In this document: piece by piece, positions 1 through 64,000 of the stretch | Numbering within the stretch: the first letter of the stretch is position 1 | Layout of the letters: every line of letters begins with the position of its first letter | Origin: a virus | Reading direction: 5' to 3' (one strand) | IMG/VR virus record: IMGVR_UViG_3300042562_001235 | Location: 1 to 64,000 of that record | Length of the DNA stretch: 64,000 nt | The notes under the pieces: generated by a model | Seen by the model: only the letters and a program-made list of their open reading frames with translations | Told to the model about the DNA's origin: nothing | The model's database searches: none | Translations under genes and position numbers: made by a program

Positions 1-23
1 CGGATACCACATTTAAGGTTTTG

Positions 24-95
24 TACTCTTGGAAGGAATTGAACCTTCTTTTCATTCTTATCAGGAATGTGTGCTAACCATTCTACTACAAGAGC
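24..95 (-). tRNA. tRNA-Ile (anticodon GAU)
   Basis: Reverse-complement folds as a cloverleaf: acceptor GCTCTTG/CAAGAGT, T-arm GAAGG-TTCAATT-CCTTC, anticodon loop CTGATAA. CCA is not encoded. Confidence 0.6.
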
Positions 96-172
96 AATTT
101 TACCCCACTTCACCGGGTTAATGGACCGGCTGCCATATGGGAGTGGGGGTTTCCCGTTATTTCGGGACTCCG

Positions 173-244
173 CTCTTCCGGGTGGACTCGAACCACCATA
201 AATTGATTAACAGTCAACCGTAATAACCTTTATACGACAGAAGA
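173..244 (-). tRNA. tRNA-Asn (anticodon GUU)
   Basis: T-arm GGTGG-TTCGAGT-CCACC, acceptor TCTTCTG/CGGAAGA (one GU pair), anticodon loop CTGTTAA. Confidence 0.5.
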
Positions 245-251
245 ATTTTTG

Positions 252-324
252 TGGGTCCTGTAGGAATCGAACCTACTCCTCTAGTTCTTCAGACTAGCGT
301 ACGCACCAGCTATACAAAAGACCC
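252..324 (-). tRNA. tRNA-Phe (anticodon GAA)
   Basis: Acceptor GGGTCTT/AGGACCC, T-arm GTAGG-TTCGATT-CCTAC, anticodon stem CTAGT/ACTAG with loop CTGAAGA. Confidence 0.65.
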
Positions 325-468
325 AATAATGATAATGTTGGAGTACCCATCTCGCTCCAATCTTAACTGCTTAATCGTAGTTTTACGAGGCCTCGGCAGG
401 GGGTGCAGAATTCTTGATTCTATCTTGGATTGTCGACATCCGATAGATAGAGAAAACCATTATCATAG

Positions 469-549
469 TGGGGCCGGGTGGACTCGAACCACTCCCAAAA
501 GGACGAGATTTACAGTCTCGCTGCCGTATCCGAACGACTTTCCGTCCCC
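469..549 (-). tRNA. tRNA-Tyr (anticodon GUA), class II with long variable arm
   Basis: T-arm GTGG-TTCGAGT-CCAC, anticodon stem CGAGA/TCTCG with loop CTGTAAA. The 81-nt length fits the long variable arm of bacterial Tyr tRNAs. The acceptor stem has one A-G mismatch. Confidence 0.45.
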
Positions 550-555
550 AATTTG

Positions 556-626
556 TACCTCGTAGTGGAATCGAACCACTTCCCTTTGCATGTAAAACAA
601 ATACGCTTCCGTTACGCCAACAAGGT
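556..626 (-). tRNA. tRNA-Val (anticodon UAC)
   Basis: T-arm AGTGG-TTCGATT-CCACT, acceptor ACCTTGT/ACGAGGT, anticodon loop TTTACAT. Confidence 0.5.
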
Positions 627-705
627 AATTTGTACCGAGTAATGGTGTTGAGCCATTCTAAAGTCAGATATGAGCCGTCTTTGGTCCCGGACCACTCGGT
701 GATTG

Positions 706-777
706 AGGTGATAGTAGGATTCGAACCCACGTAACAGATTTTGCAGACCTGTGCCTAAGCCACTCGGCCATATCACC
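706..777 (-). tRNA. tRNA-Cys (anticodon GCA)
   Basis: Perfect 7-bp acceptor GGTGATA/TATCACC, T-arm GTGGG-TTCGAAT-CCTAC, anticodon stem CAGGT/ATCTG with loop CTGCAAA. Confidence 0.6.
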
Positions 778-784
778 ATTTTTG

Positions 785-855
785 TTACCCCTGAGAGAAT
801 CGAACTCCCCCCGCATGGACCAAAACCATGTGTACTAACCGATATACGAAGGGGC
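785..855 (-). tRNA. tRNA-Gln (anticodon UUG)
   Basis: T-arm GGGAG-TTCGATT-CTCTC, anticodon stem CATGG/CCATG with loop TTTTGGT, acceptor TGCCCCT/AGGGGTA. Confidence 0.5.
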
Positions 856-862
856 AAAATTG

Positions 863-946
863 AGGAAGACATGGGAATCGAACCCACAACGGTGTTACCC
901 GCTACTTGTTTTCAAGACAAGCTCCTCGTCCATTCGGCCGCCTTCC
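863..946 (-). tRNA. tRNA-Ser (anticodon UGA), class II
   Basis: 84 nt, acceptor GGAAGGC/GTCTTCC, T-arm GTGGG-TTCGATT-CCCAT, anticodon stem CTTGT/ACAAG with loop CTTGAAA, long variable arm. Confidence 0.55.
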
Positions 947-1030
947 ATTTTGTTTACCAATATTTCAAATAACTTATCCTTTATTTTGACGGGACAAAGG
1001 TAATCCTTTTTTCTTTAATTTTAATTTTTT

Positions 1031-1070
1031 AACAAAAAAAAAATCCTGAACTTTTTGAGTTCAGGATTCT
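1031..1070 (-). terminator. rho-independent terminator (hairpin AATCCTGAAC/GTTCAGGATT)
   Basis: Perfect 10-bp stem flanked by an A-run on the + strand, which reads as a T-run on the minus strand. Lies downstream of the minus gene 1306..2016. Confidence 0.6.
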
Positions 1071-1305
1071 TATTATATTTTATGAGTATTTTGGTTACCC
1101 CCAAATTACGTCATTTAATAAATCATCTGAACTTGTATGCGAAATACGCGGATACGAACAATTACTAAATTGTTGGTTCCAAATCGAGACGTTCATATGT
1201 TTATTAGTGTTTTTCATTTTTCTTTTTTTTTGTGGTATTTCTACCTGTGTTCTTAATAACTATTACAAACTTACGAAAAGTTTATCAAAAGTCAAATATT
1301 TTTTT

Positions 1306-2016
1306 TTAAAAATCTATTTCAAATAAAGTGTTACTTTCACTTTCCTCTATGTTATCAGTGTGGTATAAAGTAATAGTACCATCAGTAAAGTTAAATATAA
1401 AATACCCTTCACCACCTTCATTGTTTTCCCATCCTCCAAAATTACTTGATAGTTGATTATAACAGAAATCTTCCATAGAGCCTGGTAATTGTTGATTAAT
1501 CTCATCAAAACCTCCATCCAAAGAACCGTCATCACCACCACCACTATAACGAGCGGTTAAAATCCCATCACTTGGAATTTCAGCTCCGTTGGATTCTAAT
1601 TGGTCCATCCATTCAACCATCAATTCTTTTTCATCTTCAAATTCAATTTCCCTTTCACTACCAACATCATAATATCCATAGATTTGACTTACCGTTATTG
1701 ATTTACCTGCCGCGTCAATATCAATTAAAAAATCATGATAATTTAAACCATCAATATCAGGAAAGGAATAACGACCTGATTCATCAATATAGTAAAAAAT
1801 CTTTTGTAGTATTTCAATAAATCCTGATGGTATTTCCAAACTACTATTCCAATCAAAATGAGTTACGAGTTCCCACTCAATATCTGATATTTCAGTTTTA
1901 TTATCCCAATCATTAGCTTCGATTCTAATCTCTACTTGTTTTTCTCCCATGGATTGGATATATCGGGCAACCCTCTCCAAATATTTTTTTTCTTCCGGTG
2001 TTAATATTTCATTCAT
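1306..2016 (-). CDS. hypothetical acidic protein
   Basis: 236-aa ORF, D/E-rich, followed by a terminator. Confidence 0.55.
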   Translation of the reverse strand: MNEILTPEEKKYLERVARYIQSMGEKQVEIRIEANDWDNKTEISDIEWELVTHFDWNSSLEIPSGFIEILQKIFYYIDESGRYSFPDIDGLNYHDFLIDIDAAGKSITVSQIYGYYDVGSEREIEFEDEKELMVEWMDQLESNGAEIPSDGILTARYSGGGDDGSLDGGFDEINQQLPGSMEDFCYNQLSSNFGGWENNEGGEGYFIFNFTDGTITLYHTDNIEESESNTLFEIDF

Positions 2017-2027
2017 ACTAATAAATA

Positions 2028-2375
2028 TCAGTCTTCTATTTTAAGTGTCTTTAACATCCATAATGGACGGGTTTTTTCTCTAATATTATCAACCCATTCT
2101 TTCGCAGTTGGGATGTAATTATTACAATCCTCCCTAACGTGTTGTTCCCCAATATATCGGGTATAAACGATTTTACCATCACTATTTACGAATTCCGTAC
2201 CAAATCTTTTTTCCATTTCAAAGATTCCTTCTGAGTGATGTCTCCACATTCTATGTAATGAATCGGCATACCATGATTTAGTTTCATCTAACCATTCATG
2301 TAAGTGGATATAATCTTCTGGCTTACCTCCGTATTTTTTTACGGAGGATTTTGCATGTAAATTAGGGTGTGCCAT
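2028..2375 (-). CDS. hypothetical protein
   Basis: 115-aa ORF tightly packed in an operon with the glucosaminidase gene. Confidence 0.5.
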   Translation of the reverse strand: MAHPNLHAKSSVKKYGGKPEDYIHLHEWLDETKSWYADSLHRMWRHHSEGIFEMEKRFGTEFVNSDGKIVYTRYIGEQHVREDCNNYIPTAKEWVDNIREKTRPLWMLKTLKIED

Positions 2376-2836
2376 TAATTTAAAATTTCTTGATGTTCAC
2401 TAATCACTCTCTTCAATGAGGTGATATATCTTTTGTCTGAGGCGTAAACTCTACCTAATAGAGCGAAGTACTGACTTCTTGTTAAATTACCTTTGTTTTT
2501 TAAGGTGAATTCTTGCCACAATTGGTAATCATCGATACTACTGTCCCAATCATCGTACAGTGCGTATTCTTTTTTCCCCTTATTGATAGCTGTTGTTTCC
2601 CGTTTCTTTGGAGCTCTCATACCAAACAAATTGTTTTGATTGATAAAAAGAGGGGATTTAAAGTGTCCTGACTCTAACACCGCTTGGGCGAAAACTATGT
2701 CAGGAAATTTGATGTTCTTTTGGTTTATCTGTTCGTATAATAACACATGGGTTAATGATACGGACTCTGTCTCTTTTCTCGTTGTAAATGACATTAGCAC
2801 CAACAACAAAGCGAATAAAATTGTTTTTAATTTCAT
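2375..2836 (-). CDS. secreted peptidoglycan hydrolase, N-acetylglucosaminidase (FlgJ/AcmA glucosaminidase domain)
   Basis: N-terminal signal peptide. Motif FAQAVLESGHFKS...NNLFGMRAP matches the glucosaminidase-domain consensus AQAxLESGWGxS...NNLFGIK. Confidence 0.7.
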   Translation of the reverse strand: MKLKTILFALLLVLMSFTTRKETESVSLTHVLLYEQINQKNIKFPDIVFAQAVLESGHFKSPLFINQNNLFGMRAPKKRETTAINKGKKEYALYDDWDSSIDDYQLWQEFTLKNKGNLTRSQYFALLGRVYASDKRYITSLKRVISEHQEILN

Positions 2837-3016
2837 ACTCTCTTTTTTACAGTTTATGAGTCCGGAATACTCCTCGCTCGTGACTTTAACAAGTGGATTT
2901 TGAAAAAGCCAATACGATAATTTAACACCATCGTATTGTTTAGTTATACTTAAATTTACGATAAAATTACCATAAATTCAAGACACCTCTATTCTATAAG
3001 TACCTCAAAAAACGTC

Positions 3017-3271
3017 TTAAAACCTATTTGCGATGTTTTTGATAATCATTTCCTCCTCGTTAGATAAGAATAATCGGGACCTCATTAACTTACCAACTAT
3101 CTTCACCCACTCCTCATCTAATAGGTTGTGGTGAATAGGAGATGTGACTGGTTCTCCGTCTAAATGTCCCTCCTCAAGAAGGATATCAACTAATTCTTTA
3201 ATTTCTCGACTCGAGCAATTTTCAATAAATTCTCCCGGTCCGATGTCAACGTATGTTTCAAAATTTGCCAT
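3017..3271 (-). CDS. hypothetical protein
   Basis: 84-aa ORF. Confidence 0.4.
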   Translation of the reverse strand: MANFETYVDIGPGEFIENCSSREIKELVDILLEEGHLDGEPVTSPIHHNLLDEEWVKIVGKLMRSRLFLSNEEEMIIKNIANRF

Positions 3272-3525
3272 AATAATTTAATTTATTTTTGACAAAAATA
3301 TAAAATAAAATTGATACTCCAAACTTTTTTTAAGATATTTATTAGTATGATTATGACCAATTAATAATTGGGGCTTTTGGAAATCATACAGATATGAGAA
3401 TGATGGTGTCGTAAGGCTCGGAAAAACCTTAAACCATAAACAATCAAAAAAGAAATTAATATTAAAGGGGTTCTTACCCCTTTTTTTATTGAAAAAATTT
3501 ACTAAATTTATAAAAACTTATTTAT

Positions 3526-3861
3526 ATGGAAAATTATACAAACCCTGAACCAGGGGACATGAAACAAGACGTTCAAGATTTATTGAACGCATCATTAATC
3601 TTTGCAAGAGCATTAGGTTTAATCTTTCAACAAGGAGAAGGAATTGTTGTTGATATAAAAGGAGATGTTATTTTAAAAGAAGACACAAAAAAAGTTATTG
3701 TATTTCAACATAACAATCAAATTCATATCTATAAATGTGAAGAAGATTTGGAAGAAGGAACTGCGGTTAACATGAATAATGAAGAAAATCAAGAAAATGT
3801 TGACTCTTCAGATATTGAAGTAAGCGGAGCTGAAGTTGTAACACCAACTGACGAACAATAA
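3526..3861 (+). CDS. hypothetical acidic protein
   Basis: 111-aa ORF; TATTTAT motif abuts the ATG. Confidence 0.5.
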   Translation: MENYTNPEPGDMKQDVQDLLNASLIFARALGLIFQQGEGIVVDIKGDVILKEDTKKVIVFQHNNQIHIYKCEEDLEEGTAVNMNNEENQENVDSSDIEVSGAEVVTPTDEQ

Positions 3862-3880
3862 AAAACAAACAAAAACTTAA

Positions 3881-5545
3881 ATGAGAGTATTAGGATTTTC
3901 GGTAGGACACGATAAAGGTGCGGTTATCATAGAAAATGGAAAAGTTGTGGTGGGTATCACCCAAGAAAGATTATCTAGGATAAAACACGATGGTGCATAT
4001 CAAGGGGGATTAATTCCTTTTGAATCCATAAACTATTGTTTAAATTATTTGAGTATTACTCATAGGGATATAGACTTATTTGTTTATAGTACCACTGAAA
4101 TAACCGATGATGTTGATTCTCAGTTTTTCAACAAATATATCGATTTAAAAAGGAAAAAACTTAAATTTTTACCTCACCATTTGGCCCACGCATATTCAAC
4201 GTTTTTTAGTTCAGGTTTCGAAGAATCAGCAATAATTGTTGCGGACGCATCCGGAAGTATTTTAAGCTACAAAAACAAATTACATGAATGGTATGATGTT
4301 GATAGAACTGATTTAGACCCTGAAGAAGATTGGGCCGAAGGAATTTCATTATTTCATTTTACAAAAAACGGATATAATGAAGTTTATAAAAAATGGATAA
4401 AATATCCTGTTCCTATTGACACCAATGAAGGTGTTTCTGTTGGAACTGTTTATTCAACAGGTTCATTACAATTAATCTACGAACCAAATGAAAACACTTG
4501 GCCAGCAGGTAAATTAATGGGGTTGGCGTCATATGCTGACAAAACAGTTGTTGATGAAGCTCCACAATATGTAAAAGAATTAGACGACGATATATTCATA
4601 CCAAATAATACAATCTACCCAAAAGTAACTTGGAAATCTGATTTTTTCTCAAGAGCATGTGTTGCGGGAATTTACCAAAGGGAACAAGAAAGGTCTTCTT
4701 TAATTTTAGCTAAAATCGCAAAAAATTTAACAAAATCTTCGAATGTATGTGTTGCTGGTGGGTCATTTTTAAATTGTAATTCAAATGAAGTTATTCTAAA
4801 TTCAGGATTATATGACAATTCTTATTTTTTAGCTCCGAGTGATGATAGTGGGATTCCATTAGGATGCGCTTGGTATGCATATCAACAACTTACGGATATT
4901 GTTTCATCTGAACCAATGTCCCCATATTTTGGTAAAACATATTCAAAACAAGAAATTATCACGGCAATTAATAACCACCCTGATTTAAATATTATTGAGT
5001 ATGTTGATGAAAGTGAATTAATTAAAGATGTAACCCATTGGTTAACCCAAAATAGAGTGATTGGTTGGTTTCAGGGAGGGTCAGAAATTGGTCCAAGGGC
5101 ATTAGGTAATCGTTCAATATTAGCATCACCAATTCAAAAATGGATGTCAGGTCATATTAATGGGGATATCAAACATAGAGAATGGTATCGTCCCTTTGCA
5201 CCGGCAGTTTTATTTGAACATCAATCTGAAGTCTTCGAATCAGATGTTTATTCTCCTCATATGTTGGTGACCACGTCAGTTAAAGAAGAATGGAGAGATA
5301 AAATACCTGCAGTTACTCATATTGATTATTCTGCAAGACATCAATCGGTTACCAAAGAGAATAACCCAAAATTTTATTCACTAATCAATTCGTTTTATGA
5401 TGAAACCGGTGTTCCTGTTTTACTTAACACAAGTTTTAATGGTCCACACGAACCAATTGTTGAAACTCCTGAAGAGGCAATTAAAACATTCATTTCAAAC
5501 AAACTTGACATATTAGTAATTGATAATTTTATTATAAGTAGATAA
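3881..5545 (+). CDS. carbamoyltransferase (NodU/CmcH/NovN family), paralogue 1
   Basis: N-terminal domain motif LPHHLAHAYSTFFSSGF. C-terminal Carbam_trans_C motifs GWFQGGSEIGPRALGNRSILASP, RPFAPAVL, PAVTHIDYSARHQSV and LLNTSFNGPHEPIVETPEEAI. Confidence 0.85.
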   Translation: MRVLGFSVGHDKGAVIIENGKVVVGITQERLSRIKHDGAYQGGLIPFESINYCLNYLSITHRDIDLFVYSTTEITDDVDSQFFNKYIDLKRKKLKFLPHHLAHAYSTFFSSGFEESAIIVADASGSILSYKNKLHEWYDVDRTDLDPEEDWAEGISLFHFTKNGYNEVYKKWIKYPVPIDTNEGVSVGTVYSTGSLQLIYEPNENTWPAGKLMGLASYADKTVVDEAPQYVKELDDDIFIPNNTIYPKVTWKSDFFSRACVAGIYQREQERSSLILAKIAKNLTKSSNVCVAGGSFLNCNSNEVILNSGLYDNSYFLAPSDDSGIPLGCAWYAYQQLTDIVSSEPMSPYFGKTYSKQEIITAINNHPDLNIIEYVDESELIKDVTHWLTQNRVIGWFQGGSEIGPRALGNRSILASPIQKWMSGHINGDIKHREWYRPFAPAVLFEHQSEVFESDVYSPHMLVTTSVKEEWRDKIPAVTHIDYSARHQSVTKENNPKFYSLINSFYDETGVPVLLNTSFNGPHEPIVETPEEAIKTFISNKLDILVIDNFIISR

Positions 5546-5548
5546 TTT

Positions 5549-7138
5549 ATGAGTTCAATTTATGGATTCTTTACCGGGTCACATAGTCCATCTATTGCAT
5601 TAATTAGAGACGGTAAAATAACATTTTGTATTGAGGAAGAGAGACTAACCCGAATAAAATCAGGTGATAATTACGATATTAATTGTGAATTATCATGTAT
5701 TGAGGCGGAAAAATATACAGGTCTAAAAATAACAGATGCCGATTACCGAATCTTTGCAAATCCAACACCGGACGAATTTGCCCGTAAAATTACCAACAAT
5801 AATTATGAAAAAGTTAGTCACCATACCGCACACGCATATGGTGCCTACTACACCAGTGGAATGAAAGGTAAATCAATTACTATCACATACGATGGTGGAG
5901 GGGAAAGTACCGTAATGAAAGTTTATCTGTGTGATAATGGAAAAATGACTTTAATCCAAAGTCATCCATTGGCGTCATTTGGAAGTATTTCTCATGTTTG
6001 GGGATTCAGTACATCCTCAATGAGAGGATATGACGAACATGGTGAGGGAATATGGAAAATGTGTAAAGATGAAGGTAAATTAATGGGTATGGGTCCAAAT
6101 GGTCATTACGATGAGACAATTTATAATATGTTGTCCACCGTAATTAATTATAAGGATTTTAGATTTTACCCATCCGGGTCATCAAGTAAAACTATGTTTT
6201 TAGGTGACATGATGAAATTCAATGGATATTTCGATACTCAAGAAAAAATGGAAATCTATTCATTTAATTTACAAAAACGAACAGAAGACCTATTCCTAAA
6301 ATTTATTGACGACTTACATAATTTATATCCTGAATATAAGCAATTATGCTTATCCGGAGGACTATTTGCCAATGTTAAATTAAATCAAAAACTCAACGAA
6401 TTAGAATGGGTTGACGAAATTTATATTTACCCACCAATGGGTGATGAAGGGTTGTCATTAGGAGCTTGTATCTATAAAGCAGTAAAATTGGGTGAGATTA
6501 CAGAACCAATTGAACTAACTAATGTTTATTTTGGAAAGTCATACAATAATGATGAAATACAGGAAATCTCAAAAGATTATAGTTTTAAGAGAGAACCATA
6601 TAATCCGAAAGATATCGCAAATTATATCAATCAAGGAGGAATCGTTGGATGGTTTCAAAATGGTTCCGAATTTGGTCCAAGGTCTTTAGGGGCTCGAAGT
6701 ATTTTAGTTAGACCAACTGAAATCTCAACACATAGACTACTAAATCAAAGATTAAATCGATATGATACAATGCCATTTGCCCCAATTATATTAGAAGAAT
6801 CCTTTGACAATATTTTTACACCATCAAAGTCAAAATACACATCTGAGTTTATGACATTATGTTACAATACAAAAGATGAGTGGATTGATAAGATACCTGC
6901 AGTTATACAAAAGTCAGATAAAACGGCCAGACCACAAATAGTTAAAAGGTCTAAAACACCTAAATTTTGGGAAATATTAAATGAATATTATATGTTATCA
7001 GGAATACCATTATTATTGAACACTTCATTTAATTCTCACAATCAACCAATCATTGAAAACCCTGAGCAAGCATTTGAGTCATTAAAACTTGGGGTTATCG
7101 ATAAACTAATAATTGAAGATTATGTTTATTTCTCTTAA
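5549..7138 (+). CDS. carbamoyltransferase (NodU/CmcH family), paralogue 2
   Basis: HHTAHAYGAYYTSG, GWFQNGSEFGPRSLGARSILVRP, MPFAPIIL and LLNTSFNSHNQPIIENPEQAFE. Shares the same domain order as the upstream gene but has diverged from it. Confidence 0.85.
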   Translation: MSSIYGFFTGSHSPSIALIRDGKITFCIEEERLTRIKSGDNYDINCELSCIEAEKYTGLKITDADYRIFANPTPDEFARKITNNNYEKVSHHTAHAYGAYYTSGMKGKSITITYDGGGESTVMKVYLCDNGKMTLIQSHPLASFGSISHVWGFSTSSMRGYDEHGEGIWKMCKDEGKLMGMGPNGHYDETIYNMLSTVINYKDFRFYPSGSSSKTMFLGDMMKFNGYFDTQEKMEIYSFNLQKRTEDLFLKFIDDLHNLYPEYKQLCLSGGLFANVKLNQKLNELEWVDEIYIYPPMGDEGLSLGACIYKAVKLGEITEPIELTNVYFGKSYNNDEIQEISKDYSFKREPYNPKDIANYINQGGIVGWFQNGSEFGPRSLGARSILVRPTEISTHRLLNQRLNRYDTMPFAPIILEESFDNIFTPSKSKYTSEFMTLCYNTKDEWIDKIPAVIQKSDKTARPQIVKRSKTPKFWEILNEYYMLSGIPLLLNTSFNSHNQPIIENPEQAFESLKLGVIDKLIIEDYVYFS

Positions 7139-7154
7139 CGAAGAAAAAATTGTG

Positions 7155-7751
7155 ATGAATTTTACACCATCACCTTATTTACGAATATCAGGTCCCGATG
7201 AACTTTATTACGTTGAGTTGAGGGAATACCTAAAAAATGATGACCAATCTCTTTACGTTGAAGGTCGTAGAATATCCGGTAATGGTGGTGAGTTTCATAT
7301 CCCAATCGAATTTTATTTTGATTTTGAAATCTCTGTTTCAAAATATATCCCCAATTTTGGTTTAAAAAAAATATTTACTCACCGTTTTAACGATTACGGA
7401 AAACAAGTATTGTTTAATTTGAAGACTAACAATTATGATGAATGTCTATTGTGGGTGTCTCGGGTGGAGGAATATCAAAAAATACATGGATGTAAAATTT
7501 TTTTAAATACCAATTTTGACGATATAAATATCAAGTATCCATCATACTATCAAGTAGATGGTATAGATTATTATAAGTCATATAATATCGGTAGATTTCC
7601 TAAAAATAGTAATGATTGGAGAACAATTGACCCAAGACAAGAAGGGGTTATTTGGTACGGAAATTGGAAAACATTTTGGTCATATCAACATCCGAGATTA
7701 TACTCCAACTTATCAAGTGAGGAAATTATTGATGATATTTTGGCACTTTAA
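7155..7751 (+). CDS. hypothetical protein
   Basis: ORF 7113..7751 trimmed to the internal ATG at 7155 (MNFTPSP) to remove a 26-nt overlap with the upstream gene. Confidence 0.45.
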   Translation: MNFTPSPYLRISGPDELYYVELREYLKNDDQSLYVEGRRISGNGGEFHIPIEFYFDFEISVSKYIPNFGLKKIFTHRFNDYGKQVLFNLKTNNYDECLLWVSRVEEYQKIHGCKIFLNTNFDDINIKYPSYYQVDGIDYYKSYNIGRFPKNSNDWRTIDPRQEGVIWYGNWKTFWSYQHPRLYSNLSSEEIIDDILAL

Positions 7752-7786
7752 TTATTTTTGTATATCTTTGTTGAAAATTAAAACAT

Positions 7787-8533
7787 ATGATGAACGTAGG
7801 ACAAGAATTTCAAAGTTATTACACAAAACATTTAGGTAAACCATCTTTGGATTTACACAACTTCAACAACCACATTCAAAATTCAATGACTCCATACATT
7901 TTGGAAGAAAGAGAAATGAGAGTAACCCAAATGGATATTTTCTCTCGTTTAATGATGGATAGAATATTATGGGCTTCAGGTCCGGTTGATGACAGAATGG
8001 GTGATATCATCCAATCACAACTTATTTTCTTAGACAACTTGGATAAGAAAAAAGATATTAATTTATATCTACAAACTCCGGGTGGGAGTGTTTTAAGTGG
8101 ATTAGGTATTAGAGACACTATGAACTTTATTAATGCCGATGTAGCAACCACAAATATTGGTATGTGTGCGTCAATGGGTTCCGTATTACTTTCTTCGGGA
8201 GCTAAAGGTAAAAGGTCTTCATTAATATTTTCTAAAGTAATGACACACATGGTTTCTCACGGAACACAAGGTAATGTTCAAGACACAAGAATTAATCAAC
8301 TTGAGGCCGAAAAATACAATTATTTATTATTCAAAATATTGGCAGAGAATTGTGGTAAGACATTTGAAGAAATGTTAGAATCATCAAGAAATGATAAATG
8401 GTTCAATTCTGATGAAGCATTACAATTTGGTCTAATTGATAAAATTGTTGGTGTGGAGAAAAATCAATCAATGTCAGATATGATGGTTGGATTTGACGAT
8501 TATTATGAAAAAGAAATTCTTAAAAGAAAATAA
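7787..8533 (+). CDS. ClpP-family serine protease (S14), candidate prohead/processing protease
   Basis: [23 protein letters not shown] versus ClpP [40 protein letters not shown] gives the catalytic Ser context. [14 protein letters not shown] supplies the catalytic His. About 40 aa of N-terminal extension. Confidence 0.8.
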   Translation: [248 protein letters not shown]

Positions 8534-8555
8534 GAATTGTTATTAAATGAAAAAA

Positions 8556-8583
8556 GAAGGTATTACTACCTTCTTTTTTTTTT
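8556..8583 (+). terminator. rho-independent terminator (GAAGGTA...TACCTTC plus T10)
   Basis: Stem-loop followed by a run of 10 T just after the ClpP stop. Confidence 0.65.
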
Positions 8584-8646
8584 AGATAAGATAAACACCC
8601 CCCTTGTTTTAAAAATCTAATTTATATAATAGAGTTTTTAATTCTA

Positions 8647-9300
8647 TTATGCTGCAACTTCAGGTTTTAATTTTTCATAAACATTTGAAGCTTTTTTATT
8701 AAAATTGTTGTACACTCCACAGACAGTATCTTCTAATTTGTCTTGTAATTCAATCACAACTTTAGTATCTTGAATCGCACCTAATAATGTATTTCTTAAT
8801 ATTGTATATCCGGTACCTTGCATACCTTGTTGTTCTTGTACCATCATAACTAATGCCTCAACTAATGCTTCAGAAACTAACGCAGTTAATTCGTTACAAC
8901 TTTTTAAGGCCTTTGCAAGTCTCCTTGGGTCTTTAAGTATAAAGGACATTAAAGCATTTTTAAAAAACCCTGACAATCCAAGTCCTCCTAAAATTGAATT
9001 AACCAATGGTTCAATTGCCGCTTGAAGAATACCACTTAAACTATTTCCGAACATCTTACCCAAGAAATCCATTAATTGTTCATTCAAAATATTGTTTTCG
9101 TCTAAAAATCTAATTTCCTCAATTAAATTTTTAGCGATTTTCATCTTTTTACCTTCAGGTAAAAATTCAAAATTATCAATAACTTCTTTAGACTCAATTA
9201 TTGTAAAAATTCTAGTTTTAACTAAATTTTCTTCAATTAAAATTTTTTCTTTTTGTTCTTTAGTCTCTTTAATTACCTTTTTTATTTTTTTCTCAATCAT
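8647..9300 (-). CDS. hypothetical protein
   Basis: 217-aa ORF, first of a five-gene minus-strand operon (8647-13656). Confidence 0.5.
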   Translation of the reverse strand: MIEKKIKKVIKETKEQKEKILIEENLVKTRIFTIIESKEVIDNFEFLPEGKKMKIAKNLIEEIRFLDENNILNEQLMDFLGKMFGNSLSGILQAAIEPLVNSILGGLGLSGFFKNALMSFILKDPRRLAKALKSCNELTALVSEALVEALVMMVQEQQGMQGTGYTILRNTLLGAIQDTKVVIELQDKLEDTVCGVYNNFNKKASNVYEKLKPEVAA

Positions 9301-9307
9301 TACTTAA

Positions 9308-10375
9308 TTAATTTAATAACCATTTAGAATTATCACCATATGGTAATGGACCACCTGAACCTCCACGTAGAGTCTCAACATAATTGTCAATTTTACTTAG
9401 TGCTCCACCCCATTTACCATCAAATTCATTCACACATGCTTGAACTTTTTCTTTCATAGGTGCAAATGTATTTGGCTCAACTCGTTTTTTGGTTTTCCAA
9501 GCCTCATAGTAAGCTCTAATTGTATCTCTACAATCACTTTTACTTGTTGGAGTTTGATTAGTAACAGCCTCTTTAAATTTTTTGTCAATTTCTGTTGCCA
9601 CTGAACCCGTAACATTATTAGGATTGAAGTACATAACTAAATCTTGAGAGAATATACCTTCACTAGCCGGACTAACAACTTTTGATGTCCAAGTTTTAGC
9701 TTGTTCAGAATCTAATTCTTTTCTTAATTTATATCCTAAATCACTATATTTTTTAATTAGTTTTGTTTGTTCATCGTTTAGTCCTCCAGCGATTCCACTA
9801 CTTGAAACACTTCTATATAATGTAACTCCGTTAACAACTTTTTTCTCAAACATTTTTGGGTTTTCTAAGTTTTCACGAGTTGTTTTAATTTCACTAGCCT
9901 CTTTCCAATCACCTTCTGTTTTAACTAAATTAGTATCTTTAGTGTTTGCATCTTGTTGAGCCTTTAATGCTGCTTGTTGTGTTTTTATTTGTTCGGCTTT
10001 TGAACATTTCCATCTTCCTTTTTCACCTGTTGCAGGTAATAGATAAGTCATATCTGGATAAAAAATAAGAACTTGGTTAGATTTTAGAGTAGTCGTTTGA
10101 TAAGCGGGTTTTTTAGTTCCTTTTATATATTTAATTTTCCCATTTTTAAAACATCCTGCTGCCTCAGAATCCTTAAGAAATTTTCTATCAATTTCATCTT
10201 GATTCACTACAACTTCCTCTTTTTTAGGTTCCTCTTTTTTAGGTTCCTCTATTGTTCCAGGTTTTGCGTCGTTATCAGCATCAGGAGCATTTTGTTCTAA
10301 TATTGGTTTTTTCTTTAACTTAGAGTGCATTTCTAAGATTTTTTGCACTTCGTTTGAGTCTACATTAAATTTCAT
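9308..10375 (-). CDS. hypothetical Lys-rich protein
   Basis: 355-aa ORF. Confidence 0.5.
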   Translation of the reverse strand: MKFNVDSNEVQKILEMHSKLKKKPILEQNAPDADNDAKPGTIEEPKKEEPKKEEVVVNQDEIDRKFLKDSEAAGCFKNGKIKYIKGTKKPAYQTTTLKSNQVLIFYPDMTYLLPATGEKGRWKCSKAEQIKTQQAALKAQQDANTKDTNLVKTEGDWKEASEIKTTRENLENPKMFEKKVVNGVTLYRSVSSSGIAGGLNDEQTKLIKKYSDLGYKLRKELDSEQAKTWTSKVVSPASEGIFSQDLVMYFNPNNVTGSVATEIDKKFKEAVTNQTPTSKSDCRDTIRAYYEAWKTKKRVEPNTFAPMKEKVQACVNEFDGKWGGALSKIDNYVETLRGGSGGPLPYGDNSKWLLN

Positions 10376-10381
10376 CTTGTA

Positions 10382-10425
10382 ATTATTTATCTTGAATATT
10401 ATTTATCTTGAATATTATTTGATTC
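10382..10425. repeat. tandem direct repeat ATTATTTATCTTGAAT x2.6
   Basis: 16-bp unit repeated head-to-tail in the intergenic region between 9308..10375 and 10399..11451. Confidence 0.75.
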
Positions 10426-11451
10426 TTCTGAGTCACTCTCACCATCTTCAAGTCCATAATCATCCGTCTTAGCTGGTGGAGGTGGTGGTGGTGGTGGTGT
10501 TTGATTACCACATATTTTTGAAACATCAGCATCGGTAAATCCATTTGGGAATCCTTTAGCTTCTAATGCCGCTTGAGTTTTCACCCAAAACTTACCATCA
10601 GGAACTAACCCTAAACAAGTCTGTACCGGTTTTATTGCCTCTGATTTACATCCTTTAGTATAAGTACCTGTACAATTACGATATCTATTTGTAACCGGTG
10701 GTGGTGGTGGTGGTGGTGGAGTTTCTTCATTATCATCTGTAACATTCTCAACAGGCTTATCGTTAAAATAAGCGTAAAGAAGTGCAATTGTACCAAGAGT
10801 TAAACCTGCACCTAAACCCCACTTTTTAAGTGCTGACAAAGTAGTTCTATCTTTAATAGGGGTTTTTGTAATATTAGTAATGGCATCATCCACATCTGTT
10901 GGTTTTATAGGTACATTTTTTGGTACGTTTTTATTAGCAACTTTCATAGCAATTTCATCGGCAATTGCTGGGTCATATCCTTTTTTTATCAAGTCATTTT
11001 TAACTTTTGCACCTGACATATTAGGGAACTTCTTAAGTGATATGTTAGCCGCTTTATCAGTTAAAACCGTTCTTAAACTTCCGGTTACTTTACCTTGTTT
11101 TAACAATGCTTTAGCTAGAGGGCCAATTTGGTTAGCCTTTAAAGTACCTTTGGCCATTGCTGTTGCTATTTCATCACCATTTTTAAACCCTACTTGTGCA
11201 GCAACATCGTCTAAAATTTTAATACTTGCTAAGTATTTGGCATTTCCAGCTTTTTTAAGAGATGCGATAAATGCCTCATCAGCGTTCCCAAACAAAGCCT
11301 TTAACAATGTTTTAACAGGTTGTTCAGTTAATAAAGAACCATTAGAAACAAAAGTTTTATTATTTATTAAATTTTCACTTAATGTAACTTTTGTGTTATA
11401 TTTCATTAACAATTTTGCTTTATTAAGTTCTTCAAGAATTATGTTTTTCAT
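10399..11451 (-). CDS. membrane-anchored protein with a peptidoglycan-binding-like module flanked by two poly-proline linkers
   Basis: TPPPPPPPPVTNRYRNC...LGLVPDGKFWVKTQAALEAKGFP...TPPPPPPPPAKT. The LGLVPDGKF...QAAL stretch resembles PG_binding_1. A hydrophobic helix LGAGLTLGTIALLYAYF precedes it. Confidence 0.5.
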   Translation of the reverse strand: MKNIILEELNKAKLLMKYNTKVTLSENLINNKTFVSNGSLLTEQPVKTLLKALFGNADEAFIASLKKAGNAKYLASIKILDDVAAQVGFKNGDEIATAMAKGTLKANQIGPLAKALLKQGKVTGSLRTVLTDKAANISLKKFPNMSGAKVKNDLIKKGYDPAIADEIAMKVANKNVPKNVPIKPTDVDDAITNITKTPIKDRTTLSALKKWGLGAGLTLGTIALLYAYFNDKPVENVTDDNEETPPPPPPPPVTNRYRNCTGTYTKGCKSEAIKPVQTCLGLVPDGKFWVKTQAALEAKGFPNGFTDADVSKICGNQTPPPPPPPPAKTDDYGLEDGESDSEESNNIQDK

Positions 11452-11475
11452 ATTTATTATTTTTTGTTTTTTTTA

Positions 11476-12852
11476 TTACAATTCGAATGTTACTTCATCG
11501 TCCGCAAACGTTTTTGCTAACTCTGCTTCAGCTTTAGCCTGAGCTTGTTTTAATTGTTCATCAGTTATTTCACCACTCCCAACTTTTTGTTGACATCTTA
11601 AACCATCGAGACCTAATGCCGCACATATTCCGGTAGTAAGTAAAAATGATTTACCCATTCTATCAACAATTACACCTCCCGGTGGTATTGGTTTAGGATT
11701 TTTTTTCCAAATATCTTTAACTTTAGATTTAAGACTTGGTTTAGGTGTAGTAGTCTTTGGAGTTGTGTTTTTTGCTGCCGCTGCCATATCATCCACCATT
11801 TGAGACATTTTTTGTTGAACTTTTCCTCCCCAAGATTGTAGAGATTTTATTCCTAATTTTTCTCCTAAGAATTTAGCCGCCTGACCTATTAATTTTGTTA
11901 AAGAACCAATTCCTGATTTTAATAAATTAAATACTTTAAGAAAAATTCCTCCTTTACTTACCGCAGCGGCACCTAATTGTGCGAAAGATTTTATTCCTGC
12001 AAATGCAGTTTTTACTATTTTCCCTAATGAAGGAGCTAATATCGCAATTGCACTGGCGATAATACTTATGTACTCCCAACCTTTACCTGTTAATCCCTTA
12101 TAAATATCCCATAACAACAATGCTCCAAAAATAACTCCATTTGTTATTTGACCAACAACTGGTATTGCGGAAACACCCGTTAATATAGCAGTACCTCCGG
12201 CACTGAAGACCATTTTTCTCATTCCTTCCATGATACATTCAATACCACTTTTAGCACAATTCCATGCGTCAGCAATTTTATCTTTTACGTACCCCCATAC
12301 TTTACCAGCACTTTCTTTCGCCCACTGAGTAAACCCTTTTTGTCTAATCAGTTTATCTTGGTCTTTTACCCATTCAGCACCTTGTTTAACAAGGTCTTTA
12401 CCGTAATTGTAAACATTTTTAGCACCTGATTTAACGGCATCACCTACTTTATTATACCATTCACCTTGTTCAATAATTAATTTTATCGAATTCCATGAAT
12501 CTACAACTCTTTGTTCTATAAGTAATTTATCAACTGACTCGTTAATTAATAATAATTTATTACCATGATTAGTTTCCCATTCTTGGATTATTTTTATTGT
12601 ATTTTCAGGTTTTAAAGTTTCAATTAAAAAATTCAAAAATCTTCTTGGCTCAGATGTATATTCTGTCAATGAAATATTACCGGTTTTATATTTGAAATTA
12701 AAATTTTCATTTATAATATCTAAAGCAATGTTTAATGATTCAAAAGTATAAGGTACAAAGTTCCTTCCATTCAAATCATTTTGTTCAAAAGACATTTTTA
12801 CAACACCTTTATCGGTAAACAAATACCCCATATTTACGGACATTCCTATCAT
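11476..12852 (-). CDS. large membrane protein with multiple hydrophobic helices (tape-measure-like or ejection/pore protein?)
   Basis: 458 aa with Gly/Ala-rich hydrophobic segments (VFSAGGTAILTGVSAIPVVGQITNGVIFGALLLW...), then a Lys/Pro-rich tail. Confidence 0.5.
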   Translation of the reverse strand: MIGMSVNMGYLFTDKGVVKMSFEQNDLNGRNFVPYTFESLNIALDIINENFNFKYKTGNISLTEYTSEPRRFLNFLIETLKPENTIKIIQEWETNHGNKLLLINESVDKLLIEQRVVDSWNSIKLIIEQGEWYNKVGDAVKSGAKNVYNYGKDLVKQGAEWVKDQDKLIRQKGFTQWAKESAGKVWGYVKDKIADAWNCAKSGIECIMEGMRKMVFSAGGTAILTGVSAIPVVGQITNGVIFGALLLWDIYKGLTGKGWEYISIIASAIAILAPSLGKIVKTAFAGIKSFAQLGAAAVSKGGIFLKVFNLLKSGIGSLTKLIGQAAKFLGEKLGIKSLQSWGGKVQQKMSQMVDDMAAAAKNTTPKTTTPKPSLKSKVKDIWKKNPKPIPPGGVIVDRMGKSFLLTTGICAALGLDGLRCQQKVGSGEITDEQLKQAQAKAEAELAKTFADDEVTFEL

Positions 12853-13370
12853 TATATTTTTCCGTATTTTAATTCATCTTCTGTTTTAGGTTTACATAGT
12901 GAAATATTTGGTTTACTAGCACACCACTCCATTAATTGAGTTGCAACTTTAATAACTATTTTATTCATAGAACCTCTACCAAACAATTCTTCATTTAATG
13001 CGTCAAATATAGATTCTCCACCTATTGTTGGGTAATATTTAATAATTGCCATTGAATTTGCAATATTAGTAAACCCGCTTAGTAAAACATAGTCTAACCC
13101 TCCAAATTTGGTTCCTATCCCATCTACGGATTTTTTAATTGCGTTCGATGCGTTTTTAAAATTTATATTCGGATTACCAAAATTAATATTTTTAATTTGG
13201 GTTGGGTTTTTCATTACTGATTTTGTAGCGGTTTCAAAATACTCTAAATCACCAGTATTTTGTTCAAAAATAACAGTTTTATTCTCATTTAAAGTTTTTG
13301 ATGAATCATAACCCATCATTAATTTAACTCTATTTAATGCCTCTCCAGGACTATAGTGTGGTTGTACCAT
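12852..13370 (-). CDS. hypothetical protein
   Basis: 172-aa ORF; its start overlaps the stop of the upstream gene. Confidence 0.5.
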   Translation of the reverse strand: MVQPHYSPGEALNRVKLMMGYDSSKTLNENKTVIFEQNTGDLEYFETATKSVMKNPTQIKNINFGNPNINFKNASNAIKKSVDGIGTKFGGLDYVLLSGFTNIANSMAIIKYYPTIGGESIFDALNEELFGRGSMNKIVIKVATQLMEWCASKPNISLCKPKTEDELKYGKI

Positions 13371-13404
13371 ATTTTAAGTATTTTATTTTATAAATATATC
13401 GTTA

Positions 13405-13656
13405 TTACCAAATCTGATTAGCCGCACCACGATTTAATCCGGTTTGCCATTTTTCACCGGCTTTACCCAACATATTTGCCTTACCTCGTGTTAAGGTATA
13501 AAAGTCAGCCCACTTTGGTACTGACCCTCCACCACCACCTGAAGATGGTGCAGATGAGGCAGGTGCTGCGTCTTGTTCACCAATTTCATCTTTCGATTCG
13601 GTCTGTGGAGTGTATTTTTTGAAAAAATCAATAAGTGCGTTAATATCTGTAACCAT
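13405..13656 (-). CDS. hypothetical protein
   Basis: 83-aa ORF with a Gly/Ser/Ala-rich centre. Confidence 0.45.
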   Translation of the reverse strand: MVTDINALIDFFKKYTPQTESKDEIGEQDAAPASSAPSSGGGGGSVPKWADFYTLTRGKANMLGKAGEKWQTGLNRGAANQIW

Positions 13657-13690
13657 TTTTAATATTTTTTTTTGTTATTTAAATAAATAG

Positions 13691-14242
13691 TTGTACTTTA
13701 GCCGTATGAAAAAAATAATCTTAATATTATCGGTATGTTTCTTACTTTTTTCCTGTGAAGCGTATGTAACAGAAAAAAGTGATGTAACACTTAGTGGGAA
13801 ATATGTGGTTTCCAAATTAGACATTACTAACGTTGACCAAAATCAAACAAGAGATTCTTTATATCTTCTTGGGACAACGTATAACAACTCATCACTACCA
13901 AAACCATTTGATGTAATACCAATTAATCATTTTTACATTCATATGGATTATGCATCTATTAGAATGAAATTAGTAGGAGTTACTCAAGGTGGTCAAGACA
14001 TTTGGGGTTATGGTAATGCCCCCAATGAAATTTTTTACAGAATCTTAAATAACTACGCTTACGACCTTGGTTACTTACAATTTGATTACATTACGGACAA
14101 TGGTTCGTCTAGAAGAATTACATTCCACATTGAACATGACGGATATGAGAGTCTTCAGTTAAAGAGTGTTGGTGGTTGGTTTAATGGTAAGTACGGAGAA
14201 AAACAAGTTATGACAATGTTTTTAACAAGAGTGGGTCCTTAA
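13691..14242 (+). CDS. lipoprotein
   Basis: Signal peptide with lipobox LLFSC. Confidence 0.55.
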   Translation: MYFSRMKKIILILSVCFLLFSCEAYVTEKSDVTLSGKYVVSKLDITNVDQNQTRDSLYLLGTTYNNSSLPKPFDVIPINHFYIHMDYASIRMKLVGVTQGGQDIWGYGNAPNEIFYRILNNYAYDLGYLQFDYITDNGSSRRITFHIEHDGYESLQLKSVGGWFNGKYGEKQVMTMFLTRVGP

Positions 14243-14562
14243 TAGAACTCACTCTTTGGTAATTGAGATGGGTTAATTAAATAGTATTCATTTAAGAATA
14301 CGATTAACTCATCTTCATCCAATTCAATTGTTTCTTCTTCAAAAATACCTCCTTCAAAATCATCATCGTCATCAAAAAAGTCAAATGACTCAGTAACAAG
14401 GTCAAATCCGTATTCCTCAACAATAGTATAATCAATTGTGTCGTTTCTTAACACATCTTCTTCATCTTCAATAGTTCTAAATGAAACCTCAATAATATTT
14501 GTGTCACCATTTAGATAATATGATATAATTTCTTTAATTTCCATAATTAGTTTTATAAACAA
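14239..14562 (-). CDS. small highly acidic protein
   Basis: 107 aa, FDFFDDDDDFEGGIFEEE. Confidence 0.45.
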   Translation of the reverse strand: MFIKLIMEIKEIISYYLNGDTNIIEVSFRTIEDEEDVLRNDTIDYTIVEEYGFDLVTESFDFFDDDDDFEGGIFEEETIELDEDELIVFLNEYYLINPSQLPKSEFY

Positions 14563-14658
14563 ATATATTAAAACTTACAAAAAGACGAGATTTAATCAAC
14601 AAATACAATTTTTTTATTAATATTTATTCTTATATTTTTATTACAAAAACATAATAAA

Positions 14659-15240
14659 ATGAGATTTAATTCATTAACTATCGACGACTTTTACGCTAAC
14701 CCAATGCAGGTTAGAGAATTTGCACTTAAACAAGAATTTAAAGTTAGAGGTAATTATCCCGGACAAAGAACCGTATCGTTCTTAAATGACCCAATTAAAA
14801 AGAAATTAAGGGATATCTTATATCCATTTGCCGGTGAGATTACAAATTGGGGTGGAGAATATACAGGTTCTTTTCAATATACAACAGCATCCGATAGGTC
14901 ATGGATTCATGCGGATTCAACAACTGATTGGGCAGCAGTTTGTTATTTAACCCCTGACGCACCCGCAACTGCAGGTACAGGTATTTTTAGACATAAAGAA
15001 ACCGGATGGATGAATTTTGACTATAAAAAACAAAACGACCCTGAATACATGAAACAAGCACCTCCGGGACATGATATGATGGATTATACAAAATGGGAAA
15101 TGGTGGACCGAGTTGGAAATGTATTTAATCGACTAATAATGTATAGAGCCGACAACTATCACGTATCTTTAGATTATTTTGGGAAAGACCTTAATGACGG
15201 AAGATTATTTCAAGTGTTTTTCTTCAACACTGAACGTTAA
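14659..15240 (+). CDS. hypothetical protein, possible 2OG-Fe(II)-oxygenase-like fold
   Basis: Possible HxD...H triad (WIHAD ... GIFRHK) with YPGQRT upstream. Weak call. Confidence 0.35.
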   Translation: MRFNSLTIDDFYANPMQVREFALKQEFKVRGNYPGQRTVSFLNDPIKKKLRDILYPFAGEITNWGGEYTGSFQYTTASDRSWIHADSTTDWAAVCYLTPDAPATAGTGIFRHKETGWMNFDYKKQNDPEYMKQAPPGHDMMDYTKWEMVDRVGNVFNRLIMYRADNYHVSLDYFGKDLNDGRLFQVFFFNTER

Positions 15241-15665
15241 CATTGATGGTTCAAAATTAAGTCAGGGTTAAGTTCTTTAATAATTTTTAAAACCCCATCA
15301 GTACAATAACAAGTATCTAAAGTTGTTAATATTTTTTCAAATTTTTTGAAACCGATAACTAAAGGATGATATTGAGTGTTTATAGTTTTAAGCATAAAAT
15401 CAAAATTGGGGTCCCATAATTTATTATATGGAATACCTAATTCATGTAAGAAATCAATAGAATCTTCTGTATACGACTCAAAATAAGGTATTTCAATTTC
15501 TTTTAATAAAATATTAAGTTCATTTGTATCATTATTTTCTCCATAGGTTGAGCGTAAAGATAAACCAGTTTCATTTTGGTTTTTTTGCAAAAAATGCCAA
15601 AGAAAATAATCATGTTCTTTGGCAATTTTAATAAAATCTTTATGATTTACTTGAGTATTTGTCAT
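15237..15665 (-). CDS. hypothetical protein
   Basis: 142-aa ORF. Confidence 0.45.
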   Translation of the reverse strand: MTNTQVNHKDFIKIAKEHDYFLWHFLQKNQNETGLSLRSTYGENNDTNELNILLKEIEIPYFESYTEDSIDFLHELGIPYNKLWDPNFDFMLKTINTQYHPLVIGFKKFEKILTTLDTCYCTDGVLKIIKELNPDLILNHQC

Positions 15666-16264
15666 TATCTAAAATTTGCTCCACATAACCAAGTTACTAA
15701 TGACTTCCTAACCCCTGAACTTAATGGTGTCACCCTATGTAATAAAAATGATGGGAAGAAACATAATGTACCTAGTCCTTTTGGAACTTCCATTATATTA
15801 CCACCAGGATTCATTTGTAATACACCACCTTCATATTCTTCAGGTGTTGATAATTGTAATACACACGATAATTTTCTATTTGAAATACCCGGACCTAAAT
15901 CAACATGCCAATCATAGTGACCTCCGTTACCATAATATTTAGTAAATTGTAATTGGTCTTGATAATCCCATATATCAAAATTCCACAATTCTTTATTTGC
16001 AATTTTTGCATAATAGGCGATTTTCTCATAAATCCAAGAAGTTTCTTCTGTCTCATCAATCCAAGAAATTTCACTTTTTCTATAGTCAGAAACAGTGAGT
16101 TCTTGGTCACTCCCAACAGTAGTTGCTTTAATTAGTTGTTGTGTTTCACCTATTTCAATTATTTTAAGAATTTCTTCAGGTGTGAACGCATCCGTAAAAT
16201 AATAATAATTCATGTGATTAATATTACTTCGATGTTCAGGTAAAAAATGATTTGTTAATGACAT
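15665..16264 (-). CDS. 2OG-Fe(II) oxygenase, prolyl 4-hydroxylase-like (P4Hc)
   Basis: HYDWHVDLGPG...RKLSCVLQLS...GGVLQMN...LHRVTPL...RKSLVTWL gives the HxD...H...RxS signature. ORF trimmed to Met24 (MSLTNHF) to remove the 5' overlap with the divergent GT17 gene. Confidence 0.7.
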   Translation of the reverse strand: MSLTNHFLPEHRSNINHMNYYYFTDAFTPEEILKIIEIGETQQLIKATTVGSDQELTVSDYRKSEISWIDETEETSWIYEKIAYYAKIANKELWNFDIWDYQDQLQFTKYYGNGGHYDWHVDLGPGISNRKLSCVLQLSTPEEYEGGVLQMNPGGNIMEVPKGLGTLCFFPSFLLHRVTPLSSGVRKSLVTWLCGANFR

Positions 16265-16321
16265 TTGTGTTTTTTTTATTAAATTAATTATAATTAATAT
16301 TATTAATAATTTCAACACAAT

Positions 16322-17575
16322 ATGAGAAAACATAAAATAATTGACGCTATTTTTTTATACGATGAAATAGAAATGTTGCATTTTAGGTTAACGGAGTTAG
16401 ATGAGTACGTAGACGAATTCGTTATTATGGAATGTGAAATGGATTTTAAGGGTAATCCTAAACCATTGAATTATCTTGAAAATATTGATTTATTTAAAAA
16501 ATGGGAAAATAAAATAACATATCTTCCAACCCCAAAATTAACTTTTGATGATGTATCTCATCTTTATGAATCAGTTAAATTCACACGAAATTCTAATAAC
16601 GAAGACCCAAATTTTTTAGAAAAAAATGATATTAGGTTTTTTCAAATAACAATATTAATTGGTATTTTATTAGAAAAATCAATAGGGTTCGATGATTTAA
16701 TTTTAATTTCAGACGTTGATGAAATTCCAGATTTATCTAAAGTTTCTTTATTTAAACCTCATCTTAAATTTGGTGTTGTTCTTTTAAGACACACTAACTT
16801 TATATGGTCAGTAAAATATTATGATGTAATTCCAACTATAGGAACCATTGGGTTTCAATATACACGGTTAATAACAAATCCTAATATGATTTATCTTGCA
16901 TATTTCAATAAATCAGATTTATCAAAAGATAATTTTGAAATTATAGATAATGGTTATCATTTATCTCATTTTTATGATTTAGAAAAAACAATAAAAAAAT
17001 TGGAATTACTTCACGATAAAAATAGTGAGTATGATTTAAATGAGATGGTTATTAACATGAGGTACGCCTATGAAAATTTAACATCAATAAAAACTAATCG
17101 TTATCAAAAATTTTATAATTTAATTAATTATGATGGAGAATTACCTAAAAACATTGGTTTACTAAAGAATCAAGATATTGGTAGGTCGTGGAATAAAAAA
17201 AATTTAATATTACTTAATCGTACTAGAACCCCAAATGATATTAAAATGGAGGAAATGTTTGACAATATTTGTATAATTAATTTTACCGATAACCCACAAT
17301 TACCATACGAAACTATACTGTCAAAAAAAAGAACTTATTATAACATACTAAAACCTCTTAAAATTTATTATAAAACAGATGATGTTTTAGATTTAGAAAG
17401 TTTTCAAAAAGTATTTTGTATTAATGATATTAAAAAAATTGTTCAAGATTTATTACCAATAAACCAAGATTTGATAGTTTTTACTAATGAAAAAAAAACC
17501 ACAAATAGTGTTACATACTCGTGGGAAGAAATTAAAAATAAATTTATTTATGATTTAGTTAAAGATATTCTATAA
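16322..17575 (+). CDS. glycosyltransferase family 17-like (beta-1,4-mannosyl-glycoprotein GlcNAc-transferase-like)
   Basis: N-terminus KIIDAIFLYDEIEMLHFRLTELDEYVDEFVIMECEMDFKGNPKPLNY matches the GT17 domain start (f.nElDlLeiRl.eL...VD.FvivEs..tFtG.pKpl). Confidence 0.6.
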   Translation: MRKHKIIDAIFLYDEIEMLHFRLTELDEYVDEFVIMECEMDFKGNPKPLNYLENIDLFKKWENKITYLPTPKLTFDDVSHLYESVKFTRNSNNEDPNFLEKNDIRFFQITILIGILLEKSIGFDDLILISDVDEIPDLSKVSLFKPHLKFGVVLLRHTNFIWSVKYYDVIPTIGTIGFQYTRLITNPNMIYLAYFNKSDLSKDNFEIIDNGYHLSHFYDLEKTIKKLELLHDKNSEYDLNEMVINMRYAYENLTSIKTNRYQKFYNLINYDGELPKNIGLLKNQDIGRSWNKKNLILLNRTRTPNDIKMEEMFDNICIINFTDNPQLPYETILSKKRTYYNILKPLKIYYKTDDVLDLESFQKVFCINDIKKIVQDLLPINQDLIVFTNEKKTTNSVTYSWEEIKNKFIYDLVKDIL

Positions 17576-17605
17576 AAAAACCCTCATTATTGAGGGTTTT
17601 GTTTT
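17574..17605. terminator. bidirectional rho-independent terminator (CCCTCA-TTAT-TGAGGG)
   Basis: Hairpin flanked by an A-run and a T-run, sitting between convergent genes. Confidence 0.65.
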
Positions 17606-18585
17606 TAATTATATCTGCTCATTCTGTTAAACATCTCTGAGATTTTATTTTTTTGAGTTTTAAAATCTTCTTGTAGGTCTGTGTCAATTTCTTCCCACTC
17701 ATCTTCATCATTAGTTTCCATATCACCCATAGATTTTGACATTCCCATAAATTCTCCATCTGAAGAAAAACTTGGATATAGTTCTTCACTACTATCCATA
17801 TCTTCGTCCTCATTATAACTAAATCTTTGGTATGGTCCTGCAATGCCAGGTCCATCACTATCAAAATCATATGCTGGGTCCATATCTCCGTAAATTCCTT
17901 GAGAACCTGAAACATCAACTTCAGCTATTTCATCTGAGAACGCAGACTCCATTCTTTCATATTTAACTTCTTCCTCATCATCATATTCGTTAACCGGATA
18001 AACATCAAGAGGACCATTACTGTCAAAATCATATGCCGGTTCAACAGAATCAGTATCCATATCATCGGTGTTTCCACCTTGTTCATCCAATACGTCTGTT
18101 TCTGATTCTTCGTCTTCAAAACCAGTATCATCAATTACATCATCTTCTTTATAAAGATTTTTATGCATTCCTTCAAATGTTCCGTAATCGTTTCCTCCAC
18201 CTTCAACATAGTCAAAATCACCATGAGACAGATTTAAATCTCTTTCTTTATAGATGTCGTCTAATTTACCTGTACCTTCTTCTATTTCTTCGTTTGTACC
18301 ACATTGTTCACAAATACCTTCGGCCATTTGACCTCCACATTGCTCACACATACTTTTAGATTCAACTTGTTCGTTAATTCCAAAGTTTGTATATTTTTTG
18401 ACCTCACCTTTATTATTAACAACAAGACCATCCTTATCACCAGCTGGGTCATATACATATAATGGTTGGGTATTTGATACTTGAGGTTGCATTGTTTGGT
18501 AACCGTTGTATAAACTTCTGTGTTGGTCTAATATATCCGACTTTTCTGCCGCTGACAATTGACCTATTCCATAATTTGTTCTCAT
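17605..18585 (-). CDS. highly acidic protein with a zinc-ribbon and repeated DPAYDFDS(N/D)GP motifs
   Basis: CEQCGGQMAEGICEQCG zinc ribbon; two copies of MDPAYDFDSDGP / EPAYDFDSNGP; D/E-rich throughout. Confidence 0.55.
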   Translation of the reverse strand: MRTNYGIGQLSAAEKSDILDQHRSLYNGYQTMQPQVSNTQPLYVYDPAGDKDGLVVNNKGEVKKYTNFGINEQVESKSMCEQCGGQMAEGICEQCGTNEEIEEGTGKLDDIYKERDLNLSHGDFDYVEGGGNDYGTFEGMHKNLYKEDDVIDDTGFEDEESETDVLDEQGGNTDDMDTDSVEPAYDFDSNGPLDVYPVNEYDDEEEVKYERMESAFSDEIAEVDVSGSQGIYGDMDPAYDFDSDGPGIAGPYQRFSYNEDEDMDSSEELYPSFSSDGEFMGMSKSMGDMETNDEDEWEEIDTDLQEDFKTQKNKISEMFNRMSRYN

Positions 18586-18782
18586 AAATAAGTTTTAATA
18601 TAAATACACACGATTTACCCTTTTTATGTTTGACATATCGAAAATACCTTATTATATTTAATTAAGACAAGTGAAAGGTTGATAATTCATTTGATAGTAT
18701 CTTGGTAATTTACTCTTCGCCTAATTTCAACCTCACTTGTTTTTTTTTTCTTCACTATTTTTTTATTCCATAATATATCAAT

Positions 18783-18790
18783 ACCTTTGT
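18783..18790 (+). promoter_or_regulatory. Bacteroidetes-type -7 promoter box TACCTTTG
   Basis: Matches TAnnTTTG, 3 nt upstream of the ATG at 18794. Confidence 0.4.
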
Positions 18791-18793
18791 CGT

Positions 18794-19291
18794 ATGAATA
18801 TATTTTTCTTGGATGAGAATCCCAAATTATCAGCACAATATCACGTAGACAAACACGTTGTTAAAATGATTTTAGAGACAGCACAACTTTTATGTGGTGT
18901 TCACCATTCTATCAACACATCAAGTACCCTACAAGTACCCTACAAGTTATCACATAAAAATCATCCTTGTGCAATATGGGCTCGTGAGAGTTTATCAAAT
19001 TATTTGTATTTGTGTGAATTGGGGTTAGAACTTGGTAAAGAATACACATACAGATATGGTAAAAAACACAAATCAATTGAGGTTATTGAATGGTGTATTG
19101 TAAACAAACCTAACATAATTGATATTGGATTTACAAAACCAGCGATGGCAATGCCGGATGAATTTAAAGTTGATTCTGTTGTAGAATCTTACAGGAATTA
19201 TTATATGGGGGCTAAAAGTGATTTAGCATCTTGGAAAAATAGAGAGAAACCTTTTTGGTTTGAAAAAAAAAGAATTACATTTGCAGTATGA
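18794..19291 (+). CDS. hypothetical protein
   Basis: ORF 18737..19291 trimmed to MNIFFLDENPK; the first 19 codons are translated poly-T intergenic sequence. Contains an in-frame 12-bp tandem duplication AGTACCCTACAA x2. Confidence 0.5.
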   Translation: MNIFFLDENPKLSAQYHVDKHVVKMILETAQLLCGVHHSINTSSTLQVPYKLSHKNHPCAIWARESLSNYLYLCELGLELGKEYTYRYGKKHKSIEVIEWCIVNKPNIIDIGFTKPAMAMPDEFKVDSVVESYRNYYMGAKSDLASWKNREKPFWFEKKRITFAV

Positions 19292-19950
19292 TTAAAATAG
19301 ATAAAGATAGAAAAGTTTTTATTACTTCCGATACACATTACGGACATAAAAACATTTGCCGTGGGGTGACAAATTGGAGATTACCGGATGGTAGTATTCC
19401 AATAGACCAAACAAGAGATTTCAAAACAATAGAACAAATGAACGAATCTATTGTTAGTGGAATCAATAGTGTTGTTGGTGAAGATGATGTATTAATTCAC
19501 TTGGGTGACTGGTCTTTTGGCGGGTTTGAAAACATCCAAAAGTTCCGAGATAGAATCGTGTGTAAAGAAGTTCACCTTATATTAGGTAATCACGACCACC
19601 ACATTCAAAATAACCGAGGTGAGTGTCAGGAACTATTTGCAAGCGTTACTCGTTCAACAACTATGTCATACAAATTCAAAACATTTGAACTATTCCACTA
19701 CCCAATTGCATCTTGGGAAAACCTAAACAGAGGGGTTATTCACCTTCACGGACACGTTCACTTGCCAACAAACTTAAGATTTGGTAAAGGTAAGAAAATG
19801 GATGTTGGTATGGATGGCCACCCAACTTTTGGAGTATATGATATGGACGATATCATAAGAATTATGGATAAACGTGATATTGTGTCAGATATGTTATTTG
19901 ACCACCACACGGATGAGATTGAAACCGAAGACGGAAAAAAAAGAAAATAA
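19288..19950 (+). CDS. calcineurin-like metallophosphoesterase
   Basis: DTHYGH, GDWSFGG and GNHDHH metallophosphatase motifs. Confidence 0.65.
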   Translation: MIKIDKDRKVFITSDTHYGHKNICRGVTNWRLPDGSIPIDQTRDFKTIEQMNESIVSGINSVVGEDDVLIHLGDWSFGGFENIQKFRDRIVCKEVHLILGNHDHHIQNNRGECQELFASVTRSTTMSYKFKTFELFHYPIASWENLNRGVIHLHGHVHLPTNLRFGKGKKMDVGMDGHPTFGVYDMDDIIRIMDKRDIVSDMLFDHHTDEIETEDGKKRK

Positions 19951-20010
19951 AATTAGGAAGGTAAGTTTTAATCACTTACATTTGTCAAACAAAAATAAAA
20001 ATAGAAATAT

Positions 20011-20232
20011 ATGCAAACATTGATTTTTAACACAACAACAAAAAAAGTTAAGTTGTTGTCAGGTTCACAAGGTGAATCACAAGTATTAGAGACATTTGAT
20101 AATGTATCAACCGTAAAATGTTCAGAACTTGGATTTTACGAAGTAATGCAAAAGGCGGAATCTCAATCCGTTACTTCAATTCCTGTAATGAGATTACCAA
20201 TTTCAAATACCAATATGTTAATTGAAAAATAG
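20011..20232 (+). CDS. hypothetical protein
   Basis: 73-aa ORF. Confidence 0.35.
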   Translation: MQTLIFNTTTKKVKLLSGSQGESQVLETFDNVSTVKCSELGFYEVMQKAESQSVTSIPVMRLPISNTNMLIEK

Positions 20233-20515
20233 TATGAAGAAAATTGCAATTGTTATTGGGATTTTATTAGTAATAATTGGTTTAGTTGAAACAATTGATT
20301 TATCATTTTATTTGATGAACCGTCCAGACACATACCTATTCAATTCAGGTCTTGTATTATTAGGATTACAATTATTAGGGTTTGCCTACATATGTCGTTT
20401 TATGTTTGATTTAGTATCGAAATGGTCTAAAGATAAGGAAACGGAAATAACAACCGAGGAACCTAAAAAACCAAAGAAAAAAAATAAAAATAACTTAAAA
20501 CAAGAAAAAAAATGA
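20222..20515 (+). CDS. small two-TM membrane protein (NfeD-like partner of the SPFH protein?)
   Basis: Two hydrophobic helices plus a Lys-rich tail; overlaps the downstream SPFH gene start by 4 nt. Confidence 0.45.
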   Translation: MKNSMKKIAIVIGILLVIIGLVETIDLSFYLMNRPDTYLFNSGLVLLGLQLLGFAYICRFMFDLVSKWSKDKETEITTEEPKKPKKKNKNNLKQEKK

Positions 20516-21339
20516 GAAGAATTTTAGTAGCAGTAGGAATTGTCGTATTACTTTTTACAATGGCAATGTCGTGTGAAAGAATCGATGCGGGTCACGTAGG
20601 TGTAAAAGTCGATATGTACGGAAGTGGTAAAGGGGTGAACGATGTCACCGAATGTACGGGGGTAGTATTTTATAATCCTATCACCACAAAAATTTATGAG
20701 TTCCCAACGTTTATACAACACAAAGAATACAAAGATGAAAATTCATTTGTGGTAAATAGTAAGGATGGTTCGGAATTTAGTGTTTCTCCAATTATGAACT
20801 ATTCAGTTCAAAGAGAAAAAGTCCCTACAATATTCGCTAAATACAGAAGAAGTTTGGAAGAAATTGAAGAAGGATTCTTAAAAACTGCAGTGTATGACGC
20901 ATTCCGTTTAGCAACTAATAAGTATACTGCAGATGGATTAATCGGAAATAGAGAAATTTTTGAGATTGAAGTTAGACGTTTGTTAGAAGCTCAACTACTT
21001 AAAGAAGGATTCGTAATTAATCAGTTCACATCTAATTTAGTTTATCCGGATTCATTCAAGAAAGCAATTAATGCTAAGAACAACGCGGTACAGTCGGCAT
21101 TGATGGCGGAGAACAAAGTAAAACAGGCTGAGGCTGAGGCAAAAATTAAAGTGGCAACTGCTAATGGTAATGCTGAGGCATTGTTGGCAAACGCAAGAGC
21201 TGAGGCGGAATCTAACAGATTAAGACAACAAACATTAACTCCAATGTTATTACAACAACAATGGATTGAGAAATGGAAAGGTAATGTTCCAACCACTCAG
21301 TTGGGGGCTAACACTCAAGTGTTGTACGGTCTAAAATAA
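20512..21339 (+). CDS. SPFH/band-7 (prohibitin/stomatin-like) membrane protein
   Basis: N-terminal TM, SPFH-core-like region, C-terminal coiled-coil AEAEAKIKVATANGNAEALLANARAEAES. Confidence 0.65.
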   Translation: MRRILVAVGIVVLLFTMAMSCERIDAGHVGVKVDMYGSGKGVNDVTECTGVVFYNPITTKIYEFPTFIQHKEYKDENSFVVNSKDGSEFSVSPIMNYSVQREKVPTIFAKYRRSLEEIEEGFLKTAVYDAFRLATNKYTADGLIGNREIFEIEVRRLLEAQLLKEGFVINQFTSNLVYPDSFKKAINAKNNAVQSALMAENKVKQAEAEAKIKVATANGNAEALLANARAEAESNRLRQQTLTPMLLQQQWIEKWKGNVPTTQLGANTQVLYGLK

Positions 21340-21351
21340 TAAAAAAATAAA

Positions 21352-21390
21352 ATATTTAAAAAATCCTCATTTATTGAGGATTTTTTTTTA
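21352..21390 (+). terminator. rho-independent terminator (ATCCTCA-TTTAT-TGAGGAT plus T9)
   Basis: Hairpin plus T-run after the SPFH gene. Confidence 0.65.
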
Positions 21391-21396
21391 TCTTTG
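21389..21396 (+). promoter_or_regulatory. -7 promoter box TATCTTTG
   Basis: TAnnTTTG 4 nt before the ATG at 21401; implies a leaderless transcript. Confidence 0.4.
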
Positions 21397-21400
21397 CATT

Positions 21401-22480
21401 ATGAAAATTGATATAGAAATAATAAACAGATACGTTAGTGAAGGTTTGATTGAGAAAAACTCTCATCCAACTCTTCCAATCGCGATTTACAACTACTCAA
21501 GAAAAGTTCAATATGAAGGTCTGTGGGATACAATAACCAGAAATTGTCGAGGTCTTGTATTAGATAATGATGGTAATGTTCTTGCAAAACCATTTGGTAA
21601 GTTTTTCAACATGGAAGAACACGACCCAAGTGAAATCCCAAATGAAACTTTTGAGGTATTTGAAAAAATGGATGGCTCGTTAGGTATATTGTTTTGGTAC
21701 CAAGGTAAATGGATTTTTGCAAGTAAAGGTTCATTCACTTCAGACCAAGCAATTAAAGGTCAAGAAATGTTATCAAAATATGATATACAACCAGTTCCAA
21801 AAGGATATACTACTTTGGTGGAAATTATCTATCCGGAGAATCGTATTGTTTGTGATTATGGTGACGAAGAAAGTTTGGTTGCACTTACTATGATTAGTAA
21901 TGTTTCAGGGAAAGAATTTGATTATTCTTCTTTGATTCAAGTTTGTGAAGTTGTGGGATTCCCAGTTGTTAAACGATATGATGGAGTGGAGGATTATAAG
22001 ACCCTTAAATCAATTATTGAGTCAAACCAAGAAGGTTTTGTCATAAGATTCAGAAATGGGTTTAGAATGAAGATAAAAGGGGAAGAATACGTTCGTCTCC
22101 ACAGAATCTTAACCGGATTTTCTAATATAAACATTTGGGAAGTATTAAAAAATGGGGAAGACATAAACACATATTTGGATAAAGTCCCGGATGAATTTGA
22201 CAAATGGGTTAAAAATGTGGTTAAAGATTTGAGATATGGGTATTTTCAAATTAGTGAAAGAGCTGGAAAAACGTTTGATTACTATATGTATGGTAAGTAC
22301 AACGATAAAGAACCGGTTACAGACAGAAAAGTTTTTGCTGAATGGGTTATGACTCAAGAACAATATCTTCAACCAATATTATTTAAAATGTTTGATAAAA
22401 GGGATTATTCTTCATACATTTGGGAGAAGATAAGACCAACATATAGTAAACCATTTTGGCAAAAAGAAAGTGAGTCATGA
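21401..22480 (+). CDS. ATP-dependent RNA ligase (T4 RnlA-like nucleotidyltransferase)
   Basis: KxDG motif I FEKMDGSLGILF, motif IV EGFVIRF, motif V KIKGEEY. About 360 aa, as for T4 Rnl1. Start chosen at MKIDIEI after the promoter box. Confidence 0.55.
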   Translation: MKIDIEIINRYVSEGLIEKNSHPTLPIAIYNYSRKVQYEGLWDTITRNCRGLVLDNDGNVLAKPFGKFFNMEEHDPSEIPNETFEVFEKMDGSLGILFWYQGKWIFASKGSFTSDQAIKGQEMLSKYDIQPVPKGYTTLVEIIYPENRIVCDYGDEESLVALTMISNVSGKEFDYSSLIQVCEVVGFPVVKRYDGVEDYKTLKSIIESNQEGFVIRFRNGFRMKIKGEEYVRLHRILTGFSNINIWEVLKNGEDINTYLDKVPDEFDKWVKNVVKDLRYGYFQISERAGKTFDYYMYGKYNDKEPVTDRKVFAEWVMTQEQYLQPILFKMFDKRDYSSYIWEKIRPTYSKPFWQKESES

Positions 22481-22686
22481 AACAAAAATTAGAAACGATT
22501 TACGAGACAAATATTGTCCATAATTCATTTTTGGATAAAGATTCCATCATTCAAGCAATGGTGGAATCTTATAATTTAGGTAAACAGGAATTAATTAACT
22601 GGTTATCCGAAAAAGATTACTTATCGGATGATAAACAAACTTTATTAAAAGAGTACAATAACCTCATTAACAACATAAAAAAATGA
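22477..22686 (+). CDS. hypothetical protein
   Basis: 69-aa ORF, translationally coupled. Confidence 0.4.
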   Translation: MKQKLETIYETNIVHNSFLDKDSIIQAMVESYNLGKQELINWLSEKDYLSDDKQTLLKEYNNLINNIKK

Positions 22687-22865
22687 CAAACGAAGAATTC
22701 ACTTTAGAAATACTAATGGAAGCCGAATCTTTAGGTATTCGTAAAGAAGTATTGGAATTATCTAATAAAATCAAACAGGAAAATGAATTTATGGATATTA
22801 ACGCATCCATTGAAAGAGCATTTCAACACATGAAAGCTAAATTACAAGAATATAATAACGTATGA
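22683..22865 (+). CDS. hypothetical protein
   Basis: 60-aa ORF, coupled. Confidence 0.4.
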   Translation: MTNEEFTLEILMEAESLGIRKEVLELSNKIKQENEFMDINASIERAFQHMKAKLQEYNNV

Positions 22866-23296
22866 GTATAACAAAAAAATACATAGATTTTATGTTGGAG
22901 AACGTTATTGGTTCCAACATCCGAGTTCAGTTACCTAATCCCCAAGAAGATGGAAAATTGTTTTGGACTAAATTAGGCCCAATCGTTTATATGAATGTTG
23001 AGTTGGAAGTTATTGAAAAATATACCCGGTCGGTTAAGTTTAATTTGAAATTTGATAGATACGAAGTTGAGAAAATTATCTTCATACCAATTGAATCTTC
23101 ACCAATGAGTATTAAAGAAAAATTACACAATACTATTGAAAATTTAGTTAGTAAAACTTTCATCGGTGATGGTAGACAGGAAGATATGAGACAAATGTAT
23201 GAGGATAAAAGAAAGACAATGTTTTCCGGATTAGAGAAGATGGTTGGTAAGATTAAAGAAATTGATAGTAAGGATTCTGATAAAATTGTTGAATAA
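22862..23296 (+). CDS. hypothetical protein
   Basis: 144-aa ORF. Confidence 0.45.
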   Translation: MSITKKYIDFMLENVIGSNIRVQLPNPQEDGKLFWTKLGPIVYMNVELEVIEKYTRSVKFNLKFDRYEVEKIIFIPIESSPMSIKEKLHNTIENLVSKTFIGDGRQEDMRQMYEDKRKTMFSGLEKMVGKIKEIDSKDSDKIVE

Positions 23297-23721
23297 TGGA
23301 ATTATTAAATACACACCCAATTAAAAAATCTGATTTAGGTTTTCACGGAAACTTATTTGGAGGAAAATTGCTTGCATGGATTGATGCCGCAGCTGCGGGG
23401 TATTCTATGCAATTATGTGATACACCAAGAATGGTTACTGTTTCAATAGATAAATGTTATTTTGAAAAACCGGCTAAAGAAGGACAATTACTTAAAATAT
23501 ATGGTAGACCTTCTAAATTGGGTACTACCTCTGTAACATTATACATGGAGGCGAGAGCACATAATGTTTACACCGGTAATCAAGTAATTGTCTTAAAAAC
23601 TAATATACGATTTGTTCGTATTGATGAAGAAGGAAATCCAATACCGATTAACGAAAAAGGTAGAAAAAAAATAGATTTATTAATTGAGGATTATTTGAAA
23701 ACTAACGAAATACAAAATTGA
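23296..23721 (+). CDS. hotdog-fold acyl-CoA thioesterase (4HBT/YbgC-like)
   Basis: FHGNLFGGKLLAWIDAAAAGYSM matches the 4HBT active-site region. Confidence 0.55.
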   Translation: MELLNTHPIKKSDLGFHGNLFGGKLLAWIDAAAAGYSMQLCDTPRMVTVSIDKCYFEKPAKEGQLLKIYGRPSKLGTTSVTLYMEARAHNVYTGNQVIVLKTNIRFVRIDEEGNPIPINEKGRKKIDLLIEDYLKTNEIQN

Positions 23722-23725
23722 GAAA

Positions 23726-23956
23726 ATGACAGAAGATGAATTAGAATATTGGCAATCAGTTCAATACAGAATGGATGCAGAAGGTTTTGACTACTGCTTT
23801 GTAAGTTATAGTGATTGGGATGAAATCAAAGATGAGGAATTCCATCGATTAAGATTGGGTTTCTTACAACATATGAAAGAACTTCGTCAATACATTGATA
23901 GTAAAGTTGAAGAAGGTCAAAACCTTGAATTAGAAGGTGAGTTAGAAGATGAGTAA
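23726..23956 (+). CDS. small acidic protein
   Basis: 76-aa ORF. A further roughly 48-aa acidic ORF (23949..24093) follows; it is not in the ORF track. Confidence 0.4.
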   Translation: MTEDELEYWQSVQYRMDAEGFDYCFVSYSDWDEIKDEEFHRLRLGFLQHMKELRQYIDSKVEEGQNLELEGELEDE

Positions 23957-24116
23957 TACACAATCAACCGACGATGAATTGTGGGACTATTATAGTGGAT
24001 TACCAAATCCAATGTGGTATCAACATATTGAAGAAATAGATGAAGAAGATGATACAAATGATAGTACTGATACTTCAGTTACTACTGAATAAAATAAAAC
24101 GAAAAAGAAAAAGTAT

Positions 24117-25298
24117 ATGGGATTTATGAATAAATTAGACAAAACATACACAGACCTACTTCAAGATATTCTTGATAATGGTGTGGAGAAAAAAGACAGA
24201 ACCGGGACGGGAACAATCTCAGTATTCGGAAGACAAATCAGACATAAAATGTCAGAAGGATTCCCATTACTTACGACCAAAAAGATGCCGTGGAAATCAA
24301 TCGTCACAGAACTTCTTTGGTTCCTTCAAGGGAATACAAACATCAAATGGTTGGTCGATAATGGATGTAACATTTGGAATGGTGATGCTTATAAAAATTA
24401 TCTACTATTAATGATTGGTAATGAACCTGAAAAGATTTTATCAATGGATGATTTTATTAATAAGATAAAGAACGATGATAAGTTTGCCAAGAAGTGGGGT
24501 GATTTAGGTCCAATTTACGGTAAGCAATGGAGGAAATGGGCACCTGAATCGGGTGAGATTAATAAAGGTGGTGTAGACCAAATCGCAAACCTAATCAATG
24601 ACCTTAAATCAAATCCAGACTCAAGACGATTAATGGTTAATGCTTGGAATGTTGGAGAATTAGACCAAATGGTTCTTCCACCTTGTCATTATGGATTTCA
24701 AGTTTATACAAGAGAGTTGAGTTGGGAAGAGAGAGTTCAATGGGTTTTGAAACATACTGATGTTGAATTAGAGAATCTTTATATTGTTGAAGAAATTGCT
24801 AAAAACTCAACTCCAAAAAGAGCAATCTCTTTAATGTGGAATCAAAGAAGTTGCGATTTATTTTTGGGAATTCCATTCAACATTGCTTCTTATGGATTGT
24901 TATTAGAGATTATAGCAAAAGAAGTAAATATGATTCCGGATGAGTTGATTGGGAATCTTGGTGATGTTCATTTGTATTCAAATCATATTGAACAAGCCAA
25001 AGAACAGATTGGAAGAGAATTAACTCACGAAGAAAGAACCGAATTGTTAAAACAGGCAATGGGTGAAGAAAATTATAATAAAGCGGTTGATGAATTAATG
25101 CCGTTTGGTGGTGGATTAACTGAATATTATGATTCATATAAAATTCCTTATACAACAAGAGAACCTTATAAGTTACCGAGATTAAAATTCTCACCTTGTC
25201 CAATAACCGGAATTGATATGGAGTATCAATCAATTGCCCAATTCCAAATTGAGAACTATGAATCACATCCGGTAATTAAAGCACCTTTGAGTAATTAA
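24117..25298 (+). CDS. thyA: thymidylate synthase homologue (ThyA fold; dUMP methylase or hydroxymethylase) with two insertions
   Basis: Near-collinear with E. coli ThyA: DRTGTGT, LLWFLQG, DLGPIYGKQWR, PDSRRLMVNAWNVGELD, PPCH (catalytic Cys), QRSCDLFLGIPFNIASY, GDVHLYSNH, HPVIKAP. The extra roughly 130 aa lie in two inserts. Confidence 0.85.
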   Translation: MGFMNKLDKTYTDLLQDILDNGVEKKDRTGTGTISVFGRQIRHKMSEGFPLLTTKKMPWKSIVTELLWFLQGNTNIKWLVDNGCNIWNGDAYKNYLLLMIGNEPEKILSMDDFINKIKNDDKFAKKWGDLGPIYGKQWRKWAPESGEINKGGVDQIANLINDLKSNPDSRRLMVNAWNVGELDQMVLPPCHYGFQVYTRELSWEERVQWVLKHTDVELENLYIVEEIAKNSTPKRAISLMWNQRSCDLFLGIPFNIASYGLLLEIIAKEVNMIPDELIGNLGDVHLYSNHIEQAKEQIGRELTHEERTELLKQAMGEENYNKAVDELMPFGGGLTEYYDSYKIPYTTREPYKLPRLKFSPCPITGIDMEYQSIAQFQIENYESHPVIKAPLSN

Positions 25299-25900
25299 TA
25301 AAATTTCATGTATAATTCAACAATTTTTTGGGATAGTCTTTTAATAGTTCGATTGACATCATCTAAATCAATTTCTTTACCTTGTGATTCCATCCATTTT
25401 AAAGTACCTTGAATCATTATGTCTTTAGCCTCTTCAGAGCTGTCCAACATTTCTTGGAAATCTTCATTGTCTTCATTATTTTCACCATAATATCGGTCAA
25501 TCCATTTTTTACCTGAATACAATAACGGTCCTGCTTGAAACATATTCACAGGACCGGCTTTTTGAACTTTCTTAAGATATTCGTTTAGGAATCTATAATT
25601 AAAGTTTTCAAAAATGTCAGGATTTTTTTTGAAGAAGTCATACTCTCTACTACCAGTCTGTTCTTCAATTCGTTCTTCAGAAAGTTTTTTCCAAGCGTCA
25701 GTAGCACTAACTAAAGATAATTTACTACCATTTTCCCAATTAACACTGATAATAACATCATCCTCGTTTGGTTCAAATGGGTCCCTTTGAACTTTGGTTA
25801 CAACACCTTTTGTCCCCGGTGGAACGGTTGTTTCGTGTTCCATATGGAAACACATTATATTATCACCAACTTTTAATGGTGGATTTAATTGTCCTTTCAT
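25295..25900 (-). CDS. hypothetical protein
   Basis: ORF trimmed to the internal Met (MKGQLNPP), which sits directly after a TATTTATAAGTATG motif. Confidence 0.45.
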   Translation of the reverse strand: MKGQLNPPLKVGDNIMCFHMEHETTVPPGTKGVVTKVQRDPFEPNEDDVIISVNWENGSKLSLVSATDAWKKLSEERIEEQTGSREYDFFKKNPDIFENFNYRFLNEYLKKVQKAGPVNMFQAGPLLYSGKKWIDRYYGENNEDNEDFQEMLDSSEEAKDIMIQGTLKWMESQGKEIDLDDVNRTIKRLSQKIVELYMKFY

Positions 25901-25921
25901 ACTTATAAATATAATCAATAT

Positions 25922-26552
25922 ATTTATTATTATGGAATTTTTAATCACAGAGACACAACTAAAGACAATTTTAACGGAACAGGACAAATCTAAGATGACG
26001 GAAGATATGAAAACATTATATTCCTTCACCGAAAATATTGTAAATCGAGTAAAAACAATTTACGGAATAAATCTTAAAATGTTGTTAACTTGGGGTACTT
26101 CAGTTGGTGGTCTAATGATGCCAATAGATAATTTTATTAAATCCGGAAACTTTAATTTAAATGAACAACAAGAATCTTTAATCCTTGTTGCCGTTGCATC
26201 AATGTTATTCTTCGAAAATAAACGAGCGATGAGTAGATTGATGGAAAAAATTAATGAGGAAGGTATTTTACCTCAATTTGAACAAATTTCATCTAAAGGA
26301 CAAGAATTAAAATCGGCTTTCATTGGGTTTTTATCATCAATTAATATTACCGTTGGAACTTTATTAGAAATTGCGGCATACAGTTGTTTAGTACCAATTA
26401 TTTTTGACATTTACTCGCTTGGTGAATCATCAACAAATTTACGTCAAACAGCGTTACAAATTACTGAAAGATTATTGGCGTCGGGAGTTATAGCATTGAG
26501 TGCACAAGCGTTGACAGTAACAATCAGAAAAATACTTAAAAGATTTAGATAA
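25922..26552 (+). CDS. hypothetical membrane protein
   Basis: ORF trimmed to MEFLITETQ, divergent from the previous gene; hydrophobic segments. Confidence 0.45.
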
Positions 26553-26553
26553 T

Positions 26554-27528
26554 CTATTTTTCAAAAAGAATTTTTTGAATAACTCTTTCTTGTTGTTCAG
26601 GATTTAAAGTGTGTTTGTGAGGATATTTTTTAAACCAATTTCTTACCAAAGTTTCCATATCATTTTTTTCCCTTCTTGCTCTCCTTTTGAATCCGGCTTT
26701 TTGAGCCCCCAATTCATATTTGTGGGTATAATATTTATATTTGTCTGATACTTCCTTTCTAGCTCTTCTACCTCCTTGATATTGTAATATATGTTCAATT
26801 TCATGTCTAACAACTTCATTCAATTCATTAACTAAATCATTTAATATTTCATTACCTGAATTAGGGTTCACTAAAATTTCAATATCAATTACATCATCTT
26901 TATAATATAAATCACCCTCTACTTCAAAAGTTTCAACATCTTCATTTTCTTTAATTGACAAGTTTAAACTATATCCTTTACCTAATTCAGAATAATCATA
27001 ATAAGATTCCGTCTCTCTCAAATCATCAGGTAGCTGGTAATTTCCAACTTTTTTAGTTTTAAACACACTTAAGATATCATTAACAATTTGTCTAACAATT
27101 CTATCATATTTTCCTTCCATAATTAAACTTTCGTTTATGTTATTATTAGTTTCATTAATTACTTTTGTACAAATCACCGGGTTTTCAATACCCCAATATA
27201 ATAAAAACCTTTGTAATTGGTCACTTATTCGATTATTTAAAACATAAAAAGTTAAATCTTGATTATCAAGTTCAAGTTCTTTGTGACCTCTCATTAATAA
27301 ATCTGTAAGAGTATTCATCATCGGGCTAGAAGGTTGTATAAATGTTGTGTAAGTGATAAATGTCATTTTATCACCAGCACGATACATCTCTTTAGTACCT
27401 GTAAGTTCAACTTTAACAACCGCATACATTTCTCGAGGGGCAACATCACCCAAAGGGTCGTACACCTTGAATGTGTATTCAGATAAAAAATTATTAAGTC
27501 TTGCTATCGGTAATTCTAATTCTTCCAT
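26554..27528 (-). CDS. hypothetical protein (contains an HEIEH motif)
   Basis: 324 aa; HExxH present but no further metalloprotease context. Confidence 0.5.
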   Translation of the reverse strand: MEELELPIARLNNFLSEYTFKVYDPLGDVAPREMYAVVKVELTGTKEMYRAGDKMTFITYTTFIQPSSPMMNTLTDLLMRGHKELELDNQDLTFYVLNNRISDQLQRFLLYWGIENPVICTKVINETNNNINESLIMEGKYDRIVRQIVNDILSVFKTKKVGNYQLPDDLRETESYYDYSELGKGYSLNLSIKENEDVETFEVEGDLYYKDDVIDIEILVNPNSGNEILNDLVNELNEVVRHEIEHILQYQGGRRARKEVSDKYKYYTHKYELGAQKAGFKRRARREKNDMETLVRNWFKKYPHKHTLNPEQQERVIQKILFEK

Positions 27529-27540
27529 TATTCATAAATA

Positions 27541-27966
27541 CTATCGAAATGGAATTACAACACCGACTCCGTATCTAAATCCTTCCATGTAGTTTACACC
27601 AACCACGAAATCAAACCCTCTATCGGTATTGGTTAATATTCTTAATGGGTATGCTTTAACCCACACATCAGGTTTGAACTTAATTTCGTCAATATATGTC
27701 TCCATAAACACTCCACCCATTAAACTTACCTTATGATTAGTTAAGTTAATACCAACACGATTTAAAATTGACATCGGTGTTGTGTAGATGTAAGGTTGTG
27801 GACGGGTCGTTGTGATATACCCACCAACATAATACCCAATTGGAGAGTAATTGCTGTTATAAGTTGCAACAATTGTATTTTGGTCCGGTACATACATTAA
27901 GTCCGCATCCTGAGAGAATCCCATAAATGGAATCAATAAAAATAAAAGTGAGGTTATTGTTTTCAT
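27541..27966 (-). CDS. small secreted beta-rich protein
   Basis: Signal peptide MKTITSLLFLLIPFMGFSQ; ends in an aromatic-rich ...GVVIPFR. Confidence 0.5.
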   Translation of the reverse strand: MKTITSLLFLLIPFMGFSQDADLMYVPDQNTIVATYNSNYSPIGYYVGGYITTTRPQPYIYTTPMSILNRVGINLTNHKVSLMGGVFMETYIDEIKFKPDVWVKAYPLRILTNTDRGFDFVVGVNYMEGFRYGVGVVIPFR

Positions 27967-28078
27967 AATGCAAATATACTACATTTAATCATACGAAAAA
28001 AATTAAAATGTTAAAATTTACATTTGTATTTGACCCATTTAATTAAAAAAATTATAATTTAATCAAACTAAATAACTT

Positions 28079-29260
28079 ATGTCAAAAATCACAGAAATTA
28101 AAAAACAGTATCCTGAGTTAAACATATCAATAATCGATTTGTTTTTAAAAATGGATAGTACCAAAACAAACAAATACTTGCCTTTAATGTGTAAATTATT
28201 TTCATCAAGATTCCAAGTGAATAAATTATGGCACAAACGTGACGAAGAAAATGAAATGAATCATATTAAAGAAAGATTGGACCTTATGGGTTTAAATTAT
28301 AATGGTATGTCAAATAATGAAATTTATGCTCATTATTGTTTATCAGACCATTTTAGTAATGAAGATATGCAACTTTTAGCATCATTTCGAAAATATAATG
28401 AAAGAGGTTTAATACTAAATAATGATGTCACTTCTTACCAAAATTTTGAACAAATCAGGTCATCTGTTGGATTAGCATCTCTAAAAGAAGATGAGAAAGA
28501 ATTGAGGTCTCAAATCGTTAGAGAACACGATGACGAAACTTGGTTGGCATTAAGACCATTAACATTTGGAGCGTCATCCAAATACGGAGCGGCAACTAAA
28601 TGGTGTACAACTTACCAAAATGATAAACAGTATTTTGAAAGATATTGGAAAAGAGGTATTTTAGTTTATTTTATTAATAAAATCACCGGATTAAAATTTG
28701 CCGTATTCAAAGCTCTTGATGGAGATAAAGAATTAAGTTTTTGGAATGCTGCGGACCAAAGAGTCGATTTCTTGGAATTAGATATAGATGATTATATGTT
28801 CCCAATTATTAAACAAATTTTGAAATCGGAAGAAACCAATAGAGATTTGTCTTCAACTAAAATTAGAACACAAGTTCGTAAAGAATGTGGTCGTTCTATG
28901 GAAAAATCATTAGTTCAAGAAGATAGATATGAGGAGGTAGAAAGACCAATGTATGAGGTGGAAACACCAATGATGGAAGAGGCAATTCCACAAATTAATT
29001 TTAACATGGAAGAAAGACGTGTTGAACCTCGAGTTGTTCAATTAAGACCTTTAGGTAGAGAAATTAGAGAAGAAATGAACAATATCATGGAAGAAATTGG
29101 TGAAGATATGACTGAAGAAAATATTTCACCACTTAGAAGACGAATTCAAAATCTTAGAGAATCAATGGGAATAAGATTACAAAACATTGAAATCGGAGGA
29201 GCTCATCAAGTTGGAGAAGAAATCGGTTATGAAGAAGATTGTACCCAAAGTCCAGAATAA
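28079..29260 (+). CDS. hypothetical protein with an E/M-rich repetitive C-terminus
   Basis: 393-aa ORF. Confidence 0.55.
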   Translation: MSKITEIKKQYPELNISIIDLFLKMDSTKTNKYLPLMCKLFSSRFQVNKLWHKRDEENEMNHIKERLDLMGLNYNGMSNNEIYAHYCLSDHFSNEDMQLLASFRKYNERGLILNNDVTSYQNFEQIRSSVGLASLKEDEKELRSQIVREHDDETWLALRPLTFGASSKYGAATKWCTTYQNDKQYFERYWKRGILVYFINKITGLKFAVFKALDGDKELSFWNAADQRVDFLELDIDDYMFPIIKQILKSEETNRDLSSTKIRTQVRKECGRSMEKSLVQEDRYEEVERPMYEVETPMMEEAIPQINFNMEERRVEPRVVQLRPLGREIREEMNNIMEEIGEDMTEENISPLRRRIQNLRESMGIRLQNIEIGGAHQVGEEIGYEEDCTQSPE

Positions 29261-29294
29261 AAAAAAATACCCCAATTACGGGGTATTTTTTTTT
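29261..29294. terminator. bidirectional terminator (TACCCCAATTACGGGGTA)
   Basis: Hairpin flanked by A8 and T10, between convergent genes. Confidence 0.7.
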
Positions 29295-29859
29295 ATAATC
29301 CAAGTTGTTTCGAATATCGTCCAATATTACAAACCCAATAACCTGCAGTTGTTTTATCTTTCTTTTGGTCACATTTGTGTTTCTCTCTAAAAGATTTTAT
29401 ATCACCTTTATAATCATTTTTAATTTTTAATTTAGGGTCACCAAATGTAATTTTCTTAACACCGTTATCAGGTGTTTTAACATATACCGCAAATTTATTA
29501 GTTCCTTCTCTTTCAGGTTTATTTAAAATATTCTTTTCGTCCTCTGTTTCGTATATGTAAGGAGCGTCTAAATAAATCATTTCATCTCCTTTTTTAACCC
29601 TAACTCCCAAATCAGACTCAACCATTAAGGTGTCTTTTTCATTAAGGTCTATTTTACCCTCATTCCATAATGTCCTAACCTCATTAACCAAATCAAAATA
29701 TTTTTGAGAATAGGTTTTAAAAACATTATCGTTTAACGACATACCTTCATTAATGTGGTAAGATAATACTTCAGAAACTTTTACATCTTCTTTTAATATT
29801 AAAGTCTTATCTAAGTGAGACCCTAATGTCTCTTTAATTATTTCCCTTAAATTATTCAT
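29293..29859 (-). CDS. hypothetical protein
   Basis: 188-aa ORF. Confidence 0.5.
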   Translation of the reverse strand: MNNLREIIKETLGSHLDKTLILKEDVKVSEVLSYHINEGMSLNDNVFKTYSQKYFDLVNEVRTLWNEGKIDLNEKDTLMVESDLGVRVKKGDEMIYLDAPYIYETEDEKNILNKPEREGTNKFAVYVKTPDNGVKKITFGDPKLKIKNDYKGDIKSFREKHKCDQKKDKTTAGYWVCNIGRYSKQLGL

Positions 29860-29887
29860 TCTTTTTATTTTATTATAAATACTTCAA

Positions 29888-30346
29888 TTATTTTTGTTTT
29901 AAACTACGATAATACTTAATCATATTTTCACAATGATTAATTAACCAATCTTCAACTAAAGGTATTTGTTTAAGGAAACCCAATTCATATTGATAACATA
30001 AAATTTCTTCATCCCTCTCATCTAAAAATATGTTATTATTCCTATAATATAAATGTTTCGATTCATGAATAATTATGGCCGATAAATTGTTGATATTACC
30101 AGATTGAATGTCTTGTTTAGATATCAATATAACATCATTACCTTCAGTGGTTGAAAACTTATTATTCCAAAACCCTATCCGTTTACATTGTTTAATTACT
30201 ACGTCGTACTTGGATGAATCCACTTTTTGAATCACTTCCAAACTTTTTTCAACATTTTTTTTCCACCCTTCACCAACATCATCAATGATTATTTGTGAAA
30301 ACGATTGAATGGAAAATAACAACATTAATAATATGATAAATCTCAT
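29888..30346 (-). CDS. small secreted protein with an HESKH (HExxH) motif
   Basis: Signal peptide; IIIHESKHLYY. Confidence 0.45.
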   Translation of the reverse strand: MRFIILLMLLFSIQSFSQIIIDDVGEGWKKNVEKSLEVIQKVDSSKYDVVIKQCKRIGFWNNKFSTTEGNDVILISKQDIQSGNINNLSAIIIHESKHLYYRNNNIFLDERDEEILCYQYELGFLKQIPLVEDWLINHCENMIKYYRSLKQK

Positions 30347-30434
30347 GTTTTTTTATAAATAAATACCATAACTAAGGTGCCGAACTTTAATAAGAATATT
30401 TATAGGTAATAAATTACCAAGATATTATTAAACT

Positions 30435-32318
30435 ATGAAAAAACTTTTTATGGCGCTGTCATTCCTTATAATGACTTCACTGGGTTATTCCCAAATTTGT
30501 CCGACACCGACAACTACCGGAGTTTTTGTTACATTAGACGCAACCTATCAATTAGCACCGGCATCTGCTGGTAATACTGAAGTAGGTTTATGTTTTTTTA
30601 ACAATACTACGGAGTTAGTTACGGCTGCTCAGTTTCGAGTGTTTTATGATACCGCAGCATTCACATCAGTGTCTTCTGTTGTATCGTCAAATACATCGTT
30701 TCCTCAATATATTCAATTTCAGGATAGTCCTGCTAATGGATATGTTACGATTACTCTAACTTACACAGGTAATGATTCCAATTTTGAATTATCAGATGGG
30801 TCATTTGTAAAATTAAATTTAGTACACTCAGCAAATTTTGCGAGTTTGTCGTCTGTTCAACCCATGACATTTAGTGGTGTTCAAACATTCCCACAAACTG
30901 CAACAAAACAAAATGGTTCTGACTATACTTTAAATTTACAAAACTTTGGTGGAGCGTTTTTACCTCAACTATTTTCGTTTAGTGGTACATTCACTAACGT
31001 AACAGGAACGGGGTCAAAATTAATTCCGGTTATTTTAGAGAAAAAATTAATGACATCTTCAACTTGGGTTCAAGCGTCAACAACACAAACAAATAACTCT
31101 GGTGTTTTCACATTTACGGATGTACCATTAGATGTTACAAGTTATGACGTTCGTATTAGAGTAGATGGTGAATCACTAACAATTGCGAATATCATTTCTA
31201 CATCTGACTCACAAAAAATCAACAGATTTGTTTTAGGTCAAGATACTCCAACAGGATTTGATTTCTATTCATCTGATGTTAATGGTGACAACAACATATC
31301 AATTTCTGATGTGTATGGTGTGTTTGGTAGAGTATCAGGAAGATTTAGTTCTTGGCCTAATACGGTTAAAGATGTTAAATTCTTCTCAGATTCAGAATAC
31401 ACTTCTATTAATGGAGCAACATCATCTTTACAATCTACAATTCCGGGTGTAACAAATCTTGTTTACAATATTTTACCGGGTACAACAACAGTTACTTTCT
31501 ATGTCTTAGTTAAAGGAGACGCTAATGGTACTGGTTTTAATATGGCTCGTATGACCCCAATTGAAATCGTAAACCCATTAAACGCACCATCAAATATTAT
31601 TGATGTTACAACAACTTATGACAACCCAACATTACAAACAATCGAATTAAACTATCCAAGTTTAACGGTAAATGAAAATAGTAGAGTTGAGGTTCCTGTT
31701 CTTGTAAAAACAAATGGAATTCAATTAGGTTCTTTACAACTAGCACTAAATTACAATAGTAATCTATTAGATTTTACAGGTGTTAGAGCGGAGAATAAAG
31801 TTAGTGGATGGATAACTTATGTTAACACAAATGATAATATTGTTGAGTGGGGTGGTTATGACCCAACAAAAAATACGAAATTATTAAACGACAACGAATT
31901 AGCATTCACGCTACAATTCATAGCGAAAGAAATTCAAAGTCAATGGGGTGTAAGTCCTTTATATGTTACAAAAAAATTCTCAGGAAATTCAATTGCTAAA
32001 GATTTGAAAATAATACCAACAAACGGAATTATTCAAATCATGAGAGTTATGAAACCAACCGATTTAGAATATATGGTGACATATCCAAATCCAACTGATA
32101 ATGAAATCACAGTCAAATTTACAGTAGAAAAAGAAGGTAATGTTTGGTTGTCTTTATATGATTTGGGTGGTAGAGAAATTAAAACAATTGTTCGTACTGA
32201 TTTAAATTCAGGAGAACACAGATATAGTACAAATGTTGGTCACCTTCCTTCAGGGACTTACATCGTTACTCTTAAAAAAGGTACGGGAATAGAATCTAAT
32301 AAGATTATCCGTAAATAA
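30435..32318 (+). CDS. secreted protein with a T9SS (Por) C-terminal sorting domain
   Basis: Signal peptide. The C-terminus LSLYDLGGREIKTIVRTDLNSGEHRYSTNVGHLPSGTYIVTLKKGTGIESNKIIRK fits the T9SS type-A CTD. Internal DVNGDNNISISDVYGVFGRVSGRFSSW motif is shared with 35350..36324. Confidence 0.6.
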   Translation: MKKLFMALSFLIMTSLGYSQICPTPTTTGVFVTLDATYQLAPASAGNTEVGLCFFNNTTELVTAAQFRVFYDTAAFTSVSSVVSSNTSFPQYIQFQDSPANGYVTITLTYTGNDSNFELSDGSFVKLNLVHSANFASLSSVQPMTFSGVQTFPQTATKQNGSDYTLNLQNFGGAFLPQLFSFSGTFTNVTGTGSKLIPVILEKKLMTSSTWVQASTTQTNNSGVFTFTDVPLDVTSYDVRIRVDGESLTIANIISTSDSQKINRFVLGQDTPTGFDFYSSDVNGDNNISISDVYGVFGRVSGRFSSWPNTVKDVKFFSDSEYTSINGATSSLQSTIPGVTNLVYNILPGTTTVTFYVLVKGDANGTGFNMARMTPIEIVNPLNAPSNIIDVTTTYDNPTLQTIELNYPSLTVNENSRVEVPVLVKTNGIQLGSLQLALNYNSNLLDFTGVRAENKVSGWITYVNTNDNIVEWGGYDPTKNTKLLNDNELAFTLQFIAKEIQSQWGVSPLYVTKKFSGNSIAKDLKIIPTNGIIQIMRVMKPTDLEYMVTYPNPTDNEITVKFTVEKEGNVWLSLYDLGGREIKTIVRTDLNSGEHRYSTNVGHLPSGTYIVTLKKGTGIESNKIIRK

Positions 32319-32386
32319 TTTATGGTGTCACAATTTGTGACACCAAAGCCTATAAGAAGGAAATAAACAATTAAAATTAAATTAAA

Positions 32387-32725
32387 ATGTCAGAAGAAAC
32401 GCAAGAAACACAAAATGATGGTACTTGGTCAGGATTAAAGAAAACTATAATAGGTACACTTACCACAGTTATTGGTGGTGGTGGTATATGGTTATCAACA
32501 CAATTATTTGGAGGTCATAGTGATGAAGAAGAAACAAAAACAGAACAAGTTGCACAACCTGCGGCAGCACCTGTAGTTATCAATCTACAAAACAACAACA
32601 CAAACCAACAAAAACAACAAAACAATGGTGGTGGTACTAACACAATCATCAGAGAAAAAGTTGTGGAAAAACCTGCGGCACAACCAGCACCTGCTAAACC
32701 AAAAGAAGAGGAAGACCCTTGGTAG
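32387..32725 (+). CDS. small membrane-anchored Pro/Gln-rich protein
   Basis: TM segment LTTVIGGGGIWLSTQLFGG followed by a low-complexity tail. Confidence 0.4.
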   Translation: MSEETQETQNDGTWSGLKKTIIGTLTTVIGGGGIWLSTQLFGGHSDEEETKTEQVAQPAAAPVVINLQNNNTNQQKQQNNGGGTNTIIREKVVEKPAAQPAPAKPKEEEDPW

Positions 32726-32726
32726 G

Positions 32727-33443
32727 ATGAAGAAGTTAGTATTACTATTACCTTTTTTACTTTTTTCGTGTATTGGATTATCTCAAACTATTGGAACCAT
32801 AAAAACTGAGGACTATAAAGCCGATTTTGAAAAAAAACAATCTTTAGATGTTGTTAGTGATTATAATGGTGACATTGTAATACCAATCCAAATATTAAAA
32901 ATTGGTATTAACGATGAGATATATGAGATGTACCCGGAACTAAAAGATAAACGAGTAGGTCTTGGGGTTGCAAATATTGTATTAGAGTATTTGGAATCAA
33001 CAGATAGGTTTAAATTCACTGAGGATAAAGCGGAAATCAAAAACAAAATGATTGCCCAAGATAAGGCATCTGATAAAGGAATTTCAAGTAATAAAATAGA
33101 AGTTAAAGGTAATGTAATTTTAGCGAACTATTTTGTTTACATAGAAGTTTACGATTTCAGTGTGTCGGAAGACGAAGTGATTAAAGGAAGTGAAGGTGCA
33201 AAAATAACTCAAACAACTCGTTTAGGTTTACAAATTAGATTTGTTGATGCACAAACAGGAGAAGTTATAACCGGTAGTGGGTTAGGTGAATCTAACACAG
33301 TAAAAACATCATCTCTTTTAGATGACGTAGATGAAATTAAATTTAACCAATCAACAATTGGTATATCAACAAAAAAATCTTTAGAAACCGCATCTTCAAG
33401 AGTTGTTTCTAAATTAATTAAAAAAGGGGTTTTTAAAGAATAA
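32727..33443 (+). CDS. lipoprotein
   Basis: ORF trimmed to MKKLVLLLPFLLFSC (lipobox). Confidence 0.5.
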   Translation: MKKLVLLLPFLLFSCIGLSQTIGTIKTEDYKADFEKKQSLDVVSDYNGDIVIPIQILKIGINDEIYEMYPELKDKRVGLGVANIVLEYLESTDRFKFTEDKAEIKNKMIAQDKASDKGISSNKIEVKGNVILANYFVYIEVYDFSVSEDEVIKGSEGAKITQTTRLGLQIRFVDAQTGEVITGSGLGESNTVKTSSLLDDVDEIKFNQSTIGISTKKSLETASSRVVSKLIKKGVFKE

Positions 33444-34900
33444 TGAAGACGATATTCTCATTTTTATTTCTTATATTTACAACTATGGTATTAGGTCAAG
33501 GGTTTACATATTCTTATGCAGACCCTTGTACTTCTAAAACCAAGGAAATTTACATACCAAACCCAAGCCAAAGTGTAGTACTATCATATAATGGTTCTGT
33601 TCAAAGTTTTACGTACGCTCAACTTCAATCAGGTGCCATGGAACAATGGATAAACCAAGTGGATTCTCAAAATCCATCAGGTCCTTGTAGTGGGGTTGGT
33701 TTATTACAAAACACATCAATAAACGCAACTATTGCTGCCAATAACATACAAGTAATAACTACTGTATTGACCTCAATGTCTTCAATATCATCTGCCGGTA
33801 TGTCAAATGTGGAAGGTGTTATTCAAGCGGATGAAAAAGTATCATCCAATAATGAAAGACAGAAGGATAAAACTAAAATAGAAAATAATGCAACAACTAA
33901 TATTAACGGAGGAAGTACAACAACTACTAACACAAATTCAGGAACTTCGCAAAGCGGGGGAAATCAAAACAATGGTTCAGGAGTTGGAAACGGAACTAAT
34001 CCGCAAGGAGGAACGACTTCAAATTCAAATGACCCAACTACAACAGGAGGTCAGTCGTCTCAGTCACCTGTAACTTCCGGTAATAATACAACACCAAATA
34101 CTAATAACTCCACAACACCAAATAATAATAATTCCTCAGGAGCAAGTAATATTACAGGTGGAATTAATTCTGTTAGATTAGATAATACCGAAAAATCTGA
34201 TAAAGAAAAACTTGATGACGCACAATCATCATCATCATCATCCTCTTCGTCAACTAAAAGTAAAGTCGCAGCTGTTAAAAAAGGTAGTTTAATGATGACA
34301 GGTGATATTGTTGTAATAGGGAGTGCCTCCGGTACTGACCCTTCTCAAATAAGAGTAAATACAAGTATTATTTCATCAAACACTAAAAATACGTTTGCAA
34401 AAGGAGCGTTAGTTAACTACACAAGTCAAATTAACAACACAAATATCACATTATTTGCGTCGTATCGTTATAAAAAATCAACAACTATTATCGCAAATTC
34501 ATCTATGATGAATTTTGATAAAGATTTTTTTAACACCACTTCAGTGATGGAGTCTTACCAAATAAAAAAAATCACCACAACGGTAGGGGTTAACTACACA
34601 ACAGGAAATTTAGGAGATTCTAAATTCCAAAGTATCTCAACATTAGGAGGTGGTTTTGGTAGTTTTAATGTTAATAAAAAAATGGGTTTAACAACAATGT
34701 TTGTTGTCGTATACTCACCTTTTGTTTATTACTATGAAGGAATATGGTATCAATCAGGTTTATTAGCGGTCCCATTTGTCGCTGTTGACTATAAACTAAC
34801 TAAAAAATTTAAACTAAACATAAGTTTTAGTGGTGTTCAACAAATAAATGACCAACCACTAAACTACCAAGTATTACTTGGAGCTAAAGCATTTTTATAA
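33443..34900 (+). CDS. secreted Ser/Thr/Asn-rich protein with a C-terminal beta-rich domain (outer-membrane/PorP-SprF-like?)
   Basis: Signal peptide; about 150 aa of N/T/S/G low complexity including a poly-Ser (TCA)n run; a beta-strand-like C-terminal 230 aa ending AKAFL. Confidence 0.5.
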   Translation: MKTIFSFLFLIFTTMVLGQGFTYSYADPCTSKTKEIYIPNPSQSVVLSYNGSVQSFTYAQLQSGAMEQWINQVDSQNPSGPCSGVGLLQNTSINATIAANNIQVITTVLTSMSSISSAGMSNVEGVIQADEKVSSNNERQKDKTKIENNATTNINGGSTTTTNTNSGTSQSGGNQNNGSGVGNGTNPQGGTTSNSNDPTTTGGQSSQSPVTSGNNTTPNTNNSTTPNNNNSSGASNITGGINSVRLDNTEKSDKEKLDDAQSSSSSSSSSTKSKVAAVKKGSLMMTGDIVVIGSASGTDPSQIRVNTSIISSNTKNTFAKGALVNYTSQINNTNITLFASYRYKKSTTIIANSSMMNFDKDFFNTTSVMESYQIKKITTTVGVNYTTGNLGDSKFQSISTLGGGFGSFNVNKKMGLTTMFVVVYSPFVYYYEGIWYQSGLLAVPFVAVDYKLTKKFKLNISFSGVQQINDQPLNYQVLLGAKAFL

Positions 34901-34902
34901 CC

Positions 34903-35349
34903 ATGAAAAAATTATTAATTACATTACTGATGTTAGGTTCATTAACATCATTCTCACAAAATTGTTACACTGTGAAAGACATTAAAAACAACGGAGAAAT
35001 CGAAGGGGTTAACCCAAAAAGATTTACTTTAGGTGTTAAACAAATAACCGAAGAAATATTATCGGTTAACAATACAATATGCGAAGATGGTAAACCTGTG
35101 TCAGTCTTAATCGAAAGTATTGAAGCACCTTCAACGGGTATATCATTAGGACCATTCGAAAGAAAAAGAAAAAAAACAATAGTTACTTTAATTATCACTA
35201 AAGATGGTAAAGAATATAAAGGTGTTGGTGATTCAAATACTGATGTAAAATCAACATTTATAGAATTACAGGATGAAAATCTCCCTTTTGAAAAATCGGC
35301 ATTTTCTTCGGCATTAAAAAAAGCAATACAAAACGCATTAGAACAATAA
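34903..35349 (+). CDS. small secreted protein
   Basis: Signal peptide MKKLLITLLMLGSLTSFSQ. Confidence 0.45.
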   Translation: MKKLLITLLMLGSLTSFSQNCYTVKDIKNNGEIEGVNPKRFTLGVKQITEEILSVNNTICEDGKPVSVLIESIEAPSTGISLGPFERKRKKTIVTLIITKDGKEYKGVGDSNTDVKSTFIELQDENLPFEKSAFSSALKKAIQNALEQ

Positions 35350-36324
35350 ATGACAAAGTTATTCTACATATTACTTTTATTTTCAACAATCTCTTGGAGT
35401 CAAAATTTTACTTACTCGGGTTATATCTATAACTCGGTAGGTGGTGGTATTCAAAATATGGAAGTAAAGTTGTATAAAAGAACAACACCAACTTTAAATG
35501 GGTTTACCTCTCAAAATAATTATAACGGACATTCATATTATCGTTCAACCGGTTCGATGACTTGGACGGATGCAAGACAGGCGTGTTTAAACATGGGAGG
35601 TCATTTAGTTACAGTAACTTCACCCGCTGAGAATAACTTTATATTTAATCTATGGCCAAATGGTTGGATTGGATTAACAGATGAAGTATCAGAAGGTACT
35701 TGGAGATGGGTTACAAATGAACCCTTTTCTTGGTCTAATTGGAATGGTGGGGAACCAAATAACGCAGGTAATGAAGATTATATTCAATTTGTTGGTGGTG
35801 GTAAATGGAATGATTTACCTAATATTTCATTACCATATGTTTTGGAGTTTGAGTATATTGTAACATTTACGGAATGGGCATACGTAAAAAGTGTTTACAC
35901 AGATTCTAATGGGAGATACTCAATTAATGAAGCTTCAAACCCTTCAGTTGAATGGTATTTACAAATTGGTACACCATCCACTCCACCTTTATTAGAAAAT
36001 GTTGATGCACAACAATCAAATACCAAATCAATATCAAGAACATTAACTTCATTAGATTATTATAGATATGACGTTAATAACGATGGTAGAATCAATATAT
36101 CGGATTCATATTACATTTTTATGAAAAAATCCGGTAGATTTTCTTCTTGGGAAACCTCACTTCCTAATTCAAGAATCTTCACACCATCACAATATTCAAT
36201 TCTAAATTCTTCAACTACTGATTTAAGAATTTCGTATCCCGGTGTTCAAAGTTTTACCATTAATTCTCCGATAAATGGGGGGTCTTCAAATTTTTATTTA
36301 ATAAGAACGGGTAAAAAGGACTAA
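35350..36324 (+). CDS. secreted C-type lectin domain protein
   Basis: Canonical CTLD: WTDARQACLNMGGHLVTVTS...WIGLTD...GEPNN...EDYI...WNDL, with EPN and WND Ca/mannose-type motifs. Also carries YRYDVNNDGRINISDSYYIFMKKSGRFSSW, shared with 30435..32318. Confidence 0.7.
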   Translation: MTKLFYILLLFSTISWSQNFTYSGYIYNSVGGGIQNMEVKLYKRTTPTLNGFTSQNNYNGHSYYRSTGSMTWTDARQACLNMGGHLVTVTSPAENNFIFNLWPNGWIGLTDEVSEGTWRWVTNEPFSWSNWNGGEPNNAGNEDYIQFVGGGKWNDLPNISLPYVLEFEYIVTFTEWAYVKSVYTDSNGRYSINEASNPSVEWYLQIGTPSTPPLLENVDAQQSNTKSISRTLTSLDYYRYDVNNDGRINISDSYYIFMKKSGRFSSWETSLPNSRIFTPSQYSILNSSTTDLRISYPGVQSFTINSPINGGSSNFYLIRTGKKD

Positions 36325-36361
36325 AGGTAAAGTATTTATAGTAATAAAAACGTAAATTACT

Positions 36362-37183
36362 ATGATACTAAAAAATGGCTCAAAAGGCGAAGAAGTTAAA
36401 AAACTTCAATCAAAATTAGGGACAACACCTGATGGTGTTTTCGGTCCCGGAACTGAAAAATTGGTTAAAGAATGGCAAACTAAAAATGGATTAACATCTG
36501 ACGGGATTGTTGGTGATGGAACTTGGAAAAAAATGTTTCCGGGGGAAATCATTAAAGAAGATGTCGTTATTCCATCGGGAGGACCATTAAAATTAGAAAA
36601 ATTAAAAGGACACATTCCGGAATCAGTAATTGTTCAAATTCCTGACACTGCAAAAAAATTCAACATCACTAATCCATTAAGATTAGCTCATTTCTTGGCA
36701 CAATGTGGTCATGAATCAGGTGGATTTAAAGCAGTTTCTGAAAATGTAAATTATTCTGCTGATGGTCTTAAAAAAATCTTCCCAAAATACTTTCCGGGCA
36801 ACTTAGCAGAATCTTACGCAAGAAACCCTGAAAAAATTGCATCAAAAGTATATGGTGGAAGAATGGGTAATGGAGATGAGGCATCAAAAGATGGTTTCAA
36901 ATTCAGAGGTCGTGGTTATATTCAATTAACAGGAAAACAAAACTATACAAACTTCGCGAAATTTATCGGTGAAGATACTGTATCAAATCCTGATTTAGTC
37001 GCAACAAAATATCCATTAGCATCAGCAGCATTCTTCTTCGACTCAAACAAACTTTGGTCTATTTGTGATAAAGGAGCTGACGACGCAACAGTAACGGCAG
37101 TAACTAAAAGAGTAAATGGTGGAACTATTGGTTTACCTGATAGAATTAAGCATTTTAAAGAATATTATAATTTATTAAAATAA
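36362..37183 (+). CDS. endolysin: PG_binding_1 domain plus glycoside hydrolase family 19 (lysozyme/chitinase-like) domain
   Basis: N-terminus KGEEVKKLQSKLGTTPDGVFGPGTEKLVKEWQTKNGLTSDGIVGDGTW. The catalytic region FLAQCGHESGGF...YGGRMGNG...FRGRGYIQLTGKQNY matches GH19. Confidence 0.8.
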   Translation: MILKNGSKGEEVKKLQSKLGTTPDGVFGPGTEKLVKEWQTKNGLTSDGIVGDGTWKKMFPGEIIKEDVVIPSGGPLKLEKLKGHIPESVIVQIPDTAKKFNITNPLRLAHFLAQCGHESGGFKAVSENVNYSADGLKKIFPKYFPGNLAESYARNPEKIASKVYGGRMGNGDEASKDGFKFRGRGYIQLTGKQNYTNFAKFIGEDTVSNPDLVATKYPLASAAFFFDSNKLWSICDKGADDATVTAVTKRVNGGTIGLPDRIKHFKEYYNLLK

Positions 37184-37210
37184 TTTTTTGATATTTTATT
37201 TTTTTCATTA

Positions 37211-37218
37211 CCTTTGTA
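37211..37218 (+). promoter_or_regulatory. -7 promoter box TACCTTTG, 16 nt before ATG
   Basis: TAnnTTTG; the same 16-nt spacing to the ATG as at 37613 and 38617. Confidence 0.45.
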
Positions 37219-37234
37219 AAAAAAAAATAAAACT

Positions 37235-37498
37235 ATGGCAATATCTACTAACTTAAAAGTGGCACTTACCAACTATAAATGGGCGGTAAAAGTTTTAGAA
37301 TCTTCTCAAACAAGAGAACATTTAGACTGTGCAGAAAAATGTTTTAATCTTTGGGTTATTAATCATTTGGATACCGGAGTTAATAGTATTGAATCAAAAT
37401 TCTTAAGAAGATTGAGAAATAATTTTTGGAGTAGTTTTCATCAAAAAAGAATTTCTATAACATTCAAAAAAAAGTTCGTTCACAATACGACTAACTGA
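37235..37498 (+). CDS. hypothetical protein
   Basis: 87-aa ORF. Confidence 0.4.
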   Translation: MAISTNLKVALTNYKWAVKVLESSQTREHLDCAEKCFNLWVINHLDTGVNSIESKFLRRLRNNFWSSFHQKRISITFKKKFVHNTTN

Positions 37499-37573
37499 AC
37501 TTTTTTAGAATATTAGTGTATTTATTCATACACACCACTCCTTTGAGAGTGTTCTCATATATCTTTTTCCAAA

Positions 37574-37610
37574 AGACCCGTAAATTTATTTTGACGGGTC
37601 TTATTTTTTT
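37574..37610 (+). terminator. rho-independent terminator (AGACCCGT...ACGGGTCT plus T-run)
   Basis: 8-bp stem plus TTATTTTTTT. Confidence 0.6.
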
Positions 37611-37612
37611 AC

Positions 37613-37620
37613 TATCTTTG
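37613..37620 (+). promoter_or_regulatory. -7 promoter box TATCTTTG, 16 nt before ATG
   Basis: TAnnTTTG. Confidence 0.45.
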
Positions 37621-37636
37621 TAAAAAATATTAAAAA

Positions 37637-38272
37637 ATGGAGCCAGAAAAAGACATATTTGAACAATGGGCGGAAAAACGTGAAAAACAACCATGGATTG
37701 TAAGAAAATTACGGTTTATTCCATTATGGTGGGACCACGAAGGGAAATATTTACATCTTGAATTCAAAAGAGGTGTAAAAAACCTAATTTATTGGTTCCC
37801 AATCATATGGAAAGACCGAAATTGGGATAGTCATTACATCTTTGAGATAATGAAACACAAATTATCGTCTCAAGCCGACTATATTGGTCGTAGAGATTTA
37901 CATACTCGAGCTCAGTTAGACGCAAAAAGAATGAAATTGTGTGTTAAACTAATGAAATTGGTTCAAGATGAGTTTTATTCGTCAGAATACTCAGATTATC
38001 ATAAAACAAAACATTGGTTTGAACCAGTTCCGGGTGACGAAAGATTATCATCTTGGGAATCAAGAACATTAGAGGAAAATTTTGACGATTATTTTAAAAA
38101 ATACCCATTAATTTACAAAAGAGTGTTAAATGGTGAGGGTATTATTAATAGAAAAGGTCGTGAGGATGATAAACAATTAATTGCTATGAATATCGGATAC
38201 ATAAATCACGATAGAGTTAGAAAATTGTTATTCAAAATAATGGAAGAAAACATCGAAGGATGGTGGGATTAG
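37637..38272 (+). CDS. hypothetical protein
   Basis: 211-aa ORF. Confidence 0.5.
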   Translation: MEPEKDIFEQWAEKREKQPWIVRKLRFIPLWWDHEGKYLHLEFKRGVKNLIYWFPIIWKDRNWDSHYIFEIMKHKLSSQADYIGRRDLHTRAQLDAKRMKLCVKLMKLVQDEFYSSEYSDYHKTKHWFEPVPGDERLSSWESRTLEENFDDYFKKYPLIYKRVLNGEGIINRKGREDDKQLIAMNIGYINHDRVRKLLFKIMEENIEGWWD

Positions 38273-38404
38273 TCTGACCGTAATATTTATCAATAAAATT
38301 ATAAATATGGAATCAGAATCTTATATTGGTTTAGTAATTTTTGGAGGATTTATTACCACCTTAATTATATCCGCAATTGTTGAAAAAATTAAAAACAAAT
38401 AGTT

Positions 38405-38605
38405 ATGTGGAAAGTTTATTTATTGATGTTTATTGTGGTTGTTGCTTTATGTATTTTATGGGTTAACTCAATTACAAATATGCAAAAAAACCACCCTGAT
38501 TATAAAGGTGAAGATTGGTTAAATTGGAATGAGGATGACAAATTAGATATTAATCTTTGGGACAAAGAAGAAAAAGAAAATAGAAAAGATTATGACGAAA
38601 ATTAG
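38405..38605 (+). CDS. small membrane protein
   Basis: 66 aa with an N-terminal TM. Confidence 0.35.
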   Translation: MWKVYLLMFIVVVALCILWVNSITNMQKNHPDYKGEDWLNWNEDDKLDINLWDKEEKENRKDYDEN

Positions 38606-38616
38606 AATATTTTTGT

Positions 38617-38624
38617 TATCTTTG
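38617..38624 (+). promoter_or_regulatory. -7 promoter box TATCTTTG, 16 nt before ATG
   Basis: TAnnTTTG. Confidence 0.45.
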
Positions 38625-38640
38625 TAAAAAAATAGAACTA

Positions 38641-39345
38641 ATGAGAATAACACTTATTTCAGACACACACAACAAACACAAACAAATTACCGGTGATTTA
38701 CCGGGTGGTGATTTATTGGTACATAGTGGTGATATCTCTTCAATGGGTTACGAGCACGAAATCAGAGAGTTCTGTAAGTGGTTTAATGGTATTGAAGGTT
38801 ATACTCACAAGGTATTCATTGCAGGAAACCACGATTGGGGATTCCAAGACAACACTGAAGTAGTAAAAGAAATTTTGAAATTTTACTCAGGAATAACCTA
38901 TCTTCAAGATAGTGAATTAGTAATAAAAGTTGGTGATGAGAGAGAAGTTAAAATCTATGGTAGTCCTTGGCAACCTTGGTTTCACGATTGGGCTTTCAAT
39001 TTACAAAAAAATGGTATTGCTCTTTCAGGCAAATGGGAAGGAATTCCTGATGATACTGATATTTTACTAACTCACGGACCGGCCTTTGGAATATTAGACA
39101 CCGTTGATGGTAGAAGATACGATAATTTAGGTTGTGAGTTATTGGTTGAAAGATTAGAGAGATTAAACGTTAAAATTCATAATGTTGGTCATATCCACAC
39201 CGGTTATGGTTATGTTAGAAAAGGCGATACACACCATTTTAACTCAGCGGTTTTAGATGAGAGATATAATTATGCACAAAGACCAATGACTATTGATTGG
39301 AATCCGGATACAAACGAAGTAAATTTTATTGAAGATGGAAAATAA
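38641..39345 (+). CDS. calcineurin-like metallophosphoesterase (paralogue of 19288..19950)
   Basis: LISDTHNKH, LVHSGDIS, AGNHDW, GHIHTGYG. Confidence 0.65.
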   Translation: MRITLISDTHNKHKQITGDLPGGDLLVHSGDISSMGYEHEIREFCKWFNGIEGYTHKVFIAGNHDWGFQDNTEVVKEILKFYSGITYLQDSELVIKVGDEREVKIYGSPWQPWFHDWAFNLQKNGIALSGKWEGIPDDTDILLTHGPAFGILDTVDGRRYDNLGCELLVERLERLNVKIHNVGHIHTGYGYVRKGDTHHFNSAVLDERYNYAQRPMTIDWNPDTNEVNFIEDGK

Positions 39346-39625
39346 AAAAGATTTATTAATTTGTGATTGTCATTCAACTGAACATCAAATGGTTGTTCTA
39401 TACGCTGAGGACGAAATTGAGGGTATAACATATCCAACGGTTTATATTCACACACATTTAACCAAACGCCCATTTTGGCAGAGAGTTGGTTATGGTTTGA
39501 GATATATCTTTGGAAGACAATGTAGATACGGAGCATTTGATGAATTTATCTTTAATCCGGAAGATTCAGACAAATTACAAAATTTGGTTGATTATTTAAA
39601 AAGAGAACATAAAGGTGGTGAATAA
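39329..39625 (+). CDS. hypothetical protein
   Basis: 98-aa ORF followed by a terminator. Confidence 0.4.
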   Translation: MKMENKKDLLICDCHSTEHQMVVLYAEDEIEGITYPTVYIHTHLTKRPFWQRVGYGLRYIFGRQCRYGAFDEFIFNPEDSDKLQNLVDYLKREHKGGE

Positions 39626-39635
39626 CCACCTTTTG
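39614..39635 (+). terminator. rho-independent terminator (GGTGGTGAATAACCACC plus TTTT)
   Basis: Hairpin plus T-run. Confidence 0.55.
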
Positions 39636-39649
39636 TTGTATTTATTAGT

Positions 39650-40285
39650 ATGGCAGACCAAAGTAACTTTTCAAGATTTCCAAAAAAACAATTAGTTTTT
39701 ATTGCGAATAAACTTATCGAAGATGGATTTGAATGGGATGATATTACTCATAACTATGATGCTGTGTATTACGACAATGAAAATATTCTTTCAAAAATAT
39801 CCAAATATTTTGACGAATCAGTCGTAGAAGATGATGTCCAATTTTTTATGAAATTTTTGGAAATTAATAGTGGTTTGCTTTCTCAAATATCTAATGGAGA
39901 TAAGTCAATGATAGAACAACTTATAATCCCACAATCAAAAGATTATTTAGTTGAATATACTACTAATGGTACTTGCACATTTATCGAATATTATGAAACT
40001 CGTTTCTCATGTTACGATAAAGATTGGGTGACAGATTCTTTATATTCACAAAGAAACGATGGTAATTGGGATGTTTATTCCGGTAATTTAAAAAGTACCG
40101 ATTATGATAATTGGGAAATGAATGATTGGGGAATTGATAGAGTTAAAGAGGCTCCAAATAATGTCCAAGAATCTCGTAACCCAAGAAAATTATTAGAAAA
40201 TACCGAAAAACTCATTCCTAAATTAGACAAAGACACTCTTGTTAGTCTAAAATTTCTTATAGACAAACAATTAAGAAATCTTTGA
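39650..40285 (+). CDS. hypothetical protein
   Basis: 211-aa ORF. Confidence 0.5.
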   Translation: MADQSNFSRFPKKQLVFIANKLIEDGFEWDDITHNYDAVYYDNENILSKISKYFDESVVEDDVQFFMKFLEINSGLLSQISNGDKSMIEQLIIPQSKDYLVEYTTNGTCTFIEYYETRFSCYDKDWVTDSLYSQRNDGNWDVYSGNLKSTDYDNWEMNDWGIDRVKEAPNNVQESRNPRKLLENTEKLIPKLDKDTLVSLKFLIDKQLRNL

Positions 40286-40498
40286 TTTTCTTGTAGTTTT
40301 TTTCTTAGCTTCTTTTGCTAAATCTCCTAAAGTTTTCTTTTTAGATGGGTCAGACCATTCATACCCCTTTTTATGCCTAATTTCGACCTCTACAGGTCCA
40401 AAAGTTGTTATAGATGAGTCATATTTCCAAATGGTAGTACTTTGTTCATCCTCGTAAACTACTTGTCTTTTTGTATTTTTAGTAACTTCTATTGCCAT
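40271..40498 (-). CDS. small basic protein
   Basis: 75 aa, Lys-rich C-terminus. Confidence 0.4.
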   Translation of the reverse strand: MAIEVTKNTKRQVVYEDEQSTTIWKYDSSITTFGPVEVEIRHKKGYEWSDPSKKKTLGDLAKEAKKKTTRKSKIS

Positions 40499-40516
40499 AG
40501 GTGCAAAGATATAAAA

Positions 40517-41497
40517 TTATATTAAATCTTTCAATCTGTCACCATATAAATTTATAACTCTTTTTAAAAAAGCGTCAGGATTTTTTCTAATATACTCCAA
40601 AACATCATAACGAATATTTTTTGAATATTTTCCAAATAATTCAGCAATTTTATCAGCTTTTTGACCTCTTTCTTTGTTATACCTAAAGTTATTTATTTTA
40701 TTTACATCTATAATCGGAAAAGTAATAGTTTTTCTATTTCCTGATAGAGCATCATTATGAGATAATGATATCGAAGAACTAACTTTACCTGAATTTGCTT
40801 TTCTCAACAACATATCCATAACTTCTTCGTTATTTTTTACAGTGTATTCAATAACATTTCCCGTTTTAGGTAATACTCCAAATATCCAATTTACATTATT
40901 AAAAGAAACTTGCATCATTTGATTTTTATAAAAATCATATTCAGGTCCTTTTTTCATTAAATCATATGGTTTTTTAATACCTTCAACTGATAATGTATCA
41001 TCTTCTGAAATACCTTGTAACGCAACTTTTAAACCTTTATTTAATGACCCTAGTGAATATCTTTCCCCGGGAATTGTGAGTTTAACAGAATAAGGAACCC
41101 CTTCAATCATAATGTCAGCCATAGTACCTTCTCGATTACCTTCAGTTGTTGGTATTGCAACTCCACCGGTAAATAACCCAGCCATCAAACCTTCAAAGAA
41201 GAACCCACGACCATCAGTTTCCTCTTGTAAACTAATAAAATATTGATAAAATCGAATTCTATCAACCATTTTTTTAACATCTAAATTTAAATTAACGTCA
41301 GTCCCGTCAGTAGAAAAATCATAAGTACCAATACCCTCAGAATTTAATATTTTTGGTATAACCTTAGCCGCTTGTGTTTTACTTTTTGGAATTGGGGAAA
41401 TTGTCGGCATAACAACCTCTAAAGATTTTGCTACATCTACAATATTTTGTTCCTTCAAATATAATTTATATTGAGATTCGGTAATTTTAATTTTCAT
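40517..41497 (-). CDS. TES-leader family protein (N-terminus MKIKITESQYKLYLKEQ)
   Basis: Conserved N-terminal peptide shared with 7 other genes; TATTTATAAATATG motif at the start. Confidence 0.55.
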   Translation of the reverse strand: MKIKITESQYKLYLKEQNIVDVAKSLEVVMPTISPIPKSKTQAAKVIPKILNSEGIGTYDFSTDGTDVNLNLDVKKMVDRIRFYQYFISLQEETDGRGFFFEGLMAGLFTGGVAIPTTEGNREGTMADIMIEGVPYSVKLTIPGERYSLGSLNKGLKVALQGISEDDTLSVEGIKKPYDLMKKGPEYDFYKNQMMQVSFNNVNWIFGVLPKTGNVIEYTVKNNEEVMDMLLRKANSGKVSSSISLSHNDALSGNRKTITFPIIDVNKINNFRYNKERGQKADKIAELFGKYSKNIRYDVLEYIRKNPDAFLKRVINLYGDRLKDLI

Positions 41498-41519
41498 ATT
41501 TATAAATACCTCAATAAAT

Positions 41520-41548
41520 AAAAAACCCCTCGGTTAGGAGGGGTTAGT
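41520..41548 (-). terminator. rho-independent terminator (CCCCTCGGTTAGGAGGGG)
   Basis: Hairpin preceded by A6 on the + strand, which is a T-run on the minus strand. Confidence 0.6.
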
Positions 41549-41552
41549 TAAT

Positions 41553-41804
41553 TTACTCTTCAGTTTCTTCACCTTTGTTTTTGTTAATCCATTTGTCAAC
41601 CGAACCGATTCCAAATGAACCTAAAACTAACCACATAAAGGCGTTGAAGATAAACTCGTTTATTACTAGGTCTTGACCTAAATAACCTGTGACAATATCC
41701 GCAATTGCGAATATACTCATCATGATGAAGGCTAAAAAGCCAACAACACTTTTTTCATTAATTGAGTTCTCATCATTGAATAACTCGCTAAAAAATTTTT
41801 TCAT
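41553..41804 (-). CDS. small two-TM membrane protein
   Basis: 83 aa, hydrophobic. Confidence 0.45.
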   Translation of the reverse strand: MKKFFSELFNDENSINEKSVVGFLAFIMMSIFAIADIVTGYLGQDLVINEFIFNAFMWLVLGSFGIGSVDKWINKNKGEETEE

Positions 41805-41869
41805 AGTATTTGGTAATTTACTTAATAATAAATATCAAAAAAAGACTATTTATCTAAAAAACTTATAAC

Positions 41870-42017
41870 ATGGCAAAAGTTAATACAGGTTCAAATTCAT
41901 CAGTTAAATTAGAGACTTCAAAAGTTAGTCGTCCGGGGGTTCATTCAAAAACTAAGACATCTAAGTTAAAACAATCTAAAAACTACAAGAAATCATATAA
42001 AGGGCAAGGAAAATAAC
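41870..42017 (+). CDS. small basic Lys/Ser-rich protein (48 aa; not in ORF track)
   Basis: ATG at 41870 through TAA at 42015: MAKVNTGSNSSVKLETSKVSRPGVHSKTKTSKLKQSKNYKKSYKGQGK. Confidence 0.3.
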
Positions 42018-42053
42018 CTATCTTAATTATAAAATTTTGTTATATTTCTTATT

Positions 42054-42341
42054 ATGCTAGATAAGAAACGAAGGTTCTTTCGCCTAATAGAAAGTTATAT
42101 TAATGATTTCCGTGGAGACGCAGTTAGGGAATTCTATGGGGATAAGGCACGAATAAAAATTCATACAATGACTCATAGTTTTTCAACAAATGTTTTATTA
42201 TTTGAAATTGTGGTTGTTTTAGGGGAGACAATTAACGAATCTGTTATGGATGACACACTTGCAAGTGTTTTAATTCAAGATTCTATGGTATATTTTTACC
42301 CTGAATCTAAAATACAAACTTATGTAAGGTTTGATTCTTAA
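42054..42341 (+). CDS. hypothetical protein
   Basis: 95-aa ORF. Confidence 0.4.
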   Translation: MLDKKRRFFRLIESYINDFRGDAVREFYGDKARIKIHTMTHSFSTNVLLFEIVVVLGETINESVMDDTLASVLIQDSMVYFYPESKIQTYVRFDS

Positions 42342-42649
42342 ATATTTTTACTACTTTTCAATGTTGCGTGAAGTTCGTTGTTTTCTTTTTGTAAGAATTC
42401 AACTTTAATTGCTAATTGAGCAACTGATTCTGTTAGTTTTAAGATAGTTTCTCTCATAATATCCTTCTCTTTACTACTTTCTTGTAATAATACTTCTAAT
42501 TTACCAATTCTATCTCTACAATCGTGTCTGACAAAATCTTCATCTTTTTCTTTTCTTAACGCTCTTTTTTCGTAAAATCTCCAAGCACTTGCAGAACCTA
42601 ATACGGTCAACGCTGTAATTAAGACGGTCCAAACTGATTCATTTTGCAT
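42338..42649 (-). CDS. hypothetical membrane-anchored coiled-coil protein
   Basis: N-terminal TM followed by a coiled-coil. Confidence 0.4.
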   Translation of the reverse strand: MQNESVWTVLITALTVLGSASAWRFYEKRALRKEKDEDFVRHDCRDRIGKLEVLLQESSKEKDIMRETILKLTESVAQLAIKVEFLQKENNELHATLKSSKNI

Positions 42650-42805
42650 ATTTTAAACTATTTCTAAATAAATATACGATTGTTGATAAAAACATGAAAC
42701 TTTGGTCGGGAAGGGAATAATTATTATTCTTAAAAGAATAATAATATAATAATAAAATATAATAAAAAAGTAAAAAAGAAAAATAAGCACTAGTACTAGA
42801 ACTAG

Positions 42806-43105
42806 TTAGGCGAAATCTACACAACATTCAAAACCTAACACACCCTCCAAAGTTTCTTGGACATTTGTTGGTCTATAAGATTCTCTCGGTAATGGTGATT
42901 TAATTTGGACAAACAATGCAAATGAATCCGGAACCCATTTACTTAAATTTTTATCATACTTAAACGTGGGTGTCATATCAAAATCACATATTGTAACCCC
43001 GCTATATGAAATCCCTAAAACCGTTTCACATAATCGTTTTACTCTATCTTTGTCCATGTCATATCTGAATTTAGAATGACAGAATAAACGTGTTTCTGTC
43101 TCCAC
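42806..43105 (-). CDS. hypothetical protein (overlaps 43039..43422 in the -1 frame)
   Basis: 99 aa; 67-nt overlap with the upstream gene. Confidence 0.35.
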   Translation of the reverse strand: METETRLFCHSKFRYDMDKDRVKRLCETVLGISYSGVTICDFDMTPTFKYDKNLSKWVPDSFALFVQIKSPLPRESYRPTNVQETLEGVLGFECCVDFA

Positions 43106-43422
43106 GTATTGGGTTCGATTAGAGATAAGAACTTATTACCTTTAACATCTTCATAGAGGTGGTAAATTTGACCAATAATGGGTTCAAAACGATAAGATGA
43201 CTCATAGACCTCTTGGTTAAGAATAAATGAATTATAAAGGTTCTCTGCGTCTCGCATGAGTTCTTTATATTTTGTGTCATAAATTTTGTTCACCCGGTCG
43301 GTCCCGTTTTTCTTAAATGATGTTAAGTCGGGTACATCTATCTTTGGGGCACCAACATGGGATGGGTACGAAAGTAAATTCGCCTTTAACTCTACCTTGT
43401 CGATGTGTGATTGTGTTGACAT
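43039..43422 (-). CDS. hypothetical protein
   Basis: 127-aa ORF. Confidence 0.45.
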   Translation of the reverse strand: MSTQSHIDKVELKANLLSYPSHVGAPKIDVPDLTSFKKNGTDRVNKIYDTKYKELMRDAENLYNSFILNQEVYESSYRFEPIIGQIYHLYEDVKGNKFLSLIEPNTWRQKHVYSVILNSDMTWTKIE

Positions 43423-43482
43423 AAAAAAAAAGTGTCCCTAATAGGAACACTAATTATAAATTATATTTTTTGAAAGTTCAAC

Positions 43483-43983
43483 TTATTGACCTTTAATCAT
43501 TGAGATACCGTGTTTCAGGAATTCTTTAGCTCTTGCAGATACATGATTCATCATATAAACCTTTTCGATGTCTTTGACTAACTCTTCACCATGTTCATTC
43601 TCCTTATAAAGTTCAATGATTTTATCCATAGCTTTATTACACTCTTTCTTTGTTTCATCAAAATAGTTGTAAGGTTTGAATCCCTTTAAATGATTCATAA
43701 TTTCAGACGCTAAATGTTCTCCACCATCCGAAACTTTTGGGTGTAATCTAAGAGTTTTCAATAATTCAAGTTTATCAACTAATCCGTTAACACCATTTCT
43801 TCTAATTGTAACACCATCAATATAATCTTCTGATTCATCGTCACCCATTATATCATCCAATGTTTTAACATTTCCACCGTGGCAGAATTTTCTATCTTCT
43901 TTTTCTTCAGATTGTTCAATCATATAAAGTTTCTTGATTGAATCAATTTCTGATTCCGTAATTGTAAATCTTTTAGTTCCCAT
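43483..43983 (-). CDS. TES-leader family protein (MGTKRFTITESEIDSIKKLYMIEQ)
   Basis: N-terminal peptide related to the RLTESDL group; TATTTATAGACATG at the start. Confidence 0.5.
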   Translation of the reverse strand: MGTKRFTITESEIDSIKKLYMIEQSEEKEDRKFCHGGNVKTLDDIMGDDESEDYIDGVTIRRNGVNGLVDKLELLKTLRLHPKVSDGGEHLASEIMNHLKGFKPYNYFDETKKECNKAMDKIIELYKENEHGEELVKDIEKVYMMNHVSARAKEFLKHGISMIKGQ

Positions 43984-44003
43984 GTCTATAAATATATCAA
44001 TAA

Positions 44004-44723
44004 TTATATTATTTCATGAAGAAACCTCATTTTTTCTTCGTTAGTTAGTTCTTCTGTTGTAAAAGAGAATGGGTCATACCCTAAAGTTAGGAAAAATTGT
44101 TTATGATATTCATAAACTTTTTGTGCGGTTTTAAATGTATAAACGGAATTAAATTTAAAAGGATGTGTAGTTATATATTCATTTTTTGTTAAATAATTTT
44201 TAATATAACCTGAAGACCATAATGGACTTCCACTAATAAAATCAATTTTACCCATATCCTCAACAATATTTTCAATACGAATATAATTTTTAGGTATCGT
44301 TGTGTCAAAATTATATTTTGAAATATAATTCTCAATAACTGATTGTCTAGGACCAATATAATTGTTTAATTTCGGTATTATTTTTTTTATTTTAAATAAT
44401 TCGTCAATAAAATTTGAAAATGTAAAAACAGTTTGGTCATGATTATATTTATCATAAACAGAAGATACACCAACATTTACAAACTTTAAATAAATCCCTA
44501 AGATACGGTCATATGGGTTCCTAATACTACTTACAACTTGGTAATCATTAAATTTTTCAGGTGGTAATATTATCTGATGAGATTGATATGAATTCCCAAC
44601 AGTTGATTTTGGGTAGTTAAGAATAAACTCAAAATCGAAATGTTTAAAAATATGTGCGGTCGCTTTAGTGCCACATCTTTCAGGTGCCCACCAAATTGTT
44701 TTATGTTTGTGAGAAATATTCAT
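44004..44723 (-). CDS. hypothetical protein (weak P-loop/sulfotransferase-like N-terminal motif)
   Basis: WWAPERCGTKAT loosely resembles the PKxGTT 5'-PSB motif. Not assertable. Confidence 0.4.
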   Translation of the reverse strand: MNISHKHKTIWWAPERCGTKATAHIFKHFDFEFILNYPKSTVGNSYQSHQIILPPEKFNDYQVVSSIRNPYDRILGIYLKFVNVGVSSVYDKYNHDQTVFTFSNFIDELFKIKKIIPKLNNYIGPRQSVIENYISKYNFDTTIPKNYIRIENIVEDMGKIDFISGSPLWSSGYIKNYLTKNEYITTHPFKFNSVYTFKTAQKVYEYHKQFFLTLGYDPFSFTTEELTNEEKMRFLHEII

Positions 44724-44740
44724 ATTAGGTATTTATTTGT

Positions 44741-45382
44741 ATGAAAAACATTATTTTAACTTTAGGATTTATTCTAATGTCTTCACTATTATTTAGCCAA
44801 GATACTATTAGAATCAAACACACTAATTATACGACAGTATTTAGTAAAACTAAACATTACCCGGTCTTAGTTGAGTGGTGGACGACAAAGTCCATGGTTA
44901 CTTGTAAAACTCCTCTCAAACGAAAAGATAATTTTAAACCGGACCCTCAATTGCCAAAAGAAACAGATTTATTAAAAGATTATGTTGGTAGTGGTACCGA
45001 CCGAGGTCATATGATGCCAGCGGCAGATAATCTTTGTCAAACACCACAAGTTCAAGATGAATGTTTTTACTTTTCAAATATGTCAGCACAATATCACTCG
45101 TTAAATGCTGGTGATTGGAAGTCATTAGAAACATTAACTCGTAAGTTGGCAACTGAACAAGACAGTATTAAAGTTTGGTGTGGGAATGTTGGTGAGATTA
45201 AGAGAATTGGTAGAGTCTCAGTTCCTAAACAATGTTGGAAAGTTGTTTACATTAAAAAAAGTAACACATACTACTCATATCTTTTTGATAACACTACAAA
45301 TAAACCAGATGGGATTGAAAATAATTTAGTTAAAATTGAAGTCATTGAGAAGTTAACCGGATTTAAATTTAATGTAAAATAA
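44741..45382 (+). CDS. secreted DNA/RNA non-specific endonuclease (Endonuclease_NS/NUC family)
   Basis: Signal peptide. Active-site motif GSGTDRGHMMPAADN (Serratia nuclease DRGH) and downstream N...N..W. Confidence 0.7.
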   Translation: MKNIILTLGFILMSSLLFSQDTIRIKHTNYTTVFSKTKHYPVLVEWWTTKSMVTCKTPLKRKDNFKPDPQLPKETDLLKDYVGSGTDRGHMMPAADNLCQTPQVQDECFYFSNMSAQYHSLNAGDWKSLETLTRKLATEQDSIKVWCGNVGEIKRIGRVSVPKQCWKVVYIKKSNTYYSYLFDNTTNKPDGIENNLVKIEVIEKLTGFKFNVK

Positions 45383-45412
45383 AATAACCCCTCTTCGGAG
45401 GGGTTATTTATT
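45383..45412. terminator. bidirectional terminator (AACCCCTCTTCGGAGGGGTT)
   Basis: GC stem with a TTCG loop between convergent genes. Confidence 0.65.
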
Positions 45413-45602
45413 AATATAATTTTTGTGAATCATTAAAGAGTCTTTTCATTTTAGCTTCGATTAAATTGATTTTTTGTTGGTCAGCATCTGAAACCTCAAA
45501 ATTTTCAGCCTTAATTTGTCTTACTTCTTCTTGCATTCTTTGATATCTCATTATCATATCATTATACAATCTTGCTTTTTCGTCTTGGGTTAAATTCGCC
45601 AT
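45411..45602 (-). CDS. hypothetical protein
   Basis: 63-aa ORF. Confidence 0.35.
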   Translation of the reverse strand: MANLTQDEKARLYNDMIMRYQRMQEEVRQIKAENFEVSDADQQKINLIEAKMKRLFNDSQKLY

Positions 45603-45647
45603 ATTTTTGTCTTTTTATTAAATGTATTATTTTTTTTTGGATTGTAA

Positions 45648-45857
45648 CTACTCTTTTGTTTCTTTTTTATGTTTTTTCCATTCCAACCAAAAAGCAACCA
45701 ACACCAAAATATTCATTCCAAATGACGCGATTATTTCATGGATATCTTCATAAACATTCACAGTTAAATGTACGTGACCAACAACCCAAAATGGAACCGC
45801 TAAATTGGAACCCATCCAAACTATTGCAAATTTTAAAAAATCCATATTAAAAATCAT
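45648..45857 (-). CDS. small membrane protein
   Basis: 69 aa, two hydrophobic helices. Confidence 0.35.
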   Translation of the reverse strand: MIFNMDFLKFAIVWMGSNLAVPFWVVGHVHLTVNVYEDIHEIIASFGMNILVLVAFWLEWKKHKKETKE

Positions 45858-46179
45858 TAGTTTTAATCATATCCATATTTGTATTGAACACACTAAACCT
45901 TATTAATGTCTTATCGTTATCGATACCAAGATAAGGTAATAATCTTCTTACATGGTGGTCAACCATCCAATGTTCATCAAATTGGGGAATGTTCCCAAAA
46001 ACATCACCATATTCTATAGGTTGATTCAAATAAATGTTTAGATGTAAAGTATCCTCAAGGACATCTAAAGGTTTATTACTATTGTGAACTTCGATTTTAT
46101 CGACAATAGGATAAATGTTTTTGATAACATCACTATTAAGTAATTTTTCAAGTCCTTTTATTTGTGTGTTCTCTATCAT
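45847..46179 (-). CDS. hypothetical protein
   Basis: 110-aa ORF. Confidence 0.45.
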   Translation of the reverse strand: MIENTQIKGLEKLLNSDVIKNIYPIVDKIEVHNSNKPLDVLEDTLHLNIYLNQPIEYGDVFGNIPQFDEHWMVDHHVRRLLPYLGIDNDKTLIRFSVFNTNMDMIKTNDF

Positions 46180-46538
46180 AAGTAATAATCTATTGTGTTA
46201 ACGGGAATTTTAAACGTTTCGACAAACCACTCTTTAAACCCTTCTTTCCAATTATCATTAAAATAACCTTCTAATGAGTTAAGAAGTCCTTGGTCTTCAA
46301 TATACAACATTGGACTTAGTGGTTTTCGGTAATCTGAAGCTCCGGTCCAATAGTCTTCACCATATAACCTGAACAATGTTTCATCATCCATATAATCACC
46401 AAGATAAAATTCAATAGCGTCTTGTTCGTCTCCATCCTCAGTTAAATGAGTCCAATTAATATTCTCAACATCAAGAGTACTATTTAAATAGTTTTTTACC
46501 GTTTGATTTAATTTACTTTCCGTTATTATGTATTTCAT
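46176..46538 (-). CDS. TES-leader family protein (MKYIITESKLNQTVKNYLNS)
   Basis: Conserved N-terminal peptide. Confidence 0.55.
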   Translation of the reverse strand: MKYIITESKLNQTVKNYLNSTLDVENINWTHLTEDGDEQDAIEFYLGDYMDDETLFRLYGEDYWTGASDYRKPLSPMLYIEDQGLLNSLEGYFNDNWKEGFKEWFVETFKIPVNTIDYYL

Positions 46539-46539
46539 T

Positions 46540-46809
46540 TTAAACTTCTAAATATTGCCAAGTCACGCCTAACCAATAGTCACGCCCTTCTCTTAATCCG
46601 GTATATCCGGTAACAGACTCAATTAACGTGTCCATTTCATTTCCGTTGTTGTAATTACTAGCGTCATAAACCAATTCAAAATAAGGATAATCACCATCAT
46701 AAGTTGACCTCATTTCTTTTATGATATTAAGAACTGGTTGTGGGTGAACAGTACTATGAGCAAAAAAAGCGTCTAATAATTTTTCAACTTTTTTACTATC
46801 CTTTTTCAT
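46540..46809 (-). CDS. hypothetical protein
   Basis: 89-aa ORF. Confidence 0.45.
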   Translation of the reverse strand: MKKDSKKVEKLLDAFFAHSTVHPQPVLNIIKEMRSTYDGDYPYFELVYDASNYNNGNEMDTLIESVTGYTGLREGRDYWLGVTWQYLEV

Positions 46810-46810
46810 G

Positions 46811-47419
46811 TTATGCGATATATGGTGGTTTTGGACTACTTCCTTTTAAATAACCATCTGCAACTTTGGCCAATAAATCACCTGTACCCCAAGTTTTAAG
46901 TCCTTTCATTCTAGATAACTCAAATAGACCTACATCATTTTTAAGACCATCAATAATATCATTATATCTTCCATTTTTTAATGTCTTACAAGTAGATTGA
47001 ATACCATCTCCCTGTGTTTGGTAATTTTTTACACCAACACTATTATAATTTGTTGCCCCAGCCATTTTTTGTGTAGTGTTAAATGGATTATTAGTAGCCT
47101 TACCACCTTCCGCTTGTCTCCAAGCATACATAAATGACATATTATCTTTAGTAGGTTTTGCACCAACACATGATAAAACTTCTTTATAGAAATCATCATC
47201 TGTTGTTGTTATTGATTTTATATCACTTTCTTTATCACCTAACATTGACGGATTGTCCTTAATTTTATCAGTTGAATCTGTAGAAGTGGATGATTTAGGA
47301 TTCAATATTTTACCTACATAATCTTTAATGATGTCAGCAGCATTTTTACCTGTTACTTGTTTTGAAATCATATCAATTAAATCTTGTTCAGTTAACCTAA
47401 CTTTATATTTTTTTCCCAT
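46811..47419 (-). CDS. TES-leader family protein (MGKKYKVRLTEQDLIDMISKQV)
   Basis: N-terminus related to MKKIIRLTESDL; CTATTTATAGATATG at the start. Confidence 0.5.
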   Translation of the reverse strand: MGKKYKVRLTEQDLIDMISKQVTGKNAADIIKDYVGKILNPKSSTSTDSTDKIKDNPSMLGDKESDIKSITTTDDDFYKEVLSCVGAKPTKDNMSFMYAWRQAEGGKATNNPFNTTQKMAGATNYNSVGVKNYQTQGDGIQSTCKTLKNGRYNDIIDGLKNDVGLFELSRMKGLKTWGTGDLLAKVADGYLKGSSPKPPYIA

Positions 47420-47449
47420 ATCTATAAATAGTTTTATTATATAAATATA

Positions 47450-47476
47450 ACAAAACCCCCATACGGGGGTTTTTTT
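47450..47476. terminator. bidirectional terminator (CCCCCATACGGGGG plus T7)
   Basis: Hairpin flanked by an A-run and a T-run. Confidence 0.65.
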
Positions 47477-47909
47477 AATTTAATATGGTAATTGAGTTGA
47501 TTTTATCACCTTGTTGAATTGAATCGACAATTTCTAACCCTTCAGTTACTCGTCCAAAACAAGTATGGTTACCATCTAAATGTTGAGTACCTTGTCTACT
47601 ATGACAAATGAAGAATTGTGAACCACCTGTATTTCTTCCGGCATGTGCCATAGATAATACTCCTCTATCGTGGAATTGGTTTGATGAAGTAACCTCACAA
47701 GGGATGTTATATCCCGGACCACCACTACCGGTTCCGTTTGGGCATCCTCCTTGGATTACAAAATTAGGGATAACTCTATGGAAATTTAATCCATCATAGA
47801 ATTTTTTTTCAATAAGGTCTTTAAAGTTTTTTACGGTAATTGGAGTCTCATTATCGTATAGTTCGGCAATCATGTCGCCTTTGTCTGTAGAAAATTTTAC
47901 TTTAGTCAT
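47475..47909 (-). CDS. cyclophilin-type peptidyl-prolyl cis-trans isomerase
   Basis: FHRVIPNFVIQGGCPNGTGSGGPGY ... GVLSMAHAG ... GSQFFICH matches PpiA/PpiB signatures. Confidence 0.85.
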   Translation of the reverse strand: MTKVKFSTDKGDMIAELYDNETPITVKNFKDLIEKKFYDGLNFHRVIPNFVIQGGCPNGTGSGGPGYNIPCEVTSSNQFHDRGVLSMAHAGRNTGGSQFFICHSRQGTQHLDGNHTCFGRVTEGLEIVDSIQQGDKINSITILN

Positions 47910-47955
47910 ATGTTATTTTTTTGGAAAATATATGAAAAGTATTGTATATTGTCAA

Positions 47956-48222
47956 TTAATAATCAATGTCCGTGTTCTCCATCATTATAACTTCAACATC
48001 TAATCCAATATAATTTTTTATTTTATCACGAATCAATAATTGATATTTTGTTTTTGATTTACTCATTAGATAATTTTTTAATGGAATTAAAACATATATG
48101 GAACCAGTCGATGAAAATATAACTTCAACTTTTATCGCCAATGGGACTTTAATATCTTCAACTATTTCTTTAATTGTGGATATTATTCTTTCTTTTTGTT
48201 TTTCACTGATAATGACATCCAT
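47956..48222 (-). CDS. hypothetical protein
   Basis: 88-aa ORF. Confidence 0.4.
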   Translation of the reverse strand: MDVIISEKQKERIISTIKEIVEDIKVPLAIKVEVIFSSTGSIYVLIPLKNYLMSKSKTKYQLLIRDKIKNYIGLDVEVIMMENTDIDY

Positions 48223-48223
48223 A

Positions 48224-49255
48224 CTATTCAGGATTTAACGAATATAATCTAATGAAATTTCTTCTTAATTTTTCACCCATCTTATTTATTGTTGGTTGGA
48301 AATATTTCATTAAATCCAAGATATTTTTGGTGTTCATTATTTTTTTATTCAAGGGATTGTTGTAACCCGTCTTTTTACTAAATTCATAGTAAGCAATAAA
48401 ATACGTGTGAAGAGTTTCTAAAAGGGTGTTTTGTTCTTCTTGAGGTAAATCCTCAATAAGTTCTAAGATGTATTCATAATAATCGTTAGCATCAAAGTTA
48501 ATCATCCCTTGGCAATATTGCCAATATTTTGTAGTTTTGAATTGTTCAAACGGCATTCTTAATCTTTTACTATAAGCTTCTTGAGACATCGCTCTTACTT
48601 CGTAAGGTTCAGACATATATAATAAAGATAAAAATTGTTTCCACACAGAAAGAACTTCTTTATTTATTCCAGTATCAATCATCTCAAAAGGTTTTTTCAT
48701 AAATGATAATGTAGTATCTAACCCTTTTTCACCTTTTAAAGCTCTGTTGTAATACTCATACATATGATTAAATTCATGTAATACCGCATCCCTAAAATCA
48801 TACAACATCTCGTCAATATCTTCAAAATCTTTATTGATTATAAATTGAAACTCAAAACCTGCAACCAATGACATATGAATCTCATCCGAAAAACTTTTTG
48901 GTAAATATTTGCTAGGTTCTTTTATATAAGAACCATTATCAATCATATCAGCATAAGCTAAAACTTGGAATCCTTCAGGTATTGGATTCTCATCCAATCT
49001 TTCAAAAGAAAATTTAATTATAATCTCTTCAATGGGTAGTTCAATAAAATCTTCCAAATTAGATTTATAAATTGGGAAAATGTCTTTTAGAGATATTTTA
49101 AGTGTTTCCTCTATTTTTTTATCTGAATTAAATAAACTTTTAACTTTTCCACTAACAAAGTCGTAAATTAGATTTGTAAATGGGATAGACGCACGGGAAA
49201 CCCCTAAGTCTTCGTTTAGTAATTTGTATTGTGATTCTGTAATGATATATTTCAT
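48224..49255 (-). CDS. TES-leader family protein (MKYIITESQYKLLNEDLGVS); body contains HEFNH
   Basis: Conserved N-terminal peptide; TATTTATAAAATATG at the start. Confidence 0.55.
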   Translation of the reverse strand: MKYIITESQYKLLNEDLGVSRASIPFTNLIYDFVSGKVKSLFNSDKKIEETLKISLKDIFPIYKSNLEDFIELPIEEIIIKFSFERLDENPIPEGFQVLAYADMIDNGSYIKEPSKYLPKSFSDEIHMSLVAGFEFQFIINKDFEDIDEMLYDFRDAVLHEFNHMYEYYNRALKGEKGLDTTLSFMKKPFEMIDTGINKEVLSVWKQFLSLLYMSEPYEVRAMSQEAYSKRLRMPFEQFKTTKYWQYCQGMINFDANDYYEYILELIEDLPQEEQNTLLETLHTYFIAYYEFSKKTGYNNPLNKKIMNTKNILDLMKYFQPTINKMGEKLRRNFIRLYSLNPE

Positions 49256-49325
49256 ATTTTATAAATACCTAAATAACCATATTTGACTTATTAATCATTA
49301 TTTAATATTATTCTAAAAAAAAACT

Positions 49326-49535
49326 ATGATATACTTAAATGTAATTTTAACCGTCCTTTGTCTTATTTTAATTTCTTTTCTTATATTAGCCATTTATTTA
49401 GTGAAGGAGTATAAAAATAAATTTAAACAATTCCCATCTCAAATGAATCCAACTTGGGGTAATATTCCAAACTCTCCTGAAGATTTAAATGAAATGACCA
49501 CTAAATTAATGAAAGAATTATTTAAAGGTAAATAA
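49326..49535 (+). CDS. small membrane protein
   Basis: 69 aa with an N-terminal TM. Confidence 0.35.
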   Translation: MIYLNVILTVLCLILISFLILAIYLVKEYKNKFKQFPSQMNPTWGNIPNSPEDLNEMTTKLMKELFKGK

Positions 49536-49539
49536 CATT

Positions 49540-49989
49540 ATGAGAAACATAAATAATCACTTATCGGAGGCCATAACGGATATTGAAACAACTAAAGGGG
49601 CAACTAAAGAATTATTTCTATTAAGAGGATTACCGGGAAGTGGTAAGTCAACATTGGCAAAATCAATAAGTGGTATTCATTTTGAAGCGGATATGTATTT
49701 TATGAAAGATGATAAATATCAATTTGATATTACTAGATTAAAAGACGCGCATCAATGGTGTCAAGAAGGTGTTGAAAAAGGTATGACAGTTTTAAATCAG
49801 TCGCGTATTGTAGTGTCAAACACATTTACACAGGAGTGGGAAATTAAACCATATTTTGACTTAGCTGAAAAACACGGATATAGAGTTTATTCTTTAATCG
49901 TTGAAAACAGACACGATGGTGTTAATGAACATGGGGTTCCGGAAGATAAATTGAAAATAATGAAAAATCGTTTTGAGGTAAAACTTTAA
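49540..49989 (+). CDS. P-loop kinase (AAA_33 / polynucleotide-kinase kinase-domain-like)
   Basis: Walker A LLRGLPGSGKSTLAKS. At 149 aa its size and layout are comparable to the T4 Pnk kinase domain. Confidence 0.5.
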   Translation: MRNINNHLSEAITDIETTKGATKELFLLRGLPGSGKSTLAKSISGIHFEADMYFMKDDKYQFDITRLKDAHQWCQEGVEKGMTVLNQSRIVVSNTFTQEWEIKPYFDLAEKHGYRVYSLIVENRHDGVNEHGVPEDKLKIMKNRFEVKL

Positions 49990-49993
49990 TTCA

Positions 49994-50311
49994 TTACATT
50001 ATTGCAATCCCTACTTGAGAACTGAATCCAAAATACGGAAGATATTGTTCTAAGTCTTTTTCAATATCTTTCTTTTTTAGAACATCTTTCCATTTTATCA
50101 TAACATTAGAATCAAATGGATGTCCAACTTTAATATAAATGTAAAATCTTGCTCCCGGAAATAAAGTATCTCCAGCTCCGGTAATTGTTTGAATATCATC
50201 TAATTTAAACCAAATATCATCAGAATATCTATGAGCAATTTCAAGACCTTTTTCAGATTTTAAAAATTTCTCAAACATTTTGAGTGACTGATTTACTTCT
50301 TCTCTTGTCAT
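49994..50311 (-). CDS. hypothetical protein
   Basis: 105 aa; TATTTATAACATATG at the start. Confidence 0.45.
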   Translation of the reverse strand: MTREEVNQSLKMFEKFLKSEKGLEIAHRYSDDIWFKLDDIQTITGAGDTLFPGARFYIYIKVGHPFDSNVMIKWKDVLKKKDIEKDLEQYLPYFGFSSQVGIAIM

Positions 50312-50333
50312 ATGTTATAAATACGATGATAAA

Positions 50334-50370
50334 TAAAAAACCCACCTATTGGTGGGTTCTATTATTTTTT
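50334..50370. terminator. bidirectional terminator (CCCACCTATTGGTGGG)
   Basis: A8 before the hairpin, T-rich after. Confidence 0.65.
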
Positions 50371-50572
50371 TGGATAATACTTTTTACCTTCAAAAAAGAT
50401 AAATTTTGTACCAACGGTGTTTATCAAAGATTTGGAAACTTCCCAAGTTTCTTCGAGACCTTCAAAAGGTTTTAAGATAATTTCATTTTCTTCTACTTGG
50501 ATTGTTCCTACTGTATCACTCATATTTAATTATAATCTTTTTATGAAAATAAGAAATAATGAATTGAGCATT

Positions 50573-50950
50573 TTATATTTTATCAAATGTCAATTCAATG
50601 TCACCACCTTGCTCAAACTCATTCCAAGATAAAAGGGTTTCTCCACCATTAGAATTTTGGGTCCAACTTTTTCCATTTGCAACTGCCGTCATAGAAATTG
50701 TTTGGTCATCACTTGCCATCCATCCTCTATCAACATAAACACCTGCCTCAGGTCCGAAACTAACCCCACCTTGCATATACCATTGATTTGGTACTTTCCA
50801 AAATCTAATTGATGTTGAATTGTTTGGTTCAGTTGTATTCCAACTAAATTCACCTCCATTAGGTTGTATCACCTCTTGCGGTGAATAATTATTTACCGTA
50901 GTTATTGTATAATCGGTATTATTCTTAATTGTTACATTTACGTTCCACAT
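50573..50950 (-). CDS. hypothetical protein
   Basis: Trimmed to MWNVNV to remove the overlap with the upstream ORF. Confidence 0.45.
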   Translation of the reverse strand: MWNVNVTIKNNTDYTITTVNNYSPQEVIQPNGGEFSWNTTEPNNSTSIRFWKVPNQWYMQGGVSFGPEAGVYVDRGWMASDDQTISMTAVANGKSWTQNSNGGETLLSWNEFEQGGDIELTFDKI

Positions 50951-50951
50951 A

Positions 50952-51140
50952 TTAATCGCATTTACAAATGCCGTCTCCACCCTTTTTGGGATTACAAACG
51001 CATTCTTTTTTTTCTTTTTGAGGTCCGGTTAAAAGAGTATATCCCTTAAACGTTTCCATTATTGCTTTTATTTCTTCAACATTACCACCTTCACTAAAAA
51101 TGGTTATTGTTTTGTCTTGACTGTTGATTGTATATTCCAT
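50952..51140 (-). CDS. small Cys-rich protein
   Basis: C-terminus ECVCNPKKGGDGICKCD. Confidence 0.4.
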   Translation of the reverse strand: MEYTINSQDKTITIFSEGGNVEEIKAIMETFKGYTLLTGPQKEKKECVCNPKKGGDGICKCD

Positions 51141-51141
51141 G

Positions 51142-51999
51142 TTAATTACCTACTCTTAATATGTCCGTATTATAACCTAAACCACTCATTAATTCATTAA
51201 CATCTTTAGTAAAATCACTTGAGTTTCTCCATGCATTACTTTTATAAGTTAATGTGATATACCCCCCAACACTATTATGAGATGGTCCAAATTTCACTGA
51301 ATGTAATATATGAGAATTAGGTAGGGCTCTAATTTTCTTTTTTATTTCTTTATTTAATGTTTTTGTAATCCACTCATCAATACCTTCATATACAAATGAA
51401 CCACTTATATTTAAATCTAATTTTCCATGTGTGGGACTACCAAGTTCAACTCCAATAAAATTAGTTAAGGTTTCGGCAAATTCTGCAGATAAAGCGGTTG
51501 CATTATATTTTTCATCTGACTTATCATGAATTGCTTTATCCCAATCGACAATAAAACGACCATACACTGAATAAGGAGATTTTTCGGTTAACTCTAAAGT
51601 TATCCATTCAGGTAAGTTTAACCTATCGGTAAAAAAGGTAATTGCCTTTTTAAACTTATCAGTAAAAAGACCTTCTTTTTTAAGGTTCGGCATTTTGTGA
51701 ACACCTTTTATTGCCAACTCTTTTCCAACATTAGCCATGTTACGATAAGAGCCATAATAACGGGAATTATTTTCAATACCATAATCTTCAATAAATTCAT
51801 TAATATGATTTTTAATCAATAATGAAAGAGGGTATTGTCCTACTTCATCACCGTGTGTTTTCTTAACCCATGGTCTAAAGTAATTAAGGAAAACCTCAAT
51901 AAAGTCTTCATCCTCATATTCACTTGGATTAAAATTTTCCAAAACTGTTTTCACAATTCTCTCAAGGTCAGATTCGGTAAGTGTGTGTATTCTTTTCAT
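51142..51999 (-). CDS. TES-leader family protein (MKRIHTLTESDLERIVKTVLENF)
   Basis: Conserved N-terminal peptide. Confidence 0.55.
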   Translation of the reverse strand: MKRIHTLTESDLERIVKTVLENFNPSEYEDEDFIEVFLNYFRPWVKKTHGDEVGQYPLSLLIKNHINEFIEDYGIENNSRYYGSYRNMANVGKELAIKGVHKMPNLKKEGLFTDKFKKAITFFTDRLNLPEWITLELTEKSPYSVYGRFIVDWDKAIHDKSDEKYNATALSAEFAETLTNFIGVELGSPTHGKLDLNISGSFVYEGIDEWITKTLNKEIKKKIRALPNSHILHSVKFGPSHNSVGGYITLTYKSNAWRNSSDFTKDVNELMSGLGYNTDILRVGN

Positions 52000-52044
52000 T
52001 ACCTATAAATAGATTTATAATTAAAAAACCCTTATAGTTAAGAA

Positions 52045-52230
52045 TTATTTTTTGGTTTGGTTAAATCTTGGTTTTTCTGATTTCTTTTCTTTTGGTAATT
52101 CTATTTCACAACAAGGATTACTATTCCCCGCGAATGAATTAATTTCTCTAAGTAGTGAATCACTTAGAATACTACCATACAAATTATTGTAATATGACAC
52201 TAAATCACCAAATACATATTCATTTTCCAT
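52045..52230 (-). CDS. hypothetical protein
   Basis: 61-aa ORF. Confidence 0.3.
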   Translation of the reverse strand: MENEYVFGDLVSYYNNLYGSILSDSLLREINSFAGNSNPCCEIELPKEKKSEKPRFNQTKK

Positions 52231-52248
52231 ATTTATTTTTTTTTTAAT

Positions 52249-52542
52249 TTACCAATAAACCGGTGAAATCGGTTCTTTGTGATTTTCACTCATTTCTATA
52301 ATCATGTATCCACCATCACTTTCCGTGTAAGTTTGGTGCTCCCACTCTATTCCACAAAATTTTGATAGGCTAACTAATTCGGGGAATAATCCACTACCAT
52401 ATCTAATCTTTAATTTCCAAACATAATTGTAATATTCATAATGATGGTGAGGTCGGGTACACTCTAAAGATAAATTTGTAAAACGTTTATATGATGGTAA
52501 TACACATTTTAGGATATACTCAAATTGTTCCCACTTGTTCAT
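52249..52542 (-). CDS. hypothetical protein
   Basis: 97-aa ORF. Confidence 0.45.
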   Translation of the reverse strand: MNKWEQFEYILKCVLPSYKRFTNLSLECTRPHHHYEYYNYVWKLKIRYGSGLFPELVSLSKFCGIEWEHQTYTESDGGYMIIEMSENHKEPISPVYW

Positions 52543-52544
52543 CT

Positions 52545-52988
52545 CTAAATGTTATCAATTAAAACAAATCCAACAAGACCTTCAATGTATTTTATAACTT
52601 CATCTTCTGAACAAGAAATAAGGGGTTTAAATTCAATTCTATTTTCATCTTCACTCGCGAATGGAATGAATTGTAAATCATCTAACACCTTTCTACAATT
52701 GATTTCAACTCGGTCTTTCTCCATGGTCGGGTCCAAGATGACATCAATTCCATTTGACAATTTTTTTCTAAAATCATCGTATAGGTCAGGGTGTAATAAT
52801 ATCTCAAGTTCCGGATGCATCATTATTGTATCGGCACCTCCTCGTTTTGATGATTGGTGTATCTTATTCGATACTACCATTATTTTGTTGATAAGAGTTT
52901 TATTCCACTCTCGTTGGGCGTGAGGTGTCGGTTCTTCAACTCCCATCCATCCACGTAAATCCCATTCTTCAATATGTGAATTTTCCAT
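52545..52988 (-). CDS. hypothetical protein
   Basis: 147-aa ORF. Confidence 0.5.
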   Translation of the reverse strand: MENSHIEEWDLRGWMGVEEPTPHAQREWNKTLINKIMVVSNKIHQSSKRGGADTIMMHPELEILLHPDLYDDFRKKLSNGIDVILDPTMEKDRVEINCRKVLDDLQFIPFASEDENRIEFKPLISCSEDEVIKYIEGLVGFVLIDNI

Positions 52989-53027
52989 AAATTATCTTTT
53001 GGGTAAAGATATGAAATATTTTTTAAA

Positions 53028-53058
53028 TAAAAAACCCTTCGAGGTGAAGGGTTGTGTA
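53028..53058 (-). terminator. rho-independent terminator (CCCTTCGAGGTGAAGGG)
   Basis: Hairpin preceded by A7 on the + strand. Confidence 0.6.
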
Positions 53059-53060
53059 TT

Positions 53061-53432
53061 TTAACGTTTTGTCGGAATTCTTCGAATTGAAACTGGGACA
53101 TCGAACATATTGACAATCTCGTCCCAAGTATCATCAACCAATCCATCATATTCATCTCTATTAAGAGGTCTTTCAGTATTAACCCAAATTGTGATGGCAT
53201 ATTCATCTCTATCAGTTAACCTATAAACCTTTGCGTCATGTATTAATTCATTTTGTGGTGTTAAAACATTATCCAAATATTTTTGAATTAATTTTAATTT
53301 TCTTTCTTCGGGAGAATATTTGGATTCGGTTTCAATAATATTTGATGTTTTGTTAATCTTATGATGTAACTCCCAATCAATAATTGATTCCTGTAATACT
53401 TTCTTTATGACTTTTTTTAGTTCCATATACAA
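53061..53432 (-). CDS. hypothetical protein
   Basis: 123 aa; GTATTTATTGTATATG at the start. Confidence 0.45.
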   Translation of the reverse strand: MYMELKKVIKKVLQESIIDWELHHKINKTSNIIETESKYSPEERKLKLIQKYLDNVLTPQNELIHDAKVYRLTDRDEYAITIWVNTERPLNRDEYDGLVDDTWDEIVNMFDVPVSIRRIPTKR

Positions 53433-53438
53433 TAAATA

Positions 53439-53723
53439 CTACTCGACGTGCTTTACATCATATTTGTTATTCATCTTGAACCATTTCGATATTAAATTGA
53501 AATAATTATTCTTAATGAATTTTGGACCATATTTTTTACCCAATTCTAATTTAACCCTATCTGATGTATAAATGGTTTCGGTTTTGATGTCAAACAAGAA
53601 ATGTTCGTTAGTCCAAGTTTGTTCGGCTTTATCATATGTCATATAAGGATAACCATATTCATCCTCAATCATTTTTACAATCTGTTTTTCAATCTGTGTC
53701 ATTCCAAAATAATAAGAAAACAA
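53439..53723 (-). CDS. hypothetical protein
   Basis: 94-aa ORF. Confidence 0.45.
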   Translation of the reverse strand: MFSYYFGMTQIEKQIVKMIEDEYGYPYMTYDKAEQTWTNEHFLFDIKTETIYTSDRVKLELGKKYGPKFIKNNYFNLISKWFKMNNKYDVKHVE

Positions 53724-53926
53724 AATGGAATAAAAAACCCCGCCAATTGACGAGGTCGATATTTTAAAGTTCTTTTTTCAAACGACTAAGAATTTCGTTA
53801 TTCTTATCCATTCGTTTTAAATCTTTTAGAGTGTTTGCTCTGTTCTTTTTTGGTTTCCCGGGTTTCTTCGATTTTGACATGTTAAGTATTTCACAATAAA
53901 TACTCACTATTAAATAATTAATTTTA

Positions 53927-54184
53927 TTAGTTTGGCTCGTAAAAAAAAGTTTGTTCTACCATACCCCTGTTATCCAAAATGTATTTTGATAAGTCTTTTA
54001 CCCTATTTTTGATTTCATTACTCTCAAAATCATTCTTAGGTAAATTATCGTACTTTAACCCAATTCCAACCCGATAAAGAATAACATAACCCATATCTGT
54101 TGTTGAAATATGAATATCTTTAATTTCAGGATATTCATCTTTCAACATTGATAGTAAAAATTTCTTTAACGAGGTCTCAATCAT
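53927..54184 (-). CDS. hypothetical protein
   Basis: 85-aa ORF. Confidence 0.4.
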   Translation of the reverse strand: MIETSLKKFLLSMLKDEYPEIKDIHISTTDMGYVILYRVGIGLKYDNLPKNDFESNEIKNRVKDLSKYILDNRGMVEQTFFYEPN

Positions 54185-54192
54185 AATAATTT

Positions 54193-54489
54193 TTAATTGT
54201 AGAATCCTTCTTCAACCGGAGAACCATTAAATATGTGCCAAACAGCACTATATTCAGTTTTAATTGGGTCTATGTAATGGTAGTAACCATTTCCAACCTC
54301 AACAGTTAATTCAGAGTCTGAGTACACCACTTGACTTGTTTGTAAACATGGGTAACAATTCCCTACAATTTGATTACAAGAATCACATAATCCTAAATCC
54401 TCAGCATAAATTGTGAAAGTTGGTTCTAATGTTGCAAATGCATCTTCTTCAGTACTGGCAGATGAAACCACAAAACTTATTGTTGACAT
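54193..54489 (-). CDS. hypothetical Cys-containing protein
   Basis: 98-aa ORF. Confidence 0.4.
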   Translation of the reverse strand: MSTISFVVSSASTEEDAFATLEPTFTIYAEDLGLCDSCNQIVGNCYPCLQTSQVVYSDSELTVEVGNGYYHYIDPIKTEYSAVWHIFNGSPVEEGFYN

Positions 54490-54762
54490 AATATTATATT
54501 TTAATAATAAATATCAAACATAAATCATTTCTTATTCTAAAATTTTCTTCCCTAAAATAAGTGGAGATGCGGTCTCGTGCTTTGCAACCGTGAAATGAGA
54601 GTCGTATTCTTTAATAATCATCGTAGAATCCGTTTTAAATGTTTGACTGTATTTTGATAATACATACTCTCTAACTTTGTTCTGAATTTCTTGTGTCATT
54701 TTATTTTTCTTTTAGGTTATAAATTATTCCACAAAGATATAAAAAGTTTTTGAATAAAAAAA

Positions 54763-55065
54763 TTAAGATTGGGTAAATTTTACATCAACACCATATTTCC
54801 ATTCAAACCATTCAGATATAAATTTATATGCCTCTTCATCGTTAGGGAAAAATAAATCCGAGAATCCACGACCGAATGAACTATTAACATATAGTCTTCC
54901 ATCGGTATGGTCGTACTCCATCATAACCTCATCTTCAATATCATCTACTTCACCAGGATGATAGATAATAATAAACTCTTCGAAGTCAGATTCGGACCCA
55001 ACTCTATTTTCAATATATTCTTTTCTTAGGTCGTTTAACTTACTTTCTTTTATTATGTATTTCAT
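54763..55065 (-). CDS. TES-leader family protein (MKYIIKESKLNDLRKEYIEN)
   Basis: Conserved N-terminal peptide; GTATTTATTAAATATG at the start. Confidence 0.5.
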   Translation of the reverse strand: MKYIIKESKLNDLRKEYIENRVGSESDFEEFIIIYHPGEVDDIEDEVMMEYDHTDGRLYVNSSFGRGFSDLFFPNDEEAYKFISEWFEWKYGVDVKFTQS

Positions 55066-55092
55066 ATTTAATAAATACCACGGGTATTTTAA

Positions 55093-56004
55093 TTATATTT
55101 GTGATTCGGCAACTACCACAACATTTGATAATTCCCAACCTGCATTACATAATTTGTCATTATAACAATCTCCGGTAAACCATGGACTATTATAAGGACC
55201 TTTAGGTGAGTACCCTTCCCAATATGATGGAGTTATCCACCATCCAACTGACATACTTGATTTTAATGAAGACATATTAATAGTAGTTCCATCGGCACCA
55301 CCATTATTTAACACATCGTATATTACAGTACTTTTCCCATTTTGAGAAACGGTGATTGTCATATTAGTATAATCGGAGTTAAAATCAATCTCCATATCAA
55401 ATGGAATAGTTACGTCAATAATATCAACTAAACTATGAGTTCCGTTAGATGAGTTATTAGATAAATTACTTTGAGTGTAACAATCATCATCCATTAATGC
55501 ATCAGTATATGAATATTCAAATCTTTGTTGATTGTTTAAATGAATCGTTTGTTGGAATATTCTATTTCCGTTGGTTTCTAAAAAGTCAATCTCATTACAA
55601 TACGGGGCACCATTATTACCAGCGTCACAATAGTTAGTTCCTTTAGGTTGAGTTGAACTATTCACCATGTAAAACGACGCGTTTAACCAATTGTTTTTTT
55701 GAATTTCAGTTGGTGCCATTCCTGATAGGTCAATTGTTGCGGTAATTCTGGAGATATTTTTAAACCCATGAGTTGAAACAACTCTACCGGCATTAAAGGT
55801 AACAGTTGAATTTTCAATTATTGGAGTTGCGTTACACCAATCACTGGTCCAATCTTCTTCAAATGTAACATTGTAAGTTGTTAATGATGATAATGACGAT
55901 TTTTTATTACAACCAAATAGTTTTTTAATTTGTTCGTAAATTTTAATAATTTTTTCCATTTTTTTTAGTTTATAATAAGTAGTTTCTTTAATAAAAAAAC
56001 CCAC
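55093..56004 (-). CDS. hypothetical Asn/Thr-rich protein
   Basis: 303-aa ORF immediately downstream of the aaRS-like gene. Confidence 0.5.
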   Translation of the reverse strand: MGFFIKETTYYKLKKMEKIIKIYEQIKKLFGCNKKSSLSSLTTYNVTFEEDWTSDWCNATPIIENSTVTFNAGRVVSTHGFKNISRITATIDLSGMAPTEIQKNNWLNASFYMVNSSTQPKGTNYCDAGNNGAPYCNEIDFLETNGNRIFQQTIHLNNQQRFEYSYTDALMDDDCYTQSNLSNNSSNGTHSLVDIIDVTIPFDMEIDFNSDYTNMTITVSQNGKSTVIYDVLNNGGADGTTINMSSLKSSMSVGWWITPSYWEGYSPKGPYNSPWFTGDCYNDKLCNAGWELSNVVVVAESQI

Positions 56005-56027
56005 CGATTAGGGTGGGTTTGTTTTTA
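55990..56027. terminator. bidirectional terminator (CCCACCGATTAGGGTGGG)
   Basis: Hairpin flanked by an A-run and a T-run. Confidence 0.65.
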
Positions 56028-56834
56028 TTTTAACATTTCGTAAGCTCTAGATAATCGTGTTAATCCAATTCCCGCACCAAATCTTGGGAAGAAATCATGA
56101 GATAAAAACTCTTCAAGTTCTTTTTCAACCCTTTCTTTACCAAATAGTTCAAACAACTTGGATGAATAACCTCCACCTTCAATGGTATAAAACATTTCTC
56201 TCATCTTTTCAACATCACAACTTCTCTCAGCAGAACCAATTGTTTCTTGCCCAAACATAATAACATCAACTTTATTAAAAATGTTATCTTCCCCGTGTTT
56301 CATATTCCAAAAGGGGTTAGTTCTTATTGGAAAATTTTGAAGTGATACAATAGGTCCTTTTTCTTTCCACATTCTTGATTCGTGTTCATCTTCCAATATT
56401 CTAACACCACCATATTCCTCACACACATCTTCATAATTAACCTCAATCGGTGTTTCAAATCCAAGATGTTCAAGTAAGTCTTGTTCTAATTTCAACATTG
56501 TGTTCATGTCTCCTTTAGATTCAAATTCAAACATTGGAAAAATCAATTCATGACGACCGGGAATAGGATTTTTCTCTTCTCTATATGAAGTTGAGATACA
56601 AAATACTCCGTCCCATTCAGGATTTTTTAATAATTCATACTCCAACCACATCTGTCCGGTTTGTGGTAATGGCCATATTTCACCACTATATTCGAATGTT
56701 TTTACCGAATGTGGATTTTCACATGCTGCCAAGATTGATAATCTACTTTGTGTAGGGACTTCCTTAAAGTTTCTCTCAAGGAAAAAACTTCTCATTTTTT
56801 GTACCAGTTCGTGGTAAGTTTCTGTGTTTCTCAT
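56025..56834 (-). CDS. class II aminoacyl-tRNA-synthetase-like catalytic core (AsnA/EpmA-like), no anticodon-binding domain
   Basis: Motif 2-like SYREEKNPIPGRHELIFPMFEFE (compare EpmA [20 protein letters not shown]). Motif 3-like GAGIGLTRLSRA (G.G.G..RL). Confidence 0.5.
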   Translation of the reverse strand: MRNTETYHELVQKMRSFFLERNFKEVPTQSRLSILAACENPHSVKTFEYSGEIWPLPQTGQMWLEYELLKNPEWDGVFCISTSYREEKNPIPGRHELIFPMFEFESKGDMNTMLKLEQDLLEHLGFETPIEVNYEDVCEEYGGVRILEDEHESRMWKEKGPIVSLQNFPIRTNPFWNMKHGEDNIFNKVDVIMFGQETIGSAERSCDVEKMREMFYTIEGGGYSSKLFELFGKERVEKELEEFLSHDFFPRFGAGIGLTRLSRAYEMLK

Positions 56835-56875
56835 TTTTTTGTTTTTAATTTATTTATTTATGTTCACATACGGGC

Positions 56876-56906
56876 AAAAAAAATCCCTTCAAATAATGAA
56901 GGGATT
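56876..56906 (-). terminator. rho-independent terminator (ATCCCTTCAAATAATGAAGGGAT)
   Basis: Hairpin preceded by A8 on the + strand. Confidence 0.55.
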
Positions 56907-57283
56907 AAAGACAACCAATATCGGTTGTAATATTATTTGTATTTCTATTTTTTTTCTTTTTATACATTGATAATAAGTATATATGAATTGTCTAAAAATA
57001 CAATACTTTTTTTTATTTTTTATTTTCTTCTTTTACTAATGGTTTTGAGTCACCAAGTTTAGAATTAATTAATTTTGAGAAATTCTCAGTCATAACTTTC
57101 ATTCCTCCTGTGTGTTGTTCACGGATGGCATTTTTTTCTTCTTCAGATAAATTATTCAATATGTGTTTCATATGTTCGTTTTATTATAAATAGTTTGTTA
57201 TGATGGAAAATAATTGTCAAACACCCTATTATAGTGGAAAATAAAGGACAATTAACCTTATTTTTTACTTTTTAATGGAAAAT

Positions 57284-57592
57284 TTAGTAAATTTTGTGAA
57301 CTTTAATCCCATAATTCTCCAAAAACCACTCCTCCATTGTTGTTTTGGTTCTAACCCAACCTAAATCAAAAACATTTTCAAGGTGATTTACAATATGTTT
57401 TTTAAGTCCCGGTATTTCAATATACAAATTACCTGAATCCGTGGAATAATAAAAAATCACTTTATTATTTTCATTAACAAAATGCTTCACATTAATTCTT
57501 GGAGAGTCTATTTCTTTTAATCCACCAAAAAAACCTCCAATGTATTTGGAAATAAACTTATCTAATTGGTTTTCTGTTATAACGTATTTCAT
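57284..57592 (-). CDS. TES-leader family protein (MKYVITENQLDKFISKYIGG)
   Basis: ORF trimmed to Met16. Its start is 1 nt after the stop of the upstream paralogue, so the two are tandem. Confidence 0.5.
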   Translation of the reverse strand: MKYVITENQLDKFISKYIGGFFGGLKEIDSPRINVKHFVNENNKVIFYYSTDSGNLYIEIPGLKKHIVNHLENVFDLGWVRTKTTMEEWFLENYGIKVHKIY

Positions 57593-57593
57593 C

Positions 57594-57917
57594 TTAAGCA
57601 CACATTTTCTTATGATACTTAACCAAGTAATCACCAAACTTGTCTACAAAATAATAGTAGAGAGAATCATTTTCTTCAGGTTTTAAAACGTAATCAAAGT
57701 CATTAACAAAGTAATCGTGATACATTTCAACCAAAGAATCACAGGCATTACTAACAAATTCACCAATATCATCATACTCACATAGGTCGGTCATCTCATC
57801 AAGAATTCCCCACTCCAAATCATTCATCATGTTTTTAAATGGTAATCTTCTTCGTACTTCCGGTGATAACGATTCTGTTAATAAAACGTATTGAGATTCA
57901 GTTATAACATATTTCAT
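57594..57917 (-). CDS. TES-leader family protein (MKYVITESQYVLLTESLSPE)
   Basis: Conserved N-terminal peptide; GTATTTATCATTATG at the start. Confidence 0.55.
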   Translation of the reverse strand: MKYVITESQYVLLTESLSPEVRRRLPFKNMMNDLEWGILDEMTDLCEYDDIGEFVSNACDSLVEMYHDYFVNDFDYVLKPEENDSLYYYFVDKFGDYLVKYHKKMCA

Positions 57918-57935
57918 AATGATAAATACTCAACA

Positions 57936-57968
57936 ATAAAAAAACCCACCTCAATGGGTGGGATAATT
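57936..57968 (-). terminator. rho-independent terminator (CCCACCTCAATGGGTGGG)
   Basis: Hairpin plus A7. Confidence 0.6.
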
Positions 57969-57970
57969 TA

Positions 57971-58489
57971 TTAACCTCGTCTTCCTGATGATGTTCCTCG
58001 TCCACCACTTTGTGGTCTAACTGACGGAATTTCAGTTCTTGTTGATTGTGGTCTAACCGATGGTGTTTCAGTTCTTGTTGATGGTTGTCTAACTGATTCC
58101 GTTCTCACCTGAGGACTTCCTCGATACCCATTATTTCTCGCAACCCTAAATCCTTGATTATAATATACCGGATGTGAATAATAATAGTTATGAATTCTTG
58201 GTCTCCAATAAGGGTCATCAAAATAGAACCACCAATTATTACCAAAATACCAATTATTCCCCCAATAAAATCTCCAATTATTATAATAATATGGGTCTAA
58301 TTGGTTTGAAAAAGAAGATAATGGGACTTGAACTTGTTCTCCTAACTCATTAACCGCCAAGATATGTGTTATTCTTGGTTGATATGACACGTTTTGATAA
58401 TTACCACAAGATGATAATGTTAAAATCAAAAACAATAATGATATAATTTTTTTCATAATATATTTTTTATTATAAATATCAATAATCAT
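57971..58489 (-). CDS. lipoprotein, Tyr/Asn/Trp-rich with Arg/Ser/Thr-rich C-terminal repeats
   Basis: Lipobox LTLSSCGN. Repeats VRQPSTRTETPSVRPQSTRTEIPSVRPQS. Confidence 0.5.
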   Translation of the reverse strand: MIIDIYNKKYIMKKIISLLFLILTLSSCGNYQNVSYQPRITHILAVNELGEQVQVPLSSFSNQLDPYYYNNWRFYWGNNWYFGNNWWFYFDDPYWRPRIHNYYYSHPVYYNQGFRVARNNGYRGSPQVRTESVRQPSTRTETPSVRPQSTRTEIPSVRPQSGGRGTSSGRRG

Positions 58490-58504
58490 TCCAAATAAAA
58501 AAGG

Positions 58505-59560
58505 TTAAGTTTCCTTAACCCCAAATTTAATTGTATCCTCAAGATAATTATAAAACGATTTTGTTCTATCTTCTTTATCGTGATAATAATTACCATAACC
58601 TATTAGTTCTCCACTTTGGTCAGGTAGTGGTTGGGTTTCTTTAATACCGGTTTCAATAATAGTCTCAACATTACCATCAGTAATGTTTTGTCTCAAAATA
58701 GTTTTCTTAATGCCATTTTGTATAGTGTCTTCAACCATTACCTGTGGCATATACTCGGTGTTGAGAGTTTCCTTAACACCATTATCAATAACATCATCAA
58801 TCATTTTTGTGTAACTACTTGAGTTATTTTCATCCATCCATTCAATTGTTGACATAATGTCACCATCTTTACCAAGTGTTTTTGTTTCTTTCACACCATT
58901 TTTAATAACACCCTCAACCCAACTTTTATTTTCGTTATCATTAAATTGTGTCAACTTCACCCCATTTTGAATGGTGTCTTCAATAACTAAAGAACCATCT
59001 ATTCGTAATGATTTATTAGTTTCTTTCACCCCATTTTCAATTATATTTTTAACTGTGAGTTGTTTATGTCCTTGATTAAACATAGTTTCCTTCACCCCAT
59101 CTTGAATAACATCTTCAACAAGGTTTTTAACCCCTTGTTCATAACTGAGGGGGTGTTTTTCATCAAAGTTGAGGGTCTCTTTCACGCCATTTTCAATGGT
59201 GTCTTCAACGCGTTCAATGATTAGGTTATTGGCCAAATTGGTCTGTTTAACCCCCATTTCAATGATTCCTTCAACTTCACCTTCTGTAATATTTTTTTCC
59301 AAAATGGTGTCTTTAACCACATTTATTATATTATCTTCCACCCATTGGGTGATGTAATGTTGATTTTCAACCACATCCATTGAGGCATAATTAAATATAT
59401 TGTTAAAAAAGTTATAGTTATACCACAGAGTTTTGCTCTCGGTTAATTCAATCACCCATTGTTTGGACTCCGTGAATATTAACCAAGTGGAACCATTATG
59501 GGTATAGGTGTCCACACCTTTAACAGATTCATTAATTAACGTATCAACTATTTTTTTCAT
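58505..59560 (-). CDS. repeat protein with at least 9 copies of a roughly 22-aa unit centred on (I/V)xNG(V/I)KET
   Basis: IENGVKETL, IQDGVKETM, IENGVKETN, IQNGVKLTQ, IKNGVKETK, IDNGVKETL, IQNGIKKTI, IETGIKETQ, IKFGVKET. Start trimmed to MKKIVDTL. Confidence 0.55.
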   Translation of the reverse strand: MKKIVDTLINESVKGVDTYTHNGSTWLIFTESKQWVIELTESKTLWYNYNFFNNIFNYASMDVVENQHYITQWVEDNIINVVKDTILEKNITEGEVEGIIEMGVKQTNLANNLIIERVEDTIENGVKETLNFDEKHPLSYEQGVKNLVEDVIQDGVKETMFNQGHKQLTVKNIIENGVKETNKSLRIDGSLVIEDTIQNGVKLTQFNDNENKSWVEGVIKNGVKETKTLGKDGDIMSTIEWMDENNSSSYTKMIDDVIDNGVKETLNTEYMPQVMVEDTIQNGIKKTILRQNITDGNVETIIETGIKETQPLPDQSGELIGYGNYYHDKEDRTKSFYNYLEDTIKFGVKET

Positions 59561-60008
59561 CAACTTTCTTTTTAAATAATTCGAAAAACTTATCTTGGTT
59601 TGTTTTCTCAGGTGGAACAATTAACGATTCAACTTTAAATGAAATAAAATCCATTTCACTACCATAGGTCATTTTGAAATAATCATTAAACAATCCTTCA
59701 TAATGGTCTTTACCACCTTTTGGTACATCGTTCTCATTAAAAAATAAATTAATTGCAACCAAAAAATTAAAAGACGGTTCAAAAGTCATTGGGTCATAAA
59801 CACTTCTACTTTTATAACCAATGGTGACAACCTCCCTAATCTCGGGACACAATTTTAAAACAACCGTATTGAATCTTTCAGGTATATCAATATCGCGTAC
59901 ATACTCATATGTTGTTTCGTGTTCATTCTCTTCTCCCATAATATCTAATTTTTCACAAAGATAAGAAATTATTTTATTAGAAAATAGTAGGCATAAAAAA
60001 ACCCTCAC
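59544..60008 (-). CDS. hypothetical protein
   Basis: 154-aa ORF. Confidence 0.45.
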   Translation of the reverse strand: MRVFLCLLFSNKIISYLCEKLDIMGEENEHETTYEYVRDIDIPERFNTVVLKLCPEIREVVTIGYKSRSVYDPMTFEPSFNFLVAINLFFNENDVPKGGKDHYEGLFNDYFKMTYGSEMDFISFKVESLIVPPEKTNQDKFFELFKKKVDEKNS

Positions 60009-60024
60009 TATGGAGGGGTTAATT
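59994..60024 (-). terminator. rho-independent terminator (CCCTCACTATGGAGGG)
   Basis: Hairpin plus A7. Confidence 0.6.
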
Positions 60025-60033
60025 TATTTAATT

Positions 60034-60399
60034 TCAGTTATCATCATCATCAAAATCTTCATCATCATCAAAATCTTCTTCAACATATTGTGAAAGTATG
60101 TATTCACCAAAATTATCTTTTATTAAGTCAACAAGTTCGTCATAATCGTAAGTATCATAGTCATAATTTGTTAACTCATCAACAACCCAACGAATGATAT
60201 TAGACGCAAACTCAAATTCATCACTAAACCCATATCCTCCTTCATCATTAACCTTTTCAATATTCTTATCAATAAGTTCTTCAATGGTGGATAATCTTCG
60301 TTTCAAAAACATATTATCATTGTCTTCATTTAATAGTCGATTTTCCAATTTTATATTGGATTCTTGTATGTGTCTAATTTTACTATAACTTCTATTCAT
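60034..60399 (-). CDS. NRSYSK-leader protein (MNRSYSKIRHIQESNIKLENRLLNE), acidic repeat C-terminus
   Basis: Trimmed to Met5 to match the paralogue 62220..62597. C-terminus EDFDDDEDFDDDDN is encoded by a 20-bp tandem repeat. Confidence 0.5.
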   Translation of the reverse strand: MNRSYSKIRHIQESNIKLENRLLNEDNDNMFLKRRLSTIEELIDKNIEKVNDEGGYGFSDEFEFASNIIRWVVDELTNYDYDTYDYDELVDLIKDNFGEYILSQYVEEDFDDDEDFDDDDN

Positions 60400-60419
60400 A
60401 TTGATAAACATTATATTTG

Positions 60420-60758
60420 TTATTCAATTTCGGACAAATAATCCATAATATCCGATGTGATATCCAATTGTCGATAATCAGATTGACTACTCGTATCATC
60501 ATTATTAGCATAATTAATCATTTCGGCAACAGATGAAAGTAATTCAGCGGTCTTTTCTCTCCCAATAATTGAAACTGATGTCATAACAAATTTTCCTAAT
60601 TGTGAGGACATTTTATCAAAATACCCAAAATTTTTTCCCCTATTATCCTCATAATTGAAGAATTCTTTTAATTTTTTAGGATTTGATTTTTCTTCTATTA
60701 TCACTTTTTTAACCAAACGACTTAAATCATCTTCGGTTAGTCTTACTATTTTTTTCAT
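60420..60758 (-). CDS. TES-leader family protein (MKKIVRLTEDDLSRLVKKVIIEE)
   Basis: Conserved N-terminal peptide; TGATATATTTATAATAAAAA promoter motif. Confidence 0.55.
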   Translation of the reverse strand: MKKIVRLTEDDLSRLVKKVIIEEKSNPKKLKEFFNYEDNRGKNFGYFDKMSSQLGKFVMTSVSIIGREKTAELLSSVAEMINYANNDDTSSQSDYRQLDITSDIMDYLSEIE

Positions 60759-60791
60759 AAATTATTTGTTTTTATTATAAATATATCACAA

Positions 60792-61220
60792 TTAACCAAT
60801 TTGAGTTGCGTTCGTTCCATATTTTTGATTAAACATATTCAAAAATGATTTACCCCAAACATCAACACCACCAAACATATCGATAAGTCGGTCAATAAGT
60901 TCTTCTTCCAACCATAGGGTATCAAATCGGGATTCGGTGATATCCGGAACATCATGACAAGGTTCAGGTAATTCTCCCATAAGTTCCTCAGGGTAATCCC
61001 CACCATCATCATAGTTCTCACCATCAACCAACTTAAATAAATAATCATCGTGTTCTCTACCGGGAAGAACAAAACCAATTGCATAGATATCACAACATAC
61101 ACCCCACCCACAATCAAAGTCGGCCCAAGTATAATCCATATCCTCAAACCCATCAAAAGATAGATTTAGAAATTTCGAAATAACATTTGTTAATTTAGAT
61201 TCGTCAATAATATATTCCAT
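60792..61220 (-). CDS. TES-leader family protein (MEYIIDESKLTNVISKFLN), acidic
   Basis: Trimmed to Met8; compare MKYIITESKLNQTVKNYLN (46176..46538). Confidence 0.5.
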   Translation of the reverse strand: MEYIIDESKLTNVISKFLNLSFDGFEDMDYTWADFDCGWGVCCDIYAIGFVLPGREHDDYLFKLVDGENYDDGGDYPEELMGELPEPCHDVPDITESRFDTLWLEEELIDRLIDMFGGVDVWGKSFLNMFNQKYGTNATQIG

Positions 61221-61242
61221 AATGATAAATAGTTGTACCAAT

Positions 61243-61275
61243 AAAAAACCCCACTACAATGAGCGGGGTTATTTA
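61243..61275 (-). terminator. rho-independent terminator (CCCCACTACAATGAGCGGGG)
   Basis: Imperfect GC hairpin plus A6, followed by an (ATT)7 microsatellite. Confidence 0.5.
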
Positions 61276-61295
61276 TTATTATTATTATTATTATT
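61272..61295. repeat. (ATT)7 microsatellite
   Basis: attattattattattattatt immediately 3' of the stop of gene 61295..61672. Confidence 0.8.
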
Positions 61296-61672
61296 TATGC
61301 TCTTACATTTCTTGAATTTTCATAAGTGTAATATAGTCCTTCACCCATTTGTTCAACACATTCATACCCTTGTTCTTCAAAATTATTATCGGTTCCGATT
61401 AGATTAACAAACGCTAAAGTTTCAATCCCACAAATGTCAATACCCGAAAAATCGGCATACTCACAATCAAGAATTGCAACAAATCTAATGTCATCTGATA
61501 AATTATTTAGATGTTTACTAACCACATCAGCACTTTTATTACGTAACATAAGTTGACGACGAGTAGTATCTTTTTCTTCATAACCCATAGTCATTTCATC
61601 TTCTTGTTCTTTAATCACTCTTCTAACTAATCTAGTTAAATCTGATTCAGTTAGTCTTATTATTTTTTTCAT
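61295..61672 (-). CDS. TES-leader family protein (MKKIIRLTESDLTRLVRRVIKEQE)
   Basis: Conserved N-terminal peptide; GAAATATTTATAATAAAAATG promoter motif. Confidence 0.55.
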   Translation of the reverse strand: MKKIIRLTESDLTRLVRRVIKEQEDEMTMGYEEKDTTRRQLMLRNKSADVVSKHLNNLSDDIRFVAILDCEYADFSGIDICGIETLAFVNLIGTDNNFEEQGYECVEQMGEGLYYTYENSRNVRA

Positions 61673-61733
61673 ACTAATATCATTTTTATTATAAATATTT
61701 CAATACCCAAAAAAGGGGATGGGATTTAAATCA

Positions 61734-62096
61734 TTATTTAATTTCAATATTCACTAATTCAATTTTACCGGAGCTTGGGTTATTAAAAATAAATTCACAC
61801 TTTCGAGATTGATTATCAATCTTACCCACAGTTCCTTTTGTCCCTGGTTTGATTCTGGAATCATTAGAGTTTGATTGAGTTATAACACTATTCTCATAAT
61901 TACCATATCTCATATTTTCACCAACTTTAATTATGACAAAATCATTAGTTGGTTTTCCTCGTTCACCTGTTTTTGTTGATTTTAGAAAACCCTTAATTGT
62001 TTTAGGTGAACTCTGTTCGGTAAGATTGGATTCATTAACTATCCTTTTAACAATTCTCATTAAATCAGATTCAGTTAATCTTATTACTTTGTTCAT
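61734..62096 (-). CDS. TES-leader family protein (MNKVIRLTESDLMRIVKRIVNES)
   Basis: First 40 nt nearly identical to 62622..63011; TGATATATTTATAATAAAATG promoter motif. Confidence 0.55.
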   Translation of the reverse strand: MNKVIRLTESDLMRIVKRIVNESNLTEQSSPKTIKGFLKSTKTGERGKPTNDFVIIKVGENMRYGNYENSVITQSNSNDSRIKPGTKGTVGKIDNQSRKCEFIFNNPSSGKIELVNIEIK

Positions 62097-62128
62097 TTTG
62101 ATATCATTTTATTATAAATATATCAATT

Positions 62129-62176
62129 ACCAAAAAAAGGGCTGGGATTACACCGAACGAAGTGAGTCCGGTTCGG
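62129..62176. repeat. intergenic repeat element, copy A (CCAAAAAAAGGGCTGGGATTACACCGAACGAAGTGAGTCCGGTTCGG)
   Basis: Shares a GGGCTGGGATT box and a CGAACGAAGTGAG(T/A)CCGG box with the copies at 63048 and 63319. Contains a CCGAAC...GTTCGG hairpin. Confidence 0.6.
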
Positions 62177-62185
62177 AAGAGATAT

Positions 62186-62216
62186 AAAAAAACCCACCTT
62201 TATGGGGTGGGGTTAT
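62186..62216 (-). terminator. rho-independent terminator (CCCACCTTTATGGGGTGGG)
   Basis: Hairpin plus A7 on the + strand. Confidence 0.6.
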
Positions 62217-62219
62217 ATC

Positions 62220-62597
62220 TTACATACCTACTTGTTGTTTGTATCTTTTAAGTAATTGGAAAATATCACTTCTTGTTTTTCCATTATAATATCTACAATA
62301 AGTTTGCACATATTCAGGGGTTTTATTATAATCCTCAAAACCTCCACCAACATTATCACAATTAATATCCATAAAGTTATTAACGATTTCTTCCAACATA
62401 GGAATAACATTGTTTATAAGATTACTTTTTTGTGCATCTTCCTCAGATGGTCTATTCATAGTTTGAGGTTCATCTGATGATGTATCCATAGAAGATGTAC
62501 CCATGTCATCCATATTAAATTGTTCAAATAACATTCTTCTCTCCAATCTACTATTGGATTCTTGTATGTGTCTAATTTTACTATAACTTCTATTCAT
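62220..62597 (-). CDS. NRSYSK-leader protein (MNRSYSKIRHIQESNSRLERRMLFEQ)
   Basis: N-terminal 25 aa conserved with 60034..60399. Confidence 0.5.
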   Translation of the reverse strand: MNRSYSKIRHIQESNSRLERRMLFEQFNMDDMGTSSMDTSSDEPQTMNRPSEEDAQKSNLINNVIPMLEEIVNNFMDINCDNVGGGFEDYNKTPEYVQTYCRYYNGKTRSDIFQLLKRYKQQVGM

Positions 62598-62634
62598 AAT
62601 TTTATTATCTCTTTAATTTTATTATCTCTTTAAT
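62598..62634. repeat. tandem direct repeat TTT(T)ATTATCTCTTTAAT x2
   Basis: 18/17-bp unit duplicated head-to-tail between genes 62622..63011 and 62220..62597. Confidence 0.75.
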
Positions 62635-63011
62635 GATAAGGCATATTGAACAACTTTATTTGCAACAACTTTAGGGTCGTTTGGACCAAGTAGGAATTCT
62701 TTCATACCTTTATTATTTCCAACCCACACATAATAAATTCCTTTCATTTTATCTAATAGGACATTAACACCGTTACTGTGTCCACCATAACTTAAAGAAT
62801 TTTCTGTGCCAATTTGTTTTAACTTTTTATCGTATTCGTCTTTAAAACCCGATTTCAATAATTTTGGTTTAACAATTTTATTATAGTGTTCAAGTTCGTC
62901 AGTTTGTGGGTCACCAGGTCCTTCTTTAAACCCACCTACCTCTTGTTCATTAATAACTCGTCTAACGATACGAATTAAATCAGATTCAGTTAATCTTATT
63001 ACTTTTTTCAT
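62622..63011 (-). CDS. TES-leader family protein (MKKVIRLTESDLIRIVRRVINEQE)
   Basis: Conserved N-terminal peptide; TGATATATTTATTAATAAAGG promoter motif. Confidence 0.55.
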   Translation of the reverse strand: MKKVIRLTESDLIRIVRRVINEQEVGGFKEGPGDPQTDELEHYNKIVKPKLLKSGFKDEYDKKLKQIGTENSLSYGGHSNGVNVLLDKMKGIYYVWVGNNKGMKEFLLGPNDPKVVANKVVQYALSLKR

Positions 63012-63047
63012 ATTTTATTTGCCTTTATTAATAAATATATCAATATA

Positions 63048-63125
63048 GAAAAAAAGGGGCTGGGGATTCCCCCGAACGAAGTGAGACCGGACGACGCGGT
63101 ATACGAACTACCCGTCTCTTCGTTT
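63048..63125. repeat. intergenic repeat element, copy B (extended hairpin variant)
   Basis: GAAAAAAAGGGGCTGGGGATTCCCCCGAACGAAGTGAGACCGG...CCCGTCTCTTCGTTT, with long imperfect inverted repeats. Confidence 0.55.
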
Positions 63126-63278
63126 ACCACTTCTATAATTATAGAAATTCAAAACTATCATCAAAACAAAACAAACATTTGTCATTGTGTATAACATTCT
63201 ACCATTATAAACATAAGATAAAATATTCCCCCCTATAAGAAGAATTAACCCCAAAACCATAAACACCTTATTTACCAT
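63108..63278 (-). CDS. small two-TM membrane protein
   Basis: ORF 63108..63323 uses a non-ATG start; trimmed to MVNKVFMVLGLILLIGG, preceded by a TATCTTTG -7 box 14 nt upstream. Confidence 0.4.
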   Translation of the reverse strand: MVNKVFMVLGLILLIGGNILSYVYNGRMLYTMTNVCFVLMIVLNFYNYRSGKRRDG

Positions 63279-63292
63279 AACTAATTTTTTTA

Positions 63293-63300
63293 CAAAGATA
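63293..63300 (-). promoter_or_regulatory. -7 promoter box TATCTTTG (minus strand)
   Basis: Reverse complement of CAAAGATA; followed by TAAAAAAATTAGTT and ATG. Confidence 0.4.
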
Positions 63301-63318
63301 ATAAATGATTTCCACATT

Positions 63319-63385
63319 ACCAAAAAAAGGGCTGGGATTCCCTCGAACGAAGTGAGTCCGGACGGTCGTTCACGAATATCCCCGC
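63319..63385. repeat. intergenic repeat element, copy C
   Basis: CCAAAAAAAGGGCTGGGATTCCCTCGAACGAAGTGAGTCCGGACGGTCGTTC, with a GAACGA...TCGTTC hairpin. Confidence 0.6.
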
Positions 63386-63793
63386 CTATGACATAGAAAC
63401 AACCATAACCGGAACATCCAAATACTCACACAAAGATTTTATATGACTAATCTTCATATCAGTTGTTGTTTTTGTGGTAAGATAAAAGTTACGCATCTTA
63501 ACAACCTGATTGGCCCCCTTATAAGAATCCGGGAACGAATCATAACTATCCCTTACATAATTCTTCAATACCTTAGAGAATACACCATAACCAACAACAC
63601 CCTCAAAATGACGAATCACATTTAAATAATTCTCATTTGTTGTAGGTTTAGTAAAAAGAGTTCCCCCAACATTAAAACCATATCTCTTGGTCTGTTCCCG
63701 TTGAGGATATTTCTCATTATACAAATTATTAATCATCTCAATTAATTCTCCCTTGTACTCACTATCCATGAGTAATTCTAATTTTTCTTCCAT
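63386..63793 (-). CDS. hypothetical protein
   Basis: 135-aa ORF; a TATTATCTTTATAC box lies upstream. Confidence 0.5.
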   Translation of the reverse strand: MEEKLELLMDSEYKGELIEMINNLYNEKYPQREQTKRYGFNVGGTLFTKPTTNENYLNVIRHFEGVVGYGVFSKVLKNYVRDSYDSFPDSYKGANQVVKMRNFYLTTKTTTDMKISHIKSLCEYLDVPVMVVSMS

Positions 63794-63930
63794 AGTTATA
63801 TTTTTTTGTATAAAGATAATACTAGAAAATTTACCAGTAAAGTATTATTCCATATTTCTATAAAATTTTCCAAAAATTTTTTTTGACGTTGAAGAGGTAA
63901 AATAAAACAAGGGGTCGTGTTTACAGAAAA

Positions 63931-63962
63931 TAAAAAACCCCACCTTGAAGGGAGGGGTTTAT
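63931..63962 (-). terminator. rho-independent terminator (CCCCACCTTGAAGGGAGGGG)
   Basis: GC hairpin preceded by A7 on the + strand. Confidence 0.55.
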
Positions 63963-64000
63963 TTTAATCATTTACTTTTTACACCATCCGAAACATATTC

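Follow-up and report, generated by a model that had tools for sequence, protein, structure and literature searches.

A TATTTAT motif near start codons as the candidate core of a phage-specific, late-type promoter class

The heptamer TATTTAT, with flanks [G/C/A]TATTTAT[A/T], precedes about a third of the phage genes in the window (the whole 64-kb stretch of DNA analysed) and of genes in many related phages; judging from sequence, it most likely marks phage-specific promoters. We give a probability of roughly 0.6 to the full reading, in which the motif would be the -10-like core of a late-type promoter class read by a sigma factor resembling gp55 of T4, with the closest-spaced sites (class 1) giving leaderless mRNAs. 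The class is most probably a late one, shared by a large clade of phages that are related to T4 and infect Flavobacteriia and allied Bacteroidota. For the window phage we infer promoter function, start site, timing, and the polymerase and sigma factor reading the motif.

Among 7-mers within 30 nt upstream of ATG, TATTTAT ranked first, occurring before 31 of 110 genes where its genome-wide frequency predicts 1.4 (P = 2e-32); when these regions were shuffled 2000 times by mononucleotide, the count averaged 3.7 and never exceeded 11. This bears out the original prediction of a motif before start codons, all 11 class-1 examples and six class-2 boxes being present as quoted. The enrichment is in the sense orientation only, the reverse form ATAAATA showing no peak, and 51 of the 69 occurrences are intergenic, although only 7.5% of the window is intergenic DNA. 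The motif had been described for a minus-strand gene array; sites are in fact more numerous, and lie on both strands across the whole window (plus-strand genes include those starting at 25932, 36362, 39650 and 44741). The coordinates first assigned to 10 of 11 class-1 and five of six class-2 examples were the low (3') gene coordinates on the minus strand; the motifs themselves begin, in sense, at 41508, 49267, 50323, 47430, 43994, 25911, 52011, 53438, 55077, 57928 and 61231 (class 1) and at 58478, 60783, 61697, 62120, 63037 and 13396 (class 2). The box quoted for '13405' actually serves gene 12852-13370. The window phage is uncultured and of Flavobacteria type.

The distance from TATTTAT to ATG is bimodal, with 4-5 nt in class 1 and about 11-26 nt in class 2. 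Spacings of 0-8 nt are found at 18 sites, of which 16 have exactly 4 or 5 nt; about 20 further sites are 12-31 nt from the ATG. The class-1 and other close-spaced sites, with their conservation in relatives L004-L008 where noted, are as follows.

2021..2027, minus: class 1, 4 nt before ATG, gene 1306-2016
3519..3525, plus: TATTTAT, atypical 0-nt spacing, abutting ATG, gene 3526-3861
25905..25911, minus: class 1, 4 nt before ATG, gene 25295-25900; half of a divergent pair, 31-nt spacer
25921..25927, plus: class 1, 4 nt before ATG, gene 25932-26552; divergent partner of 25905..25911
27534..27540, minus: class 1, 5 nt before ATG, gene 26554-27528; overlaps stop codon of upstream gene
30355..30365, minus: two overlapping copies, 8 and 12 nt before ATG, gene 29888-30346
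39639..39645, plus: class 1, 4 nt before ATG, gene 39650-40285; hairpin terminator just before; kept in L005, L006, L008
41502..41508, minus: class 1, GTATTTATAAATATG, gene 40517-41497; kept in 5 relatives
41514..41520, minus: second copy, 12 nt upstream of 41508 site, directly past terminator T-run
43988..43994, minus: class 1, TATATTTATAGACATG, gene 43483-43983; kept in L004 despite unrelated upstream flank
44730..44736, plus: class 1, 4 nt before ATG, secreted endonuclease gene 44741-45382
47424..47430, minus: class 1, CTATTTATAGATATG, gene 46811-47419; kept in L004 and L006
47441..47447, minus: second copy, 17 nt upstream of 47430 site; kept in L004 and L006
49261..49267, minus: class 1, 5 nt before ATG, gene 48224-49255
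50317..50323, minus: class 1, 5 nt before ATG, gene 49994-50311
50329..50335, minus: second copy, 12 nt upstream of 50323 site, past terminator
52005..52011, minus: class 1, 5 nt before ATG, gene 51142-51999
53432..53438, minus: class 1, 5 nt before ATG, gene 53061-53426; inside 12-nt gap
55071..55077, minus: class 1, 5 nt before ATG, gene 54763-55065
57922..57928, minus: class 1, 4 nt before ATG, gene 57594-57917; past terminator
61225..61231, minus: class 1, 4 nt before ATG, gene 60792-61220; past terminator

The same 4-5 nt separate the ATG from five canonical host-type -7 boxes (TAHHTTTG) in the window.

18782..18789, plus: TACCTTTG, 4 nt before ATG, gene 18794-19291
19276..19283, plus: TACATTTG, 4 nt before ATG, metallophosphoesterase gene 19288-19950
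21389..21396, plus: TATCTTTG, 4 nt before ATG, RNA ligase gene 21401-22480
27971..27978, minus: TATATTTG, 4 nt before ATG, gene 27541-27966
40504..40511, minus: TATCTTTG, 5 nt before ATG, gene 40271-40498

In Flavobacterium johnsoniae, the -7 box ends 4-5 nt before the transcription start (PMC6847099). The shared spacing therefore implies leaderless mRNAs for class 1, where the first transcribed base would be the A of the ATG or lie no more than 1-2 nt from it, and translation would proceed without a Shine-Dalgarno sequence. Leaderless transcripts had been proposed for both classes; for class 1 the lack of room for a leader, the host-like spacing and comparative evidence favour them, whereas class-2 transcripts would carry a short A-rich leader. 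The class-2 distance, initially put at 9-13 nt, is more generally 12-26 nt, and the class-2 and wider-spaced sites are the following.

13390..13396, minus: class-2 box ACGATATATTTATAAAATAAAA, 19 nt before ATG, gene 12852-13370, head of operon 13370-8647
13683..13689, minus: TATTTAT, 26 nt before ATG, gene 13405-13656
14621..14627, plus: TATTTAT, weakest assignment, 31 nt before ATG, gene 14659-15240
18600..18606, minus: class 2, 14 nt before ATG, gene 17605-18585
29875..29881, minus: class 2, TATTTATAATAAAATAAAAAGA-ATG, gene 29293-29859
30397..30403, plus: TATTTAT, 31 nt before ATG, cohesin/T9SS-sorting-domain protein gene 30435-32318
36333..36339, plus: class 2, 22 nt before ATG, endolysin-like gene 36362-37183 (PG_binding_1 + GH19)
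41828..41834, minus: class 2, 23 nt before ATG, gene 41553-41804; kept in L005-L008
41847..41853, plus: class 2, 16 nt before ATG, small gene 41870-42016; divergent partner of 41834 site
42668..42674, minus: class 2, 18 nt before ATG, gene 42338-42649; within the end of the upstream ORF; kept in L005, L006, L008
54507..54513, minus: class 2, 17 nt before ATG, gene 54193-54489
57186..57192, minus: class 2, 14 nt before ATG, gene 57013-57171
58472..58478, minus: class-2 box TTGATATTTATAATAAAAAA, 15 nt before ATG 58456, gene 57971-58456 (called as 57971-58489; ATG 58456 is the probable true start)
60777..60783, minus: class-2 box GTGATATATTTATAATAAAAAC, gene 60420-60758; in repeated 5' module
61691..61697, minus: class-2 box TTGAAATATTTATAATAAAAAT, gene 61295-61672; in repeated 5' module
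62114..62120, minus: class-2 box TTGATATATTTATAATAAAATG, gene 61734-62096; in repeated 5' module
63031..63037, minus: class-2 box TTGATATATTTATTAATAAAGG, gene 62622-63011; in repeated 5' module

The arrangement of sites is consistent with transcription units that each comprise one gene or several, and which would be bounded upstream by hairpin terminators, gaps or strand switches. Of the 35 tandem genes in tight coupling (a gap of at most 8 nt), a single one has TATTTAT in front of it, whereas 33 of the remaining 74 genes do (Fisher P = 4e-6), and two divergent spacers (25905-25927 and 41828-41853) hold one site per direction. Hairpins followed by a T-run are enriched 3-4 fold (16 and 21 sites, where shuffled sequence gave 4.8 and 4.7), and many TATTTAT sites lie about 10 nt past a terminator T-run.

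41524..41545, minus: hairpin + T-run terminator, directly upstream of 41520/41508 sites
43431..43451, minus: hairpin + T-run terminator
45382..45409, minus: hairpin + T-run terminator, bidirectional, between convergent genes
47452..47473, minus: hairpin + T-run terminator, upstream of 47447/47430 sites
50337..50360, minus: hairpin + T-run terminator, upstream of 50335/50323 sites
53033..53053, minus: hairpin + T-run terminator
53736..53757, minus: hairpin + T-run terminator
55997..56020, minus: hairpin + T-run terminator
56882..56906, minus: hairpin + T-run terminator
57945..57962, minus: hairpin + T-run terminator, upstream of 57928 site
58501..58522, minus: hairpin + T-run terminator, upstream of 58478 site
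60002..60017, minus: hairpin + T-run terminator
61247..61270, minus: hairpin + T-run terminator, upstream of 61231 site
62193..62211, minus: hairpin + T-run terminator
63327..63344, minus: weak hairpin + T-run, within 46-nt repeat preceding class-2 boxes

The original prediction was right about the abundance of terminators, but overstated in placing one after almost every gene: between 40271 and 63793, such a hairpin follows only some 12-15 of the 49 genes on the minus strand (about one in four). Its one-gene-per-transcript layout is not supported either, many window genes lying in tightly packed operons devoid of TATTTAT.

Phages that share no nucleotide similarity with the window carry the motif too. 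It ranked first among upstream 7-mers in 74 IMG/VR loci encoding subfamily 1 of a gp55-like sigma (173 of 900 genes, 17 expected) and second in 80 loci encoding subfamily 2 (253 of 1481 genes, 26 expected), and both spacing peaks recur in these loci as well as in the relatives of the window. Two phages whose sigmas are only 36-40% identical, one of them at 32% GC, showed no TATTTAT enrichment. A search for a phage sigma had been suggested, and the gp55-like family does co-occur with TATTTAT in related phages; no sigma gene was found within the 64-kb window, and attempts to link the family to the window's own lineage gave no link. Phage immuto, a cultured Flavobacterium phage of 160 kb distantly related to the window phage, carries a gp55-like sigma and has TATTTAT before 30 of 219 genes (2.8 expected), including terminase, portal, sheath, tube, baseplate hub, tape measure and tail fibre/spike. 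Its early small-gene array has AGTTGC-N19-TAT(A/C)TTTAGG instead, that is, host-type -33/-7 promoters. We borrow the label 'late' from immuto because most window genes behind the motif have no assigned function. Gene functions assigned in the window fit such a split, TAHHTTTG preceding RNA ligase, ClpP and phosphoesterase genes and TATTTAT the endolysin-like gene.

TATTTAT might instead act in RNA, as an AU-rich translation-initiation enhancer or as an operator bound by some translational regulator or nuclease of the phage, within longer transcripts. The motif is AU-only and always near AUG, A-rich words such as AAATAAA are broadly enriched upstream of genes in these phages, and initiation in Bacteroidota relies on A/U-rich, unstructured regions without Shine-Dalgarno pairing (PMC6847099). 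Nevertheless, translation of 34 of the 35 genes in tight coupling does without it, and an element bound by a ribosome or protein is not expected at two discrete distances, one of them fixed at the 4-5 nt of genuine promoter boxes. The many sites just past a T-run leave room for no other promoter, and in immuto the motif stands at the heads of structural operons rather than at every gene. We regard an RNA-level role as unlikely.

Equally doubtful is a reading of the sites as standard promoters of the unmodified host housekeeping sigma, weak or regulated perhaps, and TAnnTTTG variants needing no phage sigma. The sites share the position of host-type boxes relative to the ATG, and several read TATATTTA, matching the TAHHTTTA boxes of the immuto early promoters (TAT(A/C)TTTA-GG with a -33 TTG), so that a last-position A is tolerated; part of class 2 might indeed be read by the host sigma. 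However, T-12/A-11 and G-5, nearly invariant in the host box (PMC6847099), are not kept once the two motifs are lined up on their TTT; what stays invariant is TATTTAT itself. No -33 element is apparent: 4 of the 38 TATTTAT sites have a TTG at the expected place, compared with 7 of the 17 sites of host type. Ten cellular Bacteroidota loci have TATTTAT before 3 of 172 genes, none at 4-5 nt, and TAHHTTTG before 32; immuto separates the two motif types between its early array and structural genes, and the phage clade has a gp55-like sigma of its own.

The preferred reader is such a sigma, which would bind host core RNA polymerase and recognise the single TATTTAT element with no need of a -33/-35 box. 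It is distinctly less probable that the motif is read by an RNA polymerase which the phage itself encodes, either single-subunit or of the multisubunit kind known from jumbo phages. A sugar-modification cassette just past the right end of the window is shared with IMG/VR contigs as long as 335 kb, and the window phage may therefore be a jumbo phage; moreover, promoters of the phiKZ non-virion polymerase overlap the start site (TATG). The position of TATTTAT is instead -10-like, the 103 proteins of the window yielded no polymerase domain, and immuto, with the same motif before structural genes and its gp55-like sigma, has no annotated polymerase except one small ORF labelled 'subunit N'.

Finally, it is very improbable that the motif is a functionless by-product of duplicated cassettes with common 5' ends: four class-2 sites do lie in a module of ~150 nt repeated at 60.7-63.1 kb, and are non-independent instances, and TATTTAT precedes 14 of 18 genes whose proteins share the N-terminal MKYIITES/MKKIIRLTESDL, but it also precedes mutually unrelated genes (endolysin-like, endonuclease, DUF4314, cohesin), is missing where shared-N-terminus genes are operon-internal (46176-46538, 57284-57592), and is better conserved than its flanks (99.0% identity, where the 20 upstream nt reach 87%, the spacer 78% and the first 30 nt of coding sequence 92%, from 41 pairwise comparisons of 19 sites in related contigs), so that, with its recurrence in dissimilar phages, the cross-genome data largely refute this origin.

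The proposed likeness to the T4 late promoter holds by reverse complement only; in sense, the T4 octamer TATAAATA is found before only 2 genes of the window and before no gene of the close relatives. In T4 the octamer occupies -13 to -6, with the adenine at -12 flipped into a pocket. Taken literally, this geometry would place class-1 initiation 1-2 nt inside the ATG, and a leaderless class 1 therefore needs a spacer 1-2 nt shorter than that of T4, as in Bacteroidota promoters.

Among the 7-mers in the 30 nt preceding the ATG, TATTTAT showed by far the strongest enrichment, being found upstream of 31 of the 110 ORFs delimited outside the tRNA region by a simple gene call accepting ATG starts alone, against 1.4 expected from its genome-wide frequency (P = 2e-32). 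In shuffled upstream regions it occurred 3.7 times on average and 11 times at most, and its reverse orientation was not enriched upstream of ATG. The motif examples quoted in the original prediction all exist in the window, but the coordinates attached to them are, except for 13405, the low ends of minus-strand genes and not motif positions. The motif had also been tied to the minus-strand gene array at about 40-64 kb; it is indeed present there, but the array holds only part of the sites, which lie on both strands and throughout the window.

The distance from TATTTAT to the ATG was bimodal: it was 4 nt for ten sites and 5 nt for six (class 1), and 12-26 nt for a second group (class 2). The class-1 consensus is (G/C/A)TATTTAT(A/T)-N3-4-ATG, and that of class 2 is (TTGA)TATATTTATAATAAAA-N-ATG. 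Some genes are preceded by tandem pairs of the motif lying 12-17 nt apart, both copies being kept in relatives; these may provide a choice between a leadered and a leaderless start, or form an element that depends on spacing:

41514-41520 and 41502-41508: tandem TATTTAT pair
50329-50335 and 50317-50323: tandem TATTTAT pair
47441-47447 and 47424-47430: tandem TATTTAT pair
30355-30365: tandem TATTTAT pair

Conservation was assessed at 19 sites through 41 pairwise comparisons with relatives less than 97% identical. Identity reached 99.0% in the seven motif columns, as opposed to 87% in the 20 nt upstream, 78% in the spacer to the ATG, and 92% in the first 30 coding nt. Before gene 43983, motif and spacing were kept even in a relative whose upstream flank is unrelated. 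Moreover, TATTTAT was found before only one of the 35 genes lying 8 nt or less from their upstream neighbour, against 33 of the 74 others (P = 4e-6), so translation is evidently independent of the motif. When TAHHTTTG (the -7 box recognised by the housekeeping sigma of Bacteroidota) was counted together with it, either motif preceded 2 of the 35 closely coupled genes and 47 of the 74 others (P = 5e-9). Seven class-1 sites lie about 10 nt beyond a terminator T-run, and divergent gene pairs carry one TATTTAT site per direction, once inside a 31-nt spacer (25905-25927). No conserved -35-like block was found upstream of TATTTAT sites, where the DNA is often a terminator, and a -33 TTG accompanies 4 of 38 TATTTAT sites versus 7 of 17 host-type ones. 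These patterns are best explained by a functional signal acting at the level of transcription. We found no description of the TATTTAT motif in the literature searched on Flavobacterium phage promoters, TAnnTTTG in phages, leaderless Bacteroidetes-phage mRNAs, or the Flavobacterium phage vB_FspM_immuto (hereafter immuto).

Two scans, each covering both strands, gave 16 and 21 hairpin plus T-run terminators, compared to 4.8 and 4.7 in shuffles (3-4 fold). They are of the intrinsic type, in which a GC-rich hairpin precedes a run of T on the transcribed strand. About 15 minus-strand terminators lie in the 40-64 kb array, following some 12-15 of its 49 minus-strand genes (about one quarter), and the proposal of a terminator after almost every gene, with one gene per transcript, was thus overstated.

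Could the motif simply be inherited by paralogous genes? Four class-2 sites belong to a 5' module, about 150 nt long, that is repeated at 60690-63361. In each module a 46-nt repeat and a T-run lead up to the class-2 box, which is followed by the ATG and by 24 codons that are conserved. The C-terminal parts beyond are unrelated, an arrangement suggestive of cassette shuffling. Furthermore, 18 of 108 window proteins share an N-terminal motif (MKYIITESQ, MKIKITESQ or MKKIIRLTESDLxRLVRRVIxE), which also occurs in other freshwater phage contigs and, in three proteins, is placed internally at residues 31-45. The 46-nt repeats, and examples of the regions whose genes encode the shared N-terminus, are:

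62126-62171: 46-nt repeat of the 5' module
63045-63090: 46-nt repeat of the 5' module
63316-63361: 46-nt repeat of the 5' module
40517-41497: shared N-terminus
46176-46538: shared N-terminus
48224-49255: shared N-terminus
51142-51999: shared N-terminus
54763-55065: shared N-terminus
57284-57917: shared N-terminus
60420-63011: shared N-terminus

Paralogy nevertheless does not explain TATTTAT, because the motif also precedes unrelated genes and is missing before operon-internal members of the shared-N-terminus family. In T4, the capsid-targeting leader of internal proteins is cleaved after (I/L)-x-E. The MKYIITES-type N-terminus resembles this protease-cleaved leader of injected internal proteins, and by analogy the proteins bearing it may be packaged and injected.

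A second alternative is that TATTTAT is a signal of Bacteroidota in general, read by the host sigma. The Bacteroidota sigma-A box, TAHHTTTG, has near-invariant T-12, A-11, T-8, T-7, T-6 and G-5, and in F. johnsoniae the -7 box spans -12 to -5, with 4 or 5 nt between its end and the start site as mapped (PMC6847099). TATTTAT has no G-5 and, when aligned on TTT, no conserved TA at -12/-11, and was therefore rejected as such a box. In a cellular Bacteroidota control (ten loci, 181 kb, 172 genes), TATTTAT preceded only 3 genes, none of them at 4-5 nt, and is thus no general Bacteroidota signal, whereas TAHHTTTG preceded 32 genes. Some class-2 sites read TATATTTA, and these the host sigma could see as well. 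Finally, E. coli-type (sigma-70) promoters were rejected, as they are not enriched in the window (78 versus 68 and 84 versus 72).

Genuine host-type boxes are also present in the window, where TAHHTTTG occurs in 17 upstream regions, twelve times at 15-32 nt and five times at 4-5 nt before the ATG:

18782-18789, plus strand: host-type -7 box 4-5 nt from ATG
19276-19283, plus strand: host-type -7 box 4-5 nt from ATG
21389-21396, plus strand: host-type -7 box 4-5 nt from ATG
27971-27978, minus strand: host-type -7 box 4-5 nt from ATG
40504-40511, minus strand: host-type -7 box 4-5 nt from ATG

Host-type promoters therefore display the same two arrangements as TATTTAT, with an identical 4-5 nt spacing of the close sites. 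The RNA ligase gene, for instance, is preceded by a close box reading TATCTTTGCATTATG. In the close arrangement the start is predicted to fall on the A of the ATG, and these host-type, presumably early, promoters would also give leaderless mRNAs. In the cellular control, 4 of the 32 TAHHTTTG boxes lie 3-4 nt from the ATG. Of the transcripts predicted in F. johnsoniae, 87% carry a leader exceeding 10 nt (PMC6847099).

At class-1 sites, the predicted start lies on the A of the ATG by Bacteroidota geometry, and inside the ATG by that of T4, where the octamer occupies -13 to -6 and A-12 is flipped into a pocket. All class-1 sites are followed by ATG, an observation that is not independent of a gene caller admitting ATG starts alone. 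The conserved N-terminal peptide begins at that very Met, so the ATG appears to be in use, which would place the start of transcription at, or just before, its A. Inspection of the 4-5 nt spacers reveals no SD-like block rich in purines. Judging from this geometry, a promoter producing leaderless mRNAs is the best explanation of class 1. The unusual aspect would be the existence of programmed ATG-abutting promoters, of both host and phage type, in a phylum without Shine-Dalgarno initiation.

With a GC content of about 31%, the 64-kb window is AT-rich, and coding sequence is dense on both of its strands. Megablast of 22 kb of it against 50,697 phage records gave no nucleotide match, and PHROG scans of 20 large proteins were mostly empty, while freshwater IMG/VR and metagenome contigs are 70-97% identical to parts of it. 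One related IMG/VR contig, 3300032307_000723 (117 kb), can be aligned to it over about 11 kb with 87-90% identity. Its products include two carbamoyltransferases, a thymidylate synthase, a T4-type RNA ligase 1, ClpP, a class-II aminoacyl-tRNA-synthetase-like protein, an endolysin-like protein, and a cohesin protein with a type-IX-secretion (T9SS) sorting domain, a Bacteroidota hallmark. The nearest cultured relative is immuto (160 kb, about 31% protein identity; host Flavobacterium sp. LMO8), whose genome carries T4-type portal and capsid genes (gp20- and gp23-type) and a prohead protease gene. Other features of the window and its flank are:

23-946, minus strand: eight tRNA genes (Ile, Asn, Phe, Tyr, Val, Cys, Gln, Ser) at the left window edge; the array extends further in related contigs such as L023
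56025-56834, minus strand: the class-II aminoacyl-tRNA-synthetase-like protein (Pfam tRNA-synt_2), with 47-54% identity to the 'tRNA ligase' of Prochlorococcus T4-like phages and of 484-735 kb uncultured phages
58505-59560, minus strand: ORF in which a degenerate 66-nt (22-aa) repeat, family D1, recurs about ten times
27541-27966, 29888-30346, 30435-36324 and 44741-45382: proteins among which Bacteroidota-type N-terminal signal peptides occur (e.g. ...LLFSQ)
just past the right window end (related loci L019/L020): sugar-modification cassette (BKACE, hexapeptide transferase, DegT aminotransferase, glycosyltransferase)

One protein of the signal-peptide group has both the T9SS C-terminal sorting domain and the cohesin domain, and together these features suggest phage-encoded proteins that are secreted or surface-exposed. 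The sugar-modification cassette is common to IMG/VR contigs of 97-335 kb (L107-L152), among them 3300027749_000051 (125 kb) and 3300032242_003291 (317 kb), and on this basis the window phage may be a jumbo phage.

What could read TATTTAT? It had been suggested that a phage sigma factor or RNA polymerase be sought. A Pfam scan of all 103 window proteins revealed neither, but a gp55-like candidate emerged in immuto. A home-made gp55 profile built from six proteins (T4, 44RR, VH7D, a cyanophage, ACP17 and Atu_ph07) retrieved gp118 as the best of 1245 immuto ORFs, with E = 0.1 and collinearity over 112 residues. This 232-aa protein (NC_055915, 78174-78869) is annotated as hypothetical and adjoins SbcCD-like genes, the same neighbourhood as that of gp55 in several T4-like phages. 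Its family comprises 1405 clusters at 50% identity in metagenomes and is covered by no Pfam model, although Sigma70_r2 matched 18 of 55 members. An alignment of these 55 members matched the gp55 alignment in hhalign with 89.9% probability (E = 1.7e-6, 115 columns). The family profile found T4 gp55 weakly among PDB sequences (E = 0.15), and Foldseek gave nothing significant. At its C-terminal end the family has, in addition, a helix-turn-helix domain whose TrpR-like match is weak. We therefore consider the gp118 family as putative sigma factors related to gp55, and as the candidate reader of TATTTAT.

In 74 IMG/VR loci with a gp118-type sigma (46-75% identical to that of immuto), TATTTAT was again the top upstream 7-mer, preceding 173 of 900 genes versus 17 expected, with distance peaks at 4 and 11-16 nt, though not the sigma gene itself. 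A second sigma subfamily (about 25% identical to that of immuto; L139-L232) is carried by 80 loci, in which TATTTAT ranked second (253 of 1481 genes versus 26 expected). No enrichment was observed in Microcystis phage Mel-JY01 (32% GC) or in a 484-kb uncultured phage, whose sigmas are 36-40% identical; these serve as a composition control and hint that specificity has diverged. No sigma could be traced to the window's own lineage by walking outward through IMG/VR, which led only to the shared sugar-modification cassette. A protein encoded past the right window edge retrieved no relative from IMG/VR, whereas the BKACE cassette retrieved 46 loci. The second sigma subfamily is present in ten of these, but that cassette alone is their common ground with the window. 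None of the 80 loci found with the second subfamily was related to the window.

The timing of TATTTAT transcription can be approached through immuto, where the motif lies within 45 nt before 30 of 219 genes (2.8 expected). These are mostly heads of virion clusters (terminase, portal, tail sheath, tail tube, baseplate hub, tape measure, tail fibres, spikes), and the head gene of the baseplate operon (NC_055915, 81525) has TATTTAT at class-1 spacing. A distinct promoter is found at 60.9-76.3 kb of the same genome (NC_055915; positions 10900-26300 of the stretch L010), where more than 20 small genes each carry a near-identical AGTTGC-N19-TAT(A/C)TTTAGGTATCAATAATTAAAAC. It is of the host type (-33/-7) and presumably early, with a leader of about 25 nt, and its -7 box ends in A-G-G instead of G. 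In the window, an endolysin-like gene and genes for secreted or unknown proteins lie behind TATTTAT, and TAHHTTTG precedes the genes for RNA ligase, ClpP and two phosphoesterases. This split is compatible with that of the virion-gene heads in immuto, and although the endolysin-like gene is the sole informative case in the window, TATTTAT is probably a late-type promoter there as well, by homology of the signal.

Bacteroidota phages dominate lakes, oceans and the gut, and for almost all of them promoters and temporal control are unknown; the sigma-bearing clade itself is very abundant and essentially unstudied. We tentatively propose, with a probability of roughly one in three, that in an abundant freshwater and marine clade of Bacteroidota phages (more than 1400 sigma clusters) a gp55-like two-domain sigma reads TATTTAT, that late transcription starts exactly at the AUG, making a whole temporal class of mRNAs leaderless, and that in the window this system drives an array of cassettes whose products share an N-terminal signal (MKYIITE|S, ..LTE|S..) which resembles the T4 capsid-targeting leader. 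If so, transcription units that are specific to the phage, and probably late, could be recognised in hundreds of contigs by one word of 7-8 nt, allowing operons and timing to be predicted straight from metagenomes. It would also supply orthogonal promoter and sigma parts for Flavobacteria genetics and a natural system for leaderless translation in a phylum without Shine-Dalgarno pairing, and would extend the T4 gp55 paradigm (a minimal sigma and one -10-like element) to another host phylum and another recognition word.

Among known systems, the late promoters of phiKZ (TATG) are likewise minimal AT-rich phage elements at the very start of the transcript, but TATG overlaps the start site (G = +1), which is why the analogy was set aside, and is read by a phage multisubunit non-virion polymerase, whereas TATTTAT is -10-like and no phage polymerase turned up among the window proteins. 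Bacteroidota housekeeping promoters (-33 TTTG / -7 TAnnTTTG) occupy the same place relative to the ATG (4-5 or about 15-30 nt), are similarly T-rich with a TTT core, and also yield mRNAs without Shine-Dalgarno sequences. However, their invariant positions differ (TA..TTTG), and TATTTAT sites are without the -33 TTG. Class 1 would also resemble the leaderless mRNAs of lambda cI and many actinobacterial and archaeal genes, with a putative promoter element so near the ATG that the 5' end would coincide with the start codon, an AUG throughout under the ATG-only gene call, and with no ribosome-binding sequence in view. Leaderless mRNAs are a minority in Bacteroidota, whereas here, judging from the geometry, they would be a programmed feature of a whole phage temporal class.

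The closest parallel is with the late promoters of T4, read by E. coli RNA polymerase with gp55 and co-activated by gp33 and the sliding clamp gp45. Their consensus, TATAAATA, occupies about -13 to -6 of the non-template strand and was rejected for TATTTAT: in sense orientation it precedes two window genes and none in close relatives, a rarity by which TATTTAT fails the defining T4 sequence test, and the resemblance originally drawn between the two was overstated. TATTTAT(A/T) is the reverse complement of the T4 word, yet stands in sense orientation. The spacing to the start codon is far tighter than at T4 late promoters, whose mRNAs have leaders with Shine-Dalgarno sites, and the gp118-type sigma (232-250 aa) is longer than T4 gp55, from which its extra C-terminal domain is absent. 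On the other hand, both systems belong to a T4-related lineage, use a single AT-only -10-like element without a -35/-33, and precede structural (late) genes, here seen in immuto, and the TATTTAT clade encodes a putative gp55 homologue in structure and sequence. A lone -10-like element lacking a -35, a candidate minimal sigma of phage origin, and virion genes behind the motif make the TATTTAT system look functionally like the T4 late system.

Follow-up and report, generated by a model that had tools for sequence, protein, structure and literature searches.

The T4 proteins IPI, IPII, IPIII and Alt carry capsid-targeting sequences (CTS), short N-terminal propeptides on unrelated, hypervariable small proteins, which are removed by gp21. 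The cleavage motif of gp21 is L/I-X-E (PMC9026906). In the giant phages phiKZ, 201phi2-1 and SPN3US, a diverged homologue of gp21 removes inner-body or ejection propeptides by cutting after Glu, at S/A-X-E or A-X-E (PMC9026906, PMC7411985).

IMGVR_UViG_3300042562_001235 is an uncultured freshwater giant phage that carries small genes with interchangeable N-terminal tags of 10-25 residues. We analysed its first 64,000 nucleotides, hereafter the window. We place the phage in a low-GC freshwater clade, uncultured and distant, among the T4-like giant phages, and its host is probably a Bacteroidota bacterium. By analogy with T4, we suggest, with a probability of roughly 70%, that the tags are T4-type capsid-targeting propeptides in a greatly expanded form of the T4 system, with packaging and cleavage predicted. 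Most likely, diverse tagged proteins would be loaded into the virus head and then injected into the host.

Results

The six-frame translation of the window has 13 matches to the core [ILV]TE[SDNQ][QKED][LYI], against a mean of 0.3-0.4 (maximum 3) in shuffled sequence, and 12 of the 13 are at residues 4-10 of minus-strand ORFs between 40 and 63 kb. The window has at least 17 tagged genes: eight of class I, six of class R, two of class N and one of class F. The initial annotation of this DNA had proposed a family of at least 17 tagged small proteins, and all of the ORFs that it listed are present on the minus strand with the N-termini it described, the family itself being larger than first claimed. 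Its count of eight ITES genes does not agree with its own list, which gives seven coordinates, and its division into three separate classes has to be abandoned, as an I/L-(T/Q)-E core (I-T-E, L-T-E or I-Q-E) is invariant in every class and there is a fourth class, F, which reads MKKF[IL]ITEEEKxxIL.[LM][YH] in 27 unique examples from related loci.

The R-class genes, all on the minus strand, lie at 62622..63011 (MKKVIRLTESDLIRIVRRVINEQ and a 106-aa body; the index of the assembly collection lists an identical protein in 50 blocks), 61734..62096, 61295..61672, 60420..60758, 51142..51999 (285 aa, beginning MKRIHTLTESDLERIVKTVLEN) and 46811..47419, in which the tag is followed by a disordered linker and a lysozyme-like (GH73-type) peptidoglycan hydrolase domain. 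A seventh gene previously filed with these six, at 43483..43983 on the minus strand (MGTKRFTITESEIDSIKKLYMIEQ), belongs to class F. The two N-class genes are at 62220..62597 (minus strand, beginning MNRSYSKIRHIQESNSRLERRMLFE) and 60034..60399 (minus strand), the latter starting at ATG 60399. Class I, again on the minus strand, includes 60792..61220 (MEYIIDESKL), 57594..57917 (MKYVITESQY), 57284..57592 (MKYVITENQL), 54763..55065 (MKYIIKESKL), 48224..49255 (343 aa, its body containing HExxH and having a novel fold), 46176..46538 (MKYIITESKL) and 40517..41497 (326 aa, beginning MKIKITESQYKLYLKEQ). The starts of 57284 and 60792 are moved here from upstream TTGs to ATG 57592 and ATG 61220. Outside the range flagged at first, a candidate extra I-class gene at 25932..26552 on the plus strand (MEFLITETQLKTIL) has a weak N-terminal HMM match of 10 bits and TATTTAT directly upstream; 47956-48222 (MDVIISEKQKERIIS) and 57013-57171 (MKHILNNLSEEEKNAIREQH) are weak candidates judged by eye. 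The neighbours of tagged genes are mostly further tagged genes.

The I tag is MKYIITESQ[LY], 10 aa long. The R tag has 22 residues, ends V-I-x-E and contains two candidate cleavage sites; in its amphipathic helix R14, K/R17, R18 and K21 form a basic face opposite L12, I15, V16, V19 and I20. Both tags sit at a fixed offset: residue 7 is Leu in 176 of 188 R tags, and residue 5 is Ile in 78 of 81 I tags. Rare proteins have internal tag copies that lack the Met. Glu22 of the R tag is 96% conserved, and directly after it conservation falls to about 0.3 bits. Synonymous codon variation within the tag, seen at first on the window's own genes, was borne out by 174 unique R-tag DNAs, in which information is lowest at the third codon position (1.38, 1.57 and 0.92 bits at positions 1, 2 and 3), and Leu7 is written TTA, CTT, CTA or TTG, Ser10 TCN or AGT, and Arg AGA, CGT or CGA. 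With tag DNA only 72% identical between copies and synonymous change free across codon boxes, conservation is imposed on the tag peptide, and selection acts on the peptide and not on the DNA.

Behind the tag, the sharp boundary of the sequence logo, the clustering of bodies and the swapping of tags all show a short N-terminal peptide common to proteins of otherwise unrelated sequence. The 293 unique bodies fall into 212 clusters, six of which contain mixed tag classes, and a single hydrolase body family is found with an R, I or F tag or with another N-terminus. The body of 62220..62597 has an ortholog in the related locus L008 that wears an R tag instead, a body related to that of 61295..61672 bears an N tag in the same locus, and one related to that of 60034..60399 bears an R tag in L038. 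The 343-aa cargo has distant homologues without a tag. The original view that the bodies are unrelated is mostly right, as similarity between R and N proteins ends at about residue 24, but it fails for the I-class genes 46176, 54763, 57284 and 60792, which are weak paralogues over their whole length. Homology within families breaks precisely where the tag ends, and it does so for internal tags as well (P0122, P0123, P0124). Strain-level gain, loss and tandem duplication of tagged genes were observed; strain L006, for example, has the 61295 and 60792 genes in tandem duplication.

AlphaFold models of tag plus body, the check suggested at the outset, place the tag apart from the body, as a helix modelled with low confidence, with pLDDT values of 51-65 for the tag, 31-41 for the linker and about 90 for the body. 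We also considered the tag as one end of a single family conserved over its whole length and rejected this, because the same body is found with different tags and the modelled tag is detached.

The R tag alone is found in 6,778 protein clusters, almost all of them viral, and the tag is virus-restricted, with matches in only seven MAG contigs among 185,579 species genomes. No profile of Pfam-A, PHROGs or NCBIfam covers the tag region in the 16 proteins searched. We found no paper or deposited phage matching the R tag, and no cultured or deposited phage with the tag.

The clade builds T4-type heads, to judge from the genes of related contigs, which contain the assembly set of a gp21-family S77 protease, portal, scaffold core and gp23-type capsid. 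Searching tag-bearing contigs with T4 queries (tblastn) gave homologues of the gp20 portal (E about 1e-24), the gp21 protease (E 4e-21; H85 and S140, by T4 numbering, are invariant) and the gp23 capsid protein (E 2e-22); sheath, tube and scaffold genes are also present, and the order of the head-gene cluster was mapped. These head genes, gp21 homologue included, lie in related contigs outside the 64-kb window, to which they are linked by orthologues at 49-96% identity.

In all 29 unique capsid homologues of the clade, ENQAS[FHY]LINE-A stands at the site homologous to the gp23 maturation site. The T4 N-termini that we read for comparison are Alt MELITE|, IPI ..STITE|A, gp23 ..SFLTE|A, IPII/III MKTYQEFIAE|A and gp24 ..LLRE|S, with cut positions set from the published motif and from the lengths of the propeptides. 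The equivalents in the tags are ITE-S, LTE-S and IQE-S, and VI[NK]E-Q at the end of the R tag, so that the tag peptide ends in a candidate site of the L/I-X-E type recognized by a gp21-type protease. The I/L-T-E of the tags is the same tripeptide as at the N-terminal sites of Alt, IPI and gp23. Two observations count against reading these sites as cleaved: [IL]-x-E is a short motif, common in proteomes rich in Glu, Ile and Leu, and the core Thr and Ser are conserved beyond the need of a mere cleavage site. Direct comparison with IPI, IPII, IPIII and Alt showed nothing in common, the CTS MKTYQEFIAE included, beyond Met-Lys and the I/L-x-E tripeptide, and the tag is therefore a functional analogue or variant of the T4 CTS and not a member of its sequence family.

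Tagged genes are found inside the head cluster of the clade. Locus L082 has two R-tagged genes between portal and protease, the interval occupied in T4 by gp67 and gp68; an I-like-tagged gene of 329 aa lies between protease and scaffold, and an F-tagged gene of about 400 aa follows the capsid gene. Against this, only 14 of 80 loci selected by their protease have a tag in their flanks, and the core head genes themselves are mostly untagged. A promoter-like element, [GA]TATTTAT, stands 4-25 nt upstream of tagged genes, for example at 41502..41508 on the minus strand and further at 43988, 47424, 49261, 52005, 55071, 57922, 60777, 61225, 61691, 62114 and 63031. TATTTAT precedes 13 of the 17 tagged genes of the window and also the endolysin gene, and in the clade it is found upstream of the scaffold gene (23/23), the post-portal gene (39/39), the protease gene (51/52) and the portal gene (27/40). 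The element is common to untagged genes too; among genes that lack it, functions in DNA replication and nucleotide metabolism predominate. From this common motif, the tagged genes appear to be expressed together with the head-morphogenesis genes.

Discussion

The T4 capsid-targeting analogy, raised when the tags were first noticed, is strongly and independently supported by the T4-type character of the clade with its gp21-family protease, by the I/L-T-E tripeptide, by the tagged genes that lie in the head cluster and by the common promoter element. The fixed-offset, modular architecture of the tags, the kinds of cargo and the restriction of the tag to viruses speak for it as well. What we infer is that tagged proteins dock to the core, are cleaved and packaged, and are later ejected. 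Transcription of their genes would take place late in infection, from the promoter type of the head genes, while the head is built on a scaffolding core and matured by the gp21-family prohead protease. The tag, in which a hydrophobic stub precedes an amphipathic helix capped by Thr, is attached through a flexible linker and could dock the cargo onto the prohead core, and we propose that the cargo is thereby enclosed while the shell forms. The protease would cut after the invariant Glu of all classes (I/L-T/Q-E|S), freeing the cargo inside the head, and the R tag would probably receive a second cut at V-I-x-E|Q.

The cargos include peptidoglycan (cell-wall) hydrolases without signal peptides, sigma factors and a Tlde1-like (L,D-transpeptidase-like) enzyme, Tlde1 being a family known from T6SS effectors. 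At the next infection these proteins, a metalloprotease-like protein and hundreds of unknown small proteins would leave the head with the DNA. Free recombination of tags and bodies would make the effector repertoire hypervariable and strain-specific.

The tag could instead be a recognition signal or degron for a phage ClpC-ClpP, by which tagged proteins are unfolded and degraded, or remodelled, on schedule; we consider this improbable. The gene at 7787-8533 matches cellular ClpP (NF011091) over its full length with 227 bits, compared with 61 bits against ClpP-related head-maturation proteases (Clp_rel_HeadMat), and is not in a head module. It is a genuine ClpP and not the tag-processing protease that the initial annotation had suspected, for which the relevant enzyme would be the gp21 homologue outside the window. 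The conserved core genes of the clade include a ClpC without the adaptor-binding N-domain, which matches ClpC residues 150-805 with 667 bits; tags are present in 45 of 80 ClpC loci, and R-tag arrays begin 86-2,700 bp from the ClpC gene. With ClpP and such a ClpC both encoded and R-tag arrays abutting the latter, there is room for another reader of the tag, and an accessible, poorly ordered tag whose N-terminal offset is fixed and whose linker is disordered is what a ClpC without its N-domain would engage. However, the ClpC gene also adjoins the head-gene cluster, so its adjacency to the tags may merely reflect a variable island beside core genes. Tagged genes share the late, head-gene promoter element, unlike the upstream context of replication genes, and peptidoglycan hydrolases have no cytoplasmic substrate and hence no obvious reason to be degraded. 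The degrons known to us fall far below the conservation of the near-invariant 22-mer, and Lak and other megaphages have ClpP-like genes with no tags in the regions fetched.

A docking helix that binds another shared partner inside the infected cell, be it the membrane, a host complex, a chaperone or a phage hub protein, on proteins that are never packaged, seems to us similarly unlikely. An amphipathic helix with a basic face would suit such a role, the detachment predicted by AlphaFold would be expected of a motif that folds on binding, and the rare internal tags suggest that a free N-terminus is sometimes dispensable. Yet no conserved untagged partner gene was found near the arrays, the best untagged family reaching 14 of 83 loci, and a docking role leaves unexplained the invariant I/L-T-E of four otherwise different classes as well as the head-cluster position and common head promoter element. 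We think it very unlikely that the conserved N-terminus is mainly a 5' cassette (terminator, promoter and first codons) at which accessory genes are shuffled by recombination and which encodes a functionless peptide, for although the upstream terminator and promoter cassette is conserved, homology stops at the tag end and tagged genes come and go between strains, the DNA of the tag drifts while its peptide is kept, the promoter element also serves untagged genes, and such a joint would be compatible with capsid targeting and no replacement for it.

Capsid targeting has its closest parallel in T4. The I tag has the length of the T4 CTS, its ITE-S and the LTE-S of other tags resemble the ITE and LTE of Alt, IPI and gp23, the clade has homologues of gp20, gp21, the scaffold and gp23, and tagged genes occur among head-core genes behind their promoter element. 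In contrast to the one class of T4, four interchangeable tag classes are present here, and the R tag differs in having 22 aa, a helix that is both amphipathic and basic, and a pair of candidate sites. The scale also differs, with at least 17 tagged genes per 64 kb and thousands of R-tag clusters set against three IPs and Alt, as does the probable Bacteroidota host, and cleavage and packaging are predictions here. Like phiKZ, 201phi2-1 and SPN3US, these would be large phages loading many proteins into the head. SPN3US propeptides, however, are long (about 110-130 residues), the giant-phage sites have Ser, Ala or Gly at P3 where the tags have Ile or Leu, and we know of no conserved portable tag among them.

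Encapsulin cargo-loading peptides and the encapsulation peptides of bacterial microcompartments likewise consist of a short terminal peptide or an amphipathic helix joined through a flexible linker, and they address diverse cargo into a protein shell, which in encapsulins has the HK97 capsid fold. Unlike the tags, they are uncleaved, usually C-terminal in encapsulins, and belong to cellular compartments with no delivery to another cell, and we regard the resemblance as an analogy only. Polymorphic toxins and effectors (CdiA VENN, Rhs, the T6SS MIX and FIX markers) share with the tags a conserved marker segment joined to hypervariable cargo, with breakpoints at the junction. Here, by contrast, the marker takes up just the first 10-25 aa, the whole protein is the cargo, and the proposed carrier is the virion, not a secretion system.

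Tagged genes and their leaders

All of the ORFs named in the initial annotation are present on the minus strand of the window with the N-termini it described, but three start codons were misplaced (gene 57284 begins at 57592, gene 60792 at 61220 and gene 60034 at 60399), and gene 43483, filed there under the R class, belongs to a fourth class, F. The core expression [ILV]TE[SDNQ][QKED][LYI] has 13 matches in the six-frame translation of the window, 12 of them within minus-strand ORFs of the 40.5-63 kb region, at residues 4-10, whereas shuffled sequences (mononucleotide or codon-block) gave a mean of 0.3-0.4 matches and a maximum of three. An extra candidate tagged gene lies outside the range first flagged, at 25932-26552 on the plus strand.

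The tag logos derive from 296 unique tagged proteins (85 sequences, 1.42 Mb in total). The R tag reads M-K-K-[IV]-[IV]-R-L-T-E-S-D-L-x-R-[IL]-V-[KR]-R-V-I-x-E, with Leu at residue 7 in 176 of 188, and its information drops from ~3-4 bits to ~0.3 bits directly past Glu22 (96%). The I tag is M-K-[YIF]-[ILV]-I-T-E-[SN]-[QK]-[LY], with Ile at residue 5 in 78 of 81; the N tag, MNRSYSKIRHIQESNxxLExRLLxE, comes from 12 sequences, and the F tag, MKKF[IL]ITEEEKxxIL.[LM][YH], from 27 unique examples. All four classes follow a common plan, in which a hydrophobic stub leads into [IL]-[TQ]-E-(S/E) and then into a class-specific amphipathic helix, which has a basic face in the R class.

Selection was proposed to act on the peptide, and this is borne out. 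Across 174 unique R-tag DNAs, codon positions 1, 2 and 3 carry 1.38, 1.57 and 0.92 bits, and invariant residues are encoded from disjoint codon boxes (Leu TTA/CTT/CTA/TTG, Ser TCN/AGT, Arg AGA/CGT/CGA). Because position-3 information is low and the codons come from disjoint boxes, the constraint lies at the peptide level; the codon-position analysis rules out a nucleotide element, such as an RNA or recombination signal, as the cause of conservation.

Modularity of tags and bodies

All-against-all BLAST was run with and without the first 30 residues of the tagged proteins. The proposal that the bodies are unrelated holds for the R and N classes, where similarity stops at about residue 24, but not for the I-class genes 46176, 54763, 57284 and 60792, which are weak whole-length paralogues. 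Clustering of the 293 unique bodies gave 212 clusters; 172 have a single member, and six combine different tag classes. One body, EQFNMDDMGTSS..., is common to the N-tagged window protein N_62220 and an R-tagged protein of a related locus (L008). The body family of R_46811, an R-tagged gene of the window, has more than 813 matches and a conserved C-terminal domain of ~135 aa preceded by a Ser/Thr/Asn/Asp-rich linker; family members begin with an R, I or F tag or with some other N-terminus, or carry the R tag internally, preceded by an additional domain. Homologues of the 343-aa I_48224 retain the I tag at identities as low as 35%; those at 25% identity, from two megaphages of 630-640 kb, start differently. 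In AlphaFold models of these two cargos, the bodies have a pLDDT of about 90 and the tag is a detached helix (pLDDT 51-65), followed in R_46811 by a disordered linker (pLDDT 31-41). Because the tags are modular and detached in the models, the alternative that the initial annotation itself had raised, a single family conserved over its whole length, fails; it is excluded by BLAST, body clustering, tag swaps and AlphaFold alike.

The description of the tag as strictly N-terminal needs qualifying, as rare internal copies exist (in the loci, just 1-2 of 395). Proteins with two or three tags, some internal copies lacking Met, are enriched at the top of the R-tag profile list because tag scores add. 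RiPP-like precursors were considered when the first search gave only proteins of ≤77 aa, probably owing to a search length limit, and were rejected because the bodies reach 630 aa and include enzymes.

Few of the 121 long tagged proteins match known families. Those matched are cell-wall-type families (PG_binding_1, LysM, phage lysozyme, glucosaminidase, transglycosylase and YkuD/Tlde1), sigma-70/ECF sigma factors, a transcriptional regulator and a metalloprotease; one protein joins an R tag to PG_binding_1 and a Tlde1-like domain (L052), and another an I tag to lysozyme and LysM (L077). Neither charge nor Cys content differed between cargo and untagged ORFs. Tagged cell-wall enzymes without export signals, in a phage with a separate canonical endolysin (36362-37183), would fit proteins ejected at entry.

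Distribution and novelty

When the R-tag profile was searched exhaustively (E≤0.001), it retrieved 6,778 clusters at 50% identity, with the tag at residue 1 in nearly all. IMG/VR holds at least 437 tag matches, on contigs of up to 322 kb, and just seven MAG contigs match in a set of 185,579 species-representative genomes. Among these, several bear Bacteroidetes or Prevotella labels and have MKKVIRLTESDLHRIVKESVK.VL.E, a gut/rumen sister form of the R tag; the seven bins are Prevotella, Bacteroidales, Alphaproteobacteria or Bacilli MAGs with a GC content of 22-48%, and the contigs are probably phage DNA. R, I and N tags occur together in independent genomes, in one locus (L007) inside ~9 kb, and I tags are found in more than half of the loci chosen on R alone. 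Strains also differ at the tag locus: L005 has a deletion, and L006 a tandem duplication. The latter (5960-7813, compared with L003 10157-11037) is a tandem copy of a gene pair, R-tagged 125-aa and I-tagged 142-aa; in L005 a 104-aa gene call stands in place of a 125-aa N-class gene, so that copy number varies at the strain level.

No Pfam, PHROG or NCBIfam model was found on the tag region of the 16 tagged proteins scanned, a literature search found no description, and megablast and tblastn with the tag, full proteins, the hydrolase domain and the gut variant found no tag in deposited phages, where the sole marginal match, LR756508, was a false lead. The leader was new to the initial annotation; it is genuine and widespread, and as a sequence family it has no description in curated models, the literature searched and deposited phages.

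Head genes and the predicted cleavage sites

The window encodes eight tRNAs, two carbamoyltransferases, a gp63-type RNA ligase, a thymidylate synthase, an endolysin, nucleases and a T9SS-sorting-domain protein; no head genes were found inside its 64 kb. The tRNA genes (Ile, Asn, Phe, Tyr, Val, Cys, Gln, Ser) are clustered at 23-946 on the minus strand. The carbamoyltransferases are tandem Nol-like paralogues (3881-5545 and 5549-7138, plus strand) followed by a heptosyltransferase-like gene (7113-7751), and the thymidylate synthase (24117-25298, plus strand) is unusually long at 393 aa. A protein with cohesin and Por/T9SS C-terminal sorting domains (30435-32318, plus strand) has a C-type-lectin-domain protein nearby (35350-36324, plus strand); the sorting domain suggests a Bacteroidota host. 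Other minus-strand genes encode two auxiliary proteins, a cyclophilin-type peptidyl-prolyl isomerase recognised by inspection of its sequence (47475-47909) and a class-II aminoacyl-tRNA-synthetase-like (AsnA-like) protein (56025-56834), as well as a small lipoprotein-like protein with a Cys-containing signal peptide, a Tyr/Asn/Trp-rich middle and C-terminal SVRPQSTRTE repeats (57971-58489), and a 351-371-aa protein of ~10 repeats, each ending ...D/E-T-I-x-N-G-V-K-E-T (58505-59620).

When T4 head proteins were searched against all retrieved sequence (2.85 Mb), tag-bearing contigs yielded the gp20 portal (E about 1e-24), the gp21 prohead protease (E 4e-21, 32-37% identity, with H85 and S140 in T4 numbering invariant; for example L084:11820-12545) and the gp23 capsid protein (E 2e-22); sheath and tube are also encoded. 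The window shares orthologues of 49-96% identity (first 25 residues removed) with many such contigs, among them carriers of ClpC, gp20 and gp21. Because T4-type head genes lie on contigs sharing orthologues with the window, the clade is a distant T4-type lineage, and we infer that the window's own genome has a head cluster.

T4 gp21 cleaves after L/I-X-E, releasing propeptides of 7 (Alt) to 65 (gp23) residues (PMC9026906), and the T4 capsid-targeting sequence is MKTYQEFIAE (PMC8442874). N-termini were taken from the T4 record and cuts, marked here by a slash, placed by the published motif and propeptide lengths: MELITE/L in Alt, ...STITE/A in IPI, MKTYQEFIAE/A in IPII and IPIII, MLKEQLIAE/A in gp22, ...LLRE/S in gp24 and ...SFLTE/AEIGG in gp23. 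In the tags, the invariant core reads ITE-S, LTE-S or IQE-S, and VI[NK]E-Q closes the R tag. Alignment of the clade's capsid protein to the gp23 N-terminus is anchored by NKW, LEG.GL, ENQ, SFL and VRR...DI..VQ.MN.P.G..F, and all 29 unique capsid homologues carry ENQAS[FHY]LINE-A at the position of gp23 SFLTE/A. Since this LINE-A matches the gp23 site, the specificity predicted for the clade's protease would fit both candidate sites in the tags. In T4, changing the Glu of the capsid-targeting sequence to Asp blocks cleavage.

Gene position and a shared promoter element

The head cluster runs portal, 239-aa protein, 156-aa protein, protease, 69-aa protein, scaffold, capsid protein, and the 239-aa post-portal protein begins MK.FGILKSKIE.VLLES... 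In one contig (L082) two R-tagged genes lie between portal and protease, the place of gp67 and gp68 in T4; in two others (L084, L220) a 329-aa gene whose tag is I-like stands between the protease and scaffold genes. Just downstream of the capsid gene, and in some cases separated from it by a ~227-aa gene, is a ~400-aa gene whose F tag is canonical or degenerate. No conserved untagged partner gene was found beside the tag arrays.

Most tagged genes are preceded by a terminator-like hairpin and a [GA]TATTTAT element; such hairpins are enriched four-fold at 44-64 kb of the window (33 against 8 expected). TATTTAT lies ≤45 nt upstream of the scaffold (23/23), the post-portal gene (39/39), the protease (51/52) and the portal (27/40), and upstream of 13 of the 17 tagged window genes. 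It also precedes 34% of untagged ORFs of ≥150 aa, and the untagged genes that have it include endolysins and nucleases; this sharing excludes a tag-specific promoter; genes without it mostly have DNA replication or nucleotide-metabolism functions. Because the element is common to both, tagged genes belong to the expression class of the head genes, presumably late. The T4 late promoter is TATAAATA; the (G/A)ATATTTAT(A) element differs from it at two central positions (TATTTATA).

Discussion

We consider it most likely that the tags of this uncultured clade are a greatly expanded, four-class variant of T4 capsid targeting, with packaging and cleavage predicted from sequence. Their meaning would then most likely be as the initial annotation proposed, with a gp21-type protease in place of the ClpP-family protease it had named as the processor. 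The latter (7787-8533, plus strand) proves to be a genuine ClpP, scoring 227 bits full-length to cellular ClpP versus 61 bits to head-maturation ClpP relatives, and its closest deposited relatives are in Lak-type megaphages.

The tag could instead be a recognition signal for ClpC-ClpP. The clade's ClpC is a double-AAA+ unfoldase without the adaptor-binding N-domain (alignment begins at about ClpC residue 150); its gene belongs to the clade's core, is highly conserved and has 424 matches in IMG/VR (for example L047:5388-7421, minus strand; also L043, L065 and L009). It lies 6-8 kb from the portal gene, divergent from the R-tag arrays. We keep this rival because the same phages encode ClpP and because R-tag arrays adjoin the ClpC gene; however, the promoter element that tagged genes share with head genes, the cell-wall cargo and the I/L-T-E core common to the tag classes argue against it, and we regard it as unlikely. 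A generic docking helix or a pure recombination joint is weaker still.

The capsid-targeting reading can be extended, in a form that we regard as unlikely, to a programmable system by which uncultured T4-like phages would inject effectors of thousands of families, combining a class address code, retention of the R helix and a ClpC loading aid. The classes would not be redundant, as the cut site (after residue 7-13, or 22) and hence the remnant left on the cargo would differ. The basic amphipathic helix of the R class could stay after a first cut at LTE/S and bind DNA or the core, setting cargo position and ejection order, and the N-domain-less ClpC beside the R-tag arrays and head cluster could be an unfoldase for loading or preparing cargo.

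Should the tags prove to be capsid addresses, the packaged and injected proteome of a widespread freshwater clade of uncultured giant phages could be identified by a simple sequence rule, a task that normally requires purified virions and mass spectrometry. The 6,778 R-tag clusters, almost all of unknown function, would then supply candidate first-strike effectors in very large numbers, for instance anti-defence proteins and others that breach the cell wall or hijack transcription, and the tags would offer new portable means of loading foreign proteins into phage heads. A profile of the tags would be of immediate use, as Pfam and PHROG have no model for them.

In the two 630-640 kb megaphages (LR745206, locus L001 18136-21475; LR756502, locus L002 19971-21508), neighbouring genes share a different recurrent N-terminal pattern (MKNFKDFMNEE, MRFLKKFEKFNEE, MRKFTKILEEIEN, MKKFTKLLEEIDN), which may be another tag system. 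These N-termini resemble both the post-portal start of our clade, MK.FG.LK..IE.VLLES, and the T4 capsid-targeting sequence. If our reading of the tags is true, the T4 capsid-targeting principle would be ancient, and expanded here far past the three internal proteins and Alt of T4.

Follow-up and report, generated by a model that had tools for sequence, protein, structure and literature searches.

Gene array and intergenic repeats

The window analyzed here, i.e. the whole 64-kb stretch of phage DNA, carries an array of small genes with copies of a repeated element between them. None of the six array genes has a match in Pfam. All four copies of the element in the window cluster in 61.7-63.4 kb, among ORFs of 56-135 aa. 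The array and its copies are composed as follows:

61295-63793, minus strand: six co-oriented small genes with elements between them (ORF list)
63793-63386, 63278-63108, 63011-62622, 62597-62220, 62096-61734 and 61672-61295, minus strand: the six genes of the array (ORF list)
63322-63386, minus strand: copy C, full-length (sequence, box matches, fold, nhmmer score of 67.6 against the family profile)
63386-63380, minus strand: 5' arm GGCGGGG of copy C; its first G is the final base of the upstream TAG stop
63379-63362, minus strand: 5' half of copy C, ATATTCGTGAACGACCGT (sequence)
63361-63357, minus strand: CCGGA of copy C (sequence)
63356-63344, minus strand: 13-nt box of copy C, CTCACTTCGTTCG (sequence)
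63343-63340, minus strand: linker AGGG of copy C (sequence)
63339-63329, minus strand: 3' arm of copy C, AATCCCAGCCC (sequence)
63328-63322, minus strand: T7 of copy C (sequence)
63049-63118, minus strand: copy B (sequence, box match, nhmmer profile match)
62193-62211, minus strand: ordinary GC-rich terminator hairpin CCCACCCCATAAAGGTGGG, then T7, just upstream of copy A (terminator scan; repeat family D3)
62132-62185, minus strand: copy A, 5'-truncated (sequence, box match, nhmmer profile match)
61709-61727, minus strand: stump copy, with only the 3' arm AAATCCCATCCCC and T6 (sequence, A-run/box search)

The initial annotation of this region had described three copies and a partial one sharing an A-run and two boxes. 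This description was correct (the run is A6-7) and the similarity is far beyond chance. The motif CGAACGAAGTGAGNCCGG has three exact matches in the 64-kb window, all on the plus strand (62154, 63073 and 63344), for an expectation of 0.03 in shuffled sequences, and no further match with up to 3 mismatches in the rest of the 64 kb. A window search with the A-run plus GGGCTGGGATT gave the three copies and the stump (61709-61726; 0.15 expected). An independent repeat search of the window also recovered the element, as families D7 and D8. Ordinary terminators form a separate repeat family (D3), and the distinction that had been made between the element and canonical terminators was thus well founded.

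Since the flanking genes are all on the minus strand, the element has to be read as the reverse complement. The annotation had used the non-coding strand and had missed the link with the downstream promoter; on the coding strand, the "A7 run" is a T/U-run at the 3' end of the element. The repeat is non-coding and intergenic, as had been proposed: all reading frames, on either strand, are interrupted by 1-2-nt indels, which lie in the C-runs and ahead of CTCAC. The plus-strand ORFs running through the element (KKGWD..ERSESG) are antisense artefacts.

Consensus and state of the copies

On the coding strand, the consensus reads: stop codon, GGCGGGG-(A/T)TATTCGTATACCGCGTCGT-CCGG(A/T)CTCACTTCGTTCG-NNN-GAATCCCAGCCC-T7, about 11 nt, TATTTAT(A/T)AT, ATG. 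The element itself is intergenic and about 65 nt long; its only obligatory part is the 3' core with the T-run. The variable hairpin extensions had been described as a different pairing sequence in each copy. Relatives have instead one conserved 5' half, GG(C/T)GGGG(A/T)TATTCGTATACCGCGTCGT, of which the 5' parts of copies B, C and A are degraded, intact and truncated forms, respectively. The 5' half of copy C has a variant middle relative to the conserved family form.

Copy B has an intact core and an intact 5' half (TAGTTCGTATACCGCGTCGT), with T7 at 63055-63049. The 5' arm has decayed to GAGACGGG, which shares its bases with the final codons and the TAG (63110-63108) of ORF 63278-63108 (56 aa); this arrangement is identical in the relatives L007, L136 and L168. 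Copy A is cut on its 5' side just past the box CCGG, and what remains is CCGAACCGGA-CTCACTTCGTTCG-GTGT-AATCCCAGCCC-T7. It lies directly after an ordinary terminator, and the same class (terminator plus truncated core) is found in L007 (L007-2055), L128, L116, L130 and L151. The stump begins 6 nt past the stop codon of gene 62096-61734; comparable stumps, consisting of AATCCCANCCC, the T-run and the promoter, are present in L121, L183, L189, L005 and L057.

Coupling to promoters and to a coding module

The repeat unit extends downstream of the T-run, through a spacer of about 11 nt, to a promoter-like motif. The motifs predicted after the four copies of the window are:

63293-63324, minus strand: candidate Bacteroidota-type promoter after copy C (sequence)
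63028-63037, minus strand: promoter-like motif TATTTATTAA, 11 nt past the T-run of copy B; the ATG (63011) follows after 16 nt
62111-62120, minus strand: promoter-like motif TATTTATAAT, 11 nt past the T-run of copy A; the ATG (62096) follows after 14 nt
61688-61697, minus strand: promoter-like motif TATTTATAAT, 11 nt past the T-run of the stump; the ATG (61672) follows after 15 nt

After copy C, a TTTG (63324-63321) formed by the last Ts of the T-run and a G is followed by 20 nt, TATCTTTG (63300-63293), 14 nt and the ATG at 63278. We take TTTG/TAnnTTTG to be the Bacteroidota sigma-A consensus and read this motif as such; about 25 other copies are likewise followed by TTTG-N19-20-TA(tc)TTTG. 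The other motif, TATTTAT(A/T)A(T/A), lies 2-25 nt ahead of the ATG in at least 12 minus-strand genes of the window. From the end of the T-run to (T)ATTTAT the distance is 11-13 nt in 90 of 101 copies, and from the end of the box to ATTTAT it is 32-37 nt (96 of 101). The same spacing between T-run and promoter (10-13 nt) is found after 46 ordinary terminators without the core, so the promoter does not need the core; many promoters of the window with the same motif are also without it.

Both predicted motifs, TATTTAT(A/T)AT and TTTG/TAnnTTTG, deviate from the sigma-70 consensus and are probably active as promoters. Reading the core itself as a sigma-70 or ECF promoter gave no consistent fit (scan and inspection). 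The promoter motif was also considered as a T4-late motif of the opposite strand, TATAAATA; this was rejected, since on the coding strand the motif has a fixed orientation and lies close to the ATG.

In three of the four window cases, a shared N-terminal coding module lies downstream of the element (repeat families D2, D4, D6 and D8). The duplicated coding module is MKK(V/I)IRLTESDL, contiguous with the repeat and the promoter (families D2, D4 and D8).

Distribution of the family

The absence of further copies had been named among the conditions that would overturn the initial reading. There are at least 157 distinct ones, distributed over about 100 related phage and metagenome contigs; the contigs L007, L024, L026, L140 and L159 measure 117-326 kb. 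The box search that had been suggested finds many copies in related phages and none elsewhere in the 64-kb window. The close relative L007 has 5 copies in 5.4 kb, and elsewhere up to 4 copies are found per 2.6-kb contig. The same core stands upstream of many unrelated genes, on more than 100 contigs from different samples. Its position and orientation with respect to genes are regular: a same-strand ORF ends 40-130 nt upstream of the T-run at 118 of 132 loci, and a same-strand ORF starts within 80 nt downstream at 117 of the 132. When copies are gathered via an anchor that excludes the box CTCACTTCGTTCG, the box is exact in 14 of 18 distinct ones; over the whole family the share is about 87%. 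The adjoining linker and spacer vary freely. The core is often present without the 5' half, the 5' half never without the core.

A pattern of 24 specified bases had no match in about 185,000 bacterial and archaeal genomes (GTDB representatives). Rfam gave no match at gathering thresholds, for the whole window and 7 related or unrelated loci, and only noise at E up to 10 for 61.6-63.5 kb; no Rfam family corresponds to the element, which agrees with its annotation as novel. A tRNA or T-arm origin was discarded: ARAGORN and the Rfam tRNA model give just 8 tRNAs, at 23-946, and by eye the element is unlike the 3' halves of the window's tRNAs, so that it is not a tRNA-derived fragment. Matches to an 18-mer in L002/4/12/15/22/23/25, L009, L011 and L017/18 occur in other contexts and orientations, and one in the giant virus L006 lies in coding sequence; all were treated as unrelated, their number being, by a rough estimate, about that expected by chance for a 17-base pattern in such a collection.

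Deposited phages contain no near DNA match to the window, and at the protein level its only neighbours are distantly related carbamoyltransferases from cyanophages and marine viruses. The scan of window proteins revealed no T4 core gene, and the 61 ORFs of the window, which is part of the genome, have no regulator-like, integrase, transposase or homing-endonuclease domain. One window protein has a T9SS C-terminal sorting domain, which counts in favor of a Bacteroidota host; the host is presumably a member of this phylum.

Hairpin forms and covariation

On the coding strand, copy C folds into a single long imperfect hairpin that ends in the U-run; in full copies the hairpin is closed by GGCGGGG/CCCAGCC. 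Copy C has its 3' arm paired to a G-rich 5' arm beside a T5-9 run, as do 38 of the 147 distinct copies (26%). At least three unrelated kinds of 5' arm pair with the 3' arm: GGCGGGG..., a hairpin of GGTTGGGG plus ACGAGA, and TTGGGATT. Another 17% of the copies lie behind an ordinary terminator, and these two classes are nearly exclusive (38 arm-paired against 24 behind a terminator, with an overlap of 1). The remaining 57% have neither terminator nor paired 5' arm. Full-length copies probably act as terminators. Because 57% of copies are without either hairpin, termination cannot explain the conservation of the core. A count of upstream complementarity to the 3' arm, with the reversed arm as control, does not discriminate since the arm is nearly symmetric.

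The fold energy of the window copies on the coding strand is not below that of shuffled sequences (z from -0.1 to -1.3). No covariation exceeds that of shuffled controls for the outer stem, its extension and the CCG/CGG and CGGAC/GUUCG hairpins, with 0-1 pairs changed on both sides; the sequences are very similar, which gives this comparison low power. The folding and covariation check proposed in the annotation therefore yields no helix with compensatory changes beyond the controls. As no helix covaries, conservation is at the level of the sequence. At one position of the CGGAC/GUUCG helix, 44 copies have a G-U pair and 9 an A-U pair; U-G pairs are present in the outer stem of L013 and L016, and the inner hairpin commonly has U-U mismatches and 2-nt insertions.

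Rearrangements, filled and empty sites

Blocks with 75-93% identity are common to the window and L007 but are arranged differently in the two, and copies of the element lie at their ends. The homologues of the six-gene array also stand in another order in L007. A gene of 183 aa lies between two copies in L007, and the window has at that place the single copy C, whose upstream flank matches one of the L007 copies and whose downstream flank matches the other. A swap of the N-terminal module is seen directly between L007 3918-4286 and window 62597-62220. Two junctions of the window are empty sites with respect to relatives:

61231-61241, minus strand: empty site; the homologous terminator/promoter junction in L147 holds an element insert of about 68 nt
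60786-60792, minus strand: empty site; the homologous stop-codon/promoter junction in L169, L125, L130 and L143 holds an insert of about 65 nt

Four independent filled/empty pairs were found. In each, the insert has its own 5' boundary and ends on the 3' side at the promoter; no target-site duplication is visible in any of the four. Flanks are shuffled on a larger scale: among the 132 element-bearing loci only, 109 pairs share the upstream flank alone, 134 the downstream flank alone and 11 both. The core is near-invariant while spacers and flanks fall to 75-90% identity or to no similarity. Recombination is the probable cause of these rearrangements.

Role of the element

On balance, we read the element as the upstream part of a terminator/promoter linker cassette of the PeSL type (see the comparison below), located in a hyperplastic region of small genes of a large Bacteroidota phage. 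The full version, which begins at the stop codon of one gene, can fold as a long imperfect GC-rich hairpin followed by a U-run, the form of an intrinsic terminator. The T-run stands at a fixed distance of about 11 nt ahead of the next promoter motif, or itself supplies the TTTG -33 box of a host-type promoter. With a terminator form and an adjoining promoter, one unit of about 100 bp would insulate and drive each small gene. Near-identity at many junctions and in many related phages extends over the 3' core (45 nt), T-run and promoter, and often over some 25 initial codons as well. The cassettes would thereby offer patches of homology through which genes may be deleted, inserted and swapped, the copies probably eroding from their 5' side. 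The original suggestion of a regulatory element or mobile mini-element pointed in the right direction, copies being found at terminator/promoter junctions and at breakpoints of cassette shuffling.

Homology patches alone do not predict the site-specific conservation of the 13-nt box. A tentative reading, compatible with the linker role, is that a protein recognises the sequence of the core (box CTCACTTCGTTCG, C-rich arm and T-run) as a signal: on DNA, an operator or upstream activating site of the adjacent promoter; on RNA or the non-template strand, a hairpin-independent pause, termination or antitermination signal. Either variant would define a co-regulated set of small genes. Several observations fit such a signal: sequence is conserved and structure is not, the box is near-invariant beside a variable linker and spacer, and 57% of copies keep the core without a pairing partner. 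The core is also common without the 5' half, never the reverse, its orientation is constant and its promoter distance narrow (32-37 nt, 96/101), and stumps keep precisely the arm, the T-run and the promoter. However, the tightest spacing is that from the end of the T-run to the promoter, which is common to core-less terminators; many window promoters of the same motif have no core; the core-promoter distance varies by about 5 nt, and by some 10 nt more with the TTTG/TAnnTTTG class; and the 61 window ORFs include no candidate binding protein. That box, C-rich arm and T-tract constitute, beyond shared ancestry, a dedicated recognition signal for a phage-encoded protein seems to us rather doubtful. 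It is just as speculative that this protein would be a hairpin-independent terminator/pause factor (or an anti-terminator) acting on a phage RNA polymerase, or else a nuclease or recombinase mobilising promoter-plus-gene cassettes.

The small structured RNA of the initial annotation, e.g. a 3'-UTR-derived sRNA with its own terminator in which the box would be a single-stranded seed or a protein-binding loop, is improbable. Full copies do span the interval from stop codon to hairpin and U-run, like 3'-UTR sRNAs, and the wobble pairs (G-U 44/A-U 9, and U-G in L013 and L016) favor the coding strand as the folded one. Against this, no helix covaries, folding energy is not in excess of shuffles, no Rfam family matches, most copies are 5'-truncated and have lost the closing stem (57% are without a 3'-arm partner), the inner hairpin often has 2-nt insertions and U-U mismatches, and the window contains no complementary target at up to 3 mismatches. 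Presence/absence polymorphism at homologous junctions, short terminal arms in inverted orientation, in which a G-A mismatch recurs, an imperfect palindrome after each ORF of small-ORF arrays and the series of 5' truncations would suit a mobile DNA element, either a MITE-like miniature transposon or an integron attC-like site for a site-specific recombinase. This is quite improbable nonetheless, given a 5' boundary that varies from one filled/empty pair to the next, a 3' boundary set by the promoter and not by the element end, no visible target-site duplication, no integrase, transposase or homing endonuclease in the 61 window ORFs (part of the genome) and no copy in about 185,000 bacterial and archaeal genomes. 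Specifically, a MITE or Correia-like repeat was rejected for its variable ends, without fixed terminal inverted repeats or duplication, and an attC-like site because sequence and not structure is conserved and no integrase domain is found in these ORFs. Least credible is an origin by tandem gene duplication in which the copies, without any function, would simply have accompanied the paralogous N-terminal modules. The repeat is indeed contiguous in the window with the duplicated promoter and MKK(V/I)IRLTESDL module; but many unrelated genes, on more than 100 contigs that come from different samples, have the core in front of them, copy C lies ahead of a membrane ORF that is unrelated, and the core is near-invariant although spacers and flanks diverge. 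This reading is already largely refuted by the distribution of the family.

As linkers, the elements would let phages swap small accessory genes and leave the neighbours undisturbed. Being abundant (at least 157 copies on about 100 contigs) and easily recognised, the family can serve as a marker of hyperplastic regions and cassette boundaries. The conserved 13-nt box is a handle to find the reader of the junctions, be it a polymerase, a regulator or a recombination protein, and the units are candidate terminator and promoter parts for Bacteroidota genetics. If the box were a dedicated signal, it would define an integron-like or regulon-like cassette system in many large freshwater and marine Bacteroidota phages.

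Comparison with known systems

REP/BIME and the Correia elements of Neisseria resemble the family as imperfect palindromes at gene 3' ends, co-transcribed and with many truncated copies. They have terminator and/or promoter activity, which for the phage element is only predicted. They are chromosomal, whereas no bacterial copy of our element was found in about 185,000 genomes. Correia elements are bounded by terminal inverted repeats of 26 bp and duplicate a TA target; our element has variable ends and no duplication. REPs are tied to RAYT transposases. For the core, an analogy is offered by T7 class II terminators, ops and nut boxA, in which a short conserved single-stranded sequence near a U/T-run acts without a hairpin; to our knowledge, the core has no sequence similarity to any of them.

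Susskind and Botstein reportedly put forward the idea of boundary or linker sequences in modular phage evolution. The internal-protein (IP) genes of T-even phages are described as having conserved 5' regions, in the account of Repoila et al. 1994 cited in PMC4122927. IP genes and linkers share with the element an upstream regulatory homology and a shared N-terminal module in front of otherwise unrelated protein bodies. The element differs from the IP case in that its non-coding part is far more elaborate, and its proteins show no sign of capsid targeting.

The closest parallel is with the PeSL and PmSL (promoter-early and promoter-middle stem-loop) cassettes of T4-like phages (Arbiol et al. 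2010, PMC2839356; Comeau et al. 2014, PMC4122927). In PeSLs a stem-loop immediately precedes a promoter and the start codon; they cluster in hyperplastic regions beside indels (PMC2839356, PMC4122927). Their stem-loops are simple polyG/polyC hairpins of variable sequence, their promoter is an early (sigma-70-like) one, and recombination between flanking copies gives excised mini-circles (PMC2839356, PMC4122927). PeSLs belong to T4-like phages (Straboviridae), whereas here the host is probably a member of the Bacteroidota and the window has no T4-like core genes. The promoters are of the TATTTAT(A/T)AT or TTTG-N19-20-TAnnTTTG type and not of the sigma-70 type, their activity being predicted, and there is no Shine-Dalgarno. 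The stem-loop part measures about 65 nt, of which the 5' half is conserved and a box of 13 nt near-invariant, and most copies are without a closed stem. The likeness lies in the overall organization: an intergenic unit of about 100 bp with a GC-rich stem-loop (here a predicted terminator), then a promoter and a start codon; many copies among small ORFan genes of a plastic region, including "half" or degraded ones; and copies at indels, replacements and displaced genes between close relatives. The PeSL idea, so far attached to T4-like phages of Proteobacteria and cyanobacteria, would thus extend to portable terminator/promoter linkers in unrelated, uncultured large aquatic phages whose hosts have a different promoter grammar.

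Copies of the repeat in the window

The 18-nt box CGAACGAAGTGAGNCCGG is present at three positions of the window (62154, 63073 and 63344), where shuffled sequences lead to an expectation of 0.03, and no further match was found in the 64 kb with up to 3 mismatches tolerated. The pattern made of the A-run and GGGCTGGGATT leads back to these three sites and, in addition, to a stump at 61709 (0.15 expected), and a repeat search of the window returned the same repeats as two families (D7 and D8). The coordinates and shared boxes of the initial annotation are therefore correct. All real genes between 58 and 64 kb lie on the minus strand, so that the element must be read as the reverse complement: the A7 run described earlier is indeed present, but on the coding strand it is a T/U-run at the 3' end of the element, just 3' of which the next gene starts. 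Coding-strand alignment also indicated that the different extensions attributed to the copies are not separate sequences but versions of a single 5' half.

Copies of the element in the window
63322-63386, minus strand: copy C, full length, abuts the TAG of gene 63793-63386
63049-63118, minus strand: copy B, TAGTTCGTATACCGCGTCGT kept, 5' arm degraded and overlapping the end of a 56-aa ORF
62132-62185, minus strand: copy A, cut just 5' of the box, preceded by an ordinary terminator
61709-61727, minus strand: stump, 3' arm and T-run only

Consensus and spread of the family

Searching viral contigs for the box gave 26 loci, 14 of which (about 30-32% GC) have the whole context in common. On the coding strand the consensus runs from a stop codon through GG(C/T)GGGG, (A/T)TATTCGTATAC, CGCGTCGT (variable, 4-11 nt) and CCGG(A/T), followed by CTCACTTCGTTCG, NNN, (G/T/A)AATCCC(C)ANCCC(C) and T6-9. 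The CTCACTTCGTTCGNNGNAATCC-anchored metagenome scan returned 86 contig stretches, mostly freshwater and some marine according to contig names, and a profile search of all low-GC loci gave 193 matches and 157 distinct copies. A minor subfamily carries CTCCCTTCGGTCG. No copy was found in bacterial and archaeal genomes (one per species, about 185,000 species), no Rfam family matches the element, and no deposited phage is close to the window at the DNA level. The finding is real, and the family is considerably larger than was visible to the initial annotation.

The 13-mer of the box also occurs in the opposite orientation (CGAACGAAGTGAG) in contigs of an unrelated phage group (L002, L004, L012, L015, L022, L023 and L025; about 36-40% GC), as loop sequence of a CCGGGC/GCCCGG hairpin that lies directly 3' of a terminator. 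It was judged a chance match, although this hairpin-loop context is curious.

Conserved part and structure of the element

The 5' half TTCGTATAC occurs 56 times with the 3' core (13-nt box, C-rich 3' arm and T-run) and 5 times without it, these being spurious or variant, whereas the core without the 5' half is very frequent. When the anchor lay outside the box (AATCCCAGCCCTTTT), 18 distinct family copies were counted: 14 contain the exact 13-mer, one has a single mismatch and 3 have another interior. The latter all come from one contig (L057 2914-2960, 4600-4650 and 5963-6010), where the usual 3' arm, T-run and promoter accompany the conserved interior TATCGTTATTCGGCA(T/C)CAAG(T/G)TT; they may form a sister family using the same 3' arm.

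Of 147 classified copies, 38 have a G-rich arm upstream to which the 3' arm can pair (duplex energy of -10 kcal/mol or lower) and 24 have an ordinary terminator upstream, only one copy being common to both groups; 84 have neither. Stumps eroded further (AATCCCANCCC + T-run + promoter) are frequent among the collected loci. With these classes and stumps, the family is, to judge from its copies, a 5'-erosion series anchored at the promoter-proximal side.

In one copy (L024 6504-6568, also L026) a unit of about 17 nt, CACTTCGTCCGGTCACT, is tandemly triplicated in the box region, which shows apparent slippage inside the element. Just 3' of subfamily-2 copies (L129 at about 3000, L176 at about 290, L155 at about 3040), the T-run is followed by another GC-rich element, GGCCGACGGTCCC(C)GACCGACTTCGTCGG; it contains a perfect hairpin, CCGAC-CGACTTC-GTCGG, with a 7-nt loop (..ACTTC) like the box loop TCACTTC.

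Folding of full copies gives a long imperfect hairpin ending at the U-run, and 5' arms of three or more unrelated kinds pair with the same 3' arm, an indication that closing the stem is under some selection. In an alignment of 58 copies carrying the 5' half, 77-82% of cells pair in the helices tested (outer stem, its AUUC/GGAAU extension, CCG/CGG hairpin and CGGAC/GUUCG hairpin). Compensatory changes did not exceed shuffled controls in any of the four, with limited power since the 58 copies are very similar and two of the anchors used for collection kept part of the core constant. The inner hairpin shows frequent mismatches and 2-nt insertions, and for the window copies the fold energies on the coding strand differ by 0.1-1.3 sd from those of shuffles. 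Given the lack of compensatory change and fold energies like those of shuffles, conservation is at the sequence level, and the structured RNA initially proposed is not borne out. Membership in an Rfam-type RNA failed on both the Rfam match and compensatory changes; the defining feature of tRNA-derived elements was likewise absent.

Association with predicted promoters, and probable host

In at least 12 minus-strand genes of the window, TATTTAT(A/T)A(T/A) lies on the coding strand 2-25 nt 5' of the ATG. From the end of the element T-run to (T)ATTTAT the distance in 90 of 101 cases is 11-13 nt, with a spacer of variable sequence; the ATG comes 4-5 nt or 14-20 nt further on. The same spacing to TATTTAT (10-13 nt) is found at 46 ordinary terminators devoid of the core. 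As the spacing is shared, the putative general layout of the terminator/promoter junction in these phages would be "GC-rich stem half + T-tract + ~11 nt + TATTTAT", and the element is one way to fill its upstream half. Every copy is tied to a predicted downstream promoter.

Repeat family D3 groups terminators at 55989, 57934, 59990, 61239, 62183 and 63928 (AAAAAA-CCC(C)ACC...GGTGGG(G)-TTTTTT); with an A-run on one side and a T-run on the other these hairpins look bidirectional, and several lie exactly ~11 nt 5' of TATTTAT. About 8 TTA/ATT units (61271-61296) come right after terminator 61247-61270 and overlap the stop codon of gene 61672-61295.

A promoter-like TTTG-N19-20-TA(tc)TTTG, corresponding to the Bacteroidota sigma-A pattern, is present after copy C and after about 25 further copies. 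At copy C (63324-63293) the TTTG box of this host-type putative promoter arises from the final Ts of the T-run together with a G. The 627-aa protein encoded at 30435-32318 (+) combines a cohesin-like domain with a type IX secretion C-terminal sorting domain (Por_Secre_tail), an indication that the host T9SS exports this phage protein. This domain and the promoter pattern make a Bacteroidota host probable.

Rearrangements and gene modules

L007, a close relative of the window, shares with it blocks at 75-93% identity in a different order, with element copies at block ends. A 183-aa gene of L007 lies between two element copies, where the window has copy C alone; copy C agrees with the first L007 copy in its upstream flank and with the second in its downstream flank. 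Such a configuration would be expected from recombination between two copies, or from the reverse insertion. The window has empty sites at ~61240 and ~60790 where homologues (L147 and L169, respectively) carry the element, and two further filled/empty pairs were found. Their 5' boundary differs each time, their 3' boundary is the promoter motif and no target duplication was seen at these pairs, which fits a cassette or linker rather than a transposon. Among 132 loci, all element-bearing, flanks are shared upstream only in 109 pairs, downstream only in 134 and on both sides in 11.

Within the window, homology runs on into a common N-terminal coding module (families D2 and D4). L007 3918-4286 is chimeric and combines modules of two window proteins, with a MKKVIRLTESDL head and the body of 62597-62220, which itself has a MNRSYSKIRHIQESN head. 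Shared N-terminal modules 3' of the element (window 60420-63011, L007 1279-4680; ~117 loci) are MKK(V/I)IRLTESDL..., MNRS(Y/F)SKIRHIQESN..., MEYII(S/D)E... and MKYIITE..., with hydrophobic-x-(T/S/Q)-E in the first 8-13 residues as common pattern; the bodies behind them belong to many small, otherwise unrelated proteins. By analogy only, they resemble the (L/I)xE prohead-protease/capsid-targeting heads of T4 internal proteins.

Other features of the window

Gene 58505-59620 (-) is internally repetitive: about 8 units, spaced 66-135 nt apart, all end in a motif similar to (N/D)G(V/I)KET (families D1 and D5); the repeat region differs in its homologues (L003, L007, L020, L024 and L067). Eight clustered tRNA genes (Ile, Asn, Phe, Tyr, Val, Cys, Gln, Ser) occupy 23-946 (-), and the spacers 95-172 and 325-467 (about 75-145 nt), GC-richer than the genome, have no Rfam match. 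Two Nol-like carbamoyltransferase genes (554 and 529 aa) lie in tandem at 3881-7138 (+); their nearest phage relatives, at ~31-33% identity, are from marine cyanophages and an uncultured marine virus. The thymidylate synthase ORF 24117-25298 (+) has 393 aa, yet only ~280 positions of the PHROG profile are covered, which suggests an insertion of ~100 aa (intein, extra domain or interrupted gene).

Nature of the element and comparison with known systems

We consider the element, with a likelihood somewhat above even, to be a PeSL-like composite terminator/promoter linker cassette that would insulate, drive and help shuffle small accessory genes; full copies would probably end upstream transcription. 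The near-invariance of the 13-nt box goes beyond what a linker accounts for and leaves room for a sequence-specific signal read by a protein, a reading we regard as rather unlikely. MITE membership was rejected, as ends vary and filled/empty pairs lack target duplication, and so was attC membership, as the 61 ORFs examined in the window, a part of the genome, include no integrase domain and as sequence rather than structure is conserved.

The closest known system to this linker cassette is the PeSL/PmSL cassette of T4-like phages, a stem-loop terminator just 5' of a promoter and start codon, with ~100 bp conserved, which clusters in hyperplastic regions and flanks indels, and for which mini-circles, promoter and terminator activity have been demonstrated by experiment (PMC2839356, PMC4122927). 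Our element differs in phage lineage, host and promoter type, in the length and strong sequence conservation of its stem-loop part, and in the absence of a closed stem from most copies. It agrees with PeSL/PmSL in its position and architecture, and likewise in being clustered and associated with rearrangements.
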